In this document: piece by piece, positions 1 to 64,000 of the stretch
Position numbering within the stretch: position 1 is the first letter of the stretch
Layout of the letters: the number at the start of each line of letters is the position of its first letter
From: an uncultured Bacteroidales bacterium
Lineage (GTDB): Bacteria; Bacteroidota; Bacteroidia; Bacteroidales; TTA-H9
Assembly (NCBI GenBank): GCA_964444785.1
Contig: CAYUII010000005.1
Span: 101,500-165,499, forward strand
Direction: 5' to 3'
Length of the DNA: 64,000 nucleotides
Program-made: the position numbers and the translations under genes
Notes under the pieces: generated by a model
The model's input: the letters and a program-made list of their open reading frames with translations, nothing else
Database searches by the model: none
What the model was told of the DNA's origin: nothing

Positions 1-1
1 C

Positions 2-190
2 ATGGTTCAACTACCCGAAGTGACAAAGGCAGAAGCTATAATCACAAACATGGCAGGTCAGGTTGTGGCTTCTCATTTTATCAACGCAGTAGGATTGATA
101 GAGCTTCCCGTTTCTGTTTCTTCTGGTATTTATGTGGTTAGTGTTAAAGGACAGGCTGGCATAGTTACACGTAAAGTATTTGTAAGGTAA
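2..190 (+). CDS. C-terminal fragment of a T9SS-secreted protein (type A sorting domain); 5' part lies outside the window
   Basis: Ends ...VSSGIYVVSVKGQAGIVTRKVFVR*, the typical T9SS CTD pattern (GxYxVxV...xxKxxV). Confidence 0.8.
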   Translation: MVQLPEVTKAEAIITNMAGQVVASHFINAVGLIELPVSVSSGIYVVSVKGQAGIVTRKVFVR

Positions 191-221
191 ATTAATGGAT
201 AACTCAAAAATAGGAAATACA

Positions 222-467
222 ATGAAAAAGAAAATTACAAAATGGGTTGTCATAGCTGCGCTGGTATTGTTTCCGGTGTTAGTTTTCTCTCAACCCTCAC
301 CGGGAGCTAATGCAAGCGGTACACCAGTTCAAGGTGCGCCAATAGCCGGAGGAGGTGCTCCTGGTGGCGGTGCTCCAGTAGGCGGTGGACTTGGCCTTTT
401 GCTCATTTTTGCTGCTGCTTATGGTGGAGGCAAATTATATGAACTTCGAAAAAAGATTGTCGAATAG
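222..467 (+). CDS. Small secreted, membrane-anchored protein with a PID-CTERM-like sorting domain
   Basis: ATG 222 (MKKKITKWVV) gives a signal peptide ending VFS-Q, then a Gly/Pro-rich linker, GAPVGGG, a hydrophobic helix LGLLLIFAAAYG and basic tail KLYELRKK; ORF track starts at 195. Confidence 0.7.
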   Translation: MKKKITKWVVIAALVLFPVLVFSQPSPGANASGTPVQGAPIAGGGAPGGGAPVGGGLGLLLIFAAAYGGGKLYELRKKIVE

Positions 468-522
468 GGTTGATAATAACCTCTATTCATCTTATTTCTG
501 TTTTTGGGGGTGAGAATTGGGC

Positions 523-790
523 TTTTCTCTTCGGATTCTCTGCGGTACTTCTTCGCTTCTTCTCCATATAAATATCATTTTAAAAAGAGAAAAAAGGAGT
601 GTTGATTTGCAGTCGGGAGGCCGCCAGATCGAAAAGACCAAGTTCTTTCCCCCTATAATTATCTTTTTCTTAATATCGGATATGATTATCCTATCCTTCT
701 CTGCTTTTAAGGTGGAGCTGTTTTAGTTCTCATTTGAACGATCAAAGAGCGAAGAAGAAGCGAAGAGCGAATGGAGGGGAAGGGGGCGTC
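523..790. repeat. Intergenic inverted element A built from ~11-nt CT-rich and GA-rich units
   Basis: CTTCTTCGCT (548-557) is the reverse complement of AGCGAAGAAG (748-757); 759-782 matches 32305-32328 at 22/24 nt. Confidence 0.65.
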
Positions 791-795
791 GAACC

Positions 796-1665
796 CTATT
801 TAAGAATGTAGTTTTTATACTCTCCCGGTCTCCATCCAGTCTGTTTTTCTATAAAGTGAAGTAAAGCGGCTTTCATTCCAAAGTTTTTCTTGGTCGGATC
901 AAATTCAAAAGACCAATTTACTCTCTTGATGCGGTCAATCATCTCTTTGGGATGAGAGCCAGTAAAGTGCGATAGAGAATCAATGTTGCTGTAATCGAAA
1001 AGGGTGGTGTTCCCTACATTTTTTTCTAACCATGAGTCATCGTGCCAGAGCTTATGGAAGTTTTTCTGTTTCTCTTGTTGTTTATCAGGAGGTTTAACCC
1101 ATCCATAGTGATGCATAAAGGCATTGGTCTGCTTGACAACTAGTTTACGATCATTGATTCGAAAGCCTTGGGCATCTCTATAACTTGACAGCCCAGCTTT
1201 GGGTTTTACTATACGAATCTCCTTGCGATACCATCTTCTTGAGTCTCCGATATAATCATAAGAGCCATAGAAATGAAGATAATTAACTAATAGCCCTTCC
1301 GTTATAGGGTCATCTTTGTAGTGCTCCATGGCCTTCATCAAATGAGGTAACCATTGTTCATGCATTACCTCATCTGCTTGAATATAGAAGCCCCAATCCG
1401 TATCTTCTGAGAGAGAATTAAGTGCTTTGTTGGTCTCCTCGGCTAATACCCGTCCCCCTGTTCGAAGAGACATATCCCACTTAGTGTCAATAATCTTGAT
1501 TTTATTTGCAGATATACTGCTTACTAACTCACGAGTCTCATCTTCGCTTTCACCAACAGCAACAACAAATTCATCGCAGATGGGGAGGATCGATTTTATG
1601 GATTCAACTACAGGGTAGTCATATTTAATGGCATTACGTATAATGGTGAACCCGGTGACCTTCAT
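796..1665 (-). CDS. Glycosyltransferase family 2 protein
   Basis: N-terminus MKVTGFTIIRNAIKYDYP; DXD-like IQADE motif. Confidence 0.85.
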   Translation of the reverse strand: MKVTGFTIIRNAIKYDYPVVESIKSILPICDEFVVAVGESEDETRELVSSISANKIKIIDTKWDMSLRTGGRVLAEETNKALNSLSEDTDWGFYIQADEVMHEQWLPHLMKAMEHYKDDPITEGLLVNYLHFYGSYDYIGDSRRWYRKEIRIVKPKAGLSSYRDAQGFRINDRKLVVKQTNAFMHHYGWVKPPDKQQEKQKNFHKLWHDDSWLEKNVGNTTLFDYSNIDSLSHFTGSHPKEMIDRIKRVNWSFEFDPTKKNFGMKAALLHFIEKQTGWRPGEYKNYILK

Positions 1666-1675
1666 GATGATTCTT

Positions 1676-3028
1676 TTAGAGCTCTTTTATACCGGTGTAA
1701 TTATGAGGATTGATCTTTAGAAGCTCCTCTTTCACTGATTGAGAGATGTCTAAACCCATGATGAAACCTCTTAAGGTGTCACGATTGATGTGTTCTCCTG
1801 TGCGGGTGAGGTTTTTTAGCGCCTCATATGGATGTGGGTAGTTTTCTCTTCTTAGTATAGTCTGGATAGCCTCAGCCACAACTGCCCAGTTGTTCTCCAG
1901 GTCTCTTTGTATTGCGGATTCATTTAAAAGTAACTTGCCGAGGCCTTTAGCTAAAGAATCGGTAGCTAGAAGCATGTGTCCAAACGGAACGCCAATGTTT
2001 CTTGTAACTGTGCTATCGGTTAGGTCTCTTTGTAATCTGGAAATGGGAAGTTTTGAGGCTAAGTGTTCGAAGAGGGCTATGGCTAGCCCAAGGTTGCCCT
2101 CCGCATTCTCATAATCAATTGGGTTGACCTTGTGAGGCATCGCCGATGATCCAACCTCTCCAGCTTTTACCTTCTGCTTAAAGTATTCCATTGATATGTA
2201 ACTCCACATATCGCGACATAAGTCAACTAAAATAACAGAAATCCTACGGAGGTTATCAAAGATGGCTGCCATACCATCATAATGCTCGATTTGGGTAGTG
2301 TATTGTTGCCGATCAATATTTAGGATGTCATTCAAAAAGGTATTGGCAAATGAAACCCAATCTATGTCTGGATAAGCTGCATAATGAGCATTAAAGTTAC
2401 CAGTGGCACCTCCAAACTTTCCGGAGTGAGGTAAGAAATGCAGCATTGATAATTGATTACGAAGCCTTTCTATATACACCATGACCTCTTTACCTAACCG
2501 CGTTGGCGAAGCTGGTTGCCCATGCGTGTGTGCTAACATCGAGACATCTGACCATTCATTGGCTAAATCGCTTAGCATGTTTACGATCTTCTCTATTGCA
2601 GGAACTAACACCTCTTTAAGAGCATCACGCATCATCATCGGTGTAGCGGTGTTGTTGATGTCTTGAGAGGTTAACCCAAAGTGAATAAACTCTTGGTATT
2701 TTTGAAATCCTAGACGATCAAATTGTTCACGAAGGTAATACTCAACAGCTTTAACGTCGTGATTGGTAACCCGCTCAATCTCTTTGATGCGATTAATTCC
2801 ATTGTCATCTATCTGAAGGTAGATCTCTCTTAATACAGAATAGTCCTTACGATTGAACTTTTCAAGTTGTGGCAGTGAGAGTCGACAGAGGGCAATGAAA
2901 TATTCTACTTCAACCTTTAACCGATATTCAATTAAAGCTCTCTCTGAAAAAAACGATGATAATGTTGCCGTTTTACTGTGGTATCTGCCATCAAGAGGCG
3001 AAAGGGCTGTTAAAGGTGTAAGTGCCAT
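1676..3028 (-). CDS. purB: Adenylosuccinate lyase
   Basis: LTALSPLDGRY, TNHDVKAVEY, THGQPASPT, fumarate-lyase signature GSSAMPHKVNPIDYEN. Confidence 0.97.
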   Translation of the reverse strand: MALTPLTALSPLDGRYHSKTATLSSFFSERALIEYRLKVEVEYFIALCRLSLPQLEKFNRKDYSVLREIYLQIDDNGINRIKEIERVTNHDVKAVEYYLREQFDRLGFQKYQEFIHFGLTSQDINNTATPMMMRDALKEVLVPAIEKIVNMLSDLANEWSDVSMLAHTHGQPASPTRLGKEVMVYIERLRNQLSMLHFLPHSGKFGGATGNFNAHYAAYPDIDWVSFANTFLNDILNIDRQQYTTQIEHYDGMAAIFDNLRRISVILVDLCRDMWSYISMEYFKQKVKAGEVGSSAMPHKVNPIDYENAEGNLGLAIALFEHLASKLPISRLQRDLTDSTVTRNIGVPFGHMLLATDSLAKGLGKLLLNESAIQRDLENNWAVVAEAIQTILRRENYPHPYEALKNLTRTGEHINRDTLRGFIMGLDISQSVKEELLKINPHNYTGIKEL

Positions 3029-3117
3029 AAGAATTTGATTTTAAGTTTGGTAGTGTTAAATGGTGTTCAGTGGCTTTAGAAATCGCCTCCATAAAATGAT
3101 CAAACTATTAATAATTA

Positions 3118-3125
3118 CAAAGGTA
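3118..3125 (-). promoter_or_regulatory. Bacteroidota sigmaA -7 box for purB
   Basis: Minus strand TACCTTTG matches TAnnTTTG, ~90 nt upstream of the purB start. Confidence 0.6.
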
Positions 3126-3228
3126 CAAACATATAAGATCGCTTCCAACCGTATCATGAAGCGATTACAGGCTCTCTTGCGGTAGCAGGCTTTCTATTGA
3201 TGTTTCTGCTGAGAAACTTATCATTTCT

Positions 3229-3236
3229 TACCTTTG
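3229..3236 (+). promoter_or_regulatory. Bacteroidota sigmaA -7 box for hutI
   Basis: TACCTTTG matches TAnnTTTG; divergent from the purB promoter. Confidence 0.55.
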
Positions 3237-3414
3237 TAAGAGAACTTCTGCTTTAACTTATTACGGTTTCACTATTGTTTTCTAATAAAAACGATGACTT
3301 ATTAAGATTTCTGATAAGTTTGAGGTTTCTTCTTTGATTAGATTGAATGAGGGGCTTTAATCTGAAACCGATGGTGTGTTAAATGAAGGAGTGGATAAAA
3401 ATAAAATTATTCTT

Positions 3415-4686
3415 ATGAAGACTCTATTTGTAAATATTGGTTTATTAGGTGGAATTACTGAATCGGAGGTGTTATTGAAGGCTGGCTCGGAAATGGGCTT
3501 ATTTGAAAGGATTGAGAATGCCTGGCTTTTGGTTGATGGAGAGCTAATTGATTCTTTTGGATCGATGAGTGAATTATCGATCAAGGTTGAGAAGCTAAAG
3601 GCTGAAAATATCTCATTTGATCAATACGATGTTCAGGGAGGGATGATGTTGCCTGCTTTTTGCGATTCACATACTCATTTGGTTTACGCAGGAAGTCGTG
3701 AGATTGAGTACATCGATAAGATAAAGGGACTTAGTTACGAGGAGATATTTGAGAGGGGAGGTGGTATCCTTAACTCTGCCCGGCGTTTGCATGAGGCATC
3801 GGAGGAGGAGCTTGTTGCGCAGGCGATGATTCGTTTGAATGAAATTATCAGATATGGTACTGGTGCCGTGGAGATTAAGAGTGGTTACGGATTATCTACT
3901 GAAGATGAATTAAAGATGCTGAGAGTCATCCGTAAGTTAAAAGAGCTCTCTCCTTTGACTATAAAAGCAACTTTTTTAGGTGCGCATGCTCTGCCGCTTG
4001 AATATAAAGGTCGTCAGTCAGAATACGTCGACCTTGTTATTAATGAGATGATTCCATTGGTAGCATCCGATGATTTGGCTGATTTCATAGATGTCTTTTG
4101 TGATAAAGGGTTTTTTACACCTGAGGAGACGGAACGCATGTTGATGGCCGGAATAAAATATGGCCTTCGTCCGAAGATTCATGCAAATGAATTGGACTAT
4201 AGCGGAGGTATTCAGGTTGGGGTCAAATACAATGCATTGTCGGTTGATCATCTTGAGTATACTGGTGAAGAGGAAATAGCTGTATTAAAGAGCTCAGAAA
4301 CGATGCCAACTATTCTTCCCGGGGCTGCTTTCTTCTTGAATATGGTACACGCACCTGCCCGTAAGATGATAGAAGCTGGATTACCTGTGGCTTTTGCCAG
4401 CGATTTTAATCCTGGATCTGCACCATCAGGTAATATGCAATTGATACTATCCATGGCATGTGTTCAATATCGTCTTCTTCCTGAAGAGGCGCTGAATGCA
4501 ACTACTCTTAACACTGCATATGCTATGGGGATAAGTGATGAGTTAGGAAGTGTCTGTGTAGGAAAGAGAGCCAATCTGATGATCACACATAGATTGCCTT
4601 CTCTTGAATTCTTGCCGTACGCATTTGGTAGCAACAAGGTTTCTGCAATGGTGCTCAACGGAGAGGTAATGGCCTTTAGCTGTTAG
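3415..4686 (+). CDS. hutI: Imidazolonepropionase
   Basis: PAFCDSHTHLV, EIKSGYGL, DVFCDKG, KIHANE, SVDHLE, ASDFNPGSAP motifs; ATG 3415 preferred over the TTG-type start at 3376. Confidence 0.95.
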   Translation: MKTLFVNIGLLGGITESEVLLKAGSEMGLFERIENAWLLVDGELIDSFGSMSELSIKVEKLKAENISFDQYDVQGGMMLPAFCDSHTHLVYAGSREIEYIDKIKGLSYEEIFERGGGILNSARRLHEASEEELVAQAMIRLNEIIRYGTGAVEIKSGYGLSTEDELKMLRVIRKLKELSPLTIKATFLGAHALPLEYKGRQSEYVDLVINEMIPLVASDDLADFIDVFCDKGFFTPEETERMLMAGIKYGLRPKIHANELDYSGGIQVGVKYNALSVDHLEYTGEEEIAVLKSSETMPTILPGAAFFLNMVHAPARKMIEAGLPVAFASDFNPGSAPSGNMQLILSMACVQYRLLPEEALNATTLNTAYAMGISDELGSVCVGKRANLMITHRLPSLEFLPYAFGSNKVSAMVLNGEVMAFSC

Positions 4687-4784
4687 TTTTCGATTTCTGC
4701 CTGATGCAATGGGTTGGTTTATTTGTTGTTATACTGGCAAAATTGTTTTCTGAGTAGTGTTTTGTAATTAAAATCAATAATCCA

Positions 4785-5732
4785 ATGCTTAGATTTAACC
4801 TCTTTCTATCATTGATTCTAGTTGTTCTTTTTGTTAATGGACAGAGTGAAGCTGTGCAACTTGATCGTGGAACCTTTCAGATAATGGGGGAGTTGCTGAT
4901 ACCAGCAAATGTCACTAAACCTGATGTTGTTCTGTTTATTTCAGGCAGCGGACCGACAGATCGTGACGGGAATCAAAAGAGTATGAAGAATAACTCGATT
5001 CTTCAGTTGGCGGTAGGACTTCAAAGCAATGGGATTGCATCTCTTCGATATGATAAACGGGGGATTGGAGCCAGCGTAATGAGATCGACTAATGAACGGT
5101 TGATGACTATTGACTCTTTAGTAGGCGATGCAGCCGATTGGATAGAGAAGTTGAAAAAGAGTGGTCGTTTTAATCGAGTGGTGGTAGCTGGCCATAGTGA
5201 GGGCTCACTAATAGGATTGTTAGCAGTATTAAAGGTCGGTGCTGATGGTTTTATCTCGATTAGTGGAGCTGGTCGTCGTGCTACAGACTTGTTGATGGAG
5301 CAACTATCGAAACAACCGGCAAAAGCAAAGAAGTATTATAAGAGTGCATTTGATACCTTGAGCCATGGGGATACACTTAAAGTGGTTGATACTTGGTTTT
5401 ATACCTTGTTAAGACCCTCCGTTCAACCTTATCTGATTAGTTGGTTTAAATACGATCCGGCTCAGTTAATGGGGGCTTTAAAGGTACCATCATTGATAAT
5501 TCAAGGGTTAAATGATCTTCAGATAAAGCAAACTGATGCTGAGTTATTGGCAGCAGCAAACAACAAATCCAGTCTCTGGTTAATTCCGGGAATGAATCAT
5601 GTCCTTAAGATGACAGAAGCTTCAGATATTAATGGACAGATGTCATCCTATACTACTCCTGATAGTCCAATAAATTCAGAGTTAGTGCCAGGAATGAAGC
5701 GGTTTATTTCAGGGTTGCCTTCATCGCATTAA
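4785..5732 (+). CDS. Secreted alpha/beta hydrolase
   Basis: Signal peptide; SGSGPTDRDGN, YDKRG, nucleophile GHSEG, catalytic D (GLND) and H (GMNH). Confidence 0.85.
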   Translation: MLRFNLFLSLILVVLFVNGQSEAVQLDRGTFQIMGELLIPANVTKPDVVLFISGSGPTDRDGNQKSMKNNSILQLAVGLQSNGIASLRYDKRGIGASVMRSTNERLMTIDSLVGDAADWIEKLKKSGRFNRVVVAGHSEGSLIGLLAVLKVGADGFISISGAGRRATDLLMEQLSKQPAKAKKYYKSAFDTLSHGDTLKVVDTWFYTLLRPSVQPYLISWFKYDPAQLMGALKVPSLIIQGLNDLQIKQTDAELLAAANNKSSLWLIPGMNHVLKMTEASDINGQMSSYTTPDSPINSELVPGMKRFISGLPSSH

Positions 5733-5767
5733 GATTTTCTAAGTTGTTATGAAAGGAGCGTGATAAT

Positions 5768-5798
5768 AAAAAAAGCCACCTAAGATAGGCGGCTTTTT
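5768..5798. terminator. Bidirectional intrinsic terminator between the hydrolase and yebC
   Basis: AAAAAGCCACCTA-AGA-TAGGCGGCTTTTT between convergent genes. Confidence 0.75.
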
Positions 5799-5819
5799 CT
5801 GTTTTCTTACTGCAGATGA

Positions 5820-6566
5820 TTACATTGCATCAACGATTTCATCGGTCATCTCCATGTTGTGGTAGATATTCTGCACATCATCATCTTCTTCGAAGATCTC
5901 AACCACTCTTAGAACCTTTTTAGCAGTATCCGGGTCAATGTCCATTGTTGTGATAGGAAGCCTTTGAAGTTGGGCACTTTCCGTCTCGATATTCATTGCT
6001 TCAAGGCGTTTCATGATGCTTCCGAAGTCTTCCATGGCAGAGGTGACTGTAATGAGACCATTTTCATCATCGATATCGATATCTTCGGCACCAGCGTCGA
6101 TGACCTCCATTTCGAAAGTATCAATGTCAGTTACATTGGCTCTTGGGATATTAAAGATGCCTTTACGGTCGAATACATGTGCCAGTGAACCATTTGTACC
6201 AAGGTTACCACCATATTTATTGAAGACGGCGCGAACATTAGCTACCGTTCTTTGGAGGTTATCGGTTAAACACTCAATGAAGATGGCAACGCCATGTACA
6301 TAACCTTCGTAAGTAGTTTCAGTAAAACTTGCCCCATCTTTATCACCGCCTTTACTGATGGCACGCTGAATGTTATCCTTGGGCATACTGGCTCCCTTGG
6401 CATTGGCGATTGCTAATCGAAGACGCGGGTTACCGTCAGGATCGTTGCCTCCTTCTCTTACGGCAATTGTAATTTCTTTAATAATCTTAGAAAAGATCTT
6501 CGAGCGCTTGGCGTCCAGTGCACCTTTTTTACGCTTGATGGTTGACCACTTATTATGTCCTGACAT
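5820..6566 (-). CDS. yebC: YebC/PmpR family DNA-binding regulator / translation-associated factor
   Basis: MSGHNKWSTIKRKKG, NPRLRLAI, YEGY, EEDDDVQNIYHN. Confidence 0.95.
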   Translation of the reverse strand: MSGHNKWSTIKRKKGALDAKRSKIFSKIIKEITIAVREGGNDPDGNPRLRLAIANAKGASMPKDNIQRAISKGGDKDGASFTETTYEGYVHGVAIFIECLTDNLQRTVANVRAVFNKYGGNLGTNGSLAHVFDRKGIFNIPRANVTDIDTFEMEVIDAGAEDIDIDDENGLITVTSAMEDFGSIMKRLEAMNIETESAQLQRLPITTMDIDPDTAKKVLRVVEIFEEDDDVQNIYHNMEMTDEIVDAM

Positions 6567-6677
6567 TTTATTTAGAAGTTAAGGTTTGATTTTGTGCCTA
6601 TTAAGAATAAGAATGCAAAAATAATAAAAAAATAGTGCTTTTCTACCATCATTTATAGGCAAGAGTTAGGTAGATTG

Positions 6678-6713
6678 AAAAAAAACAAAGAGACCGACTA
6701 CAAAGCCGGCCTC
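6678..6713 (-). terminator. Intrinsic terminator of the GIN-domain gene
   Basis: Minus strand GAGGCCGGC-TTTGTA-GTCGGTCTC followed by a T-tract; G:U pairs form on this strand. Confidence 0.7.
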
Positions 6714-6775
6714 CTTACGTCAATAAAAATAATGTAGTTCTAAATCAGAGAGTAAAAAAGTCATAAGTATTGGGA

Positions 6776-8398
6776 TTACCAACTAATTAGAGTAATTCCA
6801 ATGGAGTAGGGGTAGAGCTCAGGGCCTTTTCCATCGCGGAAGAGGGTGGTTAGGCTGTATTTTCCGAACAGATTGATATAACCCCAACCTATTCTGAGCA
6901 TTGCTTCTGCCTTTAAAGGGGTAATGTGGAAGTCATCATGCGTCTTCATAACTCCGTCATCTGAAGTTGTACTGGTACCTACAAGGTGTGAGGTAGCGAA
7001 GTTCTCTCCATCATATAATTCGAAAGGCATATTCTTTTGTGAAAAGACTCTCTTGGTATGTGAGCCGAGTCTTAGACCCAGAAGAACCCCTGCACTAACG
7101 TGAAATTTTTCGATTTTTCTGCTTGGGTGGTTCTGATATTCAAAAAGGATGGGTAGTGTGAGATAGCTGATGGTCAACTTTGATTTCTCCATGTCAACCC
7201 CTTTGTTGTAATAGCCATGAATGCCATTTGATGAGTCAGTGATGGTGACATTATTTCTAAATCTGAAGTTGGTCCATTCTATTCCAAGACCTGTTATCAG
7301 TCCGATGGTTCCAGATGAGTTAAGTTGGATGTTTTGTTCGTAGAGGTTGAGGTGAACACCTACCGACTTAGTCATGTTGTAGTCCATGAAATTGGTCGCT
7401 TCATCGAAGTTGCTGTTCATATCGCTATTAAGATATCCATTGACACTGAGGTCGAATCCACCCCAGTGGCCATCGAAAGAGTTTGTGCGATAGTTCTTTT
7501 TTAGCTTAACATTGCCATCTTCATCAACGACTAGACGATGACGACCAACTTGAACTTCAGTTACCCCATTTCTTTCATTGACCTTAACCCCTAATTTTTT
7601 CGATAATCTAACGTTTACTGTATCCTCATTAGCTCCCGATACGATATCGTTAACCTCCTCATCGTCGGTATCTTCATCGATCTCGTTTTCGTCTTCTTCA
7701 GCTGATTTATTGGTAGTTAGAATAGTAGGGTTGTTTTGATACTTAATTGAACCGGCTCCCGATGTTGTAGCCGAGACCACACCTGTTCCTGCAATCTTTA
7801 TATCACCGGCTCCAGAAGCATTGACTACGCTTTTGGGTGTGTCAAGACGTTCCGCTTTAAGGGAACCAGCTCCACTAACTTCTGCTTCTAATGAGGTAGC
7901 AACACCCGTAAGAACTACATCAGCAGCTCCTGAGATCTCAACCGATACGTCGCCAGCATTAAGGTTGACATTCACATTAGAGGCTCCGCTAGCTTCCATC
8001 TCAAACTTGGATGCAGAAAGAGTAGTGCCTGAAACGGTGTAGACATTGGCTGCTCCACTTACATCTAGAGAGGTAAGGTTGGGTAAAGAGATATAGATGT
8101 TAAGCTCAGATGGGTTTTTGATGTTCCCTTTTGATTTAATCTCAAGAACATTACCTTCAACCTCTGTGATGATATGATCCATAAGGTTATCATCGCTTTC
8201 AACAGTAAGTGAGATTTTTTCAGATGGCGTAATCTCAACATTAAAGGCTCCTCCTACTTTAATGCCTGTAAAACTGCCCACTTCTCTTGTCTGCTTGATA
8301 ACCTCTCCACTGCCGCTTGTTCTCTGTGCCTGTAATGCAAAGGGCAAAATGCATAGAACTAATGCCAGAGAAAATAGAGTTGTAAGTTTCGTTTTCAT
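6776..8398 (-). CDS. Secreted head GIN (DUF2807) domain protein fused to a C-terminal outer-membrane beta-barrel
   Basis: Signal peptide; GSGEVIKQTREVGSFTGI start; repeated xSGAG/SGAS beta-helix units; acidic linker; barrel-like C-terminus ending GITLISW. Confidence 0.8.
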   Translation of the reverse strand: MKTKLTTLFSLALVLCILPFALQAQRTSGSGEVIKQTREVGSFTGIKVGGAFNVEITPSEKISLTVESDDNLMDHIITEVEGNVLEIKSKGNIKNPSELNIYISLPNLTSLDVSGAANVYTVSGTTLSASKFEMEASGASNVNVNLNAGDVSVEISGAADVVLTGVATSLEAEVSGAGSLKAERLDTPKSVVNASGAGDIKIAGTGVVSATTSGAGSIKYQNNPTILTTNKSAEEDENEIDEDTDDEEVNDIVSGANEDTVNVRLSKKLGVKVNERNGVTEVQVGRHRLVVDEDGNVKLKKNYRTNSFDGHWGGFDLSVNGYLNSDMNSNFDEATNFMDYNMTKSVGVHLNLYEQNIQLNSSGTIGLITGLGIEWTNFRFRNNVTITDSSNGIHGYYNKGVDMEKSKLTISYLTLPILFEYQNHPSRKIEKFHVSAGVLLGLRLGSHTKRVFSQKNMPFELYDGENFATSHLVGTSTTSDDGVMKTHDDFHITPLKAEAMLRIGWGYINLFGKYSLTTLFRDGKGPELYPYSIGITLISW

Positions 8399-8432
8399 AG
8401 TTTAGAAATTTTTCGTTTCGTGCGTCTAAATT

Positions 8433-8465
8433 TGTGACGTTGCACGATTTTGAAATGTTACAGCT
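8433..8465 (-). promoter_or_regulatory. ECF sigma-type promoter for the GIN-domain gene
   Basis: Minus strand AGCTGTAACAT-N15-CGTCACA (TGTAAC-N17-CGTC); both boxes identical to the motif at 14502-14534. Confidence 0.75.
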
Positions 8466-8478
8466 TCTTTAAGAAAAT

Positions 8479-10206
8479 TTACAATTTTTCTGAAAGCATG
8501 CTATGTCTCTTACCAAATGTAAAGTAGATGACCAACCCAATTATCAGCCAAATGATAAATCGCATCCAGTTAACGATTCCGAGTTGGGCAATCAGATAGC
8601 CATTAGTAAGTAATCCTAAAACCGGTATTAAACTCCATTTTTTTATGATAGAGAGAAGCGTTAATCCTATTGCAAGAATAAGGAATATGAGTTCGGGGAG
8701 GTAGTGCTTCAATTCGTTCCATCTCAGATAGAATCTATTTCCATTTATCCATTGGGCTAAGAAATTGGCATTACCTGCAAAGTAATACAACGCAAAGATG
8801 GTGACTAAAAGAATAGGGGGTAACCAGAAGCGACAATTAAAGTAGGGCACAATAAATCCTCCAGCTTTATTTTTGAACCCTTTTCCATAAGGATCAAGAA
8901 TTAGGATACCTCCTGAGACCAATAGGAAAGCAAAGAGAGTTCCGATACTGGTTAAATCGGTTACTTCTGTGAGGTTGAGAAAAAGGGAAGGAACAGCAAC
9001 AATGACGCCTGTGATAATGGTTGAGAATCCAGGTGTTTTATATTTTGGATGGAGGGTGCTAAATTTTTTGGGAAGGAGGCCATCTCGACTCATACTCATC
9101 CAAATACGAGGCTGTCCATATTGAAAAACCAATAATACTCCGGCCATTGCAATGATTGCGCTCACAGAGATGATACCTGTAAGCCATTTAAGGTTTAAGA
9201 CCTCAAAGGCGTATGCCAGGGGGTCAGCAACCCCTAATTGTCCGGAAGGGATCATGCCAGTAAGAACTAAACTAATCATAACATAGATAGCTGTGGTAAT
9301 GATTAATGCATAGATCATGGCACGTGGAAGATCTCTTTTGGGGTTTTTAGCCTCTTCGGCTGTTGTTGAGATCGCATCAAATCCTATGTAGGCAAAGAAG
9401 ACCGCTGCAACTCCTGATAGTACCCCGGTGGCACCATTTGGGGCAAAGGGAATCCAATGGTCTGTGTTGATGAAAAATGCTCCTGTAATGATGACTAAAC
9501 CCAGAATGAGGAGTTTAATTAAAACCATGAGATTACCGGCGGTTCGGGTTTCTTTGACTCCCATGTAAACCAAGATGGTTATAAGAACTACAATACTAAA
9601 GGCGGGTATATCCGCAATCAATCTAATCCCGGCAATAGATGGAGCCGTAGTCCACGCAAGAAATGCTTCTTGTAACGATCGGCTAAGGTGTTCTAATGGC
9701 ATCCCTGCAGTTATTTGCTCAGTAGCCTCTTTGAATCCTCTCATAGCGGTTATGTAGTCTGTACACATCCAAGTAGGCAGGTTGATCCCCGTCCCATATA
9801 ACATAGTCGTAAAGTACTCTGACCATGAGATAGCAACAGCGATGTTACCAACTGAATATTCCATGATAAGATCCCACCCGATGATCCAGGCCATTAGCTC
9901 ACCAAAACTGGCATAGGCATAAGTGTAGGCTGAACCTGCAACTGGAATGGCAGAGGCAAATTGTGCGTATGCCAAGGCAGAGAATCCACAGGCGATAGCT
10001 GTAAAGATAAAGAGCAATGAGACGGCTGGTCCGCCAGCTGCCGCAGCATTGCCAATGGTACTGAATATTCCGGCTCCAACTATTGCAGCTATTCCTAATG
10101 CCGTCAGATCAACCACCCTTAACTCTCGTTTCATCCCATTCTCTGTTGAACTGTTATCGAGAATAGATGAGATGCTTTTCTTACGAAAGAGCTTGTTTTC
10201 TGCCAT
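8479..10206 (-). CDS. APC family amino acid permease
   Basis: LGIAAIVGAGIF, GSAYTYAY, FFAYIGFDAIST, GTLFAF; many TM helices. Confidence 0.92.
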   Translation of the reverse strand: MAENKLFRKKSISSILDNSSTENGMKRELRVVDLTALGIAAIVGAGIFSTIGNAAAAGGPAVSLLFIFTAIACGFSALAYAQFASAIPVAGSAYTYAYASFGELMAWIIGWDLIMEYSVGNIAVAISWSEYFTTMLYGTGINLPTWMCTDYITAMRGFKEATEQITAGMPLEHLSRSLQEAFLAWTTAPSIAGIRLIADIPAFSIVVLITILVYMGVKETRTAGNLMVLIKLLILGLVIITGAFFINTDHWIPFAPNGATGVLSGVAAVFFAYIGFDAISTTAEEAKNPKRDLPRAMIYALIITTAIYVMISLVLTGMIPSGQLGVADPLAYAFEVLNLKWLTGIISVSAIIAMAGVLLVFQYGQPRIWMSMSRDGLLPKKFSTLHPKYKTPGFSTIITGVIVAVPSLFLNLTEVTDLTSIGTLFAFLLVSGGILILDPYGKGFKNKAGGFIVPYFNCRFWLPPILLVTIFALYYFAGNANFLAQWINGNRFYLRWNELKHYLPELIFLILAIGLTLLSIIKKWSLIPVLGLLTNGYLIAQLGIVNWMRFIIWLIIGLVIYFTFGKRHSMLSEKL

Positions 10207-10268
10207 AGATAAGAGATTTTGCGGGGTAAATTTAATCTTATTTCACCATTTACCCCTTCCTCTCTTTC

Positions 10269-10925
10269 CTATTTAGGCGAAATCATAAAGATCTCTCTAA
10301 TAATTGGAGTTAGTCCGGCTACCATAAACTCAACGGCAATAACCATTACAATCAAACCCATGAGTTTCATCATAATCTTATTACCTGTCTCTCCTATAAT
10401 CCGCATTATTTTACCTGCACTCATCCATGATATTAGTGTTATTCCTATGGTTATTGCAATAGAGATGATTAAGATGACCTTCATAATCCAGTTTGATGCA
10501 TCTTCCATTAAAACAATGCTATTAGTGATAGCTCCAGGACCCGCAAGTATTGGAATGCCTAGTGGGGTTATAGAAATATCTTCGGCATAAGATTTTGCCT
10601 CTTTTTTGTTGATCTTCATGCGTGAGATACGGGCATTTAACATGTCATAGCCCATGATAAAGAAGATAACACCCCCGGCTATTCTGAACCCACTGGCTGA
10701 GATCCCGAAAACTTTAAAGAGAATCTGTCCGGTAAAGGCAAAGACAACCAAAACTATGAAGGCCATAAAGGTAGCTTTGTAAGCTGTTGCTCTTCTCTGG
10801 CGTTCATCGAGTTTAGAGGTCATTGACATGAAGACGGGGATAGATCCCAATGGATTGATAATTGAAAAATAGGATGTGAAAAAAAGCAAAAAAGTAGTAA
10901 AATAATCGTGTAGTTGAAGATTCAT
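10269..10925 (-). CDS. MarC family inner membrane protein
   Basis: FSIINPLGSIPVF, FRIAGGVIFF, ITPLGIPILAGPGAIT. Confidence 0.9.
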   Translation of the reverse strand: MNLQLHDYFTTFLLFFTSYFSIINPLGSIPVFMSMTSKLDERQRRATAYKATFMAFIVLVVFAFTGQILFKVFGISASGFRIAGGVIFFIMGYDMLNARISRMKINKKEAKSYAEDISITPLGIPILAGPGAITNSIVLMEDASNWIMKVILIISIAITIGITLISWMSAGKIMRIIGETGNKIMMKLMGLIVMVIAVEFMVAGLTPIIREIFMISPK

Positions 10926-10942
10926 TTGTGTACTATTTGATT

Positions 10943-10970
10943 AAAAAGAGGGCCGGTGGTTAACCGGCCC
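10943..10970 (-). terminator. Intrinsic terminator after ftcd
   Basis: GGGCCGGT-GGTTA-ACCGGCCC with a T-run on the minus strand. Confidence 0.7.
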
Positions 10971-10983
10971 GGGTTAAGCTATA

Positions 10984-12675
10984 TTAACCTATTATTTTAG
11001 CATTTACCATATCAAGTAACTCCTCTTCCATTCTTTTAGCTTGAGCTTCAATAGCTGCTCCACGACCAATGATATCGGAGGCAAAGGCTGTGTCAGATAA
11101 TCCGGAGGCATTGATTTTTACATTGAGATAGGCCCCTGAGACGGCTGCTTTAGCTGCTAAAGCACCTACACCGGCATCGGTAACTGAGTTGGGATTCCCA
11201 TTTTCTACCATAGCTGCCAATAACTCGAATGTTTCGAAGGCTTTTTCCATGGTTTTAAATGGAACTTCAGTGGCATAACGGGTTGCTGCCTGAATGGCTG
11301 CTTTCCTAGCTGCTTTCTCTGCATCCGTGTTCTTTGGTAACCCAAATGCATCCATTATCTTGTTGAAAGCGGCCGTGTCTTCATCAACCAGATGGAGTAA
11401 TTCATCTTTTAAAGCCTGACCCTTCTCTGCCCATTTTGAGAACTCCTCCCAACGCTGATCCCAACCTGCTTTATGACTGCTGAGATTAGCAACCATGGCA
11501 CCTAAGGCGGCGGCTAGAGCCCCCATATAGGCTGAGATTGATCCGCCTCCCGGAGCTGGCGATTCACTTGCTGTTTCATTGGCAAAACCAGTACAGGTCA
11601 TGTCAATCAACTTCTTGCTCTTGTTCTCTGCCGCTAGCATATACTCAATGATCTTCTCCTGAGGGTTGAATGGTTTGAGGTCATCAAGCCCCATAGATTT
11701 AACGGCAATTTTTATGATTTCATCCTCCGAGATCCCTAGTGATCTTTCTTGTTTAGCTAAGAAATACTTTCCAGTATCTATCAAAGTACGCTTTGGTACC
11801 AGCCCGACAATCTCTGTACCAGTAACTCTCATTCCCCGATCCATCGCTTTGCGAACGACCTCTTCAAATGCAATATGTAAAGGTGTTACAGAAATATTGG
11901 TGATATTCATGGATACCTGAGCAATACCATATTCATCGATAAACCAACCAATGGCTTTAGTGGCTTTTAACGTACCCGGTACCATGATAGGATTGCCATG
12001 CTCATCTTTCATGGCCTTACCGGTAATAGGATTACCCTCTCTTTTGGGTCTCCCTTTTTCCCTAACATCAAAGGCCACTGCGTTAGCACGACGTGTACTG
12101 GTTGTGTTTAGGTTGAAATTAACTGCTACAAGGAAGTCGCGAGCCCCAATAGCAATAGCACCTGTCTGAGGGACTAGTTTAGCTGGCCCAAAATCGGGTT
12201 TCCATTCTGGTTTGGCCAGCTTATCGGCTAGTCCTTCATATTCACCTGATCTGACAACGGCAAGGTTTCTGCGTTGTGGGCTAAGTGCTGCGCTCTCATA
12301 GCAATAAACAGGGAAATCGAGGTCTCTACCAACTCTTTCGGCCAGTTTATGGGCATATTCTACAGTCTCCTCCATAGTGATGTTAGCAACAGGTACCAAA
12401 GGACAAACATCGGTGGCTCCAAATCTTGGATGAGCCCCTTTATGCTTGGTCATATCGATCACCTCACAAGCCTTTTTGATTGCTCTATAGGCTGCCTCAA
12501 TTACTTCATCAGGGGTGCCAACAAAGGTTACAACCGTGCGGTTGGTAGCTTGTCCGGGGTCAACATCCAGAAGCTTTACTCCTTCTACGGTTTCAATTTG
12601 GTCGGTAATCTGCTTAATAATATTCATGTCGTTCCCTTCTGAAAAATTGGGAACACATTCAATTAGTTTTTTCAT
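10984..12675 (-). CDS. ftcd: Bifunctional glutamate formimidoyltransferase / formimidoyltetrahydrofolate cyclodeaminase
   Basis: MKKLIECVPNFSEG, HKGAHPRFGATDVCP, GARDFLVAVN, SPAPGGGS; ATG 12675 follows the TAnnTTTG box at 12749-12756. Confidence 0.95.
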   Translation of the reverse strand: MKKLIECVPNFSEGNDMNIIKQITDQIETVEGVKLLDVDPGQATNRTVVTFVGTPDEVIEAAYRAIKKACEVIDMTKHKGAHPRFGATDVCPLVPVANITMEETVEYAHKLAERVGRDLDFPVYCYESAALSPQRRNLAVVRSGEYEGLADKLAKPEWKPDFGPAKLVPQTGAIAIGARDFLVAVNFNLNTTSTRRANAVAFDVREKGRPKREGNPITGKAMKDEHGNPIMVPGTLKATKAIGWFIDEYGIAQVSMNITNISVTPLHIAFEEVVRKAMDRGMRVTGTEIVGLVPKRTLIDTGKYFLAKQERSLGISEDEIIKIAVKSMGLDDLKPFNPQEKIIEYMLAAENKSKKLIDMTCTGFANETASESPAPGGGSISAYMGALAAALGAMVANLSSHKAGWDQRWEEFSKWAEKGQALKDELLHLVDEDTAAFNKIMDAFGLPKNTDAEKAARKAAIQAATRYATEVPFKTMEKAFETFELLAAMVENGNPNSVTDAGVGALAAKAAVSGAYLNVKINASGLSDTAFASDIIGRGAAIEAQAKRMEEELLDMVNAKIIG

Positions 12676-12844
12676 TTGATATTGTTTTTTGCGGTAGCTT
12701 GGAATAGCCAAGAGGGATATTAGCAATGTTTATCACCCTTTTAGGCAACAAAGGTATGAACTTTTTAACATCTGATTTAGCCTAATACTCTCTTTAATTG
12801 GCCTTAATCAGAAGAAGCCCGCAACGAAAAAGAGCCGCAATGGC

Positions 12845-13987
12845 TTATTGTCTGCTGTGTGATATTTTAAGAAACTCGCCTCCAATAGAGAATGATTTTA
12901 GCTCTCCGGTTTTAGCTCTCCCGGTCTTTATTTGAAAATCAGCTTCTCTCTTAGAAGTAAGGCTCTCAAGTTTTTTCTCTGCAAACTTGATAAGGTTTGG
13001 AACTCTAAACCCGGTGTAGCCGCCACTCTTCTCTGTTTCTGGTTTTTGCGCAAGAAGGAGCGTGTTTTTCTTCTCCCTTAAACGCAAAGCAGAAATGATT
13101 GGGTTTTGGTAATCGTTTATAACCTGACGATTGGATACCTCAATGCTGGCAAGTTCTATAGGCTGAAGCATCGGAATAACAGATGAGTCTCGTTTTGATA
13201 CTTCGCTAGGTTGTTCTAAGTTATCTATTGATTTACTCTTTCGATGAACAATTGAAGCGGCGAGGGTATTTTTCCTCTGTTTCAAGGCTATATTGTCAAC
13301 TCCATCAGCTTTGGGTGAGTTTGTGGCTAACTGTTTTTCAATTAACTTATTGTCATTGTCTTTGAGAGCTATATCACTCTTCTCTTCTGGCGTTTCCATT
13401 TTCAGATTTGTTCCCTTAGAATACGGATTCAAAAGGGTCAAATCGGGTTGTTTTTGGCCATAGTTACTAGTTGATGGGCTGTTGGTTGAAAAGATCCAAA
13501 TGAGAGCTAGGCTTGCAGCTACTGCTGATAATGGGGCAAGCCATAAAATTCTTCTTCCTAAAACCCGACGTTTAAGGAGTGACTTATTCGGGAATTGTAC
13601 CCTTAAATCTGGCGCAAACCGGATCTTCCCATATAGGTCTAAATCATTTTTAAGACTTGGATTGGCTTCAATAAACTTTTTTAATTCTAGCTTCTCATGA
13701 TTGTCCAATAGTTTCTCATGGAAAGCGATAAAAGTTTCATCGTAGTTATCTATTGAAATAGATTCCGTAGAGATAACCTGATCCTTGTTTTTCTTAAGCT
13801 TGTCTTTTAGAGGGTATTTTTCGGAATCAAAAGAAAAAATAGGCTCCAGTTCAAGGTCTTCTATCTGGATATCCAGCTCCGGATGTTCTGATAAAAAATG
13901 CTCGACAAGAGCTTTTTCCTGCGACGAAAGGTTACCGTCAATATAGTCGGTAAGCCATGCTTCATAATTTTCCAGGTTAATACTCAT
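12845..13987 (-). CDS. Putative membrane anti-sigma factor with a duplicated N-terminal anti-sigma-like domain
   Basis: 5-nt gap after the ECF sigma; N-terminus NYEAWLTDYIDGNLS...FLSEHPEL repeated as NYDETFIAFHEKLL...FIEANPSL; single TM at ~aa 147-165. Confidence 0.7.
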   Translation of the reverse strand: MSINLENYEAWLTDYIDGNLSSQEKALVEHFLSEHPELDIQIEDLELEPIFSFDSEKYPLKDKLKKNKDQVISTESISIDNYDETFIAFHEKLLDNHEKLELKKFIEANPSLKNDLDLYGKIRFAPDLRVQFPNKSLLKRRVLGRRILWLAPLSAVAASLALIWIFSTNSPSTSNYGQKQPDLTLLNPYSKGTNLKMETPEEKSDIALKDNDNKLIEKQLATNSPKADGVDNIALKQRKNTLAASIVHRKSKSIDNLEQPSEVSKRDSSVIPMLQPIELASIEVSNRQVINDYQNPIISALRLREKKNTLLLAQKPETEKSGGYTGFRVPNLIKFAEKKLESLTSKREADFQIKTGRAKTGELKSFSIGGEFLKISHSRQ

Positions 13988-13992
13988 TGTTT

Positions 13993-14478
13993 TTAGATTG
14001 CATTTTCCGGTTTTACAATATACTTTTTCAGCGTGTTTCTTGCCCTGAAGATATATACCTTAACTTGAGATTCTGTCAAATCACATATTTGACCAATCTC
14101 CTCATAGCTGTATCCTTCATAGTCTCTTAGCAGGATAACGGAACGCTGGATCTCGGGTAATCGTTGCAGTGCCTCCTCTAATAACTTTTTTAGGCCGAGG
14201 TATTCTTTTTCACTTCCTGCAACGTCCAATGAGACTTGCTCTATAGAGCTCATTCTACTCTCTTTTCTAATGCTATCAATCATGATATGATAGGCAGAAG
14301 TAAAGAGATATGATTTTGACTTCTCCGCTTGTATATCGGCTGCCTTCTCCCACATCCTGGCAAATGCTTCCTGAACAATATCCTGAGCACGGTCGATATC
14401 GCGAAGATTTTTCGCAATGAACCGATAGACACTGTCGGCATGTTGATCAACGCAGGCGTTATACTCGCTTACAGTCAT
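13993..14478 (-). CDS. ECF RNA polymerase sigma factor
   Basis: Region 2 AQDIVQEAF, KSYLFTSAYH; region 4 LPEIQRSVILLRDYEGYSYEEIG...VKVYIFRAR. Confidence 0.93.
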   Translation of the reverse strand: MTVSEYNACVDQHADSVYRFIAKNLRDIDRAQDIVQEAFARMWEKAADIQAEKSKSYLFTSAYHIMIDSIRKESRMSSIEQVSLDVAGSEKEYLGLKKLLEEALQRLPEIQRSVILLRDYEGYSYEEIGQICDLTESQVKVYIFRARNTLKKYIVKPENAI

Positions 14479-14501
14479 GTGTTTAGGTCTTTCTTCTATG
14501 A

Positions 14502-14534
14502 TGTGACGAAGTTTATCACCCTTATGTTACAGCT
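14502..14534 (-). promoter_or_regulatory. ECF sigma-type (likely autoregulatory) promoter
   Basis: Minus strand AGCTGTAACAT-N15-CGTCACA, ~24 nt upstream of the sigma ATG and just downstream of the lepA terminator. Confidence 0.78.
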
Positions 14535-14539
14535 AAGGT

Positions 14540-14575
14540 AAAAAAAAGCGACCCCAAATATCATTGAGATCGCTT
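14540..14575 (-). terminator. Intrinsic terminator of lepA
   Basis: Minus strand AAGCGATCTCAA-TGATAT-TTGGGGTCGCTT followed by a T-tract. Confidence 0.75.
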
Positions 14576-14610
14576 ATAATATAAAGAGGGGGGTAATCTT
14601 TCCTGTATAA

Positions 14611-16398
14611 TTAATCGAGTTTAAGAACAGCAAGGAAGGCACTTTGGGGAACTTCTACGTTACCAATTTGGCGCATCCTCTTTTTACCTTTTTTCTGTTT
14701 CTCTAGTAGCTTACGTTTACGAGAGATATCTCCACCATAACATTTTGCTGTAACATCTTTTCTAACGGCCTTAATCGTTTCGCGAGCAATGATTTTAGCC
14801 CCGATTGCAGCCTGAATAGCGATGTCGAATTGCTGTCTGGGGATTAGCTCTTTGAGTTTCTCGCACATTCTTCTGCCGAAATTGTAGGCATTATCTCTGT
14901 GGAGGAGGGTGCTTAGGGCATCAACAGAATCACCATTAAGAAGAATGTCAAGCTTACTTAGCTTGGCCTCCTGGTATCCACTGACATGATAATCGAATGA
15001 GGCATAACCCTTAGAGATAGACTTGAGTTTGTCATAGAAGTCAAATACAATTTCCCCCAGAGGAATTTCAAAGACTAACTCGAGTCGATCGGTTGTGAGA
15101 TAAGTTTGGTTTTTTAAGATGCCACGTTTATCGATGCATAATTTCATAATCGCACCGACATAATCGGCCTTAGTGATGATATTGGCAGTGATAAAGGGTT
15201 CTTCTATATAGTCAATCAAGGTCTCGTCAGGTAATCCGGACGGATTGTGTACGTCGAATGACTCACCACTTGTGGTGTATACTTTATACGATACGTTCGG
15301 AACCGTAGTGATCACATCCATGTCAAACTCACGGTCAAGGCGTTCTTGGATGATCTCCATATGAAGTAGACCAAGGAAGCCACATCTGAAGCCAAAACCT
15401 AGAGCTGCGGAAGACTCTGGCTCGAAAACAAGGCTCGCATCGTTGAGCTGAAGTTTTTCGATAGAGGCACGTAACTCTTCATAATCGTCGGCTTCTACAG
15501 GATATATACCGGCAAAAACCATGGGTTTTACGTTTTCGAAGCCTTCGATTGCTTTGTGGCAAGGGTTTTCAACATGGGTGATGGTATCACCTACTTTAAC
15601 CTCTTTTGAGGTTTTAATACCAGAGATAATGTATCCAACATCTCCTGCTGAAAGCTGGTCTCGTTTCTCACGGGTAAGCTTCAAAATACCTATCTCATCT
15701 GCATGATACTCCTTTCCAGTAGCAACAAACTTTACGAAATCGTTCGTGTTAATGGTTCCGTTATATATTCTGAAATAGGCGATGATGCCTCTAAAGGAGT
15801 TAAAGACAGAGTCAAAAATTAAAGCTTGAAGCGGAGCCTCTGGGTCTCCTTTTGGGGCAGGAACACGATGAACAATAGCTTCAAGGATCTCTGGAATACC
15901 AAAACCGGTCTTGGCCGAAGCCAAGAGAATATCATCAGGGTCGCAACCGATTAAATCAACGATTTGCTCGGTTACCTCTTCGATCATTGCATTATCCATA
16001 TCCACTTTGTTCAGGACGGGAATGATCTCCAGGTCATGATCTAAGGCAAGATAAAGATTAGATATAGTTTGAGCTTGAATGCCCTGAGTTGCATCAACAA
16101 CCAATAAGGCTCCTTCACATGCGGCAATTGAACGTGATACCTCATAGGAGAAGTCTACATGGCCAGGGGTATCAATAAGATTAAGAACATAATTGGCTCC
16201 CTCATGAACATACTGCATTTGGATTGCATGACTCTTAATGGTGATTCCCCTTTCTCGTTCCAAATCCATATCATCCAGAACCTGTGCCTGAGCCTCTCGT
16301 TCGGTGATGGTTTTAGTGGTCTCCAGCAGCCTGTCGGCCAGAGTGCTTTTGCCGTGGTCGATATGGGCAATGATACAGAAATTACGGATATTCTTCAT
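14611..16398 (-). CDS. lepA: Translation elongation factor 4
   Basis: [59 protein letters not shown]. Confidence 0.98.
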
Positions 16399-16581
16399 AG
16401 CCTGCAAAGATAGTGAAAAAGACGATTATGTATTATATATCTTCATCATAAGCCAGTCGCAGACGAGGCTTCTAATAACTCGTATTGTGAGGCTTCTATT
16501 AGCGCTGTTTCACTTTTAGTTTCCCTTATTTTCTGTACTTTTGCACCCTTATAGTATCTCCACATAATATTCTGAAAAATA

Positions 16582-19218
16582 ATGAAAGAAATTGCCCCAA
16601 AATTTGATCCCGTCCTTGCCGAAGAACGGTGGTACAGTCACTGGATGCAGAAAGGTTATTTTAGGTCGGTTCCCGATGAAAGAGAACCGTATACTATTGT
16701 AATCCCTCCTCCTAACGTGACCGGGGTGTTGCATATGGGTCATATGCTTAATAATACCATTCAGGATATTTTGATTCGCCGCGCCCGTATGATGGGTAAG
16801 AATGCCCTATGGGTTCCTGGAACCGACCATGCTTCTATAGCTACTGAGGCCAAGGTAGTGGCTAAACTTAAAGCCGATGGTATCGAAAAAGCAGATCTTA
16901 GCCGTGAAGAGTTTCTTCATCATGCATGGCAATGGAAAGAAAAGCATGGTGGAATCATCCTTGAACAACTTAAGAAACTGGGCGCTTCATGCGACTGGGA
17001 ACGGACTGCCTTTACAATGGATGAGTCTCTTTATGAGTCTGTAATCCGTGTGTTCGTCGACCTTTATGACAAAGGTCTTATCTATCGTGGTGTCAGAATG
17101 GTTAACTGGGATCCGAAGGCTCTGACTGCCCTTTCTGATGAAGAGGTCATCTATAAAGAGGTTAATTCAAAGCTTTATTACCTCCGTTATAAAGTAGTTG
17201 ATTCAGATGATGAATGGGTAACCATTGCTACTACCCGTCCTGAAACCATTCTTGGCGATACTGCCGTTTGTGTACATCCGGAGGATGAAAGATATACTCA
17301 TCTCCATGGTAAGAGGGTTCTAGTTCCTCTGGTCAATAGACCTGTCCCCATCATAGTTGATGAGTATGTTGATCGTGAGTTTGGCACAGGATGTCTTAAA
17401 ATAACACCCGCTCACGATGTAAATGACTATAATCTTGGATTAAAGTATAAGTTAGAGACCATTGATATCTTTAATGATAACGGTACCCTCAGTCAAGCTG
17501 CTGGGATGTTTGTAGGTGAAGATAGATTTGATGTTCGCGAAAAAATCATCCCGGCTCTTGAACAAGCCGGTAATATGGTTAAGACCGAGGCCTATGTTAA
17601 CAAGGTAGGGTTCTCGGAAAGAACCGATGTCGTCATTGAGCCCAAACTCTCGTTGCAATGGTTCCTTGATATGAAACGTCTTAGTGAACCTGCTTTACGC
17701 GTTGTGATGGATGATACTATTGCTTTCCATCCGGCTAAGTTTAAAAACACCTATCGCCACTGGATGGAGAATGTCAGAGATTGGTGTATCTCTCGTCAAC
17801 TATGGTGGGGACAAAGAATTCCTGCTTATTATCTGCCTAATCGTGAGGTTGTAGTCGCTTTATCTTCTGAAGAGGCTCTGAAAAAGGCTCAACAGCTTTA
17901 TCCAGAGTTAGGCTTGACTTCTGCTTCCGAGTTAAAACAAGACGAAGATGTACTGGATACTTGGTTCTCTTCCTGGTTGTGGCCTATCTCGGTATTTGAC
18001 GGAATAAGAAACCCTGAAAATGCTGATATTAAATATTACTATCCGACAAATGATCTGATTACAGCCCCCGAGATCCTCTTCTTCTGGGTAGCCAGAATGA
18101 TTATGGCCGGCATAGAGTATCGTAACGATATTCCTTTTAAAAATGTCTATCTTACCGGCATCGTAAGAGATAAGCTTGGTCGGAAGATGTCGAAATCGCT
18201 AGGGAACTCTCCTGATCCTCTTGATCTGATTAAACAGTATGGGGCCGATGGAGTAAGAGTGGGTATGCTACTGACTTCACCTGCTGGAAATGACTTACCT
18301 TTTGATGACTCTCTCTGCGAACAGGGACGTAACTTCAGTAACAAAATCTGGAATGCACTTCGACTGGTTACAGGATGGAATGTTGATGTCAACCTTCCTC
18401 AACCCGAATATGCTCGAATCAGTATTGAATGGTTTGAAGCAAAGTTTAACCATGCGATGGTTCAGATTAATGAACACTTTGATCGATACAGACTCTCTGA
18501 TGCCCTAATGGCAGCTTATAAGCTGACCTGGGATGATTTCTGCTCATGGTATCTTGAGATGGTTAAGCCCGGTTATCAGCAGCCTATTGATGCCGTTACC
18601 TTTAATGCTACCGTTGACTTCTTCGGACGTATTCTTAGAATGCTTCATCCTTTTATGCCCTTCATCACGGAAGAGATGTGGCATCTATTATTTGAAAATA
18701 CCGATAAAGATATCATTGTTTCTGAATGGCCTGCTGTTGTTGCCGCAGATGAGACTCTTCTTCAGAAGTTTGAGTTTGCCGCAGAGGTCATTAATGCTAT
18801 TCGTGCCTTAAGACAGGATAAGGGCATCTCAAATAGAGATTCTATTGATCTTTTTATCAAAAAGAATGATGAGGCTTCTGACACTACTCTTGATTGTGTG
18901 GTTGTAAAGCTTTGCAATTTGAGCTCTGTAACCTATGTAAACGAGAAACCCGCTGGTGCACTCTCTCTTATTGTAAAATCTACAGAGTTTTATATTCCTG
19001 TCAGTGATAAAGTGGATGTAGCAGCAGAGCTGGAGCGCCTTGAAGCAGATCTTAAATATACCCGTGGGTTCCTTAATTCTGTAATGGGCAAACTGAATAA
19101 TGAGAAGTTTGTCAATGGAGCTCCTAAGTCGGTTGTTGATAATGAACTAAAAAAGAAGGCTGATGCTGAAGCCCGTATTAAAGTTCTGGAGGATCAGATA
19201 GCTACACTGAAAGGGTAA
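16582..19218 (+). CDS. valS: Valine--tRNA ligase
   Basis: [13 protein letters not shown] (HIGH), [17 protein letters not shown]-terminal coiled coil; TAnnTTTG box at 16536-16543. Confidence 0.98.
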
Positions 19219-19269
19219 GATGTTTTTGCTTATCCTCTGAATGTAGGAGTACGTTCTGATTCTTGATTA

Positions 19270-19315
19270 AAATAAAAGACCTCTTTCGGATTTATCTGAG
19301 GAGGTCTTTTATTTT
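19270..19315 (+). terminator. Intrinsic terminator of valS
   Basis: AAAAGACCTC...GAGGTCTTTT followed by ATTTT. Confidence 0.75.
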
Positions 19316-19370
19316 CTAAACCCTTCCCTGAAGCTGATTTGTAATTATTTGTTAAATAGGGAATTTCCCA

Positions 19371-19460
19371 TAGCTCTCCGTATCCTCTCCATATCCTCTT
19401 CGATTATGAATGGATAAATTGGGAGTTGATATGGAGAGGGTAGGGAGAGGTAAGAGAGCC
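19371..19460. repeat. Intergenic inverted element B with exact 11-nt periodicity
   Basis: CTCTCCGTATC/CTCTCCATATC/CTCTTCGATTA, then GATATGGAGAG/GGTAGGGAGAG/GTAAGAGAGCC; 19437-19455 matches the reverse complement of 32166-32184 at 18/19 nt. Confidence 0.7.
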
Positions 19461-19551
19461 CAGCGGAATTCTTTGATAGGTTGACATGACTGGTTTTATA
19501 AATTATATTAGTGTTTTAGTGTTTTTTTGGTAAACTTTAACAGAGACAAGG

Positions 19552-20748
19552 ATGAGAAGATTCGTTGAAATTGTTTTAAGCTTTTTTTGTTTGTTTGGCT
19601 TTTTGACTATAAATGGTCAAAATAGTATTTTGAAAGACAAAGAGAGCCTGTCTATTTTTCAGACAGAACCAAACTTGGGAACAATGCATGTTGTTCAAGT
19701 AAAGATTGGAGCAGGACAGCATCTTTACACTGGTGAGTCATTGAGTGATATTCTTGATGATGGGTATAGTTCGCTCGATATTCGAATAGGGTGGCAGTCT
19801 AAGGGATACGCTGATTGGCAGAAGGCCTGGAATTATCCTTTGTACGGAGTGGGCTTTTATACTGGATGGATTGGAGAAAGGAAGTATTTAGGAAAGCCGG
19901 GTGCTATTTATGGGTTCTTTAGACAGCCCTTTTTGAATAGGCCTAAACACCATTTTTCTTGGGATCTGGCAGTTGGTCTGACATATGATCTTAATCCGTA
20001 TGATCCAGAGGAGAATCCGTTAAATGATGCCATAGGTGGGAGGATGGCTGTTTATTTCACTGCAGGGATAGATGGGAATATTCATATAAAGCCTGATTTT
20101 GATTTGACTTACGGTTTTCAGGTTGCTCATTTTAGCAATGGGAGAATAGAGACTCCGAATTATGGTCTCAATATGGTAGGTGTGAATTTGGGTGTACAGT
20201 ATTATTTTAATTCTGCCAGAAAGTTATTACAGAAGATTAATCCTGATTATCCTGTGAGGTCTCGCCCTATATGGATGGATGCTGAGTTAAAGCCGTGGAA
20301 GTCTTATTATGAGTGGAGTGTTGGAATCGCAGCAGGGATTGTACAAGCAGGGATGCATGAGGAGTATTATGGAACCTTTTCTCTGACTACAGATCTTTAT
20401 AGAAGATATGATTATGTTGGAGGAATAGGGGTTGGATTGGATCTCTTTTATGATGGTTCTATGCTAAAGGAGCTCTCTGATGCTGGTGAAAGTATTCGCG
20501 ATGATTGGTACAAACTTTTGGTTGGGGCACACGTAGGCCACCGATTTTATATTTGGAGGTTTAGTATTGATCTTAATTTAGGTACCTATGTCTTTAAGAA
20601 GACAGATATTCATAAGAATATATTTGCCAGATTAGGATTAAAGTATAGTTTAACAGATCGCTGGTATAGTGGAGTTGCTTTAAAGACTCAGGGTTTATCG
20701 GCGGCAGATTGGGTGGAATGGGGAATTGGTTATCGACTATGGAAGTAA
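19552..20748 (+). CDS. Acyloxyacyl hydrolase / PagL-like outer-membrane beta-barrel (putative lipid A deacylase)
   Basis: Signal peptide; PagL-type HFSNG motif (AHFSNGRIETPNYGLN); amphipathic strands; ends WGIGYRLWK. Confidence 0.75.
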   Translation: MRRFVEIVLSFFCLFGFLTINGQNSILKDKESLSIFQTEPNLGTMHVVQVKIGAGQHLYTGESLSDILDDGYSSLDIRIGWQSKGYADWQKAWNYPLYGVGFYTGWIGERKYLGKPGAIYGFFRQPFLNRPKHHFSWDLAVGLTYDLNPYDPEENPLNDAIGGRMAVYFTAGIDGNIHIKPDFDLTYGFQVAHFSNGRIETPNYGLNMVGVNLGVQYYFNSARKLLQKINPDYPVRSRPIWMDAELKPWKSYYEWSVGIAAGIVQAGMHEEYYGTFSLTTDLYRRYDYVGGIGVGLDLFYDGSMLKELSDAGESIRDDWYKLLVGAHVGHRFYIWRFSIDLNLGTYVFKKTDIHKNIFARLGLKYSLTDRWYSGVALKTQGLSAADWVEWGIGYRLWK

Positions 20749-20755
20749 TCATGGC

Positions 20756-20800
20756 AAAACAAAAACAGCTCCTTTACATTAAAGGAGCTGTTTTTGTTTT
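20756..20800. terminator. Perfect bidirectional terminator
   Basis: AAAACAAAAACAGCTCCTTT-ACATT-AAAGGAGCTGTTTTTGTTTT. Confidence 0.85.
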
Positions 20801-20811
20801 TTTCGAAAGAA

Positions 20812-21171
20812 TTAAGCCTTTTCGACTTTCAAAACATCCTTGATAGCACTAATCAAAGAGTCTTTAGGTAGAGCACCTACTGCCATTTGAGGTTGACCAT
20901 CGGCAGGGCAGAAGAGCATCGAAGGGATGCTTCTGATGCCGAAGGCACCCGCAAGTTCTTGCTCTTCTTCGGTATTTACCTTATAAATATTAATTTTTCC
21001 ATCGTATTCTTTGGAAAGCTCTTCAAGAATAGGAGCAACCATTTTGCAAGGGCCACACCAATCAGCGTAGAAGTCGATAATACAGGGTAGCTTGCCTTCA
21101 AACTTCCACTCCTGATTCTGCTCGTAGTTGAAAACCTTATTTATGAAGGTCTCTTTTGTTAAATGTTCCAT
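20812..21171 (-). CDS. trxA: Thioredoxin (cytoplasmic)
   Basis: DFYADWCGPCKM, GIRSIPS; no signal peptide; ATG 21171 (MEHLTKETF) preferred. Confidence 0.9.
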   Translation of the reverse strand: MEHLTKETFINKVFNYEQNQEWKFEGKLPCIIDFYADWCGPCKMVAPILEELSKEYDGKINIYKVNTEEEQELAGAFGIRSIPSMLFCPADGQPQMAVGALPKDSLISAIKDVLKVEKA

Positions 21172-21203
21172 TGTATAATTATTTATTAATTGATTCAATA
21201 CAG

Positions 21204-21638
21204 TTATTTAGTAAGAAGAGTCTCATCGATGATTTTCTTGTAGGCATCTTTTGGATAAGCACCAGCTTGCATGGATGGTTTCCCTGTTTTAGGTATAAAC
21301 AGGATACTGGGAATACTTCGGATACCAAAAGCCCCTGCCACTTCCCTTTCCTTATCTGTGTTCACCTTATAAAAGATAACTTTGCCTTTATATTCCTTAG
21401 CTAGTTCTTCCATTATAGGTGCTACTCTTTTACATGGCCCACACCAGTCGGCATAGAAATCAACCACCGCAGGCATCTTCCCTTTATAGTTCCAGTTATC
21501 TTTATTCGCTTCCCAATCGAATACCTTTTGCTTGAATTCAGCTGAGGTTAGATAAATAACTTTCCCTTCATTGCTTTGGCCTAGTAGATTAACTCCTATC
21601 ATCACCAAAACAGCAAGCAACAAAATTGTCCTCTTCAT
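21204..21638 (-). CDS. Thioredoxin with a cleavable Sec-type signal peptide
   Basis: MKRTILLLAVLVMIGVNLLG-Q; DFYADWCGPCKR; GIRSIPS. Confidence 0.88.
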   Translation of the reverse strand: MKRTILLLAVLVMIGVNLLGQSNEGKVIYLTSAEFKQKVFDWEANKDNWNYKGKMPAVVDFYADWCGPCKRVAPIMEELAKEYKGKVIFYKVNTDKEREVAGAFGIRSIPSILFIPKTGKPSMQAGAYPKDAYKKIIDETLLTK

Positions 21639-21648
21639 ATATCTATTT

Positions 21649-22176
21649 TTATTTAGTAACAGGTGATACTGCCTCTATTGAGGTGTTCCCAAAAAGATAT
21701 TTCTCGATGTTATCAGTAAACATCCTCTCGGTTAATTCTGGGGTAGGTAAAATCCCCATAGAAAACTCAGGTTCTCCCTTCACAGGGATATACATAAACG
21801 ATGGTATCGTGTTTATTTGTAAAACAGATGCTAAGCCACGATTTTGATCTGTATCTATTTTATAAAACATCACTTTACCTTTGTATGTCTTCGCTAGTCG
21901 TTCAAGAACCGGCGCAGCCTTCTTACATGGAGCACACCAATCTGCATAAAAATCTATTACAACAGGTACGGTTCCTTTGTACTCAAAGGCACCAGGCTGA
22001 ACACTATAATCCCACATGTTCTCCCTAAAATACTCTTCATCTATAATATTGACTACACCTTCCGCTATAACCTCATTTGTTTTAGCCTCTTTGTCTCCTT
22101 TACCTCCTCCTTTGCACGAGGTAATTACTAAAGAACTTACGAGAAGTAGACTTGCTAAAATATATACTTTCTTCAT
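21649..22176 (-). CDS. Thioredoxin-domain lipoprotein
   Basis: MKKVYILASLLLVSSLVITS-C lipobox; DFYADWCAPCKK; TAnnTTTG box immediately upstream supports ATG 22176. Confidence 0.85.
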   Translation of the reverse strand: MKKVYILASLLLVSSLVITSCKGGGKGDKEAKTNEVIAEGVVNIIDEEYFRENMWDYSVQPGAFEYKGTVPVVIDFYADWCAPCKKAAPVLERLAKTYKGKVMFYKIDTDQNRGLASVLQINTIPSFMYIPVKGEPEFSMGILPTPELTERMFTDNIEKYLFGNTSIEAVSPVTK

Positions 22177-22281
22177 AGTCGCTGTTTTTTGCAAAGATAT
22201 ATTAATTCTGTTTGATAAATCGCTTTAGTAGCACTTTTGTTGTAATTTTGCAAGAATCATTCCATAAACAGATATGTCAAT

Positions 22282-22719
22282 ATGTCAGACCTGATTCCTT
22301 ATACAAGCTTTAACCCAGATGATATTGATAAACAATTAGACAGCCAAGAAGGTTGTTTGTTATACTTAGAAAAAGTTAAGTGGAGCAATGGTTTTGTTTG
22401 TAGAAAATGTGGTCATACAAACTATTGTAAAGGTAAGACAGTAGGAGCCAGGAGGTGCACTAAATGTAAGAAGGAGGAGTCAGCAACTGCACATACGCCC
22501 TTTCATCGATGTCATCTGCCATTACCCGAGGCCTTTAGAATTGCTAAGATGGTGTGCAATAACCCGACGATGTCAAGCTATTCTTTGTCTGATGCCATGG
22601 AGATTAGGCAAATGACCTGTTGGCGGTTCAAAAAGAAGATTATGGATTGTTTAAAGACCAATGATCCTCTTGCTTTGCAGATAAAAGAGGGGATGTACCA
22701 AAAAGGTAATTCTCTTTAA
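22282..22719 (+). CDS. Stand-alone IS1595-type zinc-ribbon/HTH protein lacking the DDE transposase domain
   Basis: EGCLLYLEKVKWSNGFVCRKC...RCTKC...SATAHTPFH...IRQMTCWRFKKKI matches the IS1595 transposase N-terminus; stops at 145 aa; TAnnTTTG box (TAATTTTG) upstream. Confidence 0.75.
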   Translation: MSDLIPYTSFNPDDIDKQLDSQEGCLLYLEKVKWSNGFVCRKCGHTNYCKGKTVGARRCTKCKKEESATAHTPFHRCHLPLPEAFRIAKMVCNNPTMSSYSLSDAMEIRQMTCWRFKKKIMDCLKTNDPLALQIKEGMYQKGNSL

Positions 22720-22750
22720 TGATTTAAGGAACGGAACAAGGTCTGAGAGG

Positions 22751-23158
22751 TTATATTCCTACGAGTTTTGGAAACCATCGTTTGAATAGATAATAGGAAA
22801 TGTAGCCTGGAAAGAATCCAAAAACGTTGGCCAGTTCATCAAATAGGTCAAAGGAGCGCCCCCAGGGACCTAATCCTTGAAGTATTTCCATTGTTAATCC
22901 CCAAAGAAATATTGATAAGAGTGGAATCCATCTGCGTTTTGGAATATCCATGTTGGGCCATCCTAAAAAAAGCAGAAAGGTAAACCCTGCATACATTGTC
23001 ATATGGATCAATTTGTCAGCATGTGGGAAAAGGACAACTCTTGGTAAATCGTTCGAAGAGATCAAACTTAGTAGAGTAATTAATAGTAGATAAAGAAAGA
23101 AAAGGATTTTACGGATCATTATTTTTGTTGTTTGTGCAAAAGTAGAAAGCAAATTCAA
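22751..23158 (-). CDS. VanZ family membrane protein
   Basis: ADKLIHMTMYAG, MEILQ, GRSFDLFDELANVFG; a later ATG (MIRKIL) is possible. Confidence 0.85.
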   Translation of the reverse strand: MNLLSTFAQTTKIMIRKILFFLYLLLITLLSLISSNDLPRVVLFPHADKLIHMTMYAGFTFLLFLGWPNMDIPKRRWIPLLSIFLWGLTMEILQGLGPWGRSFDLFDELANVFGFFPGYISYYLFKRWFPKLVGI

Positions 23159-23166
23159 TATGAAAC

Positions 23167-23195
23167 AAAAAAAGAGACACGCAAAGTGTCTCTTT
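23167..23195 (-). terminator. Intrinsic terminator of the C1 peptidase gene
   Basis: AAAGAGACAC-GCAAA-GTGTCTCTTT. Confidence 0.75.
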
Positions 23196-23219
23196 AGAAT
23201 TATTTCATATAAGTTGCTC

Positions 23220-24929
23220 TTAGTGGGCTCTCCGTTTCTGTCCCATTCCTGAGTCCTTTAAATGGAATTTATTGACTTTGGATTGAAGATCGCCTGACTC
23301 TTTTCTGCTCTTAATTAAGCTCATAATCTCTTTTGGTGAATAGGTATTCATTCTGCCGGGTTTAACTAAGGTCTGATAAGGTGAGTTCTGGTAGAATGCC
23401 ATTGGTCGGTTAGGATTAGCAATTTTCAGGGAAGATTTGGGTGAAATAATTCCATTGGTTAATTCTAACGGACTACCATCTGAATTGCTATAAAAGAAGT
23501 AATTATTGTCTTCGTTTACCTCTTCGATATCATTAAAGCCATCGGCAATTAATACCAAATAGTATTTTCCCGTAAGATTTGATGGCATTTGATAGGTAAA
23601 GCTAAACTGTGAGCCAGTATTCCCATATAATGCCTCAGCCACGCTCTTTCCTGACGGTACATCGATATAATTCCACCAACTTCCAGCTATTCCATATCCA
23701 TCAGGCCAAAAATCATTAGCTCCGGGTGTAGTGCTAAATTCATCGGTATAATAATCGTGAATGAGAATACCGTAGTCATTCGCATCATAAGCATTGTAAT
23801 ACATATAAAGGATGCTCCATCTGTCAGCCGATTTAATGAGTGAGGTTCCCGAGTTATATACATCATAAACAATCTCACGATCAAGAGCACTGGTAGATTG
23901 AGCGTTTGGTGAGTCAGTCAGGTTCCATGAAAGTAAATCGGTTCCACTGGCTACATTTCCTATTTGATTGTTTTGTATCTCCACCTCTGTTTTATTCTGA
24001 GCTACAAAAGCAGCATAGCAGAAACTATTTAGGAAGAAGGTATAGTCTACCCAGATAGTGCCATTACTACCCCATGTTTCTCCCCACGAGTTGATAATCT
24101 TAAAGGCTTGTCGTGAGTCATCGTAACCGGCAAGGATGAGAGCATGGTAAGCATGTTGCATGCCGGGGTTCAGATAGGTATCATAGTCTAAGATGGCGTC
24201 ACTATTCCAACGCATAAATCGATCTCCAAGTTGAGCACCAATAACAATGGGGCGTCCTTCTGCCAGATATCCTTTGAAATTTTCTACCGTCATGGAAGCA
24301 GTGTTGCTTTTATCTGCGATCTTACGATAATTGACAAGTTTATTATCGGCCGCATCTTGATTCCAGCTACTTGGGGGTGTCTGAGAGCAATCACCTATAT
24401 TGGTATATGGAGCAGTGGCCAGTGAAGCCCCGCCCCGGCTAATTAGGACTTCCATAGCTGCCTCAAATTGGGTCCCATTACAGTTATATCCCTTTTCGGA
24501 GGTAGGGATGGCTAGGAAAAGGTCAGCCGGACTGGTTTGATTTTCTGTCTTTGAAAGTTGGGTTGACGTCCATTGATTATCAATTCCATTCAGAACTGTT
24601 TTTAGGTTATAGGCGGTAGCCCAGGCGACGCAGGTTCCATAGTTCCCTTGGTTTCCAATTGGAGGGAATTTGCTGCTAAGGTCAATACTTGATGGTAGGT
24701 TTCCACTATTATCATGTATGACAATATCTTGAGGGATACTAGGGATGTCTTCGTTTCCAGCGATCCAACTTGCTAAGGATTGTACAGCAGCTTCAGATAA
24801 GATATCTATGATCTGTTCTACATCCTCTTTTGTACAGGAGGTGGTTATTCCAATGGCTCCCGAAAGGGATAATGCAAGGAAAAGGTACTTTATTCTACTT
24901 TTAATTGCGAATGGTTTCTTTATCATCAT
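23220..24929 (-). CDS. Papain-like C1 cysteine peptidase lipoprotein with a C-terminal CARDB-like domain
   Basis: Lipobox ITTS-C; GNQGNYGTCVAWA (oxyanion Gln, catalytic Cys), YHALILAGYDD (His), IINSWG (Asn); C-terminal YYLVLIAD...EVNEDNN. Confidence 0.85.
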   Translation of the reverse strand: MMIKKPFAIKSRIKYLFLALSLSGAIGITTSCTKEDVEQIIDILSEAAVQSLASWIAGNEDIPSIPQDIVIHDNSGNLPSSIDLSSKFPPIGNQGNYGTCVAWATAYNLKTVLNGIDNQWTSTQLSKTENQTSPADLFLAIPTSEKGYNCNGTQFEAAMEVLISRGGASLATAPYTNIGDCSQTPPSSWNQDAADNKLVNYRKIADKSNTASMTVENFKGYLAEGRPIVIGAQLGDRFMRWNSDAILDYDTYLNPGMQHAYHALILAGYDDSRQAFKIINSWGETWGSNGTIWVDYTFFLNSFCYAAFVAQNKTEVEIQNNQIGNVASGTDLLSWNLTDSPNAQSTSALDREIVYDVYNSGTSLIKSADRWSILYMYYNAYDANDYGILIHDYYTDEFSTTPGANDFWPDGYGIAGSWWNYIDVPSGKSVAEALYGNTGSQFSFTYQMPSNLTGKYYLVLIADGFNDIEEVNEDNNYFFYSNSDGSPLELTNGIISPKSSLKIANPNRPMAFYQNSPYQTLVKPGRMNTYSPKEIMSLIKSRKESGDLQSKVNKFHLKDSGMGQKRRAH

Positions 24930-24991
24930 TTATCTTAATCTATTTGTTAATCATGAAATCGTATATAGCAATTATTATACCTATGGAATTT

Positions 24992-25978
24992 TTAATTGTT
25001 TTGTTCTATTCTTCGGTATGTGAAACCTCTTACTTCTCCTATCATACCTTGCCAGTTTTTTTTGTTGGAAGATAATCCTTTTAGCTCGATGTCTTGACCC
25101 ACAAAGAGGCTTCCTGTCAAGTCAATTAAATCTTCAACTTTCGTGTTGTTGAGTTTGATATTTTTAAAGATCATATTGTCTTTGAAAAAGAGTGAACCAT
25201 CAATTTTACCTTCTATGATCTCTATGCCCGATCTAAACTGCGCATTTGAGATCAGTACACTAGTGCTTGCGTGAAGGTAGTTTAAAAGAGTTCTTCCTTC
25301 AACGCGAACCAATGAAAGATCTATGGCTCCTTTGCATAGAAGGTTTGATGCATAAAGGTTATTCCCGATCGTTGCCTCTTGTAGGGAGAGTTTGTCTTCA
25401 AACTGACTATCGTTTAAGTAAAGATCCCCATGAAATCTACAATTTTGCAAGTTGCACTTTGATAATGCGGAAATCTTATTTAGATATACCTGCTCACTTT
25501 TAAATTCTGATCCACTTAACACGATTGATTTGCTAAATTTGGAATAGGCTAGGTTTACAGGGTATTCAAAAATACTGTTTTCAAGGTTTATATTAGATCT
25601 AAAGTCGCAATCTTCAAAAACTACTTGTCTTAAAAAACGAGTAGTAACTGTCGAGTTTGAATAACTACCCATCGAAGTCACACTGTCTAAAAAGATGCAA
25701 TTGATAAAAACTACAGGTACGCTCACTTGAGCCTCTAAATGTCCAGATCCGATCATTGTCAAGTCACTGACCTGGGTGAAGTCTATCTTTCCTGTGATTA
25801 TACAGTCTTTGTAGATGGCCTGCTTCTGTTTTTTTATTTTTGATATAACCTCTTTTGCCGAGATACCGTTCTTTATAGTGGATTTGTCTTTAGCCTGACA
25901 TGAAACATTGACTAGAAGTATTAAGGAGATTAATAGGCTTGTCCTGATGGTATCTTTAAGTATGAAGAGACTCTTCAT
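24992..25978 (-). CDS. Exported pentapeptide-repeat / beta-helix protein
   Basis: Signal or lipobox NVS-C; repeating xxFxx/xxLxx units (CDFRS, SIFEY, SKFSK, SEFKS, CRFHG, SQFED). Confidence 0.65.
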   Translation of the reverse strand: MKSLFILKDTIRTSLLISLILLVNVSCQAKDKSTIKNGISAKEVISKIKKQKQAIYKDCIITGKIDFTQVSDLTMIGSGHLEAQVSVPVVFINCIFLDSVTSMGSYSNSTVTTRFLRQVVFEDCDFRSNINLENSIFEYPVNLAYSKFSKSIVLSGSEFKSEQVYLNKISALSKCNLQNCRFHGDLYLNDSQFEDKLSLQEATIGNNLYASNLLCKGAIDLSLVRVEGRTLLNYLHASTSVLISNAQFRSGIEIIEGKIDGSLFFKDNMIFKNIKLNNTKVEDLIDLTGSLFVGQDIELKGLSSNKKNWQGMIGEVRGFTYRRIEQNN

Positions 25979-26338
25979 TATGCTATATTTTTGGGGTGTA
26001 ATAGATAGGTCGCTTTAGATCGGATAAACAAACTCCGTTTTTTTTACAAAAATAGCTTTTAAACTTAATTAATAGTTTATGATTTTGAATTAGCCGTTTA
26101 AACGTATTGATTAGGACGAACCCTGGTTTCATTTGGGTAAAAAGATGTTTAGAAAATGGTAGGTGAACATCCAAAATATTTGTAAAAGCCAGCTTAGAAC
26201 GCTACGATATCACTAACTTAGAGAGCGAATTATAGAAGTAAGCTGAATGAGACTGTTATGATAATAGTTTATTCATAGATAGTAGTGTTTTAACCTCAGT
26301 TGTATGCCTTCTTTTCAATCTCTAACAATTTATAGACC

Positions 26339-28423
26339 ATGAAGAAAACGTTGTTTTTTCTAATGCTTGTCGCTTTTTTTTCAGCCTATGGACAAGAGGT
26401 AACAAGAGACGAAGCAATTATTGTTGCTAAAAATTATTTTTCATCTCTTGATAGGAATAGTAAGCAAGTAATCACATTCAACAGCCTGAATGAAAATCGA
26501 GTCAATGACATCACCACCTGGTATGTTGTAAACTTTTTACCTGAGGGTTGGGTGATCGTTTCTGGAAGGAAGGAGACTAGACCAATTCTTGCATTTAGTT
26601 ATACGGGTTCTCTCTCCCTTGATAAGGCTACACCGCCTTTTCTTATGTGGACTCAGTACTATTCGTCTGAAATAAGTCTTGCTGTATCTGATAAAAAGTT
26701 AGCTCAGCATGGTGATTGGAGTGCTCTTTTAAACGGATCTAACTTGAAAAAAGGCAATGTACGATCACTATTGCCAATATTGACGAGTACATGGAATCAG
26801 GATTGGCCATACAATGATTCTTGTCCGGCAGATGCTGCTGGCCCTCATGGAAGAACCTATGCCGGTTGTGTGGCTACGGCTATGGGACAGCTGCTGTACT
26901 ATTTTAGGTATCCTGAGCATGGTATGGGCAGTTATTCCTATGAGTGTCCTGGTTATGGCACTCTATCGGCTGATTTTTCATTGGCAAGCTATGATTGGTC
27001 GGCTATGTCAGATGCCATAGATCGGAGTAATCCTGAGATTGCTAAATTATTATATCATTTAGGGATTTCCGTTGATATGCAATATGGTCCTGATGGTTCT
27101 GGTATGTATAATCATAAGGCGGCCTACTCTTTACGAACCTATTTTGGGTTAAACCCCGGAACATGTTATCTGTATCGTGACTCAACAAATCTGAACTGGG
27201 ATAGTGTAATAATCGATCATCTTGATCGTAGGATTCCTCTCTACTATGCTGGCTGGTCAGTGCCCAATATTAACGGACATGCTTTTATTTGCGACGGGTA
27301 CCAAGACTCCACTCTATTCCATTTTAATTTTGGATGGGGTGGTAATACAGATGGATATTATTCCATAGATCCGCTAATGCCTGGGGGAAGTAACTTTAAT
27401 TTGGCTCAAGAACTGATTATAAATGCAACACCCTATCAACCGGGTAATCCTTACCCCTCAATTGGATGTCAGAGTGGGAGCACTCTTCGATCATTTGATG
27501 GATCGTTAACTGATGGCGGAAATCCGTTGATTGGTTATAGTGCAGCTGATTGCAATTGGCTTATTGAACCACAGTCTATGATAGATTCTGTGTCAGCCCT
27601 TACCTTGTCTTTTAATTTGTTAGATCTCGATACGGGAGACTCCATTTATATTTATGCTGGTACTAATTCACAATCGCCGCTGTTAGGTAGTTGGGGTGGC
27701 TCAATCCTACCAGATGATATTAACTACGATGGGAATACTTTGTTTGTGTCGTTCAAAGCGAATAGTAATTCTGCCTCAAATGGATTTGACATCTCCTATC
27801 ATGCTACTTTACCCGTTTACTGTAAGATTATGCCCACTATTTATGATTTTAACGGAAGCATTGAAGATGGGTCGGGTCGGTTTCAATATAATGATGATCA
27901 AACCTGTTTATGGCGTATCCAGCCTGATGGAGCTCAGTCTATCACTCTTGTGTTTGATGAATTTGCTTTGGCTACGGATGACTACCTTAAGATTACTAAC
28001 CTTGTCTCAAATGAGGTTGTAGCAGAGATTTATGGACAAGATGATCCATCCTTTATACCAGAGGATCTTTTTATTCCAGCATCTAAGATTTCCGTATTGT
28101 TTAAAACGAATGATTCAAACAGGGAACAGGGTTGGAAAATGCACTATGATTCAAATGTGGGGGTAGATCAATTGAGCTCGGAAAGTAGATTATCCATTCT
28201 TCCGAATCCTAATAATGGATCATTTTCAATACGTTTTCCCGAGTCGATTCAAATTTCTGACCTAACCATTTACAATGAAACGGGGATTGCAGTCTATTCG
28301 CAAAAAGATGGATCTTTGACTCCATCTCTAGATTTAAGATTGTCGCTACAACCAGGTCTTTATTTCGTAACAGCGATTAGTCGTAACGGGATCAGTTACA
28401 TCGGAAAATTTATAGTCAACTGA
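26339..28423 (+). CDS. C10 (streptopain-like) cysteine peptidase with I69 prodomain, CUB domains and T9SS CTD
   Basis: WNQDWPYN, AGCVATAMGQ (Cys), NGHAFICDGY (His), HFNFGWGG; CUB-like DGSGRFQY...CLWRI; LPNPNNG...GLYFV CTD. Confidence 0.9.
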   Translation: MKKTLFFLMLVAFFSAYGQEVTRDEAIIVAKNYFSSLDRNSKQVITFNSLNENRVNDITTWYVVNFLPEGWVIVSGRKETRPILAFSYTGSLSLDKATPPFLMWTQYYSSEISLAVSDKKLAQHGDWSALLNGSNLKKGNVRSLLPILTSTWNQDWPYNDSCPADAAGPHGRTYAGCVATAMGQLLYYFRYPEHGMGSYSYECPGYGTLSADFSLASYDWSAMSDAIDRSNPEIAKLLYHLGISVDMQYGPDGSGMYNHKAAYSLRTYFGLNPGTCYLYRDSTNLNWDSVIIDHLDRRIPLYYAGWSVPNINGHAFICDGYQDSTLFHFNFGWGGNTDGYYSIDPLMPGGSNFNLAQELIINATPYQPGNPYPSIGCQSGSTLRSFDGSLTDGGNPLIGYSAADCNWLIEPQSMIDSVSALTLSFNLLDLDTGDSIYIYAGTNSQSPLLGSWGGSILPDDINYDGNTLFVSFKANSNSASNGFDISYHATLPVYCKIMPTIYDFNGSIEDGSGRFQYNDDQTCLWRIQPDGAQSITLVFDEFALATDDYLKITNLVSNEVVAEIYGQDDPSFIPEDLFIPASKISVLFKTNDSNREQGWKMHYDSNVGVDQLSSESRLSILPNPNNGSFSIRFPESIQISDLTIYNETGIAVYSQKDGSLTPSLDLRLSLQPGLYFVTAISRNGISYIGKFIVN

Positions 28424-28473
28424 TCCCGACATATTTTTTTTTCGATAGTGGCTGGATGTGATAAATTTTGAGG

Positions 28474-30966
28474 CTATTCGAATTCGCTCATCTCTTCGTT
28501 TTGACGTTGAAGTCTGCGCTTGAAATCATTGAATCGGTATGAGAAGCCTAGGAATACCATCTGCCCTTGTCTGGTTCTATTGCTTACACTGGTAAAGTTT
28601 TCGCCCCAAGAGGTGATGTTATATTTTTGTGATTTGAATAGATCGCTAATCCGAAGGCTGATAGTCCCTTTTCCTTTAAGGATATCACGTTTTACTCCAA
28701 TATCCATTCTCCAGGTTGCATCTCGCTTTCCTTGCGTTCCACCCATCATCATCGATCTAAACCCACCGATGCCTGGGGTAAAAACAACGGGTGCATCATA
28801 GTTAAAGTTGATCTGGAGATCAAAGATCTTGGGAATATTCATCATAGAATTAGCCTTTACTGTCCATGAGTCGTTTTCTTGACTTTCAGAAGCAATGTCA
28901 GGGCCTTCAAAGCGAGTTCTGAAGTAAGAGAAGTTAGCGTTGAGTCTCCACCAGCTGATGAGTTGTTGTGTTACGATAAGCTCTGCTCCGTAAGCTTTTT
29001 GTTTATCTTGATTTTTGAATGTTGTAAATGAGGTTCCATCATCATAAACTTCCATTACACGACTAACAACATCTTCTGTAAGTCGAGCAAAGATGCTACC
29101 ATTGATGTTAGTGGTACGAGTCAACTGCCCTGAATAGCCTAACTCTACTGAGTTAACATATTCAGGGTTAAGAGTTGGATTGCCAGCCGACAGATTAATA
29201 GGATCAGCATAGTTAATGAAGGGATTAAGAGCAGAGCTACCCGGTCTGTTAACACGACGGCTAAAACTTAACTGAAAAGAGTGGTTCTGCCAAGGTTCAT
29301 ATTTAATATGAACAGTTGGAAACAGGCTGAAATAGTTGTTGTTATAGATTGAATCTTGAGTTCGTTGGTCACTTTTGGTATTGGCTAATTCACCTCTAAG
29401 ACCTGCTTGATAAGTCCATGATTGACCAATGATACCAGAATAGATAAAATAGAGAGAGTTAAGATATTCATCGTAAACGAAGCGATTACTTCTGTTCGGA
29501 TCCAAGATAAAATCATCTATGATGTTGCTTGTGAGATATCTGTAATCTTGGTCTGATCTATTCCATGAGAATTTATAACCTGTTTCTATACGTCCTGAAC
29601 CCACTTTTTCTACATAATCGGTTTGAGCGGTGAGTGTATTTCTGAAACCATCAGAAAGGGTTCTTTGGATAAAATTGTTTCTATTGCCATAGTATTCTTG
29701 TAGAACATCATTGTCATTGCTTCCATCTGAGTAGGAATAGAAGAAGTCAGCGGTTAGTTCTCTTCCTTGTTTATCAAAAGTGCGTTTATAGTTTGATCCT
29801 AGTTCAAATCCATTGCCATCATTTTCAGATAATGAATTGCTGGTAAAGAATTGAGTTGTATCGTAGAGGTAATTTCGAGAGAGGTTAGATTGGACGTTTT
29901 TATTTTCGGATGTTCTGATATTGACTCCGGCATTGAACGACAGAGTGTTTTTGTCATTGATAAAGTAATCTAGTCCGGTTCTTATGTTGTGGAACATGTT
30001 GGATGAGTTGGATGTTCCATCTTGATCGAGGTAGGAGGCGGTATCACGGATTACAGAAGATCGGGATCCATTGCTTGTTCCATCGTGAGTAAACTTTCTT
30101 GCATCATAGTTACCGAAGATGTTTACTTTGTTTTTTCTGTAGTTGAGGCTGAGCGATCCACTGTAGCGATCGTTTGTTCCGGCGTTCAATTGAACCATAC
30201 CATTGATTCCGGCATTCTTTTGTTTTTTGAGAACGATGTTGATAATTCCTGTGGTTCCATCGGGATCGTATCTAGCTGAGGGGTTAGTGATTAACTCCAC
30301 GCGTTGGATCATAGAAGCAGGTAATTCATCTAAGCTGGTAAGGTTGCTTGGTCGTCCATCGATTAAAATGGTAATATTAGAGGAGCCTCTCATGCTTACA
30401 TTTCCATCAATATCAACTTGAACTGCGGGTATTGTTTGCATGACATCTACGGCTGTTCCTCCTTGAAGAGCAATATTCTGTTCTACATTGACTACCTTTT
30501 TGTCTAAGTTATACTCTGCAACTGCTCTCTGACCAGTAATTTCAACTCCTTCTAGTGTTTTAGTAGATGGCTTCATTCTAATAGTCCCCAATTCATAAAC
30601 AGGGTTTTTAGGGGTAAGGAAGACGGAGTCAATAATTTTGGTAGGATAGCCAATGAAGTGAATCTTTACGAAGAAACGACCAAAGGGGAGTTTTTCAAGT
30701 TTAAATTGGCCTTTTTCATCCGTAATGCCTCCATCGACGAGAGAGGAGTCTTTACTTTTAAAAAGGGCAATATTGCAATACTCCATCACTTGGCCTGATT
30801 GGGTATCAATAATACGGCCAGAAAGTTTTCCAATCTTTTCGTAGTTTCCTCTGTTTCCACCCTGTCCGGTTGGTCTTTGCGAAGAAGTTCTTTCTTGAGC
30901 GAAAGTAGAGAGAGCACTCAGAAAGATGATAATGAGGGTCAATAGCAATAAGTTAGATTTTTTCAT
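28474..30966 (-). CDS. TonB-dependent receptor-like outer membrane beta-barrel protein with a carboxypeptidase-regulatory-like N-domain
   Basis: GKLSGRIID..., plug VPAVQVDIDGNVSMRG, ELITNPSARYDPDG; C-terminal FSYRF. Confidence 0.88.
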   Translation of the reverse strand: MKKSNLLLLTLIIIFLSALSTFAQERTSSQRPTGQGGNRGNYEKIGKLSGRIIDTQSGQVMEYCNIALFKSKDSSLVDGGITDEKGQFKLEKLPFGRFFVKIHFIGYPTKIIDSVFLTPKNPVYELGTIRMKPSTKTLEGVEITGQRAVAEYNLDKKVVNVEQNIALQGGTAVDVMQTIPAVQVDIDGNVSMRGSSNITILIDGRPSNLTSLDELPASMIQRVELITNPSARYDPDGTTGIINIVLKKQKNAGINGMVQLNAGTNDRYSGSLSLNYRKNKVNIFGNYDARKFTHDGTSNGSRSSVIRDTASYLDQDGTSNSSNMFHNIRTGLDYFINDKNTLSFNAGVNIRTSENKNVQSNLSRNYLYDTTQFFTSNSLSENDGNGFELGSNYKRTFDKQGRELTADFFYSYSDGSNDNDVLQEYYGNRNNFIQRTLSDGFRNTLTAQTDYVEKVGSGRIETGYKFSWNRSDQDYRYLTSNIIDDFILDPNRSNRFVYDEYLNSLYFIYSGIIGQSWTYQAGLRGELANTKSDQRTQDSIYNNNYFSLFPTVHIKYEPWQNHSFQLSFSRRVNRPGSSALNPFINYADPINLSAGNPTLNPEYVNSVELGYSGQLTRTTNINGSIFARLTEDVVSRVMEVYDDGTSFTTFKNQDKQKAYGAELIVTQQLISWWRLNANFSYFRTRFEGPDIASESQENDSWTVKANSMMNIPKIFDLQINFNYDAPVVFTPGIGGFRSMMMGGTQGKRDATWRMDIGVKRDILKGKGTISLRISDLFKSQKYNITSWGENFTSVSNRTRQGQMVFLGFSYRFNDFKRRLQRQNEEMSEFE

Positions 30967-30995
30967 TCCTCTTAATGTTTTCGGATATAGACTTT

Positions 30996-31024
30996 TAGAC
31001 CTGTTAGAGATATCACAGTTTAAC
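30996..31024 (-). promoter_or_regulatory. Possible second ECF-type promoter upstream of the TonB-dependent receptor
   Basis: Minus strand GTTAAAC-N17-GTCTA, ~30 nt upstream of the ATG and downstream of the usp terminator. Confidence 0.4.
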
Positions 31025-31053
31025 AGAATAATGAAATATTAATCACATAAATT

Positions 31054-31084
31054 AAAAGAGGTCGGATAAACCCGACCTCTTTTT
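31054..31084 (-). terminator. Intrinsic terminator of the usp gene
   Basis: AAAAGAGGTCGG-ATAAAC-CCGACCTCTTTT. Confidence 0.8.
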
Positions 31085-31124
31085 GTGCTTTAGATTTTAG
31101 CAGCACCAATAAGAAAGGAAAAGA

Positions 31125-31967
31125 CTAATAATCGACGATTTTCGTCCAATTGAGTTCTCTTGGGTTTATACACATGACAGGAATCTGAGATGTGTTGAAA
31201 ATCATATCTTCGTCATAGCTGCCGAGAATAAAAGTAGGAAGCCCCTTTTCAGGATTGGTCATGATCATGATTAAGTCAGCATTGACTGTTGTAGCATAAT
31301 CGATAACTTGTTTGCTGAAATCAGCTGATTTATCAGCTGTTCTAACAGTGTATTTTGTGCCTGCTTTATCGAAATGTTCGGTTATAGTGCTAACAGCTTC
31401 AGCGATCTCTTCACCTGGTAATTGATAAATGATGATCTCAGCCTGGAATCGGTTTGCAATATAGGTAGCCCATTTTGTCTTCTCCCATGGACCTGCATTG
31501 CTGGTGATAGGTAGGACAATCTTGCTGTATCCTGATTCAAAACTTCTCTTTTGAACAACAATCACTGGTGCTGGCGAACTGGTAACAACTTTTAGGGCAT
31601 AGCTGCCAAGAAACATCTGGTCTAGACCAACTTTACCATGAGTGCCCATGTATAGCAAACGAGCACCTACCTCTTTCGCTACTTCAGCAATTGTGGTGAA
31701 AATGCTCCCTTCACGCGATACAACGTCAACTTCAATCTGATCTTTAACCTTAATCTCATTAGCAATCGTCTGAAGTTTATCCAGTACGGAGTTGTCAGAA
31801 AGATTATCTTTCTTAAGGGCAGTTTTTGTGTTCTTATCTATCACATGTAGCAAAACTACTTTATACTTAAAGAATTTCGCTGCTTGTACTGCTTGATGAA
31901 TTGCATTGTCAGCCACTTCGGTGAAGTCTGTGGGGACAAGAATAACATTATTCATTTGAGTTTCCAT
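31125..31967 (-). CDS. Universal stress protein (tandem USP domains)
   Basis: ILVPTDFTEVA, LYMGTHGK, GSYALKVV, second domain ADLIMIMT; TAnnTTTG box at ~32009-32016 supports ATG 31967 (or 31955). Confidence 0.88.
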   Translation of the reverse strand: METQMNNVILVPTDFTEVADNAIHQAVQAAKFFKYKVVLLHVIDKNTKTALKKDNLSDNSVLDKLQTIANEIKVKDQIEVDVVSREGSIFTTIAEVAKEVGARLLYMGTHGKVGLDQMFLGSYALKVVTSSPAPVIVVQKRSFESGYSKIVLPITSNAGPWEKTKWATYIANRFQAEIIIYQLPGEEIAEAVSTITEHFDKAGTKYTVRTADKSADFSKQVIDYATTVNADLIMIMTNPEKGLPTFILGSYDEDMIFNTSQIPVMCINPRELNWTKIVDY

Positions 31968-32165
31968 GTACGTTAGAATTTGGAAATAGCAAAATATGGA
32001 ACTGACACAAAGGTAACAAAATTGCGTTGCGAATGCATACAATCTGAAAAAAGTAGATTAACCTTTTTTTCTATCTGAAAAGTTGGTTGCTCAAAGCTTT
32101 TTTTGTTACCATATAACAAATAGTAGTCAGGTTGGTTCATAAGAACCCTCAATTCAATTAGTTGT

Positions 32166-32340
32166 TCTTACCTCTCCCTATCCTGTTCGCTCTCCCTTCG
32201 CTTTTGATTCGAGTTTTAGCGGATAAACCGGCTGCAATAATGAATTATGGACAATCAGAAAAAAAACCTGATCATAACAACCCGAGGTATCTGAATGGAG
32301 CGAGAGCGAAGAGCGAACGAAGGGGAAGCGAAGAGGTCGG
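32166..32340. repeat. Intergenic inverted element C of the ~11-nt unit family
   Basis: Left arm CCTCTCCCTAT/CCTGTTCGCTCT/CCCTTCGCT pairs with right arm GAGCGAAGAGCGAACGAAGGGGAAGCGAAGAGG; shares segments with elements A and B. Confidence 0.7.
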
Positions 32341-32347
32341 TAACAGA

Positions 32348-33553
32348 TTATCTTCTTGACCTGCTTCTTTTCTTTTTCTTGGTAGGAGGAGGTGGGGTTG
32401 GTTCGTCAACGTAACTTAAGAGTACACCATTTAAATTTCGGGCAATGTCATTAACAATGAGGCCCACTTTTGCATTCATATTATTGAGGATAATAACCGT
32501 AAACTCATCATCAACAAATCGGGTGATGGTTGCGGTAAAACCATGCCAAAGGCCATTGTGAAAAACGACCTTCCTTCCGGCAATGTCTTTAAACCTCCAC
32601 CCAAAACCATAATTAACTTCTTTGTTTCCGGAAATGGTGGCCTTACAAAACGCTTGCTCAAGTGTCGTATCTGAAACTAAAATATTGCTCTCCCAGGCTC
32701 TTTGATATAAAGCTAAATCTTCAACAGTTGAGAAGATGCTCTTGTCTCCTAAAACTTGATCAGCTGGATCGTATGGATACTCTTTCATTTTGCGACCCAG
32801 GTGAAAATGACCCTTCACTCTGGTGGATAAAGTATCAAGAATACTTTGCTCGTAGGTGAAGGTGTTATGCATTCCTAATGGCTGAAAGACCTTCGTTTGC
32901 ATAAAGACATGAAAAGGGATCCCACTTACCTCTTCAACTAAATAGGCTAAGACGGCATAACCAGTATTTGAATAGTCAAATCGGCTTCCAGGTTTGAAAT
33001 ATAGAGGAAGCTGATATTTTGCCAGTAGATCAATCATCTCTCTGTTTGATATCGATTCGTCTTTTTGCCAATAGCGCTCAACTAAATAGAGATAATTGGG
33101 TAGGCCACTTGTATGGTTCAATAGTTGCCTGATCGTAACATCTTTATATGGAAACTCTGGGATATAGCGAGACACGGTATCATCAAAACGTAATTTGTTC
33201 TGGTCATGTAAAATCATTACCGCCAGTGCAGTAAACGACTTGCTGACCGATGCGAGTTGAAAGGGAGAATTGGGTGCAAGTGAATCCCCTTTGTCGAAAT
33301 CAGCTAACCCCATGGCATTTCTATAAAGGGGATATCCTTTATAAAGTACCATGATAGATCCATTAAACTTATATTTTGAAAGGATTTTGTCTAATCTTTG
33401 TTGTACATCTACGAGTTGGTCTCCCGAAACAGGTGAAATAGTAGGCTCAGATGCCAACAATACAACAGGATGAATATTTGATAATCCTAACCGTTCACTT
33501 ACCGGAATTAGTCCGACAAAAAGTATGAAAATGAGTAGAAATGTTCGACGCAA
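32348..33553 (-). CDS. Serine hydrolase, beta-lactamase/PBP class C family (exported)
   Basis: SxxK (ASVSKSF), YSN (FDYSNTGY), HNG; LLNHTSGL; basic C-terminal tail; TTG start. Confidence 0.88.
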   Translation of the reverse strand: MRRTFLLIFILFVGLIPVSERLGLSNIHPVVLLASEPTISPVSGDQLVDVQQRLDKILSKYKFNGSIMVLYKGYPLYRNAMGLADFDKGDSLAPNSPFQLASVSKSFTALAVMILHDQNKLRFDDTVSRYIPEFPYKDVTIRQLLNHTSGLPNYLYLVERYWQKDESISNREMIDLLAKYQLPLYFKPGSRFDYSNTGYAVLAYLVEEVSGIPFHVFMQTKVFQPLGMHNTFTYEQSILDTLSTRVKGHFHLGRKMKEYPYDPADQVLGDKSIFSTVEDLALYQRAWESNILVSDTTLEQAFCKATISGNKEVNYGFGWRFKDIAGRKVVFHNGLWHGFTATITRFVDDEFTVIILNNMNAKVGLIVNDIARNLNGVLLSYVDEPTPPPPTKKKKRSRSRR

Positions 33554-34000
33554 GGTTCTTAGCTATTATGAGTTTCTGCAAAAGTAAAGTCATTTGACCA
33601 TATCTCTACGTAAAGATATTCACAAAGTAACGCTCTTTTTTCAACATTATTCCCCTGAAGAGTCTCTGATTTATCACTTTTTGCCTTTCTTGTAAACCGT
33701 AGTTTCTTTGTTTTCCTTTTCTAGCTTGTAATTTTCAGTTGTTAACAACATAGAATCTTTGGATTGTTCTTTTTTGTTTAAAGAATCGTTGTCTTTTCTA
33801 TCTGTAGTTAATGATATGTTGTGAAAAAGATGTACTTAAAAGGCTCTTCTTCTCTTTTTTTGTAGGTAAACAACAACTTTAATTGATCTTTCGTTGTCTT
33901 ATTATTAGCAAAACTTTTAAACGGTACTTGGGTACTGAAAGATAGTCATCCCAGTTCCATGATAATTATTGAGGAATGCGATTAGCATTATCGACTTCTG

Positions 34001-35497
34001 ATGTTTACTAGTAAGATAAACACTAACTTATTGAGTATGTTAAGGTTGATTTTTTTATTACTTCTTGTGGTATTCTCATCAATGATCTATGGGCAGGAGA
34101 TGCCAGGAATGACCATGAGCAATTATCAGGCATATAATTCAGCATTGATTAATCCTTCGGCTCCAATTCATGCAAAGACCTATTTAGATGTTAATCTTTT
34201 TGGCTTAGATCTCTTTATCGACAATACCAGTGCGAATATCCCGGGTAAGGGATTTGCATGGTATGATCTTTTAAAGAGTGGATACGAGATGCCTAAGTAT
34301 GGTCCTTATGAACGTCCATTGGAGGTGAATACCAGTTCACCGCTACATAGAGCTTATGTAAGTCAACGGTTAATGTTACCTGGATTTGTTTATATCGATC
34401 GAACCATCTCATATGGTCTTTTTTTATCTCACCGTACAGTCGTTTCGGCAAGAAGGGTGCCCTATGAAATGGTAAACTTTGGTTATTATGACTTGTCATA
34501 TTCTCCGCAACAAAACATGTTATATCATGACTATGATATACGAATTGCCGGATTAAGCTGGAGTGAGGTAGGGTTTAATTTTGCTAAGACCGTTAAATAT
34601 AGGCGATTCAGTATTGTTAATGCCGGTATAACTCTGAAAAGGTTGTATGGTGCTGCTGCAGCTTTTGCGACTGTGGATGACATAAAGTATATTGTATACA
34701 ATGATTCGACTATCGATATCAAAAATATTAAAGGGAAGCTCGCCTTTTCTGGCCCTTTGAACTATCAGTCTAATGAGTATGATAGTGATGCGGGACCTTT
34801 TACTGGTTCTGGATTTAGTTTAGATCTTGGAGTCACCTTTATTAAGACCAAAAAAGAGGTTAGTAGGATTTATTCGGGGCCAGTGTGTGCATGGCAGTTT
34901 ATTCCTTATGATTATAGATTGGGTTTATCATTACTCGATATAGGCTATATTCGCTTCAATGAAAATGCCCAAGTACATACCTTCGAAAATAGCGGGCACT
35001 ACTGGGAAGAATTTAATAAGTTCCAACCTGTTAATATTTCTGATGCCTTAAGAGAGGTTAGTCAGCGACTCTATGGAGATGTGGAAAAATCTTTAACAGA
35101 TTCTTCTTTTACTGCTCTTCTCCCCTCAGCTTTTAGTGCTCAATTCGATTATCATCTAAAAAACAACTATTACATTAATACATTGTTGGTTCAAGATCTG
35201 CCCATACCTGGAAGTTACAGAGCTCCACGTGAGTCTTATTTGTCGGTGACGCCTAGATATGAAACCAGAGCTTTTGAAGCAAATCTGCCATTTATCTTTT
35301 ATGATTGGAGAAGACCTCGGGTAGGACTTTCATTTCGATTCTATAGTTTCACTATTGGAACGGATAAGTTAGGTACTTGGTTAGGAATGGGTGATGTATA
35401 TGGAATGGATATTTATCTTTCTTTACGGCTAGCATGGCTGAAAGGATTTTGTAAAGAGAAAAAGGAGAAGCACCCTTGTGGGGAGTTTCAGTTCTAA
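34001..35497 (+). CDS. DUF5723-like outer membrane beta-barrel protein
   Basis: Signal peptide (alternative ATG 34037); SNYQAYNSALINPS, GSGFSLDLG, LGLSLLDIGYI; aromatic-rich strands. Confidence 0.7.
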   Translation: MFTSKINTNLLSMLRLIFLLLLVVFSSMIYGQEMPGMTMSNYQAYNSALINPSAPIHAKTYLDVNLFGLDLFIDNTSANIPGKGFAWYDLLKSGYEMPKYGPYERPLEVNTSSPLHRAYVSQRLMLPGFVYIDRTISYGLFLSHRTVVSARRVPYEMVNFGYYDLSYSPQQNMLYHDYDIRIAGLSWSEVGFNFAKTVKYRRFSIVNAGITLKRLYGAAAAFATVDDIKYIVYNDSTIDIKNIKGKLAFSGPLNYQSNEYDSDAGPFTGSGFSLDLGVTFIKTKKEVSRIYSGPVCAWQFIPYDYRLGLSLLDIGYIRFNENAQVHTFENSGHYWEEFNKFQPVNISDALREVSQRLYGDVEKSLTDSSFTALLPSAFSAQFDYHLKNNYYINTLLVQDLPIPGSYRAPRESYLSVTPRYETRAFEANLPFIFYDWRRPRVGLSFRFYSFTIGTDKLGTWLGMGDVYGMDIYLSLRLAWLKGFCKEKKEKHPCGEFQF

Positions 35498-35727
35498 GTT
35501 TTTTCTATGTAGAGAAAATAAATTATACATTTGGTTAAAATTTATTAGATATAAGTTTGCTTAAATTATGACTGTAGCAAAGGTGTGCATGTGATACGTA
35601 ATAAGTAATTTAGCATTATTATTTGATCATTTAACGGAGCTTTTAAAGTTTGATTTAGATATTCAAAAAGTAAAAAAATCAGTTGGAGAATGATTTACTT
35701 TAAAAAAAAATTGCTAAAATTGCGTCG

Positions 35728-35915
35728 AACTCATGCTATAGATATTAATTTAGCGGATGAAATGACCTTCATGAGTTGTTAAGCATCATCTGGGCACTTT
35801 AACAACGAAGACATACTTACAAATGCAAATAGACCTTCCCTTACGGACTTCAATGTTGTGAACCAACCTACTGAGAAGTCTGATACTTAACAAAGGCAAA
35901 ACTTTAAATTGATTA
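35728..35915 (+). ncRNA. Candidate structured ncRNA (rod-like, 6S-like) upstream of HU
   Basis: 35776-35788 TTGTTAAGCATCA pairs with 35881-35893 TGATACTTAACAA (12/13); ACAAC-GAAG (35802-35810) pairs with CTTC-aat-GTTGT (35848-35859); 35744-35752 pairs with 35905-35913; promoter-like TAAAATTG at 35715-35722; no ORF. Confidence 0.4.
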
Positions 35916-36076
35916 GATAATACGTTTTGTTTCTTTATAAATCTTACAGAAGTAGAATTTACGTTGTATTCATGATATCTTGATATCTGAAAGTAATATC
36001 GAATATCGCAACATAAATTAGTATTCTTTGTTAACTAACCAACATTCAAACCTAACTTTCAAAAAACCATAGCAGG

Positions 36077-36346
36077 ATGAACAAACAAGATTTGATTGAC
36101 GCAATGGCCGCTAACTCCGGCATTACAAAAACCGAAGCAAGGGTTGCTTTGGAGAGTCTGGTAGACGCTATGAGAAGCGCTCTAAAGGGTGGTGATACCA
36201 TCTCTTTAACTGGTTTTGGCTCTTTCCAAGTAGCTGAGCGCTCAGCGCGTACAGCCCGCAATCCTAAAACTGGTGAGACTATTAAGGTTGATGCCCGTAA
36301 AGTTGTAAGATTTAAACCTGGTTCAAATTTAAAGGAGGGTTTATAG
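36077..36346 (+). CDS. hup: DNA-binding protein HU
   Basis: MNKQDLIDAMA, GFGSFQV, RTARNPKTGE, RFKPG. Confidence 0.96.
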   Translation: MNKQDLIDAMAANSGITKTEARVALESLVDAMRSALKGGDTISLTGFGSFQVAERSARTARNPKTGETIKVDARKVVRFKPGSNLKEGL

Positions 36347-36367
36347 TCCTACAGTTTAATAGCTAAT

Positions 36368-36395
36368 AAAAAACCGGCACTTAGCCGGTTTTTTT
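36368..36395 (+). terminator. Intrinsic terminator of hup
   Basis: AAAAAACCGGC-ACTTA-GCCGGTTTTTTT. Confidence 0.85.
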
Positions 36396-36457
36396 GTGCT
36401 TTGTTCATTGGCGAAGCAAGGGGCTCTTGCTCTTGTTAATATAAATCCTCTCCCTCT

Positions 36458-36505
36458 TATAAGTGATTAATTATACTGATCTATAGGTGATTAATTATAC
36501 TGATC
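36458..36505. repeat. 24-bp tandem duplication
   Basis: TATAAGTGATTAATTATACTGATC followed by TATAGGTGATTAATTATACTGATC (23/24 identical). Confidence 0.9.
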
Positions 36506-36736
36506 TTACAGCTCTGACCTTTGTGAGATGTTTGATGGGTAACGAGTCATACTAAAAGAGTACACTGAATTTTAGAAACAGTTCCCAATACTTTTCATAG
36601 GTCATGTCAGACCAATGTATCAAAAGATGTCGATATTGATAGATCTGAAGCTGGCAAAAGATGACGGAAGCAACCGTCATGGCGATTACGCTATAGCGCC
36701 TGAGACTGTTTTTTTCTGAATGCAAAAAATAGCTTG

Positions 36737-37663
36737 TTACAATTCATCTGTGTAGTCAGATTCTTTTCGTAGTATTTTGTAGAAACTAATTGGCACCGAG
36801 GTGTCAAAGTTCATGGGCTGATTCGTTACAGGATGAGGGAAGGAGAGGGTTTGAGCATGAAGCCCCAATCGTTTTAGTGGATTTGAGCGAGCACCATATT
36901 TTTTATCTCCAACGATAGGGTGACCTATACTTGCCAGGTGTGTTCTGATTTGATTTTTCTTTCCGGTTTCAAGTGTAACTTCGAGGAGAGCAAATTTTCT
37001 ATCTGCTTTGATGGTTTTGTAATGAGATACAGCTAGTTGTCCTTTAATGGGGTTGTTAGATATGTTCATTCTGAAGACTTTATCTTCTTCTAAGTAAGTC
37101 TTGATGGTATCCTGAGGTGGGTTAGGCACACCTTCAGTCAGTGCGACATATTTTCGATTGATGGAGGTATGATCCCAGTTTCTTTGAAGCTTTTCTCTCA
37201 CGCTTTCATTTTTAGCAAAGAGCATTAGCCCTGAGGTATCACGATCTAGTCGGTGAACAATATATAGACCTTTGTCGGGTTGGGTGTTTTTTACGTAGTC
37301 ACGGAGGATAAAGTAAGCTGTTTTTTCCCTTTCTCTATTGGTAGCGATAGAGAGAAGCCCGGCATTTTTGTTGATTACGATTATGGAATCATCTTCGAAA
37401 ACGATTTTAAACTCGTTGAAGTAAGGCTTAGGGGCTTGTTTGTTCCAGTCAATGGTGATTTTATCATTCACCTTTAATTGGTAGTTATATGAGGTAATGA
37501 TGTTGCCATTTACGCTGATCTGTCGACCTGTCAGTACTTTTTTAAGAAGAGGTCGGCCTTTATCAGGCATTAGAGCAACTAAAGAGGCGAGTAATTCACC
37601 TGGAGTGCTAACAGTAAGAGATGTTGAAGGTTTAGCTTGTGGCTTTGAGCGACGGTTGTCCAT
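36737..37663 (-). CDS. RluA family pseudouridine synthase with an S4-like N-domain
   Basis: VINKNAGLLS, HRLDRDTSG (catalytic Asp), LETGKKNQIR, PIVGDKKYG, LHAQTL; ATG 37663 preferred. Confidence 0.93.
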   Translation of the reverse strand: MDNRRSKPQAKPSTSLTVSTPGELLASLVALMPDKGRPLLKKVLTGRQISVNGNIITSYNYQLKVNDKITIDWNKQAPKPYFNEFKIVFEDDSIIVINKNAGLLSIATNREREKTAYFILRDYVKNTQPDKGLYIVHRLDRDTSGLMLFAKNESVREKLQRNWDHTSINRKYVALTEGVPNPPQDTIKTYLEEDKVFRMNISNNPIKGQLAVSHYKTIKADRKFALLEVTLETGKKNQIRTHLASIGHPIVGDKKYGARSNPLKRLGLHAQTLSFPHPVTNQPMNFDTSVPISFYKILRKESDYTDEL

Positions 37664-37690
37664 TTGAGTTTGAATAATTTGCAAAGATAT

Positions 37691-37725
37691 AAAAAAGAGG
37701 GTACCCCTTTGCAGGGATACCCTCT
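37691..37725 (-). terminator. Intrinsic terminator of the RRM gene
   Basis: AGAGGGTA...TACCCTCT hairpin with a T-run on the minus strand. Confidence 0.65.
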
Positions 37726-37749
37726 ATGTTGCACGATCAAAGATTCGAA

Positions 37750-38103
37750 TTAGTATCTGGGTCTGCGATCGCCGCTACCACCGCCACGGTTGAAACCGCC
37801 GCTGTGATGTTCTCCACCGCCACGGTTGAAACCGCCGGTTCTGCGAGGACCAGTGCTTTCTCTTCTTTCTTCAGATTTGTTAACAACGATGGTACGTCCG
37901 TTAACTTCAGCGCCGTTGAGTTCTTCGATAGCTTTTAGAGCGCTCTCATCATCGGGCATTTCTACGAAGCCAAAACCTTTACTACGACGGGTGAACTTGT
38001 CGGTGATAATACGGGCTGCTGAAACTTCACCGTAAGCTTCAAAGAACTCCCTGAGATCTGCCTCTACGATACTGTATGGAAGACTTCCAACGAAAATATT
38101 CAT
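37750..38103 (-). CDS. RRM-domain RNA-binding protein with a Gly/Arg-rich tail
   Basis: RNP2 IFVGSL, RNP1 KGFGFVEM; tail GGFNRGGG twice, encoded by an exact 24-bp repeat (37778-37801, 37814-37837). Confidence 0.93.
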   Translation of the reverse strand: MNIFVGSLPYSIVEADLREFFEAYGEVSAARIITDKFTRRSKGFGFVEMPDDESALKAIEELNGAEVNGRTIVVNKSEERRESTGPRRTGGFNRGGGEHHSGGFNRGGGSGDRRPRY

Positions 38104-38414
38104 AATGAATGTTTGTTAATGAATGATAATATAGCTACAAATGTAGTTTCTTAAGAGATACGTGGTACAACTTGTTGCCTTTAGAAGGATAAAAAGTTGT
38201 ATTTTTTTTATTCATCAGTGAATTACCTCCGTTCAGCTTGTCTTCTGGGGCCAATACTTCAAGCGATTCATCCGAAAAAGTGTGCAATGATACGCTTAAA
38301 TTATCATATGAACACTATCTGAAGCCATTTTTTTTGAAATATTTTCACTTTTTTGCTCAATCAGGGCATTTTTCTTCCTTTTTTCCTCGAAATTTTGCTT
38401 TTTTCGAAGTAAAC

Positions 38415-39671
38415 CTACTTCTTTAAGCCTGGCCGATCGTTCGAGAGAATGAGCCGCAAGGAGGAATCTGAGGTTAGGTAGCTCCAAGCCCAATTGATAA
38501 AGATGATGAGCTTGTTTTTTACACTCAGTATTAACATGAGATGCAGAAACATCCATATTAACCAAGCAATAGTCCCAGAGAATTTTATCCCGGGAAGGTC
38601 AACTACCGCTTTGTGCTTTCCAATAGTGGCCATTGATCCTAGATCTTTGTATTCATATTCTTTAAGGGGTTTTCCTTTCGAAATAGCCATAAGATTTCTA
38701 GCCAGATTCTTTGCCTGATTAATGGCTACATTGGCTACCTGAGGATGACCTTTAGGATAATTTGGCGTAGTCATTAATGCGATATCACCAATGGCGTAGA
38801 TGTCCGAATATCCTTCTACCTTGTTATAGCGATCCACTTTAATTCTATTGTTTCCTACAATGACCTCCGAGGAAAGCCCTGGTATCAGGTTTCCTGTTAC
38901 CCCAGCTGCCCATATTACACTTCTGGAATGGATCGTTTGACCATTACTAAGTTTTACAAGATGGCCATCAAAAGAGGTAACAAAGGTACCTGTGATTAAA
39001 TCTACTCCTAACTCTTTAAGATAGTGGGCTGCCTTTGTCCTTGCATGTTCACTCATATTCCCTAAAGGCCATTGCCCTCCTTCTATGAGAATAATCTTCA
39101 ATTTCGAGAAGTCATAATCAGGGTAGTCTTTGGGAAGAATATTCATCTTAGTTTCGGCAAAAGCACCCGCTAACTCTACTCCGGTAGGACCTGCTCCAAC
39201 AATAACGATGTTAAATAGAGAATCGGCATTGTGTTCCGTTTGATTGAATACATCTTCAAAGTTTAAAAGGATCTTATTTCTTACATTGATTGACTCAAAA
39301 GTGGTCTTAAGTGGCCATGCATTTAGTTCGATTTCTTTATTGCCAAAGAAATTGGTTTTACAACCTGTAGCAATAACAAGAATATCATACTCTATTTCTC
39401 CAATCCCGGTAGAAAGCCGTCTGTTTTGTGTGTCAATTTCAAAAACATCGGCCATCCTGATTTGAACGTTTTTCGTTTTCTGGAATATTTTCCGAAAGGG
39501 AAAAGAAATACTTGATGGTTCTATTCGTGAGGTGGCCACCTGATAGAAGAGGGGTTGAAATTGATGATGATTGAGACGATCAATTATCGTTATTTCAATC
39601 TCTGATTGTGATATGTTTTTGGCGAGCTGAAGTCCTGCAAAGCCTCCGCCAATGATTACGAGCTTTTTCAA
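38415..39671 (-). CDS. ndh: Type II NADH:quinone oxidoreductase (NAD(P)/FAD-dependent)
   Basis: IIGGGFAG, FQPLFYQVAT, second Rossmann VGAGPTGVELAG, IWAAGV, AIGD, MATIG. Confidence 0.9.
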   Translation of the reverse strand: MKKLVIIGGGFAGLQLAKNISQSEIEITIIDRLNHHQFQPLFYQVATSRIEPSSISFPFRKIFQKTKNVQIRMADVFEIDTQNRRLSTGIGEIEYDILVIATGCKTNFFGNKEIELNAWPLKTTFESINVRNKILLNFEDVFNQTEHNADSLFNIVIVGAGPTGVELAGAFAETKMNILPKDYPDYDFSKLKIILIEGGQWPLGNMSEHARTKAAHYLKELGVDLITGTFVTSFDGHLVKLSNGQTIHSRSVIWAAGVTGNLIPGLSSEVIVGNNRIKVDRYNKVEGYSDIYAIGDIALMTTPNYPKGHPQVANVAINQAKNLARNLMAISKGKPLKEYEYKDLGSMATIGKHKAVVDLPGIKFSGTIAWLIWMFLHLMLILSVKNKLIIFINWAWSYLTSDSSLRLILSNDRPGLKK

Positions 39672-39852
39672 TTTCTTCGATTTTCTTATTCAAAGGAACA
39701 AAATGATTAGGTTTTTGTCAGTCCTGTTATCAAAAAAGTTACACTTGGCGTTTGGTTTGTATTATATTTGAAAGACTTATTAAGAAGCACCTTATTGTTT
39801 TTCTTTGTTTTATAAGTATTAGTTTGAGAATAATCATTTAAACTTTAGCCAT

Positions 39853-41019
39853 ATGAAATTACTAAGTAGGTTAACTAGTGTTTTGATTTTATTAACTACG
39901 GCCACGTATGTAGGATGTTCTGGGGGAGATCAACAGCAAAAGATGCCCGCCATCAAGGTTCCTGTAGTTAGTGTAATGCAAAGGGATGTGCCTCTGTTGG
40001 TCTCTTTTGCCGGGCAGATTTATAGTGATGCAGATGTTGGGGTTGCATCTAGGGTTGAGGGCCAGGTAGTTGGGATTCATTTTATGGAGGGAAGTAGAGT
40101 CAAAAAGGGGGATCTTCTTTACACAATAGATCCTATTGTTTACCAAAATAAAGTTGATCAAGCAGATGGTAATCTCGCGGAGGCGCAAACCTATCTGGTC
40201 AAAGCTAAAGCTGACCTCGCTCGCATTGAGCCTCTGGCTAAAATCAATGCCGTAAGTCAAAAGGATCTTAAATCAGCACAAGCTCAGGTTGAGGCCTATG
40301 AATCTAAAGTAAAAGCTATGCTCGCCGTTAGAAATAATGCCCGTACTGAATTGGGATATACCAAAATTACAGCGCCTATCGATGGGGTGATAGGGATCTC
40401 TCAAGTACAGGTTGGGTCTTATGTCGGAATGATGTCAAGTAAGATCTTAAATACAATCTCCCAGACTGATCAGGTGAAGTTTCGTTTTGCTGTATCAGAG
40501 AAAGATTATTTGAAGTTTGTTTCAATGTCTCAAGATGCTAAGGAGAAGACTCGAAAGCCTTTAACAGAGATGACCTTAACTTTGTCGGATGGCAGTACCT
40601 ATCCTTATAACGGTAGATTTCATTTCGCTGATAGGCAAATAGATCCTACAACAGGGGCTCTGTTAATGGAGGCTATCTTCCCAAATCCTGATCGTTTCCT
40701 AAAAAGTGGTATGTATGGAAAGATCAACTTTGAGATTGGGGTCCAATCAGGAGCCTTATTAGTGCCGTTAGCTAGCGTTAAAGAGATGCAAGGTAATTAC
40801 TTGATACAAATAGTTGGGGATAGCAATAAGGTGGTTCAAAAGCCTGTAAAGCCAGCATCTGTCTTCGCCAATGCTTATATTATAGAAGAAGGCATCGATT
40901 TAAAGGATAAAGTGATAATGGGCGGCTCTATGATCATTCGAAATGGTATGGTCATCAATCCAGAACAGGTTGAATGGAGTGTGGGGGATGTTGATTCCGG
41001 TAACAAGACGGGTAAATAA
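39853..41019 (+). CDS. RND efflux periplasmic adaptor (membrane fusion lipoprotein)
   Basis: Lipobox YVG-C; SRVEGQV, EGSRVKKGDLLYTID, ITAPIDGVIG, IDPTTG. Confidence 0.93.
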   Translation: MKLLSRLTSVLILLTTATYVGCSGGDQQQKMPAIKVPVVSVMQRDVPLLVSFAGQIYSDADVGVASRVEGQVVGIHFMEGSRVKKGDLLYTIDPIVYQNKVDQADGNLAEAQTYLVKAKADLARIEPLAKINAVSQKDLKSAQAQVEAYESKVKAMLAVRNNARTELGYTKITAPIDGVIGISQVQVGSYVGMMSSKILNTISQTDQVKFRFAVSEKDYLKFVSMSQDAKEKTRKPLTEMTLTLSDGSTYPYNGRFHFADRQIDPTTGALLMEAIFPNPDRFLKSGMYGKINFEIGVQSGALLVPLASVKEMQGNYLIQIVGDSNKVVQKPVKPASVFANAYIIEEGIDLKDKVIMGGSMIIRNGMVINPEQVEWSVGDVDSGNKTGK

Positions 41020-41037
41020 TTAAAAACAGAAACAATC

Positions 41038-44000
41038 ATGGGTGATTTTTTTATTCGTAGGCCCATAGTGGCTATGGTTATCTCAATTTTGATTGTTCTA
41101 CTTGGATTATTTGCTTTGAATAGTGTGCCGGTAGAACAATATCCAAATATTACTCCTCCTTCGATAAATATTACTGCTAATTTTTCAGGAGCGAGTGCCG
41201 TTAGTGTCGAACAGGCTGTGGCTACTCCCATTGAACAAAAGATGAATGGTATTGAGAATATGCTTTATATGCGTAGTACAAATACCTCAGATGGGAAAAT
41301 GAGCTTATCAGTAACTTTTGACGTTGGTACTGATTTGGATAATGCAAATATGTTGACTCAAAATAGGGTTAAGCAAGCAGAACCTTTTATGCCAGCTGTA
41401 ATAAAGCAGACTGGAATACAGATAAAGAAGTCTAATGCTTTCCCTTTGTTAATTGTATCCTTAAATTCATCTAATCCTCTTTATGGTTCTGATTTTCTTA
41501 GCAATTATGCCAATATTAACATGGTCGATGTGCTAAGTCGTGTTCCGGGTGTAGGTGAGATATCCTTATATGGAGGGGCTGAATATGCGATGCGGATTTG
41601 GCTTAAACCTGATATGATGGCAAAGCTTGGGGTTACGGTTGATGATATCAGAAGTGCGTTAAATGACCAGAATGCAATTGCCCCAGGTGGTAAGTTTGGT
41701 GCCGAGCCTGCCCCATCAGGCACTGCATTTACCTACTCGGTAATGCTTCAAGATCGCCTGGTTACAGAGGAAGAGTTTGGGAATATTATCCTGAAAAGCA
41801 ATAATGAAGGAGCTAACATACGACTGAAAGATGTTGCTCGTGTAAAAATGGGGGCTGATAATTACTTTTCTTTTAGTCGCAGAAATGGAAATCCGTCTGC
41901 TTTGATTGGAGTATTTCAAATACCAGGAAGTAATGCATTGCAAGTTGCCGAAGCGGTCAAGTCTAAGTTGAAGGAACTTGAACAGGATTTTCCTGAAGGG
42001 CTTTCTCAAACGGTTAGTTTAGATACTACCTTGGCTATTACAGCTGGTATTGATGAGATTGTTCACACGCTGTTTGAGGCTGTTTTGCTTGTTATAATTG
42101 TCGTATTTATCTTCTTGCAAAACTGGAGGGCTACTCTGATCCCTTTGCTTACCGTGCCGGTATCTTTAATAGGAGCCATCGCTGTTTTCCCTCTTTTGGG
42201 ATTCTCAGTTAATGTTCTTTCTCTTCTAGGCCTTGTTTTGGCAATTGGAATTGTGGTTGATGATGCGATTGTTGTTGTGGAGGCTGTTATGCATCATATA
42301 GAACATGGAAAAACTCCGAGACAGGCTACTATTCAAGCTATGAAGGAGGTGTCAGGGCCGGTAATTGCCATTGCACTTATTCTTATAGCGGTTTTTGTTC
42401 CTGTAGCATTTACACCTGGTATTACAGGTCAGTTTTATAAGCAATTTGCTATAACCATTGCTGTTTCGGTGGCTTTTTCAGCGCTGAATGCTCTGACTCT
42501 CAGTCCGGCTCTTAGTGCAATGCTTCTGAAACCTTCAAAGCCTGTAAGTGAACAGCGTGGTCCATTGGCTTGGTTCTTTGTTCGATTCAATAGACTATTT
42601 GATAGAGTCACTGGGGGATATACTGGATTAGCGGGGTATTTTGCGCGTAAAACCATCAGATTGGTTGTCGCTGTGATTGTGATTTCTGGTGGAGCAGTTT
42701 TATTGGGCTTAAAGGTTCCTTCCGGTTTTGTACCTGAAGAAGATCAGGGTTTCTTTATGCTTAGTGTGATGTTACCTGATGCATCATCTCTCCAGCGTAC
42801 AGATATTGTTTGTCAAAAAGTTGAAGCGGTCTTGTCGAAAGAAAAAGATCTTGACTCGTACAGTGGTATAATTGGGTTTAGCATGTTGTCGAATGCCATC
42901 CAACCCAATGCAGCTTTCTTCTTTGTTTCAACAAAAGAGTGGAAGCATCGGGAACAGACGGTGGCTCAACTGGTGCAAAAACTTAATGGGATGTTTGCTT
43001 TTGCTATTCCCGATGCAACGGTTTACGCTTTTGGACCACCTCCTGTTTCCGGACTTGGGACTGGAGCAGGATTCACTATGATGCTCCAAGATAAAGGGGG
43101 TAATACGCCGCAATACCTGCAAATGAATGCTTATAAATTTATCGCTGCAGCAAGCCAACGACCAGAGATTGGACGGGTTTCTACTTTGTATAACGCAGCA
43201 TCACCTCAAATTAAACTCGATATTGACCGAGAGAAAGCGATGAAGTTAGGTATTAGTACTTCACAAATCTCGGCTACCATTGGAGCATTTCTAGGTGGGC
43301 AATATGTTAATGACTTTAATAAATATGGTCGCCAGTATAAAGTCTTTATTCAAAGCGATGGGGTTTTTCGTGTTTCTCCTGAGGATTTAAGCAATATTTA
43401 TGTTAGAAGTAACCAAGGTGAAATGTTTCCATTAACTACCGTAGTTTCATCGGCCAAGATAAGTGGCCCGGAGTTTACGAATCGTTTTAATTTATATCGC
43501 TCAGCTGAAATAAGTGGGGTTCCTGCAAAAGGGTATACCTCTGAAGATGCTCTCAATGCATTAGAAGAAGTCGCTGCCCAGGTGCTGCCACAAGATATGG
43601 GGTATGAATGGGCTAATATGTCTTATCAGGAAAGAAAAGCGGGTGGATCTGCTGGAAGTGTTTTTTTGATGGCTTTGATATTCGTTTTTCTTATTCTTGC
43701 TGCTCAGTATGAAAGTTGGAAACTGCCATTTAGCGTCTTGTTGGGAACTCCATTTGCGTTATTGGGTGCTTTCCTTGGGCTATTTCTTGCCAGATTAAGT
43801 AGTGAAGGGTACCTAAATAATATCTTTGCCCAAATTGGATTGGTTTTATTAATTGGATTAGCTGCGAAAAATGCTATTCTTATTGTGGAGTTTGCAAAAA
43901 TGAAACATGAGGAAGGAATGAGTCTATTAGATTCTGCATTGTATTCTGCGAAATTGAGATTTAGGCCTATCCTGATGACGGCATTTGCCTTCATTCTAGG

Positions 44001-44178
44001 CGTTGTTCCTTTGCTTACGGCTTCTGGCGCTGGAGCGGAATCAAGAAAAGTAATGGGAATGACCGTCTTTAGTGGGATGTTAGTCGCAACCATACTGGGT
44101 GTGGTATTAATACCTGCTCTTTATGTTTTTATTGAGCGAATGGGAAAGAAGAAAGAAAAAAGTAAAATAGATGAATAA
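41038..44178 (+). CDS. RND efflux permease (HAE1/AcrB-like)
   Basis: FFIRRPIVA, PVEQYPNITPP, GIVVDDAIVVVE, GLAAKNAILIVEFA, RFRPILMT. Confidence 0.96.
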   Translation: MGDFFIRRPIVAMVISILIVLLGLFALNSVPVEQYPNITPPSINITANFSGASAVSVEQAVATPIEQKMNGIENMLYMRSTNTSDGKMSLSVTFDVGTDLDNANMLTQNRVKQAEPFMPAVIKQTGIQIKKSNAFPLLIVSLNSSNPLYGSDFLSNYANINMVDVLSRVPGVGEISLYGGAEYAMRIWLKPDMMAKLGVTVDDIRSALNDQNAIAPGGKFGAEPAPSGTAFTYSVMLQDRLVTEEEFGNIILKSNNEGANIRLKDVARVKMGADNYFSFSRRNGNPSALIGVFQIPGSNALQVAEAVKSKLKELEQDFPEGLSQTVSLDTTLAITAGIDEIVHTLFEAVLLVIIVVFIFLQNWRATLIPLLTVPVSLIGAIAVFPLLGFSVNVLSLLGLVLAIGIVVDDAIVVVEAVMHHIEHGKTPRQATIQAMKEVSGPVIAIALILIAVFVPVAFTPGITGQFYKQFAITIAVSVAFSALNALTLSPALSAMLLKPSKPVSEQRGPLAWFFVRFNRLFDRVTGGYTGLAGYFARKTIRLVVAVIVISGGAVLLGLKVPSGFVPEEDQGFFMLSVMLPDASSLQRTDIVCQKVEAVLSKEKDLDSYSGIIGFSMLSNAIQPNAAFFFVSTKEWKHREQTVAQLVQKLNGMFAFAIPDATVYAFGPPPVSGLGTGAGFTMMLQDKGGNTPQYLQMNAYKFIAAASQRPEIGRVSTLYNAASPQIKLDIDREKAMKLGISTSQISATIGAFLGGQYVNDFNKYGRQYKVFIQSDGVFRVSPEDLSNIYVRSNQGEMFPLTTVVSSAKISGPEFTNRFNLYRSAEISGVPAKGYTSEDALNALEEVAAQVLPQDMGYEWANMSYQERKAGGSAGSVFLMALIFVFLILAAQYESWKLPFSVLLGTPFALLGAFLGLFLARLSSEGYLNNIFAQIGLVLLIGLAAKNAILIVEFAKMKHEEGMSLLDSALYSAKLRFRPILMTAFAFILGVVPLLTASGAGAESRKVMGMTVFSGMLVATILGVVLIPALYVFIERMGKKKEKSKIDE

Positions 44179-45556
44179 GAATAGCTTGATACTTGACTCT
44201 AGGGTGACTGGGTTACTCTGGTTTCTGATACCTTTATTCTTGAGTTCATGTCTGGTAGGATCTAAATACCAGGTTCCTGAACTCTCAAGCCCAGAGAGGT
44301 ACTCTATGGTTATTACCAATAGTAATGTCTCCGATTCTATAGCCAATATCAGTTGGTTTGAACTTTTTGGCGATAGTGTCTTGAATAGTTATATTCGTAC
44401 TGCTGTTGGGAATAATTGTGATTTGAAGATTGCACGTTTGCGATTAGAGCAGGCTGGGATCAATTACTCGTTATCGAAATCAAATCAATTACCTTCGATA
44501 GGTTACAAAGCTTCAGCTTCTTTAAACGACCCGGCTTCGGATGTTTTTCAGACTGTAGGGACGTTAAGCTGGGAAATCGATTTTTGGGGTCGATTGAGGT
44601 ATGCAAAAGAATCAGCTTTTAATCAAATGTTGGCTGGAGAAGAGGGGCAAAATATTATTCTAACCACTGTAGCCTCTAATGTTGCGGTATTGTACTTTCA
44701 ACTCCGGGATCTGGATAATCGTCGTGAGATTGTTAATAATACTATTAGAATTCGCAACGAATATTTTGAAATGATTAAATCAAGATTCCTTGGTGGTGAG
44801 ACGGCTGAATTGGATATGCTTCAAGCGGCACAACAACTTGAACTATCAAAAGCCACACTTGCTTCAATAGAGCGAGAGCTGGGAGCAACCGAGCGAAGCC
44901 TAAATATTCTTATGGGTGGAATTCCTACAAATCTATCTCGTGGGGCAACGAATAGTGAACAAAAGATAATGGTTAGTATACCTGTTGGGTTACCTTCTGA
45001 TCTGATTGAAAACAGGCCTGATGTCAGACAAGCAGGCTTTAGCCTTAAAGCACAGTATGCTCAAATTGGGATTGCTCAAGCACAACGACTTCCAACCATT
45101 AATCTTACTGGAGCACTAGGATTCTCAAGTGTTGAGCTTTCATCTCTGTTTAAATCGGGTAGCGATTACTCTTCTTTTTCAGGCGCTCTTCTAGGTCCCA
45201 TTTTTGAGTTTGGCAAAAATAGGAAACGTGTAGAATATCAAAAGAAGGAGGCAGAGATTGCAGCTGAAACCTACCTGAAAACATGGTTAAATGCGTTAGC
45301 CGATGTTGAGAATGCGTTATCTTCCATTGAAACGTATGAGCGGGAGTCAAAAGCCAGAAGTGCACAAGCAACGTATTCTGAAAAGTCACTTGAATTGTCT
45401 AGAGCACGATATACTGCTGGATATACTGATTACACAGAAGTTCTTATAGCAGAACAGAATCTTCTTGAGTCTGAATTGCAAGCCAGCAGTGTAAGAGCTA
45501 AACAACTAAGTGCCGTGGTTGGGCTGTATAAAGCACTTGGCGGAGGTTGGAGGTAG
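44171..45556 (+). CDS. RND outer membrane factor lipoprotein (OprM/NodT-like)
   Basis: Lipobox LSS-C; WFELFGD, SWEIDFWG, LPSDLIENRPDV, LYKALGGGW. Confidence 0.93.
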   Translation: MNKNSLILDSRVTGLLWFLIPLFLSSCLVGSKYQVPELSSPERYSMVITNSNVSDSIANISWFELFGDSVLNSYIRTAVGNNCDLKIARLRLEQAGINYSLSKSNQLPSIGYKASASLNDPASDVFQTVGTLSWEIDFWGRLRYAKESAFNQMLAGEEGQNIILTTVASNVAVLYFQLRDLDNRREIVNNTIRIRNEYFEMIKSRFLGGETAELDMLQAAQQLELSKATLASIERELGATERSLNILMGGIPTNLSRGATNSEQKIMVSIPVGLPSDLIENRPDVRQAGFSLKAQYAQIGIAQAQRLPTINLTGALGFSSVELSSLFKSGSDYSSFSGALLGPIFEFGKNRKRVEYQKKEAEIAAETYLKTWLNALADVENALSSIETYERESKARSAQATYSEKSLELSRARYTAGYTDYTEVLIAEQNLLESELQASSVRAKQLSAVVGLYKALGGGWR

Positions 45557-45584
45557 ATTTTCTCTTTCTGATTATACATAAGAT

Positions 45585-46712
45585 ATGAGATATAAAGCAT
45601 TATCTATAATATTAATCGTTGGGATGTTTGGAATTGGGCTTGTTCAAGCCCAGAATCAATTCCTCAATATGTCGTTGCTTTCACCTTTAGGGCTGGTGAA
45701 TGATACTACTTCAAGGGTAAAGTTAAACCTTTCGCTTTTGCAAGGGAAAGTTGGTTATCTTAAGGGTGCTTCTTTTGCCATGGGTATACAGACTTTCACC
45801 ACAGAGATGAATGGGGTTGGTTTTACTGGCCTGTTAAATTACAACAAGGGCGATTTTAAAGGGGCTCAGTTCTCTTTAGGCCCCAATATTACGGGTGGTT
45901 CGAGTAAAGGACTACTTTGGAGTGTTGTGGGTAATTTGTCTTTTGGTTCGACAAAGGGTGTAACTGTTTCAAGTGTGCTTAATTGCCAAATAGGCGATAT
46001 GAAAGGCCTTCAATCTTCTGCCGGATTTAATATCGTTGGAGGTGATTTTAAAGGGGTTGAGATAGGAACAATGAATGTCGTTTCGGGTGATGTACGCGGT
46101 CTTCAGTTATCAGGTGCTGTGAATGTCGTATTAGATACATTAAATGGTCTTCAACTATCGGCTATGAATTTTGCAGATAATCTAAATGGAACTCAAATAG
46201 GTTTTCTGAATTATGGAATAAAGTCAAAGGGCGTTCAGTTGGGCTTTTTAAATGTTTTAGATAGTGAAGAAGGATTGCAGATTGGGTTTATTAATGTAAA
46301 AAAGCGAACCAGAATACAATGGATGGTTGCTGGAGGTAATCTGATGACAGGTATATCAGGCGCGAGGTTTTTGACGGATAACCGTTATTCTGTTTTTTTT
46401 GTTGGGTCGCCTATAAAAGGACTGAATGATGATTTTTCGGGTGGCATAGGCTATCGCTATGGATATAGATTAAACCTGAAGGTAGTAGATCTATCAGCTG
46501 ATCTAGGGTGGTCTCACATTACCTCCTATAATAAATCTAAAGAGGACTATGATAATACGTATTCTTTTCAGATTAGGACTAATATTGAGAAGAGGTTAAC
46601 GCAAAGGATCTCCCTTTTTGTAACTGGTGGCTATTATTGGTTAGCTGATAGTTATAAGGGCAAACGATTTTCCTCTGATGCGTTATTTGAGGTAGGAGTT
46701 TATCTATTTTAA
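45585..46712 (+). CDS. Exported protein with ~15-aa GxQxGxxN repeats (LA_2272-like) and a C-terminal beta-barrel
   Basis: Repeats such as GLQLSGAVN, GTQIGFLN, GVQLGFLN, GLQIGFIN; ends EVGVYLF. Confidence 0.65.
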   Translation: MRYKALSIILIVGMFGIGLVQAQNQFLNMSLLSPLGLVNDTTSRVKLNLSLLQGKVGYLKGASFAMGIQTFTTEMNGVGFTGLLNYNKGDFKGAQFSLGPNITGGSSKGLLWSVVGNLSFGSTKGVTVSSVLNCQIGDMKGLQSSAGFNIVGGDFKGVEIGTMNVVSGDVRGLQLSGAVNVVLDTLNGLQLSAMNFADNLNGTQIGFLNYGIKSKGVQLGFLNVLDSEEGLQIGFINVKKRTRIQWMVAGGNLMTGISGARFLTDNRYSVFFVGSPIKGLNDDFSGGIGYRYGYRLNLKVVDLSADLGWSHITSYNKSKEDYDNTYSFQIRTNIEKRLTQRISLFVTGGYYWLADSYKGKRFSSDALFEVGVYLF

Positions 46713-46721
46713 AAGGCAGGT

Positions 46722-48173
46722 ATGAAAAAGAAAATACTCATATTACAGTTTTTATTTATTGTTTTGATCTCTTTTGGGCAACGCCCGGATAGTCTGAGAT
46801 GGCTTAAAGAGCCCCCTCATAGGCCTGTGAGGGCAGCCGTTGAGTCTTTTGGGTTAAATATTGGCGTCTGGGGTTTTAATCATTATATAATGGGAGCCGA
46901 TTTTGCTGAGATAGGTTGGTCAACAATAAAGCATAATTTCAAGACTGGCTTTGTTTGGGATAATGATAAATTCTCGACAAATCTTTTTTCCCATCCATAT
47001 CATGGTGGACTCTATTTTAATACTGCAAGAAGTAATGGAATTGGTTTTGGTTGGTCATCGGCATATGCTTTTGGTGGAAGTTTAATGTGGGAGTTATTTA
47101 TGGAGAATGAGCCTCCTAGCATGAACGATCTTTTGGCTACCACTGTGGGCGGTATCGCATTAGGTGAGATGACTTATCGATTCTCAATGATGCTTGTGGA
47201 TAATAGTCGTCGAGGGTGGCCAAGGGTTTGGCGTGAACTTGCTGTTACCGCTGTTAGCCCTATGAATGGATTGAATAGAATGATAAGGGGTGATATGTTT
47301 AGAGTGAAGTCTATAAAAGATGCTTACGAGTCTAATGAACGGGAGTATTTGAAAGGATGGATCTCTATTGGTAGTGCCTATTATGCGGCTCATAACCGAT
47401 TGTTTAGAGGTGCTTCAAATCTCTATGCAAGAATTGGGCTACAATTAGGTGATCCCGTTGAAAATGAGTACCGTTATCCTTATGACTATTTCCAGTTTCG
47501 AGGCGATATAAATATTGGTGGACAGTCAGGCATAGGTAATGTTGGTTTAATTGGGCTCATTTGGGGAAAACGATTTGAACCTAAAAGTGGCCATAAACTG
47601 GTTTTAGGTGTTTTTCAACACTTTGATTATATCACTACCGATACCATAAAGGATGAACCCGAAAGTGTTCCAGTGCGTATGGCAGGAGCCGCCGTTGTAG
47701 GGCTGGGTATGATTTATCGTTTTCCTAAATCACCAGATGGATTATTTGTTGAGTCTTCTATTCATGCCAATGCAGTTCTATTGGGTACATCTTATTCAGA
47801 TTATTACAGCGTCATAGAACGCGATTACTCCTTGGGTAGCGGTTATCAACTCAAATTATCAACAGATATTAGTCTGAAAAGAGGTGTTATTATAAAGCTT
47901 AATTACAATCTGATAAAAATCTATACTAATGTGAGTAAGAAAGCTGAAGATTTTAATAATGAAAATGTCGACCTACATTATTTAGATGTTCAAGGTATAC
48001 CAGGTAGCTCTGTTGTACAATTGATTGAGACAGGGATAAGGTATCCAATAACAGAAACCTTTAGTTTTGATCTTGATGCCCAGTTTTTTATTCGTGAATC
48101 AAAGTATGAGGGATTTGAAGATGTTAACTTTAAAACCTATAGGACTGTCGTCGGTATTACCGCAAAATTGTAG
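46722..48173 (+). CDS. DUF3943-domain outer membrane protein
   Basis: FVWDNDKFSTNLFSHPYHGGLYFNTARSNG, GSLMWELFMENEPPSMNDL. Confidence 0.8.
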   Translation: MKKKILILQFLFIVLISFGQRPDSLRWLKEPPHRPVRAAVESFGLNIGVWGFNHYIMGADFAEIGWSTIKHNFKTGFVWDNDKFSTNLFSHPYHGGLYFNTARSNGIGFGWSSAYAFGGSLMWELFMENEPPSMNDLLATTVGGIALGEMTYRFSMMLVDNSRRGWPRVWRELAVTAVSPMNGLNRMIRGDMFRVKSIKDAYESNEREYLKGWISIGSAYYAAHNRLFRGASNLYARIGLQLGDPVENEYRYPYDYFQFRGDINIGGQSGIGNVGLIGLIWGKRFEPKSGHKLVLGVFQHFDYITTDTIKDEPESVPVRMAGAAVVGLGMIYRFPKSPDGLFVESSIHANAVLLGTSYSDYYSVIERDYSLGSGYQLKLSTDISLKRGVIIKLNYNLIKIYTNVSKKAEDFNNENVDLHYLDVQGIPGSSVVQLIETGIRYPITETFSFDLDAQFFIRESKYEGFEDVNFKTYRTVVGITAKL

Positions 48174-48227
48174 GTAGATATAACTTGACAAATTGGTCAA
48201 CTTATAGCTTCTTGCTAATTTTGCTTT

Positions 48228-49004
48228 ATGATACTAGAATCCGGAACCGCAATAATGCCATTGTCTGTTATTCCTCCAATCTCATGGTTTGCTATTGTCT
48301 CTCTTTTTCATAGAATAGAACTTGAAGTTAAAGAGACTTATCCTAAACAGACTATCAGAAACCATTACTATTTAGCTACTGCTAATGGTACATTGAAATG
48401 CTCTATTCCTGTTTCAAAACCTAACGGGAACAAAACACGTACTGAGGAGGTACTCATCGGCCAAGAATCTTGGTCGCGAGTTCATTGGCGTGCCATAGAG
48501 TCGGCTTACTCTAATTCTGCCTATTTTATTCATTATGCCGATGAGATAAAAAGAATTTTCTCAGTCAATGCGGAAGAAACACTGGTAGATCTTGCCATTA
48601 GATCAAATCAGTACTTTATTAAGAGGTTTAATCTTCCTGTCGGATTAGGAGTCACTAAAATGTGGTCCCCATTTTCCTCCTTTCCTGACCTGCGTCTGTT
48701 GTTTTCCTCACAAGAACTGACAGTTCCTGTTTCATCGTATGAGGTTAATACCGGTCTTTTTCTGAAGAGAATAAAGCATGATACGGTATCAGCACTCTTA
48801 GTTCCCGGTCTTAGTCCCTCGCTTACCCCGATTTCACTAACTTTCTCCGCTTATTTCCAAAACTTTTCTGATAAGTATGGCTTTGTTGGAAATCTGTCGG
48901 TTTTGGATCTTCTCTTTAATCTTGGACCAGAATCTAGAGACTATCTTATTGCACTTGGAAGACAATTTGCTCAAATCTTTGATAGTAATGTCATCGACAA
49001 CTAA
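48228..49004 (+). CDS. WbqC family protein
   Basis: KQTIRNHY, LKCSIPV, HWRAIESAYSNSAYF, NLSVLDLLFNLGPES. Confidence 0.85.
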   Translation: MILESGTAIMPLSVIPPISWFAIVSLFHRIELEVKETYPKQTIRNHYYLATANGTLKCSIPVSKPNGNKTRTEEVLIGQESWSRVHWRAIESAYSNSAYFIHYADEIKRIFSVNAEETLVDLAIRSNQYFIKRFNLPVGLGVTKMWSPFSSFPDLRLLFSSQELTVPVSSYEVNTGLFLKRIKHDTVSALLVPGLSPSLTPISLTFSAYFQNFSDKYGFVGNLSVLDLLFNLGPESRDYLIALGRQFAQIFDSNVIDN

Positions 49005-49023
49005 TTCTTAAATCAATATCACT

Positions 49024-50157
49024 ATGAGTGAAGATCAACCAATCTGGCTCCTGCGAACAGTTGTAGTGTCGTTAGTTGGCTTTTTTATTGTTTTAGTAGG
49101 ATTATCAGTTCGTGCAAGTGTTGAGAATACAACTCTTATTTCATCAAGGACGCTGGAACAGGATAGTGGTATAATGTTAATTAGTCGTTTAGGAGTCTCT
49201 GGCGTTCTTGATGTATCACAACAAGGTTTAATGAAGACTCTCTTTGTAAAGGCTAAGCCAGGAGATACGTTGATGATCCCTAATGTTGTTCCTTCCTCTG
49301 GCTCATCCTTTGTCATGGCTTGTTGTGGTGAAGCGGGTTATCAATATGATTCAATTAATGGACTATTTCTGTTTATCCCTGCTTTCGTAGAGCCAAGTGA
49401 GTCGTATACTATTTCTTTTGAGGGAGAAAAGATTTCAAATGGAACTCCTGTGAAATTCAGAGCGTTTAATAGAACGGTAGGTAATAAATTAGTTTTCAGT
49501 CGGAGTATGGAGTTGCGGTTGCTTGGTAATGGAGACAATGATAACGTGGAATATGCTATCGCAGGGGCTAGTTTGCCCTATTTCCAAAAATACAATAAAC
49601 CATTGCTGATTTCCAAGACAACAACTGTGTACGCCCGTTTATTGTTGTCAAATGGAAAATACACTGGTTATTCTAAAATAGAGTTGATAAGATCAAACGA
49701 TGTAGTAGCAATAGATTGTAGTGCATCCCCATTATCAAAGAGTGTTGAAGAAGTCGATAATAGTTCTTTAATCGATAAGGATGTCTTGTTAAACTTAATG
49801 CTTAACGATACTTTACAACCGATAAATCATCGCACCTATGCTAGTTGGAAAGAGAAGGAGATGGTTCTAATCTTTGATAGAGCAACTTTAAAACCTTTTA
49901 ATGGGATTGATTTTTTGTTTTTAAAGAGTGAGCGTAAAGAGAGTATTGCCAGAATCTCTTTTTATCGTGATGATGGTTCTGTTATTAAAGGAGATTATTT
50001 ATATCAAGAAATGGATGGGTTGTTAAAGGTTAGATTTTGCCCAAATTCTGTTCAAGAGGTCAGATTTTTAAAGGCAAAGTTCTCCCGATCGTTGTGGCAA
50101 CAGGTTTTAGGAAGAAAAATGTTGTTTAGTATTGTTGGTATTTATATTTATCCGTAG
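49024..50157 (+). CDS. Hypothetical membrane-anchored protein with a chitobiase/FN3-associated-like domain
   Basis: N-terminal TM; VEYAIAG...YNKPLLISKTTTVYARLL resembles CHB_HEX C-terminal/FN3-associated motif. Confidence 0.5.
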   Translation: MSEDQPIWLLRTVVVSLVGFFIVLVGLSVRASVENTTLISSRTLEQDSGIMLISRLGVSGVLDVSQQGLMKTLFVKAKPGDTLMIPNVVPSSGSSFVMACCGEAGYQYDSINGLFLFIPAFVEPSESYTISFEGEKISNGTPVKFRAFNRTVGNKLVFSRSMELRLLGNGDNDNVEYAIAGASLPYFQKYNKPLLISKTTTVYARLLLSNGKYTGYSKIELIRSNDVVAIDCSASPLSKSVEEVDNSSLIDKDVLLNLMLNDTLQPINHRTYASWKEKEMVLIFDRATLKPFNGIDFLFLKSERKESIARISFYRDDGSVIKGDYLYQEMDGLLKVRFCPNSVQEVRFLKAKFSRSLWQQVLGRKMLFSIVGIYIYP

Positions 50158-50516
50158 ATAATAGATAATTTAGAACTTAGGACACCTGTATGTAAGTTTG
50201 AATCAAAAGGAATAGGTAGTTCGAAGCAAATGTTGATCTCTTTTGGACTTTTGAGATTATTAGTTTCGTCTTTTTATTCTCTGACCACGAGAATTGTTTA
50301 AAAATTAGGGCAATTAACATCTTGTTAACTTGCAATTGATCAATTTAGTTTATTATTTTTGCGAGTATTAATTCTAAACAAATCGATTTCAAAGATTGAA
50401 CTTGTTGATTATGTCAAATAGACAGCTAAAAGGGTAGCCCTTTTAGCCTTTAAAAAATGTATGTACCTGAACAACTGTTGATTTCTATTCTATTATCTAT
50501 AAATTTTCCTTTTGCT

Positions 50517-52622
50517 ATGAAGAAACAGAGACTTTTACTTCTTTTAGTACTTTTAGGTTTCAGCTTTAGCACATTTGCCGGTAATGTTGATATAACAACT
50601 GCTCGTAAAGCGGGTCAGAACTATTACAGCGCAAAAACAGCAACTGATAACCGTGCCAATTTGATTGACGAAGAGTTTGTTATTCAAGGTCAATCCGGCA
50701 ATAGTTGTTACATCTTTAATTTTGTTGATGGTGGTTTTGTAATCATTTCAGCAGAAGATACTTACAGTCCAGTGATGGGCTATTCTTTACATGGTAAGTA
50801 TGTAGCCGATAAAATGCCTGATGGTTTTAATTATTTGTTGAATAACTACAAGGGGATGGTTGATTATCTTAGAACCAATCCTACTGAAGCTTCCGCTGAA
50901 ATTAGTCAAGCATGGAATGCTCTAAAGAGTAATCGGGCAGCCACCTATCCTAAGAGTGGATCAAAGGGGGTTAATAACCTTATGATGTCAACCTGGAATC
51001 AGGATGATCCATATAACTATTTATGTCCTGAAGATCCAGCTGGTCCTGGTGGTCACGTTTATTCTGGATGCGTTGCTACAGCTATGAGTCAGGTTATGTT
51101 TTACTGGCGCTGGCCAGCTACCGGACAGGGGCAATCAAGTTATTATGCATCTGGCTATGGTACCTTATCTGCTAACTATGGTGCAACGGAATATCATTTT
51201 GATCGTATGGTGCACAATTCTGATAATAAGTTTAATTTTTACGATGCTCAGCTTCAGTCTCATGCTGGAATTTCTGTTCGTATGGGTTATGCTCCTGACG
51301 GATCGGGTGCTTTCTCATATAACGTACCTTCAGCAATGAAGTCATACTTCCGTTATGCTTCTGCTACTTACAAGGAGAGAACAGGTGTTGCCCAAGCTAC
51401 CTGGGAAAATCTTGTAAAGGGAGATTTAGATCAGAAAAAGGTGGTTTATTATAGTGGTCGTGATGTAGATAATGCTGGACATGCCTTTGTTTGCACTGGT
51501 TATAACGATGAAACCCCAACGCTGTTTTACTTTAACTTTGGATGGAGTGGTTCTGGTGATGGTTACTATTCAATAAATGATGTTGGTGGTTTCTTTAATA
51601 GCCAGGCAATGGTTTATCAAATCAGTCCGAATAGTGAATACCCAACTTCTGCTCCTGAATCAAGTGAATACACTAATATGGAAGGAACGATTGAAGATGG
51701 TAGCGGTCCTATTGCTAACTATTTAGCTAATAAAACAGCTAGTTATTTGATCAACCCACAGACCGCCTATGACTCAGTTACCAAGATTACTCTGAACTTT
51801 AAACGTTTTGACCTTGGCACGGGTGATCTATTGAAGATCTATGATGGAGGCGATGCAAATGCTACCTTAATTGGAACCTATGATGCTTCTAATGTTCCCT
51901 CTTCAATCACTTCGACTTCTAATAAGGTGTTTATGGTCTTCACCAGCGATGGTTCAAGTGAAGCTAATGGTTGGTTATGCGAATACACCTCTGTCGAGCC
52001 CATATGGTGTTCCTCTTCAAAGACTTTTACTGAGCCTACCGGTGTCATCAGCGATGGGTCTGGCTCATTCTATTACAAGGATAAAACTACTTGTATGTTT
52101 AAGATTAGTGTGCCTTATGCTTCTCAGATTACTATTAATTTCAACTATTTCGATACGGAAGCCGACAATGATATTTTAAAAATCATGAATGCTGCTGCCG
52201 GTAATCAGGTTGTTACTACTCTTAGTGGATCCTATTCAACTCCTCCCGCTCCAGTCGTTGTACCAAGTGGCAAAGCTACTTTGATGTTCCAGACGAATGA
52301 CAACACTCGTGCTAATGGTTGGGAAGTTAATTATGAAATTCTTAACGTTGGGGTTGAATCTCGTGATCTTCTGAGTAATTTCCGTCTATGGCCTAATCCT
52401 GTTAGTGATAACTTAAACATTGACTTTGATGTTGATAATAGCCAGAATTTCCAGTTAAAGTTAGTTGACTTAACAGGGAAGTCGCTCTATACTGAGCATG
52501 TTGCAAATTATAGTGGACATTATCAAACAGCTATTAGTGTAAAAAACCTATCCGCTGGTATCTATTTCATGGTTGTTACCGGTGATAAAGGAACCTTTAG
52601 TCGCAAAGTAATCGTTAAGTAA
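50517..52622 (+). CDS. C10 cysteine peptidase with I69 prodomain, CUB domains and T9SS CTD
   Basis: WNQDDPYN, SGCVATAMSQ, AGHAFVCTGY, YFNFGWSG; two CUB-like units; LWPNPV...GIYFM...RKVIVK; ATG 50517 preferred. Confidence 0.92.
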   Translation: MKKQRLLLLLVLLGFSFSTFAGNVDITTARKAGQNYYSAKTATDNRANLIDEEFVIQGQSGNSCYIFNFVDGGFVIISAEDTYSPVMGYSLHGKYVADKMPDGFNYLLNNYKGMVDYLRTNPTEASAEISQAWNALKSNRAATYPKSGSKGVNNLMMSTWNQDDPYNYLCPEDPAGPGGHVYSGCVATAMSQVMFYWRWPATGQGQSSYYASGYGTLSANYGATEYHFDRMVHNSDNKFNFYDAQLQSHAGISVRMGYAPDGSGAFSYNVPSAMKSYFRYASATYKERTGVAQATWENLVKGDLDQKKVVYYSGRDVDNAGHAFVCTGYNDETPTLFYFNFGWSGSGDGYYSINDVGGFFNSQAMVYQISPNSEYPTSAPESSEYTNMEGTIEDGSGPIANYLANKTASYLINPQTAYDSVTKITLNFKRFDLGTGDLLKIYDGGDANATLIGTYDASNVPSSITSTSNKVFMVFTSDGSSEANGWLCEYTSVEPIWCSSSKTFTEPTGVISDGSGSFYYKDKTTCMFKISVPYASQITINFNYFDTEADNDILKIMNAAAGNQVVTTLSGSYSTPPAPVVVPSGKATLMFQTNDNTRANGWEVNYEILNVGVESRDLLSNFRLWPNPVSDNLNIDFDVDNSQNFQLKLVDLTGKSLYTEHVANYSGHYQTAISVKNLSAGIYFMVVTGDKGTFSRKVIVK

Positions 52623-52642
52623 CGAAGGTTTATATAAATTTT

Positions 52643-52676
52643 AAGGGCAGACTTTATTATAAAGTCTGCCCTTTTT
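52643..52676 (+). terminator. Intrinsic terminator of the C10 peptidase gene
   Basis: AAGGGCAGACTTTA-TTA-TAAAGTCTGCCCTTTTT. Confidence 0.85.
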
Positions 52677-52746
52677 GTTATTTAACCAGATTGGATTTGT
52701 GGGAAGTGTCAATTTTACTCACAATCCTTTGTCTTATCTTTGCAGC

Positions 52747-54171
52747 ATGATTGATTTTAGTGGATTATTGAAGAATAAGGTATTCTCAATTATTAGTCAG
52801 GAGACAGCGGCTATGAATGCCCAAAGTTGGGTAATAGGTGGCTTCGTTAGAGATTTTATCCTTCGTCGTCCTTCAAAGGATGCCGATATTGTTATTTTAG
52901 GAGATGGGATTACTTTAGCAAGAAGAGTATCTGAAAGACTAGGTAAGAATGTCAAGGTGACTGTTTTTAAAAACTTTGGGACGGCGATGCTTCAGACTCC
53001 CGACGGCCTAGAGGTTGAGTTTGTTGGAGCGCGTAAAGAGAGTTATCATTTAGACTCAAGAAAACCCGAGGTTGCTCCGGGAACGCTTGAAGATGATCAG
53101 AACAGACGAGATTTTACGGTCAATGCCTTGGCTTTAAGTTTGAATAAAAGTGATTTTGGAGCCTTATCCGATCCTTTTGATGGAATTGGTGATATGGAGG
53201 CTCGATTATTACGTACCCCTTTAGATCCGGATATTACCTTTAGTGATGACCCTTTACGAATGATGCGTGCCGTCCGTTTTGCTGCACAACTTGATTATAC
53301 GATCCATCCTGAAACATTTGATGCTATTGGTCGGAATATTCATCGTATAGATATTGTCTCTAAGGAGCGAATTGCTGACGAGTTTAATAAACTCTTGATG
53401 GCTTCTAAACCCTCTGTGGGGCTCATGTGGATGGAACGCTCTGGTTTACTAGAGAAGATTCTTCCTGAAGTGTCAGGCCTAAAGGGGGCGCAATACATTG
53501 ATGGTAAGGGGCATAAAGATAATTTTATTCACACTCTTGAAGTGGTAGATAAAATAGCCACTATGACCGATAACCTATGGTTACGGTGGGCTGCTCTACT
53601 TCATGATATAGGTAAACCAGCTACAAAGCGTTTTCAATCTCCAACGGGTTGGACGTTTCATGGGCATGAGGTAGTGGGTAGCCGTATGGTGACTCAGTTG
53701 TTTAAACGAATGAAGCTTCCCTTAAACGAGAAATTAAAGTATGTTGAGAAGCTTGTCTTACTCCATCTGCGACCCATTGCATTAGTAGAGGAGAAAATCA
53801 CCGATTCTGCTTTACGTCGTCTAATCGTAGACGCCGCCGAGGATCTCGACGATCTTTTAACCCTTTGCAGCGCTGATATAACTTCTAAAAATGAGGCAAA
53901 GGTTAGAAAATATCAGGCAAACTTCGAAATGGTAAAAACTAAACTCATCGAGGTTGAAGAGAAAGATCATCTGAGAAATTGGCAACCCCCAATTAATGGA
54001 GAACTCATTATGGAAACCTTCGGGCTTCAGCCCTGCAAGGAGGTTGGAGTCATTAAAAATGTGATTAGGGAGGCTATTTTGGATTGTCAAATTGATAATA
54101 ACTTCGAGCAAGCCTTTGATCTAATGCTAAAGGAGGGAGCTAAATTGGGCCTGATGCCAGTAAAAAAATGA
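52747..54171 (+). CDS. cca: CCA tRNA nucleotidyltransferase (class II, with HD domain)
   Basis: IGGFVRD, KDADIV, RRDFTVNALA, DDPLRMMRAVRF, LLHDIGK; ATG 52747 lies just after TATCTTTG. Confidence 0.9.
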   Translation: MIDFSGLLKNKVFSIISQETAAMNAQSWVIGGFVRDFILRRPSKDADIVILGDGITLARRVSERLGKNVKVTVFKNFGTAMLQTPDGLEVEFVGARKESYHLDSRKPEVAPGTLEDDQNRRDFTVNALALSLNKSDFGALSDPFDGIGDMEARLLRTPLDPDITFSDDPLRMMRAVRFAAQLDYTIHPETFDAIGRNIHRIDIVSKERIADEFNKLLMASKPSVGLMWMERSGLLEKILPEVSGLKGAQYIDGKGHKDNFIHTLEVVDKIATMTDNLWLRWAALLHDIGKPATKRFQSPTGWTFHGHEVVGSRMVTQLFKRMKLPLNEKLKYVEKLVLLHLRPIALVEEKITDSALRRLIVDAAEDLDDLLTLCSADITSKNEAKVRKYQANFEMVKTKLIEVEEKDHLRNWQPPINGELIMETFGLQPCKEVGVIKNVIREAILDCQIDNNFEQAFDLMLKEGAKLGLMPVKK

Positions 54172-54240
54172 ACTACGGTTGTTGAAAAGGCATGGATAAA
54201 TGAAAAAATCTTTATATCTTTGCAGCCCACTTCAAACAAA

Positions 54241-54315
54241 GGGTTGTTAACTCAGTTGGTTTAGAGTGCCACCTTGACAGGGTGGAAGTCACTGGTTCGA
54301 GTCCAGTACAACCCA
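54241..54315 (+). tRNA. tRNA-Val (GAC); CCA not encoded
   Basis: Acceptor GGGTTGT/ACAACCC, D-arm ACTC/GAGT, anticodon stem CCACC/GGTGG with loop TT-GAC-AG, T-arm ACTGG-TTCGAGT-CCAGT; promoter TATCTTTG at 54215-54222. Confidence 0.97.
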
Positions 54316-54320
54316 CAATG

Positions 54321-54367
54321 AAACCTCGTTAATCTGATAATAGCAGATAACGAGGTTCTTTTTTTTT
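54321..54367 (+). terminator. Terminator after tRNA-Val
   Basis: AACCTCGTT...AACGAGGTT followed by a T-tract. Confidence 0.8.
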
Positions 54368-54377
54368 GATTGCTATT

Positions 54378-54413
54378 AAAAAAAGAAGCTGCTCTTAATT
54401 TAAGAGCAGCTTC
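54378..54413 (-). terminator. Terminator of the arcC-arcB operon
   Basis: GAAGCTGCTCTTA-ATT-TAAGAGCAGCTTC with a T-run on the minus strand. Confidence 0.8.
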
Positions 54414-54432
54414 ATATGTTTATAACATTGTG

Positions 54433-55434
54433 TTATGCGCCTAAAGTAGCTACCATAACAGCTTTAATGGTATGTAGACGGTTTTCAGCCTCATCAAAAA
54501 CGATAGACATTCCTGATTCGAAAACATCTTCAGTGACTTCCATAGATTCCAGTCCAAACTTCTGGTAGATATCTTCACCTACTACGGTTTCACGGTTGTG
54601 GAAAGCAGGTAGGCAGTGCATGAATTTTACTCTTGGGTTACCTGTAGCCTTCACAACCTTCATGTTGATTTGGTAAGGAGACAATAACTTAATTCTCTCT
54701 TCCCAGACCTCAGCGGGCTCACCCATTGATACCCAAACATCGGTATAGAGGAAATCGACGCTCTTAACACCCTCTTCAACCTTTTCCGTTAAAGTGATCT
54801 TAGCGCCTGTTTCCTTTGCAATTTCACGGCATTTAGAGACTAGTTCTTCTTCTGGCCAAAGATTTTTAGGAGCAACTGCTCTGAAGTCCATACCCATCTT
54901 AGCAGCGCCAACCATTAAAGAGTTACCCATGTTGTTACGAGCATCTCCTAAGTAGGCAAAAGCGATCTGGTGTAATGGCTTATCTGAATGTTCTTGCATG
55001 GTGAGGAAGTCAGCAAGAATCTGTGTTGGGTGAAACTCAGTTGTGAGCCCATTCCATACAGGAACACCAGCATATTTTCCTAAGGTCTCAACGATCTCTT
55101 GTGAATAGCCACGGTACTCAATGCCATCATACATGCGGCCAAGAACGCGAGCGGTATCTTTCATTGACTCTTTTTTGCCCATCTGTGAACCGGCAGGTCC
55201 AAGATAAGTAACATGAGCACCCTGGTCAAGGGCAGCTACTTCGAAGGCGCAACGTGTACGGGTTGAGTCTTTTTCGAAGAGGAGAACGATATTCTTTCCT
55301 TTTAATTTAGGCTGTTCTGTTCCAGCATACTTAGCAGCTTTAAGATCAGCTGAAAGTTGTAACATATAACGAATTTCAGCGGGGGTAAAATCCAGAAGTT
55401 TCAGGAAGTTACGGTTACGGAGATTAAATGCCAT
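54433..55434 (-). CDS. argF: Ornithine carbamoyltransferase (probably catabolic ArcB)
   Basis: [21 protein letters not shown] loop, HCLP; adjacent to carbamate kinase. Confidence 0.95.
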
Positions 55435-55472
55435 ATTATACTTTAGTTTATGGTTATATAATTGAATTGAAA

Positions 55473-56417
55473 TTATTCAGCAAATATAACAGTTCCTGAG
55501 CCTTCTTTACCAAGTTCTGTGGCGGTTGTTATCATAGCCTCTTTTCCGCCATTCTCAACAAACTGAATACAAGCCATTACCTTAGGAGCCATACTCCCTG
55601 CAGCAAAGTGTCCTTCTGAATAGAGTTTCTTAGCTTCTGTCAAAGAGATTCTATTAAGAGCCTGCTCGTTTTCTTTTCTGTAGTTGATGTAGACCTTTGG
55701 TACATCAGTCAGAATGATAAACATGTCAGCATGAATTTGGGTAGCTAACAAACTTGATGCGAGATCTTTGTCGATTACGGCATCAATGCCCTGCAACTTA
55801 TTCTCTTTTACATAGAAAACAGGGATACCTCCACCACCAACAGTGATGATGATCTGCCCATCTCTTGCTAATTTCTCTATAGATTTAATGTTGTTAATTC
55901 TTACAGGCTTGGGAGAAGCTACGACTTTTCTCCATCCTCTGCCTCTTGGATCTTCAGCATAAGTTGATTTATTGTTGGCTGCGAGTCTATCTGCATCCTC
56001 TTTAGTGTAATATGGGCCAACCGGCTTTGTTGGATTTTGAAAAGCTGGGTCATTCTTATCGACGATAACTTGTGTTACCAATGTCAGAATGTCACGCTCC
56101 ATATTGTTCTCCTCAAGTACATTTCTAAGTTGTTGCTCCATCATATAACCAATAGAACCTTGTGTCTCTGCAACGCAAAAATCAATCGGTTGTGATGGTA
56201 TGCCAAACATCTTCTCGCCACCTTCGTGTTGAAGAAGTACATTCCCTACTTGTGGTCCATTCCCATGACCAAGAACGATATCATAATCATTTTTTAATAG
56301 AGGCAATAGGTGTTGACAGGTTTCGTAAACGTTTGCTTCCTGCTCATCAATGGTTCCTTTTTGATCACCACGAAGTAAGGCGTTCCCTCCGAAGGCTATA
56401 ACCGCTAATTTTTTCAT
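55473..56417 (-). CDS. arcC: Carbamate kinase
   Basis: [45 protein letters not shown]. Confidence 0.96.
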
Positions 56418-56673
56418 AATTAATACTTAATAAGATGTAAATGTGATATAATTTTCTTAATAATACTATATAAACCCACCTCAGGAAAAAAGAAAAAAGG
56501 GTAAGAGCATCTGTTCTTATCCTTTCGCGCTTTCACTGCGGAGAGCACACAAAGCTATGAAGATTTCGTGAAACTTTCACTTTCTTATAAAAATTGTTTG
56601 CAATCGTTTGTGTTTATGATATTCTTGATAATTAGCAAACTGAATTACGAGTGACTGATAGTTTTCTTAAATA

Positions 56674-56702
56674 TGTAACCCATTAGATTAATTAGCGTCT
56701 CA
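56674..56702 (+). promoter_or_regulatory. ECF-type promoter upstream of the ABC/M1 operon
   Basis: TGTAAC-N16-CGTCTCA, close to the TGTAAC-N17-CGTCACA motif before the ECF sigma gene. Confidence 0.55.
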
Positions 56703-56816
56703 GAGTCAATTAAACCATGTCATTTTGAAACCAACACTACGAAAAGTAAATCTTTTCTTCAGTGATGTGACTCATAATCTAGCCAATTCTAATTGATCAT
56801 TAAACCTTTATCTCAG

Positions 56817-57689
56817 ATGCAACTAACAATTAGTGGTCTTAGCAAAACATATGCAAATGGCACCAGAGCTCTGCATGATGTTAATCTTACTATGAATACC
56901 GGAATGTTTGGCCTCGTTGGCCCCAATGGTGCCGGCAAGTCGACTTTGATGAGAACGTTAGCAACCTTGCAAGACGCTGACCAAGGGAGTGTCTTACTTG
57001 ACGAATTGGATGTCTTGAATGATAAAACCTCTGTCAGGAAGATATTAGGCTATCTGCCTCAAGAATTTGGCCTTTATCCTAAGGTGAATGCTGAGGTTTT
57101 GCTAAATCATATTGCTGAAATGAAAGGTATTGCCGCCAAAGCTGAACGAAAAGAGTTAGTCGATTGGTTGTTAAATAAGACCAATCTCTATCAGTTTAGA
57201 AAAAAGAATTTAGGCGGGTTCTCTGGTGGTATGAAGCAACGTTTTGGCATTGCCCAAGCGTTGATTGGAAATCCTAAACTGATTATTGTAGATGAACCTA
57301 CAGCAGGACTTGATCCGGCTGAAAGAAACCGATTCCATAATCTGCTTAGCGAGATTGGTGAGAATGTCATTGTTATTTTATCAACTCATATCATAGAAGA
57401 TGTGAAGAGTCTCTGCAACCAGATGGCCATTATCAATCTGGGTGAGGTATTATTACAAGGACATCCTGATGAGGTTATACAACAATTAAACGGCAAGGTT
57501 TGGCGAAAACTGATCAATAAGAGTGACCTTACTAATATGACAGGAATCGAGATCATTTCTTCAAGACTGTTAAGAGGAATGATTGAGGTAACCGTTGTCT
57601 CTGACACAATTCCGGATAGTGGTTTTGTTCAGGCTGAACCAGGCCTAGAGGATGTCTATTTTTCATACGTCAGAAACATAAATCAGTAA
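56817..57689 (+). CDS. ABC transporter ATP-binding protein
   Basis: Walker A GPNGAGKST, signature FSGGMKQR, Walker B IIVDEP, STH; ATG 56817 preferred. Confidence 0.95.
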   Translation: MQLTISGLSKTYANGTRALHDVNLTMNTGMFGLVGPNGAGKSTLMRTLATLQDADQGSVLLDELDVLNDKTSVRKILGYLPQEFGLYPKVNAEVLLNHIAEMKGIAAKAERKELVDWLLNKTNLYQFRKKNLGGFSGGMKQRFGIAQALIGNPKLIIVDEPTAGLDPAERNRFHNLLSEIGENVIVILSTHIIEDVKSLCNQMAIINLGEVLLQGHPDEVIQQLNGKVWRKLINKSDLTNMTGIEIISSRLLRGMIEVTVVSDTIPDSGFVQAEPGLEDVYFSYVRNINQ

Positions 57690-57692
57690 GCT

Positions 57693-60600
57693 ATGCTGTT
57701 ACAGATTGCACGATTTGAGTTGCTTTACCGTCTTAGACGGCCTGCAACGTGGCTATATTTTATATTGTTTCTGACCATCTGCCTCCTTATGGTTATGGTA
57801 GAGGGTGTAACAGTAGGAGGAGTCCCTTCAGCTGCTAATAAAAATGCTCCCTATAGCATCGCATTAGTCATGGGCATCTTTACTGCCTTTGGAATTATGG
57901 TCACCTCTGCAATGATGAGTACTCCGATTATTCGCGACTTTGAGCATTCTACACATCCACTTATCTTCAGCCTGCCGATCTCTAAATGGCAATATCTGGG
58001 TGGTCGGTATTTGGGATCGTTGATAATGACTTTGTTTGTCTTTCTCTCTTTACCTATCGGCCTAATGCTTGGGTATGGCCTAAGTTTGATATTTGGACTG
58101 CATGTTGATAAGTTTGGGTCGTTCTCATTATGGTCATACTTTCAACCATTTCTCTTTATAGCTATTCCGAATATCCTGTTTGCCGGATCCGTTTTCTTTG
58201 CACTGTCAACGCTGACAAAAAAAGTGGTATATAGTTATCTTGGTAATATAGTACTACTTGTTGGCTATGTTGTCGCTATTAACCTTATTGGCGATATGGA
58301 TAATCTCAAAATTGCTGCTTTGTTTGATCCTTTTGGTATTATCTCTTTGCAGCAAATAGTAAGATACTGGACTGTCAGTGAGTTTAATGCCCTGTTAGTA
58401 ACTCCTGACTGGTTATTTATGCTCAATAGGGTTATATGGATTGGTATTGGTGCACTTTTAATGGCTTTTACCCTATGGAAGTTTAGTTTTACTCTTCCTA
58501 GCACTAGAAAAACGAAAGTTAAGATTGATGAGCTTCCTATCTTAAAGAACTCATTAAATGACTTCTTTCCAAAATCAATTCAACGATTTTCATTTTCAGG
58601 TCATTTACTGTTAATGGTTAAACAGGCTTGGCTGTATTTTGTTGGTATTATTAAAGATATTGCATTTATTGCCATAATGCTTGCTGGTGTAGGATTAGTA
58701 GCATCCGGTGCAATATCTATGGGCTCACATTATAGTACCGACTATTTACCCGTCACCTATTCTATGCTGGAGTCATTAGGTGGAAGTTTTGTGCTTTTTA
58801 TCTATATAATTCTCACATTTTATTCAGGAGAGCTTATCTGGAAGGAGCGATCTGTTAAACTGAATCAGATATATGATACTTTCCCTGTCCCCGATTGGTT
58901 GAGTTATTCAGCCAAATTCTTAGGCATGGTGTTTTTGACCCTCTTCATGCTGCTCTTGTTGATAATCATCTGTATTGGAGTTCAGGTAAGTCATAGTTAC
59001 TATCATTTTGAGATAGGACAGTATTTATACTCTCTTTTTGTATTGGAATTTTCATCATATCTCCTTTTAATTCCAGTAATTCTTCTTATACATGCACTCT
59101 CGCCAAATAAGTTTGTAGGGTTTGTCATTGTAATGGTATACTATCTCTTAGTCTCTGCTTTACCAGGTATTGGGGTAGATGATCGCTTGTTTGTGCCTTT
59201 GAGTGGTTCTAGCTACGTCTATAGTGATATGAATGGTTATGGAGATTATCTGACAAGCTTTTTCTGGTTTACCCTATACTGGGGCTTTTTCTCTGTTATG
59301 CTATGGATTATTGGTAACGCCGCTTTGCCACGGGGCACTGAGACTAGCTTTAGGAGCATTATTAACAGAGTCAGATATCGTATTAAGAAAAGAGGCTTGA
59401 AATATGCCCTAATTATTGCAATAGTTGGGTTCTTTCTGTCAGGTGGTTTTATCTGGTATAATACTCATGTGATAAATAAGTTTTTTAGTACAAAGGATAG
59501 CGAGAAACTTGCCGTTAAATTTGAGAATAGCTACAAGTTCTTAAAAGCAAAGGCTCAACCAAATATTACCGCCTGTGATGTCAATGTGGATATATTTCCG
59601 GATGAGAGGCGAGTAGAGATAAATGGTCAGTTTTGGTTGAAAAACACTAACAAAGTTACCGTTGATACAGTCTATCTCAATCTTCCTGCCGGTACGATCT
59701 TGTCACTTAGTGATATGAGAGTTGGGGGGGTGAAGGCCGACTTGGTTGATCCCTATTTTGGGCTTTATAAAATTGATTTAAAGAGTCCGATGAAACCAGG
59801 TGATAGCTCTTTACTTATTTTTAAATACAAACTGGAACCTAAAGGATTTAGTGCAGACGGTCCGGAAACATGGCTAGCTGGCAATGGTTCATTCTTCAAT
59901 AGTAAGGAGGTTCTACCAGTTGTTGGATACAATGCGGGTCAAGAGCTATCAAGCAAAGATAAACGTAAGAAGTATAATCTGCCTGTTAAGCCTGGTATGC
60001 CCCCAATCAATGATACTGCTATGTGGTATAATACCTATCTTGGAAACGATGGGCATTGGATTGATTTTAAAGCCACAGTAAGCACGAGCAGTTCGCAGAT
60101 TGCTCTTGCTCCTGGTGAGTTGAAGAAGCAATGGAAAGTAGGGGATAGGAACTACTATAGATATGAATCCAAGTCGAAGATTCTGAACTTCTATTCATTC
60201 CTCTCTGCGAGGTATGAGGTTAAGAAGGAGGATTACAAAGGGATATCGCTTGAGATCTACTATCACAAAGGGCACGAGTATAATCTTCAGAGTATGTTTA
60301 AGGCGATGAAGTCTAGTCTGGACTACTTCCAGAAGAATTTTAGTCCTTATCAGAATAATACGCTTAGAATAGTCGAGTTTCCCAGATATGCCTCATTTGC
60401 GCAGAGTTTTCCTGCAACAATACCTTATAGTGAGTCAATAGGGTTTATTGCCGATCTACGTGATAAGGATGCGATTGACTATATCTTTTATGTTACTGCC
60501 CATGAAATTGCACATCAATGGTGGGCTCATCAGGTCATAGGTGCAAATGTTCAGGGCGCTACTCTGATGAGTGAGGCATTGGCTCAGTACTCGGCCTTGA

Positions 60601-61277
60601 TGGTTATGGAAAAAGAGTACGGCAAAGGCAAAATGAGGCGATTCTTGAAGTATGAATTGGATAAGTATCTTACCAGTAGAAAATATGAGACGGATAGAGA
60701 ATGGCCTATTGGTCTAAACGAGAATCAAGGTTATATTCACTACAACAAGGGAAGTCTTGTTATGTATGCTTTAAGAGACTATATCGGTGAGGATAGTCTT
60801 AATAGAGCCTTAGCAGGTTTTGTTAACGACTTTGCCTATTGTGATCCACCTTTTCCCAGGTCTTATCAGTTCCTTGAATACTTAAGGAGGGCAACTCCCG
60901 ATTCCATGCAATATCTCATAAAGGATATGTTTGAAACTATAACACTCTATTCGAATCGTTGTGTGAGTGCTGATGCCCGGAAGTTAAACAATGGAAAGTA
61001 TGAGGTAACGCTGGTTATAAGCTCTGACAAGTTAAGATGCGATGAAAAGGGGGTAGAGTCTCCAATTACATATGCAGATTATATCGATGTCGGATTACTT
61101 AAGGGAAAGGATCTGCAAGAAGATGTTCTGGAAATGCGGAAAGTCTTGTTGAAAAAAGGAGAAACAACGGTAACGTTTGTGGTCGATGAATTGCCAGATA
61201 GTGGTGGTGTTGATCCATTAAATAAGCTGATTGACCGAGATTCAGATGATAACCGAATGACGATTACTCTTAAGTAA
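57693..61277 (+). CDS. ABC-2 permease (two TM blocks) fused to a C-terminal M1 family aminopeptidase
   Basis: N-terminal ~590 aa multi-TM; C-terminal HEIAHQWW-x-SEALAQY zinc motif (HEXXH-18-E), YNKG; FAQSF in place of GAMEN. Confidence 0.9.
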   Translation: MLLQIARFELLYRLRRPATWLYFILFLTICLLMVMVEGVTVGGVPSAANKNAPYSIALVMGIFTAFGIMVTSAMMSTPIIRDFEHSTHPLIFSLPISKWQYLGGRYLGSLIMTLFVFLSLPIGLMLGYGLSLIFGLHVDKFGSFSLWSYFQPFLFIAIPNILFAGSVFFALSTLTKKVVYSYLGNIVLLVGYVVAINLIGDMDNLKIAALFDPFGIISLQQIVRYWTVSEFNALLVTPDWLFMLNRVIWIGIGALLMAFTLWKFSFTLPSTRKTKVKIDELPILKNSLNDFFPKSIQRFSFSGHLLLMVKQAWLYFVGIIKDIAFIAIMLAGVGLVASGAISMGSHYSTDYLPVTYSMLESLGGSFVLFIYIILTFYSGELIWKERSVKLNQIYDTFPVPDWLSYSAKFLGMVFLTLFMLLLLIIICIGVQVSHSYYHFEIGQYLYSLFVLEFSSYLLLIPVILLIHALSPNKFVGFVIVMVYYLLVSALPGIGVDDRLFVPLSGSSYVYSDMNGYGDYLTSFFWFTLYWGFFSVMLWIIGNAALPRGTETSFRSIINRVRYRIKKRGLKYALIIAIVGFFLSGGFIWYNTHVINKFFSTKDSEKLAVKFENSYKFLKAKAQPNITACDVNVDIFPDERRVEINGQFWLKNTNKVTVDTVYLNLPAGTILSLSDMRVGGVKADLVDPYFGLYKIDLKSPMKPGDSSLLIFKYKLEPKGFSADGPETWLAGNGSFFNSKEVLPVVGYNAGQELSSKDKRKKYNLPVKPGMPPINDTAMWYNTYLGNDGHWIDFKATVSTSSSQIALAPGELKKQWKVGDRNYYRYESKSKILNFYSFLSARYEVKKEDYKGISLEIYYHKGHEYNLQSMFKAMKSSLDYFQKNFSPYQNNTLRIVEFPRYASFAQSFPATIPYSESIGFIADLRDKDAIDYIFYVTAHEIAHQWWAHQVIGANVQGATLMSEALAQYSALMVMEKEYGKGKMRRFLKYELDKYLTSRKYETDREWPIGLNENQGYIHYNKGSLVMYALRDYIGEDSLNRALAGFVNDFAYCDPPFPRSYQFLEYLRRATPDSMQYLIKDMFETITLYSNRCVSADARKLNNGKYEVTLVISSDKLRCDEKGVESPITYADYIDVGLLKGKDLQEDVLEMRKVLLKKGETTVTFVVDELPDSGGVDPLNKLIDRDSDDNRMTITLK

Positions 61278-61315
61278 CTTCTAGTATAACTGATTTTATC
61301 GGATTAGTGGAAAAA

Positions 61316-61356
61316 GAAGCAGGAGACAAAAGGTTTAACCTTTATCTCCTGCTTTT
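61316..61356. terminator. Bidirectional terminator between the ABC-M1 and SpoIIE genes
   Basis: GAAGCAGGAGA...TCTCCTGCTTTT between convergent genes. Confidence 0.7.
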
Positions 61357-61417
61357 AATATTTCAATAGTGTTGTTTCTTAGTTGGAGGGTTATTCTTTG
61401 TTGTTTAGGAGGTAGTT

Positions 61418-62602
61418 TTATATAAATTTCATCTCGACCTCTTTCAGGAACTTCTCTTCTAGAAGGCGTGCAATACGTTTTACCACAGTTCTTCTGATTT
61501 CAAGTTCAACCGGTAAGTTTGGGTCTTGGTGCGCAATGTTGATCTTTGTTCCTATTAAGAAGTTGATTTTATCGCTATCAAGAAGCATTTTTACGATACG
61601 ATCGGCGGGGCCTTTACCAAGCCTCATCTGATTATTATAGTTTTTAAGCAGGTCATTGACTTTGCTTAGTGTTAGAATCCCTTCGGTGATCAGGTCTACT
61701 CCCGGCATATAAGAGACTGGGGGGAGATCTGGATCATCGAAGTCGAAGGAATCTTCAATGGTCTCTTTAAGTTCTCTTGCTACAATATCTGCTGTTGTGG
61801 CACCACAGAGAATCTTCTTTCCTTCAAAGGCCCTAACGATATTTCCATACTCTTCGTCACGATCTTCCTCAAACGGGGGGCCTGTGACGATTAATAGTTT
61901 TCGAGGTTCTCTAAAGTAGATAACAGCGCATGAAGTGTCATCTTTTGAAGAGTATCGGTCGTTGATATGGGCATAGTTAACCACTTTTGCAGCGATCTTT
62001 GAGGCAGAGAGGCTTGGTTCATGATGAATCAGTCCAAGTATATACTCTTCTGTTGCATCTCTGCCCCAGCCAAAGGGGTATTTTTCACTGCCCATGCCCG
62101 ATTGAGCTACTCCATCGCTCATAAAAACTATCCTATCTCCAAGTTTCGGGTAGAAACGGCATGTGCGTAGAATCTTGCCTCTGTTCCGTTCGCTCTCCAT
62201 GGTGATGTTTTCCCAGTTTGGGTTCAGGGGTTTGTTTCCTCTTAAGATGATGCATTGGGGGTTGTCATATTCAAGAATGCGCGTCTCTCCGTCGGCCTCT
62301 ATATCGACAATGGTAAAGGTGGAGTATGATATCTTGCGTTCAGAACAGATGGGTAGTGTATTCATGATGATCTCAGCAATAACTTGAACATCTTTGTGTT
62401 CCTCCGCAAAGTTGATGGCCATGGTCGCTGTTAAAGTAGCTAAAACATTAGCTTTAACACCATGACCCATGCCATCACTTAACACTGCAATAATGCGCCC
62501 CTCCTCCTTTATTTTCCTTGAAAGAAAGACATCTCCACAGATCTTCTCCCCGGTATGATTGATCTGATGGCACCTAACCTCTAAATGGAATTTCTCTTGC
62601 AT
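61418..62602 (-). CDS. SpoIIE/PP2C-type Ser/Thr phosphatase (HfsC-like)
   Basis: GDVF, LSDGMGHG, SYSTFTI, MSDG, DDTSC; C-terminal TGPP...CGATTA...EGILTL; 2-nt gap after the hydrogenase-like gene. Confidence 0.88.
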   Translation of the reverse strand: MQEKFHLEVRCHQINHTGEKICGDVFLSRKIKEEGRIIAVLSDGMGHGVKANVLATLTATMAINFAEEHKDVQVIAEIIMNTLPICSERKISYSTFTIVDIEADGETRILEYDNPQCIILRGNKPLNPNWENITMESERNRGKILRTCRFYPKLGDRIVFMSDGVAQSGMGSEKYPFGWGRDATEEYILGLIHHEPSLSASKIAAKVVNYAHINDRYSSKDDTSCAVIYFREPRKLLIVTGPPFEEDRDEEYGNIVRAFEGKKILCGATTADIVARELKETIEDSFDFDDPDLPPVSYMPGVDLITEGILTLSKVNDLLKNYNNQMRLGKGPADRIVKMLLDSDKINFLIGTKINIAHQDPNLPVELEIRRTVVKRIARLLEEKFLKEVEMKFI

Positions 62603-62604
62603 GG

Positions 62605-64000
62605 TTATAGGTTTTCATCATCATCACCAGGTAGGTGTTGCTCATCATTTCTTTCATTGGCATAGGTTTGGACAATGCTATTAAGCATCTTCTCGACCTT
62701 TGCAGCACCATCTCCAAGCAAAAAACCAATCTTCTGAACCATTTCAAGGTTCTCTGTGATAGCCTCGTTGACTCTTTGTAGAATCTGTTCTTTCCTTACC
62801 TCTGGAACATACATGTCTCTGATTACTGCTCCGACAATCTTTCCTTTTTTGATGGTAAAGACACTGACATTAAGAAGGGTCTCGTTGAAGCGGGTGTCTT
62901 TGTTCGTAATGTTTTCATCGTTCTTTAGGACAAACGAAAACATATTATAAAAGTTGAATGGGATTAGGCTCTTAAGATCGGCTCCAACTAGCCCTGGAAT
63001 AACCTCATTAATCATTTGAGCATCCTCGCCAAGCAAATCAATAAAGGTCATGTTCGCTTGAAGAATCTTCATTTCATCATTAACAATGACGATGCCAGAA
63101 GGCAGTTTCTGCATCATTGCTGTAATGATTTCCGAGGCCTCTTGAGCTGCTTGCTGCTCGGCTCGAGCCCTTAGTTCAGAGTCTTTGAGGGCAGACTCTG
63201 TTCGAGCGAGTTTTTCGTTTGTGGTTTTGAGTGTTTTGATATACTCAGATTGACTTCTGAGATTAAAAGTAAGACACATCTCAGGTTTAGCCAGCCCTTT
63301 ACTTACAGCAATAGCCAATTCATTGCATGAATCATAACCACAGGCTCCGCATCCTCTATGAGCTTCATCTTCTTTCTTCCCGATAACTTTAAGAACTTCG
63401 TTGATCCTATCTTGTGGTGGCATAGGAATACGTTGATCATCATTCACAAATGATCTAGAGAAGTCTAATGATTTGTATAGATTAATGTCCGTTTCCCAGT
63501 CTGCCTTATCGAAGGTCTTAAGTCTCTTGTTTACATAGTCTGTTGTAAGTGTTCTCCTGATGAATTTTTGGCCATCTCTACTGGTGCCAGGGCCCATTTG
63601 GCAACCATCGCAATAGTAGATATCGAAATGTCTTCTGATGGTTTCAGAGGAGGTCTTAAATGTTTTAACGGCTTCAAGGAAGTTGTCTCGGCCTTCGGTT
63701 GCGATTATGGTGCCGGTTAGAAGGGAATCATCAATTCCGGCAGCTTGAACCAAGCCATTACATAGAGGGTAGAGAGACCCGGTATAACCTATTGGGCCGT
63801 CAAAGTCAGAGTATTCCAGAGTAGATTCAGTAATATTGTTTTCTTCAAATAGTTGCCTCAGTTCGGTAAACGTAATGACCGCATTAATGTTGGCAGTGTC
63901 AATAAAGAGTTCAGCTTCATGTTTTGCCGAGATGCACGGCCCAATGAAAACAACATTAATGGGGGTTTCGTACTTCTTTCGAACCACCATTGCAGTAGCT
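62605..64000 (-). CDS. Group C (sensory, HydS/HfsB-like) [FeFe]-hydrogenase-like protein with FeS and PAS-like domains; 5' part outside the window
   Basis: FIGPCISAKHEA (L2-like), DIYYCDGCQMGPG (L3-like), CGACGYDSC...EMC FeS motif, coiled coil, PAS-like LPSGIVIVN...ANMTF; reading frame stays open to the window edge. Confidence 0.8.
   Translation of the reverse strand, partial: ATAMVVRKKYETPINVVFIGPCISAKHEAELFIDTANINAVITFTELRQLFEENNITESTLEYSDFDGPIGYTGSLYPLCNGLVQAAGIDDSLLTGTIIATEGRDNFLEAVKTFKTSSETIRRHFDIYYCDGCQMGPGTSRDGQKFIRRTLTTDYVNKRLKTFDKADWETDINLYKSLDFSRSFVNDDQRIPMPPQDRINEVLKVIGKKEDEAHRGCGACGYDSCNELAIAVSKGLAKPEMCLTFNLRSQSEYIKTLKTTNEKLARTESALKDSELRARAEQQAAQEASEIITAMMQKLPSGIVIVNDEMKILQANMTFIDLLGEDAQMINEVIPGLVGADLKSLIPFNFYNMFSFVLKNDENITNKDTRFNETLLNVSVFTIKKGKIVGAVIRDMYVPEVRKEQILQRVNEAITENLEMVQKIGFLLGDGAAKVEKMLNSIVQTYANERNDEQHLPGDDDENL

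Follow-up and report, generated by a model that had tools for sequence, protein, structure and literature searches.

Inverted repeats built from 11-nt units in an uncultured Bacteroidales bacterium: a probable lineage-specific family of small MITE/REPIN-like elements

What kind of sequence are the skewed inverted repeats found at three intergenic loci (A, B and C) of an uncultured sludge/wastewater Bacteroidales, and how have they come to resemble each other? All three lie in a single 64-kb stretch of DNA, hereafter called the window. A preliminary description had recognised in them CT-rich left arms and GA-rich right arms that are imperfectly inverted, and had assigned them to a dispersed, intergenic inverted-repeat family. 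Both the arms, which pair better than composition-matched shuffles, and the family, which is non-coding, have been confirmed. Taking the evidence together, we favour the reading that A, B and C represent copies of one MITE/REPIN-like family, made up of small, non-autonomous inverted-repeat elements and restricted to this lineage, and we consider this reading probable.

On either strand, the 5' arm of an element is rich in pyrimidines and the 3' arm in purines; each measures ~35-55 nt, with a purine or pyrimidine fraction of 71-89%. The arms are built from a short terminal leader followed by 3-5 tandem 11-nt units, each made of 5 variable nucleotides and GRAGAG. The leader is of the GAATT type in A1 (the first hairpin of locus A) and in B, whereas C begins with ACCTCT and shows AATT only 15 nt further out. 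The interiors between the arms range from 25 to ~185 nt and are not conserved from copy to copy. The 11-nt period, first described for B, is indeed present there, but it is a property of all six arms, each with a lag-11 self-identity of 0.49-0.57 (reached by 0/2000 shuffles) against 0.26-0.39 at other lags and 0.44 at lag 22. The CT-to-GA pairing is constant in 7/7 pairs seen, namely A, B, C and the further pairs beyond them, of which there are at least four (one in L140, two in X31 contigs with spacers of 67 and 110 nt, and one on a 166-kb X4 contig). The density of loci in readable sequence is low, with 3 per ~74 kb.

The resemblance among arms was assessed with shuffles preserving arm composition. 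The scores of A_right/C_right (18), B_right against the reverse complement of C_left (16), the reverse complements of B_left and C_left (13) and B_left/B_right (16) were each reached by 0/2000 shuffles, and that of A_left/A_right (14) by 1/2000. Thus, the family survives comparison with controls of equal skew in five arm pairs. The sequence sharing reported earlier was also recovered, AGCGAAGAGCGAA being exact at both 759 and 32305, and the 23-mer GGAGAGGGTAGGGAGAGGTAAGA matching 32166-32188 on the minus strand at 20/23 positions (3 mismatches; expected 0.00). Two arm subtypes can be distinguished, a GCGAAG type (A and C_right) and a GGAGAG/GATA type (B and C_left), and no significant similarity between A-type and B-type arms was found with these shuffles. 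Element C is a chimera of both, showing that the subtypes can be combined in one element. An arm HMM run over the 64 kb matched the six arms and nothing else; a suggested fourth remnant near 36447 gave no match, a sister strain carries a different CT run at this place, and the remnant has been discarded.

Locus A is a composite and not a simple element. Its inverted repeat (538-557/748-767; 20 nt, 85%) and perfect 14-nt core (550-563/753-766) join an outer CT-rich arm (514-569), composed of the leader GAATTGGGCTTTT and ~four 11-nt units with a lag-11 identity of 0.52, to an outer GA-rich arm (744-787) with the units AGCGAAGAAGA/AGCGAAGAGCG/AATGGAGGGGA. The CT arm reaches a depth of 86 over a baseline of 17.6 in X4, where paralogs match 538-569 (1 mismatch) and 548-571 (exact). 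The GA arm reaches 104 over 17.6, with paralogs matching 744-776, 744-768, 738-772 and 750-779, and a copy found ~13 kb upstream, in the same contig, differs from it by a single additional 11-nt unit, AGCGAAGAAGA. Between these conserved outer arms lie a degenerate GA-rich block (582-642), with one copy in the genome, and a degenerate CT-rich block (643-705; purine fraction 0.25), and thus the locus is readable as two adjacent hairpins. In the first, A1, the outer CT arm pairs with the inner GA block (517-527/631-641, 91%), and the fold at 515-643 on the + strand has -37.5 kcal/mol and z = -2.6. In the second, A2, the inner CT block is a weak partner of 744-787, and the fold does not differ significantly from shuffles (z = -1.05). 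A cluster of dimorphic SNPs is found at 660-717, in the inner CT block.

Element B, with an inverted repeat at 19366-19395/19428-19457 (30 nt, 83%, 32 nt between), stands after a canonical terminator hairpin, which is also kept in a related lineage. Its left arm (19362-19402) starts with the terminus AATTTCCCATAG, followed by CTCTCCGTATC, CTCTCCATATC and CTCTTCG; it has a depth of 88 against 17.6, and paralog alignments begin at 19363/19364. Further degenerate GA units can be read in the loop (19403-19427), which is shared by a single paralog of 81 nt (19369-19449, with 8-11 mismatches). The right arm (19428-19471) ends in the window strain in the degenerate terminus GCCCAGCGGAATTC. Many strains carry a 1.1-kb deletion that has this right end as a breakpoint and removes most of the PagL-like gene; in them, the arm has the terminus GCCGTATGGGAAATT, fused to 20560, and the joint 19460->20560, with GTATGGGAAA between, gives the element nearly perfect inverted termini (AATTTCCCATA/TATGGGAAATT). 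The joint occurs in JGI, NCBI, ENA and Logan contigs, is at main genome depth in X19/X20, and is contained in the complete variant contigs L142-L145, L147, L148 and L150. The variant end may come from a second insertion plus recombination, or from an adjacent deletion. The right end of B being a deletion breakpoint, it is partly shown that the element ends are recombinogenic.

In element C, the inverted repeat is 32170-32202/32305-32337 (33 nt, 73%, 102 nt between). The left CT-rich arm (32170-32205) is B-type (ACCTCTCCCTATCC...), matches B_right at 20/23 positions of the 23-mer with an 18/19 core inside it, and has one additional copy in X4. The interior (32206-32293) is single-copy, at baseline depth only, and varies among strains, with 4 sites segregating among 16 strain sequences, and 9 SNPs seen in run X31. 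The right GA-rich arm (32294-32337) is A-type, with 44 nt forming four units, and represents the commonest arm type in the genome (depth 320 vs 17.6, or ~17 extra copies). The same 124-kb contig carries an exact 44-nt copy at a distance of 79 kb, and the alignments of the arm with its paralogs have sharp limits, starting at 32291-32297 and ending at 32332-32337.

The expectation that further copies would exist genome-wide has been borne out, since ~30 additional arm copies were located on metagenome contigs of matching depth (17-18.6). Arm depth is 2-18x the baseline, assemblies break at the arms, and copies differ by whole 11-nt units. Outside this genome, no copies were found with the arm HMM in 1.34 Mb from 80 Bacteroidota genomes, nor in the viral contigs and plasmids searched. 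In the collections searched, the best ValRS match has 70% identity. At the sites orthologous to B and C, the element is missing from two related lineages, whose neighbouring genes are ~73-85% identical in nucleotide sequence. In one, the ValRS-PagL spacer measures 145 nt, against 333 nt here, and does not contain B. At the C site, colinearity extends to the stop codon of the beta-lactamase-family gene (32348-32350) and the sequences are unrelated at once thereafter, no CT arm being present in the 98 nt past that stop codon in the related lineage. This absence could reflect loss and not gain, because the intergenic DNA is too diverged for exact boundaries to be drawn. Within the species, no empty site was seen, as A, B and C are present in all strains.

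No transposase, RAYT, integrase or reverse transcriptase was detected by Pfam in the window or in 10 kb upstream, the scans covering window ORFs of >=80 aa not overlapping a longer ORF, plus precomputed Pfam hits. The only mobility-related match, 2.8 kb away from B, is an orphan Zn_ribbon_IS1595 protein of 145 aa, in agreement with the previous statement that no transposase is adjacent. The window also contains an HU gene. Direct repeats of the kind expected from a target-site duplication were not seen next to the ends of A, B, C or variant B, and the flanks of paralogs are unrelated. Thus, the MITE-like proposal keeps the absence at orthologous sites of relatives and the deletion breakpoint at B in its favour, and lacks the target-site duplication. 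On the whole, these data suggest that the element behaves like a miniature mobile element.

It can be proposed that the elements are spread, or homogenised, at the DNA level by a putative enzyme encoded elsewhere, which would recognise the arms or their termini. Considering that interiors are unrelated despite near-identical arms, in contrast to classical MITEs, in which the whole element is moved as one piece, the likeness of the arms may be maintained by gene conversion limited to them, or by some other process specific to the arms. The elements would land in intergenic DNA, often directly past a stop codon or terminator; their location at or near gene 3' ends, already pointed out, has been corroborated. 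Since copies lie inside transcription units, they would be carried on neighbouring mRNAs, where the arms could pair into long CU:GA hairpins. These hairpins probably affect 3'-end stability or read-through, as a by-product.

A possible, although clearly less likely, explanation is that the family is kept chiefly as a functional RNA structure, with hairpins in 3' or 5' untranslated regions that would stop exonucleases, be cut by RNase III or serve as read-through terminators, and with DNA spread being secondary. The B hairpin folds far beyond shuffles (z = -5.3) and better on the + strand, that of both neighbouring genes (-51.6 kcal/mol), than on the other (-38.3); C (z = -2.6 to -3.2) slightly favours the strand of its neighbours; and 11 nt corresponds to one turn of an A-form RNA helix. 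Moreover, C starts directly past a stop codon, and contigs from RNA libraries extend from the upstream gene across the whole of C, ending 40-70 nt beyond it, and from ValRS across B, although these contigs are unstranded and may contain DNA. On the other hand, neither the whole locus A nor A2 folds better than shuffles, a canonical terminator conserved in a related lineage already precedes B, and arms do not have significantly fewer segregating sites than other intergenic DNA (7/289 vs 26/574, p = 0.14). The exact 44-nt identity of distant copies requires DNA-level copying in any case. Rfam yielded only a tRNA above the gathering threshold in the window, and E-value scans of the three loci gave nothing, or sub-threshold miRNA-hairpin noise on B. 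Three roles had been put forward, namely phased protein binding, protection of RNA 3' ends and triplex or cruciform formation, and the results relevant to them are hairpin potential, strong for B, and the RNA-library contigs only.

It seems rather unlikely that a DNA-binding protein of the host recognises the arms as phased arrays of putative sites, with GRAGAG recurring on one helix face at 11-bp intervals, the copies being regulatory or architectural and not mobile. The protein may be a nucleoid protein, a winged-helix response regulator or a domesticated transposase, and the Zn_ribbon_IS1595 protein and the HU gene have been counted in its favour. The lag-11 period, in which the hexamer is conserved and the 5-nt spacer varies (the layout of OmpR/PhoB-family boxes), and the variation by whole units fit such arrays. 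Nevertheless, near-exact identity over 44 nt and repeats that break assemblies exceed what convergence of binding sites would give, the sites are mostly downstream of genes and not at promoters, no protein is linked to them, and the periodicity could be the trace of past tandem duplication or slippage.

Somewhat less probable still is that these are true REP/BIME-type elements (REPINs), whose hairpins in single-stranded DNA would be the substrate of a single-copy RAYT, an IS200/IS605-like Y1 transposase that mobilises them. The general layout recalls REPINs (PMC3116915), in that conserved ends face each other in inverted orientation across a spacer that is less conserved, a hairpin can form in ssDNA or mRNA, the copies are extragenic, and neither a target duplication nor an adjacent transposase is seen. 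However, the REP/BIME membership proposed earlier fails because single arms, being purine-only or pyrimidine-only, cannot be palindromic REP units. In addition, the 5' GTAG/CGTC tag is missing, the termini being GAATTTCCC, GAATTGGGC or ACCTCT; the spacer varies from 25 to ~185 nt instead of being fixed at 71 or 110 bp; and no RAYT occurs in the ~75 kb examined.

Non-B DNA (intrastrand triplex or H-DNA) and invertible promoter switches (invertons) are very improbable readings. The homopurine/homopyrimidine blocks recall triplex motifs and the BoxC repeats tied to genome instability (PMC4666352), and inverted repeats around 100-190 bp recall Bacteroidales invertons. Yet two Watson-Crick-complementary blocks lie here 25-185 nt apart, and not three adjacent ones with 1-6-nt loops. 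Contigs from eight DNA runs show no strand-switch joint at either B or C, the sole "opposite strands" joint, at A, being a paralogous copy on the same contig; the 25-nt loop of B is too short for inversion, and no recombinase gene is nearby. Finally, chance resemblance of low-complexity purine/pyrimidine tracts, which the skewed composition and the dissimilarity of A-type and B-type arms could have suggested, is refuted by shuffles that almost never reach the observed matches (0-1/2000 per pair), by the many near-identical copies in the genome and by an HMM that finds only six arms in 64 kb and none in 1.34 Mb of other Bacteroidota.

Phased arrays are known in OmpR/PhoB-family boxes, in the 11-bp iterons of pMV158-type plasmids and in the transposase sites of Tn7/Mu/IS21 ends. 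The likeness of our family to them is a functional analogy (a hexamer and a 5-nt spacer per 11 bp, repeated 3-5 times on one helix face), whereas here the arrays form inverted pairs in dispersed, near-identical and mostly gene-distal copies. Triplex motifs consist of three blocks of only 6-15 nt, joined by loops of 1-6 nt and capable of forming intrastrand triplexes (Holder et al. 2015, PMC4666352). Those of the E. coli BoxC type share with the family dispersed intergenic homopurine/homopyrimidine blocks and local genomic rearrangement, but here two complementary arms of 35-55 nt, far apart, are fit for a hairpin or cruciform and not for a triplex.

MITEs, such as the Neisseria Correia elements and BrickBuilt, are likewise small, non-coding, species-restricted, intergenic, bounded by terminal inverted repeats (arms 73-85% complementary in our case) and co-transcribed with their neighbours. 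In classical MITEs, the interior is conserved, the size is uniform and a target-site duplication is present; this family shows none of these features, and its arms are multi-copy while the interiors of A and C are single-copy. BrickBuilt, from another member of the Bacteroidales, Porphyromonas gingivalis, has ~19 copies with tandem sub-repeats varying in number (Klein et al. 2015, PMC4596501); its 23-nt repeats form one direct central array with small inverted ends, whereas the 11-nt repeats described here constitute the inverted arms themselves.

REPINs/BIMEs are REP doublets that form hairpins and are mobilised by RAYTs (Bertels & Rainey 2011, PMC3116915). As in them, the ends of an element form an inverted doublet and are better conserved than the spacer between them, a long hairpin is predicted in ssDNA or mRNA, the copies number in the tens and are strictly extragenic, and neither an adjacent transposase nor a target duplication is seen. 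In contrast to them, the arms are not the imperfect palindromes of 20-40 nt that define a REP unit, carry no GTAG/CGTC tag, contain 3-5 tandem 11-nt units with strong strand skew, enclose spacers that vary freely in length and sequence, and mix two subtypes in one element. In sum, the family represents a familiar type of bacterial repeat in an unusual form, and not a new kind of system.

The preliminary description had recognised three intergenic loci as imperfect inverted repeats, and this is confirmed for A (514-787), B (19362-19471) and C (32170-32337), in each of which a CT-rich 5' arm and a GA-rich 3' arm lie where it had placed them. The words that it reported as shared between loci are also real. 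Thus, AGCGAAGAGCGAA occurs exactly at both 759 and 32305, and the right arm of B matches the reverse complement of the left arm of C at 20/23 positions, a match of which none is expected by chance. When the arms were compared with shuffles preserving their purine skew (n = 2000 per arm pair), the control that the preliminary description had itself proposed, the best local matches were seldom or never reached: none of the 2000 shuffles did so for the right arms of A and C, for the right arm of B against the reverse-complemented left arm of C, for the reverse-complemented left arms of B and C, or for the two arms of B, and a single one did so for the two arms of A. In this same comparison, A-type and B-type arms show no similarity to each other. 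There are therefore two arm subtypes, one rich in GCGAAG (both arms of A and the right arm of C) and another rich in GGAGAG/GATA (both arms of B and the left arm of C); since element C carries one of each, its arms are only 73% complementary.

The 11-nt period, noted at first in B, is present in every arm and is thus wider than claimed. Self-identity at lag 11 is 0.49-0.57 in 6/6 arms, a level that no shuffle reaches, and that exceeds the values for lag 22 (0.44) and for the other lags (0.26-0.39); the units stacked in register consist of five variable bases followed by GRAGAG. Element termini among the copies begin with GAATTTCCCATAG, GAATTGGGC or ACCTCT. An HMM built from the six arms matches only those six in the 64 kb, and misses the supposed fourth remnant at 36447, which has to be withdrawn from the family, its short CT run reading differently in a sister strain (contig L112), where it is replaced by TTCTTCTTCTTCC. 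In the same neighbourhood, the 24-nt sequence ATAxGTGATTAATTATACTGATCT (36455-36510) is tandemly duplicated in the window and single in L112. At 36728/36729, the window lacks 1124 nt present in that strain (L112 5122-6245); the gap falls in the middle of a gene for a 459-aa multi-pass membrane protein, leaving a pseudogene in the window, and its breakpoints share the microhomology GAGAGG.

Metagenome contigs containing this genome were aligned to each locus at 80% identity. In sequencing run X4, where the genome lies on a 124-kb contig at a depth of 17.6, the interiors of all loci are at baseline depth, while the arms of A reach 86 and 104, those of B 88 (left) and 36 (right), and those of C 36 (left) and 320 (right). 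Taking into account that the additional arm pieces are found on other long contigs of equal depth (17-18.6), they represent other sites of the same genome, in which roughly 30 further arms exist at ≥80% identity. Among them, the C right arm recurs as an exact 44-nt copy at a distance of 79 kb on the same contig, B has an 81-nt paralog that takes in the loop, and the A right arm has a copy, some 13 kb upstream of the window, that is identical but for one added unit, AGCGAAGAAGA. An apparent 11-nt insertion after 747 is not a strain polymorphism, as the strain loci show it to be this paralogous copy on the same contig. Paralogs of the C right arm align from 32291-32297 to 32332-32337, beyond which neither flank is related, and these sharp boundaries define a conserved module of about 44 nt, that is, four units.

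Wherever arms are paired, the CT-rich one comes first and the GA-rich one second, read on either strand. This is the case for A, B, C, one pair on a 166-kb X4 contig, two pairs in contigs of run X31 (spacers of 67 and 110 nt), and a new family copy (CT arm 90-131, GA arm 312-356) on L140, a 5-kb contig reached via a sulfatase homologue upstream of the window. L140 comes from an NCBI metagenome and belongs to the same species (96% identity); its segment 1-463 places the copy upstream of the sulfatase gene, where other strains (L116 1-209) have the start of a gene for a 1074-aa PAS sensor. The difference reflects either a rearrangement near the element or an assembly chimera.

Locus A is a composite. 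Its multi-copy parts are limited to 535-573 and 730-781, which enclose two degenerate blocks: one rich in GA (582-642) that pairs with the left arm, and one rich in CT (643-705) whose pairing with the right arm is only weak. The left arm and the GA block fold at -37.5 kcal/mol (z = -2.6), with TTGGGCTTTTC/GAAAAGACCAA as terminal inverted repeat, and the whole locus folds no better than its shuffles. Within it, 660-717 is a dimorphic cluster with 7-9 SNPs in 58 nt, the rest of 2.4 kb being almost identical, and its two haplotypes are common to many metagenomes, which suggests a short imported or converted tract rather than independent mutations. Just 5' of this locus, a 90-aa protein (195-467, + strand) without a Pfam match is encoded directly 3' of a 1221-aa DUF285 protein; its N-terminus is signal-like, its middle is rich in Gly, Ala and Pro, and at its C-terminus a hydrophobic segment precedes basic residues, with the look of a sorting signal.

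The window is a chromosome segment with a G+C content of 40%, carrying Bacteroidota housekeeping and T9SS-type genes (ValRS, adenylosuccinate lyase, a TonB-dependent receptor, Por_Secre_tail proteases, HU and an RRM protein). Metagenomes with exact or near-exact copies of it come only from sludge, wastewater, retting, bioanode and freshwater, and the species is abundant in the runs behind SRR5221246, SRR10566893 and JGI 3300027851. The GTDB-based collection has Prolixibacteraceae and Bacteroidales MAGs as its closest genomes, with a ValRS identity of only 70%, and exact matching of ValRS and of the last ORF in the window retrieved no entry. All three elements are present in every conspecific strain sequence. 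Outside the species, the arm HMM found no match in 1.34 Mb around ValRS from 80 other Bacteroidota loci (GTDB genomes), BLAST against plasmids gave none, two exact-pattern scans of viral contigs returned only coding or chance matches, and a JGI metagenome scan with GCGAAGAGCGAAYGRAGGGGAAG returned only same-species orthologous loci and one coding chance match. In a related lineage (PagL 81% identical in amino acids; neighbouring genes 81-85% in nucleotides, range 72-85%), the spacer between ValRS and the PagL-like lipid A deacylase gene measures 145 nt, versus 333 nt in the window, retaining the ValRS terminator hairpin and lacking element B. Similarly, a contig with a 90%-identical beta-lactamase-family gene (73-77% nucleotide identity overall) matches the window colinearly as far as the stop codon, directly beyond which the sequence is unrelated, no CT-rich arm being found in the remaining 98 nt.

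The right end of B is associated with a rearrangement. In runs X19 and X20, 19460 and 20560 are joined in contigs at main genome depth, ten additional bases (GTATGGGAAA) lying between them, a variant confirmed by the full contigs L142-L145, L147, L148 and L150 (JGI, NCBI, ENA, Logan). Here B lies directly 5' of the last 189 nt of the PagL-like gene (19552-20748), the promoter and first 1 kb of which are absent; the missing 1.1 kb (19461-20559) is lacking in many conspecific strains. A flank beginning GTATGGGAAATTTAG belongs to this deletion variant of the B locus itself and not to a paralog of B. The right end of B in the variant, ending in GGTAAGATAGCCGTATGGGAAATT, reproduces the left terminus GAATTTCCCATAGC near-perfectly in inverted form, and that of the window strain is the degenerate GCCCAGCGGAATTC, resembling the second terminus type seen at the left end of A (GAATTGGGC) and at a paralog flank (GGCCCAATTCGGAATCC). 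A simple deletion of window-type sequence cannot create the variant terminus. Either B would have recombined with a second B-type copy inserted in PagL, or the adjacent deletion would have been mediated by a right end still intact in the ancestor, the tip being lost in the window lineage; in both cases the element end would be an active DNA breakpoint. A second, low-depth variant lacks 19786-20200 within the PagL-like gene, which shifts the frame. The population seems able to dispense with this gene, which is apparently in decay. Directly 3' of B and 5' of the PagL-like gene, a near-consensus sigma-70-type promoter-like site (19481-19509, + strand; TTGACA-17-TATATT, 11/12) is gone in the deletion variant.

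B forms a strong hairpin on the + strand, which is that of both neighbouring genes (-51.6 kcal/mol, z = -5.3; -38.3 kcal/mol on the other strand), and the fold of C is moderate (z = -2.6 and -3.2). Rfam gave no match, with only sub-threshold miRNA-hairpin noise for B. In metatranscriptome assemblies, all of C is covered by low-depth contigs that come from the beta-lactamase-family gene and end 40-70 nt past the element, the Usp gene downstream is on separate high-depth contigs, and a single high-depth contig extends from ValRS across the terminator of this gene and into B; such contigs are unstranded, may include DNA, and show presence in RNA libraries and nothing more. Among 16, 9 and 6 strain sequences, the arms have 7/289 segregating sites, compared with 26/574 for intergenic DNA outside them and 15/1280 for neighbouring coding sequence; the difference between arms and other intergenic DNA is only a trend (p = 0.14), and a description of the elements as invariant arms around hypervariable interiors was accordingly rejected.

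No transposase, integrase, RAYT or reverse transcriptase gene is found in the window or in 10 kb upstream. The sole related gene encodes an orphan 145-aa Zn_ribbon_IS1595 protein (22282-22719, + strand), 2.8 kb from B and conserved in all strains, which has only the zinc-ribbon of IS1595-type transposases, without a DDE domain, and could be a domesticated DNA-binding protein. An RRM_1 RNA-binding gene (37750-38103, - strand) and an HU gene (36077-36346, + strand), both less than 6 kb from C, stand as generic candidates for proteins that bind structured RNA or DNA repeats.

Taken together, the family fits lineage-specific, non-autonomous inverted-repeat elements of the MITE/REPIN kind: the arms are homologous and their inverted geometry is fixed, copies number in the tens and lie in intergenic DNA, related lineages lack an element at orthologous sites, a rearrangement is associated with an element end, and coding capacity is absent. 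A bolder and rather improbable proposal is that the propagated unit is the arm module of about 44 nt and not the whole arm-interior-arm element. Arrays of 11-nt GRAGAG units would then be placed, or made alike, on either side of unrelated local DNA, always in the 5'-CT...GA-3' geometry. This would account for exact 44-nt arms with unrelated flanks on both sides, for unit-number differences between copies and for chimeric arm types in one element. As candidate processes, repeats would be added from a template at the 3' ends of a broken DNA or a DNA fragment, each such end being the purine-rich strand, as at telomeres, or a protein binding the phased hexamers would drive a gene conversion restricted to the arms; if true, the mechanism would be one not described for bacterial repeats. 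The preliminary description, which had suggested a REP/BIME- or MITE-like family, was right in kind, its REP/BIME part being ruled out because single arms cannot be palindromes and carry no GTAG/CGTC tag. A coding reading was rejected, as copies differ by 11-nt units and hence in reading frame, and so were inverton, triplex, CRISPR-like and attC-like readings.

The elements add a well-delimited repeat family from an uncultured Bacteroidales lineage widespread in wastewater, sludge and freshwater; to our knowledge, small mobile repeats have barely been catalogued in this phylum. At the population level, the deletion of a lipid A deacylase-like (PagL-family) gene is marked by one copy, so that the family visibly drives differences in gene content between strains. 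Short-read contigs often terminate at the arms, whose practical effect is to break short-read assemblies of the organism. For DNA of this type, it is unusual that arms are strand-skewed and consist of 11-nt units in phase with the helix, that arm types can be mixed and that interiors are free, and the architecture points to a putative arm-binding enzyme.

Among known systems, triplex-motif repeats (PMC4666352) have purine/pyrimidine blocks in common with the family, although their architecture is different. Classical MITEs show target duplication and a conserved interior, whereas the family described here has neither, and its membership of that class is only partial. The closest analogues include REPINs (PMC3116915), with conserved inverted ends, a looser spacer and a hairpin, and the 'BrickBuilt' MITE of Bacteroidales (PMC4596501), which is likewise made of tandem sub-repeats.

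Follow-up and report, generated by a model that had tools for sequence, protein, structure and literature searches.

The window, the 64-kb stretch of DNA analysed here, comes from an uncultured Bacteroidota bacterium. Its minus strand carries an ECF sigma factor gene, followed by the gene for a single-pass membrane protein, a block of three genes (FTCD, MarC and an amino-acid permease) and a gene for an outer-membrane protein that joins a GIN domain to a β-barrel (Table 1). Pfam upholds the identities that the first-pass annotation had given to the sigma, FTCD, MarC, permease and GIN/barrel genes, and a membrane protein does adjoin the sigma gene.

Table 1. Features of the sigma factor locus in the 64-kb window.
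Feature	Position	Strand	Basis or detail
lepA terminator-like hairpin	14546..14575	-	12-pair stem, then T-run
ECF-type promoter of the sigma operon (proposed to be autoregulatory)	14502..14534	-	exact motif, RNA starts, conservation
Boxes of the sigma-operon promoter	-35 TGTAAC 14531..14526; -10 CGTC 14508..14505	-	17-nt spacer; -10 extended to CGTCACA
ECF (group 4) sigma factor, 161 aa	13993..14478	-	Pfam Sigma70_r2, Sigma70_r4_2, Sigma70_ECF
Putative anti-sigma factor, 380 aa, single-pass membrane protein	12845..13987	-	position, topology
Inserted block, FTCD + MarC + amino-acid permease	8479..12726	-	Pfam; locus comparison
FTCD	10984-12675/12726	-	Pfam
MarC	10269-10925	-	Pfam
Amino-acid permease	8479-10206	-	Pfam
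Second ECF-type promoter copy, ahead of the GIN/barrel gene	8433..8465	-	exact motif, RNA starts, conservation
Boxes of the GIN-gene promoter	-35 TGTAAC 8462..8457; -10 CGTC 8439..8436	-	17-nt spacer; -10 extended to CGTCACA
GIN/barrel gene, 540-aa outer-membrane protein	6776..8398	-	Pfam DUF2807 + OMP_b-brl_2; AF2 model
Intrinsic terminator-like hairpin, end of the GIN/barrel transcript	6685..6718	-	15-pair stem, then T-run

The sigma factor has the make-up of an ECF (group 4) protein: it falls within the short length of such proteins (about 160–200 aa) and contains only sigma-70 regions 2 (Sigma70_r2, residues 10–75) and 4 (Sigma70_r4_2, residues 99–150), and it scores 79.6 bits against TIGR02937, whose cutoff is 42.9. 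It belongs to a very large orthologous family of 161-aa proteins in Bacteroidota. The closest NCBIfam model is NF058625 (sigma_PG0214/GFO_1088), but the score of 110.4 bits lies below the cutoff of 130 bits, which rules out membership of this equivalog, and the cutoff is reached by none of the 18 orthologs tested (best E 1.4e-34). Because the window protein and all 18 orthologs score below the cutoff, the family to which they belong is, judging from these scores, a sister of NF058625. The second-best NCBIfam model, that of the SigM subfamily (TIGR02950), is likewise ruled out (102.2 bits versus a cutoff of 147.95), and the score is also below the cutoff of the SigW model. In the Staron / Casas-Pastor classification, where groups are assigned by group-specific HMMs and conserved genomic context, ECF03 is the group found mainly in Bacteroidetes.

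An ECF sigma factor is typically, though not universally, co-transcribed with its cognate anti-sigma factor. Here RNA contigs cover the sigma gene together with the next gene, which begins 6 nt past the sigma stop. The product of this second gene has two N-terminal helical repeats (residues ~5–45 and ~78–122) and a transmembrane helix (~145–168), beyond which a periplasmic linker, which is variable, leads to a small C-terminal module that is conserved. The family alignment shows conservation of the repeats (NYExxxLDYLDGxL...FLxxNPxLxxE) and of the transmembrane segment; AF2 models only the N-terminal helices and the transmembrane helix with confidence, the rest of the model being poor. No significant Pfam match and no relative in the PDB were found for the protein; similarity to zf-HC2 is sub-threshold and appears in 5 of 28 family members (best E 0.008; 0.062 for the window protein). 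Its position, its topology and this sub-threshold similarity suggest that it is an anti-sigma factor.

The GIN/barrel protein consists of a signal peptide, a DUF2807/GIN (Toastrack) β-helix (residues 26–228), a disordered acidic linker (230–278) and a β-barrel (314–540). The GIN domain is assigned to the Toastrack superfamily by a DUF2807 score of 140.7 bits (cutoff 24.2; residues 43–224), and the barrel by an OMP_b-brl_2 score of 36.3 bits. In Foldseek searches with the AF2 model (pLDDT 82.7), the β-helix matches 3PET and 4OPW, both described as 'putative adhesins', with a TM-score of up to 0.85 (3PET; target-normalised, E 1.4e-11), while the barrel gives weak matches to OmpA, OmpX, Ail and PagL. 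With a signal peptide ahead of it and an outer-membrane barrel joined to it, the GIN domain must be either periplasmic or surface-exposed. A classical (type Va) autotransporter, with a 12-stranded C-terminal Autotransporter β-domain and a helical linker through the pore, is rejected. Pfam finds no Autotransporter domain in the protein or its orthologs, the barrel matching OMP_b-brl_2 only; in the AF2 model the disordered, acidic linker is followed by β-hairpins and has no helix; the autotransporter structures AaaA and EspP are weak matches only (Foldseek probability 0.15–0.6); and the GIN 'passenger' is absent altogether from 7 orthologs.

Ahead of both the sigma gene and the GIN/barrel gene lies the same 33-nt motif, AGCTGTAACAT-N15-CGTCACA, of which the window holds exactly these two copies, both on the minus strand. 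The motif had no match in 100 dinucleotide-preserving shuffles of the window, and its core, TGTAAC-N17-CGTC, is confined to the same two sites (0.05 expected); permitting spacers of N15–18 adds one core match, at 56674–56699 on the plus strand. The spacers themselves are unlike: the sigma-gene copy has ATAAGGGTGATAAACTT, the GIN-gene copy ATTTCAAAATCGTGCAA. The exact search and the shuffles thus bear out the earlier observation of two minus-strand copies with identical boxes and spacing and unrelated spacers. The CGTCACA end lies 23 nt from the sigma ATG (14478) and 34 nt from the GIN/barrel ATG (8398). The general ECF promoter form, known from sigma-W, sigma-X and sigma-M of B. subtilis and reportedly set out by Staron in 2009, pairs AAC in the -35 element with CGT(C) in the -10 element across a spacer of 16/17 nt. 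The sigma-gene promoter, which sits between the lepA terminator hairpin and the sigma ATG, has AAC and CGT in these elements at a distance within 16–17 nt.

Comparison of 80 related Bacteroidota loci with 1.16 Mb of flanking DNA shows that the motif is both conserved and specific. TGTAAC-N16/17-CGTC is found 94 times in these loci, against 3.1 times in shuffles, and all but one of the copies are on the sigma strand and directly upstream of either the sigma ortholog (63) or the third gene (about 30). The strict motif precedes the sigma gene at 63 of the 80 loci and a relaxed form does so at all 80; at 17 of the sigma loci, and at several loci for the third gene, only the relaxed form matches. 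In both promoter classes the consensus is yTGTAACwww...(C)CGTCwyA, with positions outside the search pattern included, and the distance from motif to start codon has a median of 31 nt. Both promoters of a 93% relative (L002) retain identical boxes around diverged spacers. On this comparative evidence the motif is to be read as a phylogenetic footprint of this sigma family. The proposal in the first-pass annotation, that the ECF motifs ahead of the sigma and GIN genes are cognate promoters, gains support from this footprint in 80 orthologous loci and from the same consensus at the third gene.

The RNA evidence comes from assembled metatranscriptome contigs, which carry no strand information and no 5'-end enrichment, so that their ends approximate transcription starts within about 5–30 nt. 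Contigs of the sigma operon start at 14467–14491 in five metatranscriptomes, 11–35 nt downstream of the box, and 11–15 nt past it in the two best-covered runs. Contigs of the GIN/barrel gene start at 8428 (X4, depth 55), 8415 (X27, X29), 8408 (X30) and 8390 (X31), and in four of five independent metatranscriptomes, including the deepest, the start lies 5–25 nt downstream of the box. In X25, whose contig set is identical to that of X26, the contig reaches 8473, 8 nt upstream of the GIN-gene -35 region, and therefore some read-through or another start exists. Starts just downstream of the CGTC boxes had been anticipated, and contigs do start past both boxes with little or no RNA upstream, apart from this one run 8 nt beyond the GIN box.

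The transcription units are bracketed by terminator hairpins. The lepA contigs end at 14569–14595 (X4: 14569) and are followed by an RNA gap to 14491; the lepA hairpin insulates the sigma promoter from upstream transcription. In X4, RNA is continuous from the sigma gene into FTCD (contig 10992..14487), FTCD also having its own contig start near 12730–12767 and a terminator at 10970–10950. The GIN/barrel RNA forms a monocistronic unit (8428..6706) between promoter and terminator, and its contigs end at 6704–6713 in five runs. Over six runs the permease has a depth of 0–3 versus 8–55 over the GIN/barrel gene; in X4 the values are 0 and 55 (contig 6706..8428). The X4 pattern recurs in X25, X27, X29, X30 and X31.

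The gene order common among relatives is lepA, sigma, anti-sigma, [promoter], GIN/barrel, yebC. Only the window contig (L001, L123) and L002/L092, from the species of the window and the 93% relative, have the ftcd-marC-permease block between the anti-sigma and GIN genes; the other 79 loci lack it. The GIN gene has become detached elsewhere and still carries the motif: in L030/L082 about 112 kb of a 4.84-Mb chromosome separate it from the sigma gene, further detached genes with the motif are found in L087, L005, L026, L035 and L037, and a GIN-only gene in L125 has it as well. The second promoter is ancestral, because the common order has a promoter before the GIN gene and relocated GIN genes keep the motif. 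The synteny comparison called for in the first-pass annotation thus recovers an ancestral sigma-antisigma-GIN cluster, and the idea that the three-gene block split this unit agrees with the common order and with the narrow distribution of the block. The GIN promoter, however, predates the separation, and since a GIN gene next to the anti-sigma gene already has its own copy, neither retention nor gain of a promoter on separation needs to be invoked.

The adjacent ECF sigma factor very probably has both box pairs as its cognate promoters, one autoregulating the sigma/anti-sigma operon and the other driving the monocistronic GIN/barrel gene. This reading starts from direct observations: a motif that is conserved and specific, the synteny, and RNA starts at both sites. 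The RNA data and the 80 related genomes indicate that both promoters are real; that the adjacent sigma, and not a paralog, reads the boxes and so controls transcription of the GIN gene is the likely extension. In the proposed mechanism, the single-pass membrane protein would use its N-terminal helical modules to hold the sigma factor at the inner membrane in an inactive state, until an envelope signal, which we infer to be sensed by or passed to its periplasmic part, frees the sigma. RNA polymerase bearing the sigma would then initiate about 6–8 nt past CGTC at both promoters, so that the sigma/anti-sigma pair is amplified and the outer-membrane protein is made. For the GIN/barrel protein we infer the role of main, and perhaps only, structural output. 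The ancestral three-gene cluster (lepA, sigma, anti-sigma, P, GIN/barrel, yebC) would have had two promoters, and in this lineage a 4.4-kb ftcd-marC-permease block would have been inserted downstream of the anti-sigma gene and ahead of the second promoter, which stayed with the GIN gene. For now the regulon looks minimal, consisting of the sigma operon and one outer-membrane protein, and the locus would represent a stress regulon that is small and well supported but ordinary in its mechanism; its host is an uncultured Bacteroidota bacterium from wastewater.

B. subtilis has overlapping ECF regulons, and cross-recognition is conceivable in Bacteroidota with their many ECF paralogs, so the boxes might be of ECF type and yet be read mainly by a paralogous sigma encoded elsewhere, the adjacent sigma being one of several users or a non-user. 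Bacteroidota have about 22 ECF sigmas per genome on average (PMC7826278). This reading is improbable: the motif tracks the orthologous sigma over 80 genomes, with the relaxed form directly upstream in all of them, it occurs almost nowhere else in the flanking 1.16 Mb, and the sigma and target genes are ancestrally adjacent. Still less likely is a shared operator for a DNA-binding repressor or activator, with transcription starting from nearby Bacteroidota sigma-A promoters. The contigs give approximate starts only, and positions 8479–8472, into which the X25 contig extends (8473), nearly match the sigma-A -7 element (TAAATTTT); the motif, however, is bipartite with a fixed 16/17-nt spacing and a free spacer, is neither a palindrome nor a direct repeat, fits the AAC/CGT signature of ECF promoters and keeps a constrained distance to start codons, and the GIN RNA begins past the boxes, not at 8465, in four of the five independent runs. 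Read-through out of the permease or FTCD units as the source of GIN/barrel expression, with the second motif copy a non-functional relic, is scarcely credible, since the co-orientation of all genes from lepA to yebC and the continuity of X4 RNA into FTCD are outweighed by the permease depth, by the terminator after FTCD and by the retention of the motif, with identical boxes in L002 and with copies ahead of relocated GIN genes in unrelated contexts.

As a proposed system of two promoters read by the adjacent sigma, the locus resembles sigma-W, sigma-X and sigma-M of B. subtilis, which are autoregulated ECF sigmas with membrane anti-sigma factors and promoters such as TGAAAC-N16-CGTA and TGTAAC-N17-CGAC. 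It shares with them the (T)GTAAC -35 element, the 16–17-nt spacer, the CGT(C) -10 element and co-transcription of the sigma with its (here putative) anti-sigma from an autoregulated promoter. A Toastrack-family protein in an envelope-stress regulon is also common to both, YvlB being the one in the B. subtilis sigma-W regulon. The phylum, the two membranes, the target fused to an outer-membrane β-barrel and the apparently single-target regulon set the present system apart. Like FecI-FecR-FecA, it combines an ECF sigma with a regulator that crosses the inner membrane once and with an outer-membrane β-barrel gene that has a sigma-type promoter and is usually adjacent. FecIRA-type cell-surface signalling is nevertheless rejected. 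There the outer-membrane protein is both sensor and target. The barrel here is small and OmpA/OmpX-like, and Pfam finds no match to TonB_dep_Rec, Plug, STN or FecR in the three window proteins or their orthologs, which leaves the system without a TonB-dependent transducer, an N-terminal signalling domain or a FecR domain.

The nearest curated sigma family is that of the P. gingivalis PG0214 cluster, although the window sigma scores below the NF058625 cutoff; the papers examined report no promoter or regulon of PG0214. P. gingivalis likewise pairs an ECF sigma with a GIN-domain gene at a distance: the PG0214-18 ECF cluster and the unlinked gene PG0419, whose product is annotated as DUF2807 (PMC10434189), decrease together when PG1236 or CdhR is mutated (PMC11018363, PMC10434189). 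Another P. gingivalis DUF2807 protein, PGN_1547, has an experimentally supported role in adhesion and biofilm formation (PMC10949514). The Toastrack (DUF4097/DUF2154/DUF2807) partners LiaF, LiaG, VraT and PspC fusions share the β-helix fold represented by 3PET and 4OPW. Toastrack domains, including those linked to Lia, show recurrent genomic coupling to stress-responsive transcription systems, sigma factors among them, and are inferred to be intracellular and sub-membrane (PMC11237479). The window protein shares this coupling to a stress-responsive transcription system; unlike those partners, it carries its GIN domain after a signal peptide and joined to an outer-membrane barrel.

The motif AGCTGTAACAT-N15-CGTCACA, made up of a -35 box (TGTAAC) and a -10 box (CGTC, extended to CGTCACA), occurs exactly twice in the window, once before the sigma gene and once before the GIN/barrel gene, and had no match across 100 shuffles. 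The first-pass annotation had claimed identical boxes and spacing at two sites with unrelated spacers, and the scan confirms it. The ten-base core TGTAAC-N17-CGTC is found at the same two places only, and relaxing the spacing adds a single site on the plus strand. Derivation of the pair from a repeat element can be dismissed, as there are just two copies, with unrelated spacers and without extended flank similarity. The distance from the end of the box to the start codon is 23 nt for the sigma gene and 34 nt for the GIN gene. A scan for sigma-70-type promoters, which is not informative for Bacteroidota, gave a count at chance level. A 124-kb contig from a sludge/wastewater metagenome contains the window, whose closest named relative is a 'Sphingobacteriia bacterium' MAG.

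Genes, promoter motifs and other features of the region, in window coordinates
Feature	Position	Strand	Remarks
Gene run lepA, sigma, 380-aa protein, FTCD, MarC, permease, GIN/barrel, yebC	16407 to 5820	minus	all genes on this strand
Promoter motif before sigma gene	14534..14502	minus
Promoter motif before GIN/barrel gene	8465..8433	minus
Sigma gene		minus	161 aa, ECF; Sigma70_r2 + r4_2
380-aa membrane protein (putative anti-sigma)	12845-13987	minus	start 6 nt past sigma stop
FTCD, MarC, amino-acid permease		minus	between anti-sigma and GIN genes
FTCD gene region	10984-12770	minus
Target protein (GIN/barrel)		minus	540 aa; DUF2807/GIN + OMP_b-brl_2
Terminator-like hairpin after lepA	14575-14546
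Terminator-like hairpin after anti-sigma gene	12840-12819		weak
Terminator-like hairpin after FTCD	10970-10950		strong
Terminator-like hairpin after GIN	6718-6685
13-mer AAGGGTGATAAAC, copy 1	14511-14523	minus	sigma-promoter spacer
13-mer AAGGGTGATAAAC, copy 2	12728-12740	minus	anti-sigma/FTCD intergenic region
Third core match, TGTAACCCATTAGATTAATTAGCGTCTCA	56674-56699	plus	N16 spacing; 118 nt upstream of ABC ATPase gene
ABC ATPase gene	56817-57689
ABC-2 permease/peptidase M1 fusion gene	57693-61277		1194 aa; follows ABC ATPase gene

The organism is present in several public metatranscriptomes, whose assembled contigs carry no strand and whose contig ends approximate RNA ends. In the best-covered run (X4), a contig of depth 55.5 spans 6706..8428 and covers the GIN/barrel gene alone; it starts 5 nt past the last base of CGTCACA and ends within the terminator hairpin, and the permease gene directly upstream has a depth of 0. 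A second contig of this run (10992..14487) carries sigma, anti-sigma and FTCD and starts 15 nt past the sigma box, while the lepA contig ends at 14569. Other runs give similar boundaries, with GIN contigs starting at 8415 (X27, X29), 8408 (X30) and 8390 (X31), sigma contigs at 14491 (X29) and 14467 (X27), lepA contigs ending at 14588-14595, and a permease depth of 0-3. The contig boundaries and hairpins thus place both motifs in RNA-free gaps directly before transcript starts, insulated from upstream transcription. A partial exception is X25, whose GIN contig runs on to 8473 and passes the -35 region by 8 nt; there is thus some read-through or a minor start further upstream. The contig set of X26 over the region is identical to that of X25; the studies behind the two differ and the labels are freshwater and lake-water metatranscriptome, yet this is probably a double deposit of one dataset, and it was counted once. 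A search of two raw-read runs (X38, X39) for strand and exact 5' ends returned no reads of the organism. Across six runs, the lepA-normalised ranks of sigma and GIN depth gave a non-significant correlation (rho ~0.66, n=6). Contig depth also measures expression poorly, and the comparison is given no weight here.

A separate transcription start for FTCD is suggested by four runs in which its RNA contigs begin at 12730-12767. In X4, FTCD RNA is continuous with that of the sigma operon, and hence the weak hairpin after the anti-sigma gene passes some read-through. The 13-mer AAGGGTGATAAAC has exactly two copies in the window, and the second lies where FTCD contigs begin (12730-12732). The flanks of the two copies show a weak in-register alignment (26/39), and the FTCD copy is without -35 or -10 boxes. 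In the 93% relative (L002) the FTCD-upstream block is kept and the sigma spacer is different. Micro gene conversion and a shared operator are both possible explanations of the pair.

The sigma factor belongs to a very large family, with orthologous 161-aa proteins in Bacteroidota that are 55-67% identical to it. When one genome per species was scanned, giving 80 loci, the strict form TGTAAC-N16/17-CGTC preceded the sigma ortholog in 63 of them and a relaxed form in all 80, at a median distance of 31 nt from CGTC to the start codon. The 1.16 Mb of these loci hold 94 copies of the strict motif, compared with 3.1 (maximum 7) in local shuffles. All copies but one lie on the sigma strand, and they fall into two classes, either directly upstream of the sigma gene or between the second and third genes. 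Both classes have the consensus yTGTAACwww-N13/14-(C)CGTCwyA, in which positions that were not part of the search are conserved as well, the A three bases past CGTC being present in more than 90% of sites. In the 93% relative both sites have kept the extended boxes unchanged and the spacers have diverged, which reads as a classic phylogenetic footprint. The same relative carries a ~93-nt insertion in the GIN 5' leader (~12770-12830, compared with 8399-8432 in the window), located between the conserved leader block GACGCACGAAACGAA, which is kept, and the start codon. An Rfam search of window positions 5000-17000 found no matches, and the conserved 5' UTR blocks are therefore not explained by a known leader RNA.

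The common gene order among the relatives is lepA, sigma, anti-sigma, third gene and yebC, with the third gene (the counterpart of GIN/barrel) starting ~1.6-1.8 kb past the sigma start. The anti-sigma gene is separated from the GIN promoter by ftcd-marC-permease only in the window's species (L001, L123) and in L002/L092. The GIN gene is 1.4-7 kb away in four other loci (L005, L026, L035, L037), and the motif is present each time. On a complete 4.84-Mb chromosome the sigma gene (L030) and the GIN/barrel gene (L082) are ~112 kb apart; the latter lies between genes for a 2-hydroxyacid dehydrogenase and an acetate kinase and has CTGTAACAAAATGAACTACCTCCCCGTCATA 31 nt before its ATG. The module is carried by the complete chromosomes OY781436.1, OZ223471.1 and OZ245863.1. 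In another locus (L087) a detached GIN gene with the motif is still together with yebC, and on a contig from a metagenome (L125), where no sigma gene is near, the extended motif precedes a secreted GIN-only protein of 240 aa. Retention of the motif at common and broken junctions alike argues that the second promoter is ancestral, a property of the target gene with which it moves. The earlier suggestion that an ancestral sigma-antisigma-GIN unit had been split is supported by the common order, with the refinement that the promoter predates the split. Since the target promoter is kept through repeated rearrangements, the regulon can be traced even where the genes are unlinked. In one lineage (L084-L086, 5714-9641), the cluster adjoins convergent Omp85-family and TamB/AsmA-like genes, which have a role in outer-membrane protein biogenesis. 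The motif of these loci, AGTAAC-N17-CGTC, extends exactly to the ATG called for GIN, and for this reason the real start codon probably lies further downstream.

The regulon appears to be small by the searches made. No further target was found within +/-10 kb of the 80 sigma genes, and when JGI metagenome contigs were scanned for the extended motif in its species-specific form, the recognisable targets were sigma and GIN-type (GIN/barrel, GIN-only) promoters only. About 38 other JGI matches were rejected as motif instances, being recurrent unrelated sequences with conserved 'spacers' on homologous marine or phage-like contigs. Most exact extended-motif matches among L088-L134 are three recurrent unrelated sequences with invariant 'spacers', for example GCTGTAACATTTGGCACACTGCAAGCGTCACA on many marine contigs. 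Such matches to homologous DNA call for caution in pattern-only regulon scans of metagenomes. The third core match in the window has a -10 extension that fits and a -35 flank that does not, and low-depth RNA contigs begin 30-65 nt downstream of it (56731-56766). It is possibly an extra regulon member and possibly a chance match.

The nearest NCBIfam model to the sigma factor is NF058625 (the sigma_PG0214 / GFO_1088 family), with a score of 110 bits against a cutoff of 130 that none of 18 sigma orthologs reaches, which makes it a sister family of NF058625 rather than a member. The 380-aa protein has no significant family match in Pfam and no relative in a PDB profile search. Its family has two tandem N-terminal helical repeats (NYExxxLDYLDGxL...FLxxNPxLxxE), sub-threshold similarity to zf-HC2 in 5 of 28 members, a transmembrane helix, a fast-evolving linker and, at the C terminus, a conserved module of ~60 aa. 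The AF2 model (pLDDT 52) is confident for the N-terminal helices and the transmembrane helix only. Position, topology and the weak similarity suggest that it is an anti-sigma factor. The N-terminal duplication (residues ~5-45 and 78-122) is family-wide, and by tblastn residues 74-143 match twice within the same region in L015 and L061. Such a double anti-sigma-domain-like repeat is unusual.

The AF2 model of the GIN/barrel protein (pLDDT 82.7) comprises a signal peptide, a beta-helix (26-228), a disordered acidic linker and a small beta-barrel. For the beta-helix the matches are the Toastrack exemplars 3PET and 4OPW ('putative adhesin' structures from Bacteroides), and the barrel has weak similarity to OmpA, OmpX, Ail and PagL. 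A classical autotransporter was considered and rejected, as the protein lacks the defining features. The OMP_b-brl_2 barrel is present in 27 of 30 third-gene products and DUF2807 in 23. Seven short products (277-322 aa; L006, L031, L034, L040, L072, L073, L075), encoded at ~11.6-12.7 kb in locus coordinates, are without the GIN domain and keep the linker, barrel and promoter, which makes the barrel part the constant element. These barrel-only genes together with the GIN-only gene of L125 show that the target is built of two modules, GIN and barrel, that can be separated.

The Toastrack domain unifies three Pfam models, DUF2807 among them, and recurs as a partner of signalling systems for envelope stress, also in operons that hold sigma factors (PMC11237479). 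The authors inferred an intracellular location (PMC11237479), which cannot hold for a fusion of signal peptide and outer-membrane barrel as in the window; a Toastrack domain outside the cytoplasm thus contrasts with the published inference. Mutants of PG1236 and CdhR in P. gingivalis show a joint decrease of the PG0214-18 ECF cluster and PG0419 (PMC11018363), and PG0419 is annotated as a DUF2807 protein (PMC10434189). An adhesin and biofilm role has been found for PGN_1547, also a DUF2807 protein of this species (PMC10949514). PG0419 and PG0421 may correspond to PGN_1547/PGN_1548, a pair of neighbouring DUF2807 genes. The adhesin-like DUF2807 proteins of P. gingivalis may fall under ECF (PG0214-type) control.

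The interpretation as an ECF regulon with a GIN/barrel target is supported, the motif, its specificity and conservation, the transcript boundaries and the synteny being direct observations. For an uncultured organism, the backing of an ECF regulon by three independent kinds of public data (motif statistics, deep phylogenetic footprinting and in situ metatranscriptomes) is rare from sequence alone. A literature search found no paper on the sigma / anti-sigma / GIN-barrel module or its promoter, and none on GFO_1088. New here is a widely conserved and uncharacterised module; its Toastrack-barrel target is unusual, and the promoter of the target demonstrably moves along with it. The work defines a three-gene Bacteroidota module, in which sigma, anti-sigma, promoter and GIN/barrel follow one another between lepA and yebC, and the sigma factor paired with its promoter is a candidate for an orthogonal synthetic-biology part in Bacteroidota.

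The proposed mechanism is the standard ECF one. The membrane protein, as putative anti-sigma, would sequester sigma until an envelope cue frees it; the sigma holoenzyme would then initiate 6-8 nt past CGTC at both promoters (at ~8428-8430 and ~14495-14499), amplifying the sigma/anti-sigma pair and making the outer-membrane protein. That sigma and promoters are cognate and that the 380-aa protein acts as the anti-sigma is our inference, as are the signal and what the outer-membrane protein does; its function may lie in remodelling of the envelope, in adhesion, or in sensing as the anti-sigma's partner. A specific and rather unlikely form of the last is that the GIN/barrel protein is the outer-membrane partner of the anti-sigma, its periplasmic beta-helix docking on the small conserved C-terminal periplasmic module (residues ~296-380) and reporting the state of the outer membrane. 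This stays compatible with the data because the three genes were ancestrally contiguous, because conservation extends to the barrel part and to the C-terminal module of the anti-sigma, and because Toastrack domains are recurrent signalling scaffolds. If true, the GIN/barrel protein would be both target and sensor or feedback element of a previously undescribed three-component trans-envelope signalling system, widespread in Bacteroidota, with a logic like that of FecA but without TonB.

Follow-up and report, generated by a model that had tools for sequence, protein, structure and literature searches.

In Escherichia coli, cspA carries a long leader with a 5' 'cold box' and hupB is cold-induced, and in Bacillus subtilis the stability of the hbs mRNA depends on its leader. 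The locus described here resembles these systems in outline, in that a conserved element would lie at the extreme 5' end of the leader and the gene behind it encodes a small abundant nucleic-acid-binding protein, and control of a similar kind, on mRNA stability or on translation, is plausible by analogy. Unlike the cspA, hupB and hbs leaders, to which it has no sequence similarity, the locus gives no sign of temperature or autoregulatory control. To our knowledge, the Bacteroidota lack Shine-Dalgarno initiation and Hfq and have few curated RNA families; without Shine-Dalgarno initiation, the output platform of a leader must differ from that of cspA, hupB and hbs. Post-transcriptional control in this phylum is poorly charted, and the leader offers a concrete, testable candidate.

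The median 5' UTR in Bacteroidota is 24–32 nt, and in Flavobacterium psychrophilum 64 structured 5' regions have been mapped, structured 5' regions without Rfam hits being documented (PMC9723704). Against that median the leader proposed here is exceptional, with a length of about 349 nt in the window (the whole stretch of 64,000 nucleotides that was analysed) and about 331 nt in a sister clade, counted from the predicted transcription start site. It shares with the F. psychrophilum regions its length, its conserved local hairpins, the lack of an Rfam match and an arrangement that runs from a putative sigma-A-type promoter to the start codon. In contrast to those regions, which are transcript-mapped, it is known from sequence, the gene that it precedes is an HU paralog, and it belongs to one uncultured genus. 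Its reach is narrow (that one genus, with about five lineages), and it is moderately interesting but ordinary in kind.

The locus had been described in a first-pass annotation as an ORF-free gap of about 580 nt upstream of an HU gene, and this description holds. The gap (35498–36076, 579 nt) contains no ORF of 60 aa or more, and the short ORFs within it, of 20–37 aa only, are not conserved in the alignment. Its surroundings are as follows.

34001–35497, plus strand: DUF5723 gene, the left flank of the gap
36077–36346, plus strand: hup, a genus-restricted paralog encoding an 89-aa HU-family DNA-binding protein (Pfam PF00216, E 6.6e-33)
36368–36394, plus strand: intrinsic terminator of hup, consisting of a stem of 11 bp rich in G+C and a T run behind it, conserved in the congener G001

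The gap is probably made up of a promoter and a long, partly structured, cis-acting 5' leader of this genus-specific hup paralog, and the element is put forward as a candidate cis-regulatory leader motif of one uncultured genus, backed by about five lineages. The proposal that the gap holds a cis-regulatory leader of hup had already been made in the first-pass annotation and stands in general, in view of the conservation of the promoter box, the invariance of the 5' module from the predicted start site onwards, the covarying plus-strand hairpins and the lack of a terminator before hup. The switch that had been proposed with it, between a 5' hairpin and a long stem, is unsupported, since the clades do not share the long stem.

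The HU protein itself is confined in the same way as the element upstream of it. Searches with HU proteins covered the genomes of the family, genome contigs, metagenome contigs and 5.8 billion proteins. In G001, which is the only congener in the species collection (labelled 'Sphingobacteriia bacterium MS_R2_22'), the hup protein is 97% identical to that of the window, and from there identity drops to nothing above 62% among the 5.8 billion proteins. The closest non-orthologous HU proteins are 59–62% identical and are products of canonical HU genes located elsewhere, for example linked to fmt or to citrate synthase. The second HU of the genome under study (G000) is such a canonical, fmt-linked gene (C9:114861–115118, L025), whose product is 45% identical to the window HU. 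The motif GTTAACTAA recurs in the proximal 5' leaders of the window hup, the fmt-linked HU gene and the canonical HU genes with short leaders found throughout the family.

A DNA search of 41 relatives found the locus in G001 only. Look-ups of the exact proteins recovered at least 20 further hup loci in metagenome assemblies, together with one JGI contig (L114); the count is a lower bound, the look-up having covered 48 of 182 index blocks with entries for the two HU proteins (24 for each). Samples in which the genus occurs include SRR10566893, SRR14932491 and ERZ28615923. The loci, all with identical gene order, fall into two clades, a window-like clade W and a G001-like clade G, the latter consisting of three well-separated lineages (L206; L207, L210 and L211; L208). 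The main alignment (A5) comprises 12 sequences from the two clades, and a second alignment (A6) contains clade G alone; both were made with MAFFT. Only about five independent lineages from one genus are represented, so the covariation statistics are thin. A covariance model of the 5' module (R1) matches this genus only, in 2 of 151 genomes sampled from the order and 2 of 13 from the family, and the module is present as a single copy in the genome. The element and the HU paralog are thus found only in this genus.

Conservation between the two clades is distributed very unevenly. Identity is highest in the proximal leader (89–93%) and is 77–80% in the 5' module, where a 1-nt alignment shift reduces the value. 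The third codon positions of the HU gene are 67–75% identical. The middle segment (35827–36020) has an identity of 45–48%, equal to that of the untranscribed upstream spacer, of which about 200 nt are 42–48% identical and hence unalignable.

At the upstream edge of the conserved region lies a promoter-like sequence. The sigma-A promoter consensus of Bacteroidota consists of a -33 element TTTG and a -7 element TAnnTTTG (PMC9723704). The spacing expected between the two elements was taken as 19–21 nt and the transcription start site (TSS) as about 6–8 nt past the -7 box.

35700–35723, plus strand: promoter-like box TTAAAAAAAAATTGCTAAAATTGC, 24 nt, conserved in all 11 distinct sequences from the two clades
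35724–35727, plus strand: four hypervariable nucleotides between two invariant blocks, with the variants GTCG, GGTG, GGCG, TTCA and CACA

The sole difference within the box is an alignment-edge column at its first base. The box contains TAAAATTG (35715–35722), an invariant 7/8 match to the -7 consensus, and the four hypervariable nucleotides would fit a spacer that separates such a box from the TSS. Conservation resumes exactly at 35728, the predicted +1, and transcription would start at about this position, just past the A-tract and the TAAAATTG box. What counts against the promoter, and with it against the leader, is that the -7 box departs from the consensus at one position and that the -33 region (TTTA or TTTG at a spacing of 17–22 nt) is not conserved.

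Closer to the gene, inspection of the sequence found no TAnnTTTG box near hup or before the proximal leader, and TATTCTTTG, considered as a proximal hup promoter, was rejected for its wrong spacing and its lack of conservation. A search for terminators found no terminator-like site between 35498 and 36076, including the neighbourhood of 35915. The putative leader lies between the promoter-like box and the co-oriented hup ATG at 36077, an interval with no terminator, and, as there is neither a terminator between box and hup nor a sigma-A-type box near hup, the simplest arrangement is a single transcript of about 35728–36394.

Several other features around the box were considered. A perfect TAnnTTTG box, TAAGTTTG, is present at 35551–35558, just past the stop codon of the DUF5723 gene; it is kept in clade W and is not found in clade G, and could be either a clade-specific extra promoter or a chance occurrence. 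A 30-aa ORF on the plus strand (35690–35782), which overlaps the box and P1, has been annotated as a gene in several metagenome contigs. In clade G an indel and a premature stop codon disrupt it, so that it is almost certainly a gene-calling artefact. The SAM-II long-loop riboswitch model (RF01726) gives weak matches at the box, at 35679–35727 of the window (21.7 bits) and at 1119–1169 of L207 (17.8 bits), far below the gathering score of 44. These matches stem from a AAAAAAAUGCUAAA-like run in the promoter box, which resembles the AAAAAAAUGCUAAA tail of the model. The P1 stem of the riboswitch is unpaired and would lie in non-conserved DNA upstream of the box, and the gene downstream is unrelated to methionine or SAM. 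The resemblance is regarded as a chance A-rich match.

The block that begins at the predicted start site, termed the 5' module (35728–35813, about 85 nt), is almost invariant and contains three features.

35728–35777, plus strand: P1, in which AACTCATG (35728–35735) pairs with CATGAGTT (35770–35777) around a conserved 34-nt loop
35778–35803, plus strand: P2, GTTAAG/TTTAAC (35778–35783/35798–35803) with a variable 14-nt loop
35802–35813, plus strand: invariant ACAACGAAGACA, the same in all sequences

P1 corresponds to the competing 5' hairpin of the first-pass annotation, and its 8-bp stem is indeed perfect and overlaps the proposed long stem by 2 nt. Of its 50 positions 44 are invariant, the variable ones (35738, 35739, 35756, 35763, 35766 and 35768) all being in the loop; the stem never varies and so cannot be judged by covariation. 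As an RNA helix it is thermodynamically weak, with pair probabilities of 0.01–0.43, and its weakness and invariance both count against the leader. A reading of P1 and the adjacent T-run as a terminator on the minus strand was rejected, as the T-run starts 10 nt past a stem that has a 34-nt loop. The P2 stem is kept in all sequences, with 92% of cells paired, and the only changes within it are U-A to U-G and G-U to A-U. Its pair probability is 0.05–0.65. The 5' module as a whole does not fold more stably than expected to any marked degree (z = -0.46 against shuffles).

Conservation at the level of sequence, as found in the 5' module, would fit protein binding at the DNA level equally well. Block A (35700–35783) might accordingly be conserved as DNA, as a compound promoter and operator in which AACTCATG-N34-CATGAGTT, and perhaps a 6-bp palindrome CTNNAG, bind a regulator, with the true TSS further downstream, for example after TAATTTAG at 35746–35753, which likewise agrees with the -7 consensus at 7 of 8 positions. 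The block is conserved in sequence without covariation, the 34-nt 'loop' is itself conserved and P1 is weak as RNA, all of which suit an operator, as does the retention of the palindrome as CTATAG, CTTAAG and CTCGAG in three of the four lineage variants (p of about 0.05, an estimate). We nevertheless regard an operator as doubtful. The changes in P2 are of the wobble type and compatible only with a plus-strand RNA, and the four hypervariable nucleotides fall exactly at the position of a spacer between -7 box and TSS. Moreover, CTCATG-N25-45-CATGAG has 4 matches in the genome where about 4–5 are expected (an estimate), which gives no regulon.

Downstream of the 5' module, the leader reading draws support from two hairpins, followed by a conserved region that leads into the gene.

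35844–35882, plus strand: P3, in which CGGACTTC or CGGACUUC (35844–35851) pairs with GAAGTCTG or GAAGUCUG (35875–35882), present in the minimum free energy (MFE) fold of the window
35963–36012, plus strand: P4, a composite hairpin, GTTGT..GATAT.TTGATAT, loop, ATATCGA.ATATC.GCAAC, aligned by sequence alone
36024–36076, plus strand: proximal leader with the translation initiation region, invariant and A/C-rich, TTCTTTGTTAACTAACC...AAACCTAACTTTCAAAAAACCATAGCAGG

In clade G, P3 is a helix of 12–14 bp (CAGACAA.../...TTGTCTG). Within this clade alone, the unfitted MAFFT alignment A6 has 88% of its cells paired, as against 26–52% in slid controls, and contains three compensatory pairs, one column showing C-G, G-U and A-U; values as high as these are attained by between 6 and 15 of 500 shuffles. 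When a covariance model is derived from clade G sequences only, it places the P3 of the window in an identical register, with 23 bits and an E of 0.29. When the window is added, the number of compensatory pairs rises to six (including U-A to A-U twice), a value reached by 0 of 500 shuffles on an alignment that is model-fitted. The between-clade alignment of P3 was given by the covariance model alone and was not reproduced with MAFFT, also with lowered gap penalties. Every lineage favours P3 on the plus strand by a wide margin (for example -15.6 kcal/mol, against -3.5 kcal/mol for the minus strand, and -9.6 against -2.8 kcal/mol for the consensus), an asymmetry that results from G-U pairs and that argues for a plus-strand RNA running through 35844–35882 rather than for a DNA palindrome.

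The consensus fold of P4 on the MAFFT alignment has a z of -4.0 to -5.3 against column shuffles (2 of 200), and 86.6% of cells are paired, a proportion that falls to 20–55% when the arms are slid. Its covariation is modest, with one pair varying as U-A, U-G and C-G and two wobble changes that are compatible with the plus strand only. Compensatory changes on the sense strand are hence found in P3 and, more weakly, in P4. Set against these local signals, the full leader has no excess folding stability (z = +0.29 against shuffles), which counts against the leader.

The two hairpins also bear on whether the conserved 5' part might be an RNA in its own right. The 5' module (35728 to about 35830) could be an independent or 5'-UTR-derived trans-acting sRNA, with hup either read through or separately transcribed. 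It has its own invariant promoter box, its strong sequence conservation over about 100 nt is as expected for a seed-bearing sRNA, and it is a single-copy, genus-specific element. An sRNA is nonetheless unlikely: downstream of the module there is neither a terminator that is conserved nor a 3' hairpin that is stable, and the hairpin found just downstream of it in G001 is missing from the window and from L206. Moreover, P3 and P4 covary on the plus strand further downstream, so that transcription seems to continue, and no alternative promoter for hup is visible.

The remaining explanation, which the first-pass annotation had placed beside the leader, is a divergent 6S-like RNA. A rod-shaped RNA of 170–190 nt (35728–35915) would mimic open promoter DNA and sequester RNA polymerase. 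The pairings on which it was based can all be found. The outer helix, H1 (35744–35752/35905–35913), has 9 bp with one G:U, the long central stem, H2 (35776–35788/35881–35893), has 12 of 13 positions paired and the inner helix, H3 (35802–35810/35848–35859), consists of ACAAC/GTTGT and GAAG/CTTC around a 3-nt bulge. The locus also has a length similar to that of 6S (RF00013) and 6S-Flavo (RF01685), and a set of imperfect long-range helices can be drawn for it as for them. Furthermore, neither model locates a 6S gene in the genome, which is 97% complete, the search of the whole of G000 with RF00013 and RF01685 giving no match at E up to 1, and any 6S RNA that this lineage may have has diverged beyond the reach of current models.

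The energy of the interval gives the rod no support. RNAfold gives -27.9 kcal/mol for 35728–35915 and a mean of -27.91 kcal/mol for shuffles (z = 0.00, with 96 of 200 shuffles as good), and the minus strand has z = -1.14. The rod helices alone account for -11.4 kcal/mol, and the best fold that contains the rod reaches -23.3 kcal/mol, which is 4.6 kcal/mol above the MFE. Base-pair probabilities of the rod helices are 0.02–0.17 in the window and 0.00 for all three in clade G. Of 300 dinucleotide shuffles of the A/T-rich gap, 68 (23%) contain an inverted repeat of 13 nt, within 200 nt, that has no more than one mismatch.

The comparison of the two clades is equally unfavourable. The part of the rod that should be kept together with its 5' half is the following.

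35848–35859, 35881–35893 and 35905–35913, plus strand: 3' arms of the three rod helices, not a conserved feature

In clade G, MAFFT puts an 11-nt gap over the 3' arm of H3, and by a hand count on A5 only 6 of 13 pairs are left in H2 and 5 of 9 in H1. The 5' arms are conserved because they lie inside the conserved 5' block. No covariation is found in the rod, the 3' half of which is deleted or unpaired in the sister clade while the 5' half is kept, and the column-shuffle test of the consensus fold over the whole of 35728–35915 gives z = -1.28. The hairpins that are kept in both clades are, moreover, mutually exclusive with the rod: P2, which has wobble changes only, takes the 5' arm of the central helix, and P3, with its compensatory changes, uses the CTTC that H3 requires.

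Rfam offers no rescue for a 6S assignment. At gathering thresholds the only hit in the window is a tRNA at 54241, with no 6S or 6S-Flavo match; a scan of 35450–36120 at E up to 10 found no 6S and only sub-threshold noise (SAM-II, mir-7360 and isrJ), and a permissive scan of the G001 leader likewise found no 6S and only sub-threshold noise. In contrast to 6S and 6S-Flavo, the locus has no model match, no excess stability, no terminator of its own at about 35915 and no co-conservation of the two rod halves. Unlike a housekeeping RNA, it is confined to one genus, and its place is between a putative promoter and a gene of the same orientation. A folding energy no better than that of shuffles and a rod without covariation are two of the three findings that the first-pass annotation had itself set against a 6S-like RNA, and by these the rod is refuted; we give next to no credence to RNA polymerase sequestration at this locus. 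The rod is a chance set of A/U-rich complementarities inside the putative leader, and on comparative grounds the locus can be ruled out as the missing 6S gene of the genome.

Returning to the cis-acting leader, its order from the 5' end would be the 5' module (P1, P2 and ACAACGAAGACA), a fast-evolving linker, P3, P4 and the unstructured A/C-rich initiation region, and its effect on the hup mRNA would most likely be exerted in cis. The 5' module may be a recognition site for a factor, whether protein or ligand, or may serve as a 5'-terminal stabiliser, and P3 and P4 may be structural or RNase-related elements. A connection between the two conserved ends is suggested by AACGAAGA (35804–35811), which can pair with TCTTTGTT or UCUUUGUU (36025–36032) over 8 bp with one G-U, and through which access of the ribosome at the start of the initiation region might be controlled. 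Both sides are invariant, so variation provides no test of the pairing. The AACGAAGA/TCTTTGTT pairing forms part of the window MFE with a probability of 0.39, a value that is at most 0.11 in the other sequences, and a manual check of A5 found no extension of the AACGAAGA/UCUUUGUU helix that is conserved between lineages. A more far-reaching scheme, which must be considered improbable, would make the 5' module the sensor of a new riboregulator, with P3 and P4 as its scaffold. The sensor would be an HU-binding autoregulatory site, an RNA thermosensor or an aptamer, and would gate the Shine-Dalgarno-less translation of the HU paralog via the pairing with the initiation region.

Two observations concern the DNA downstream of hup. 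A 57-aa ORF on the minus strand (36552–36725) is, by comparison with L198 and with L207 (1955–3270), the C-terminal remnant of a 439-aa membrane-protein gene without a Pfam hit. G001 and the clade W contigs L198, L199, L200, L202, L203 and L205 have an intact copy of this gene between hup and rluA, and the window, L196, L197, L201 and L204 have lost it by deletion, a presence/absence polymorphism within the species. Closer to the hup terminator, GTGATTAATTATACTGATCT is found at 36462–36510 as two tandem copies in the window and as one copy in the close relatives L197 and L198, so the duplication in the window is recent and lineage-specific.
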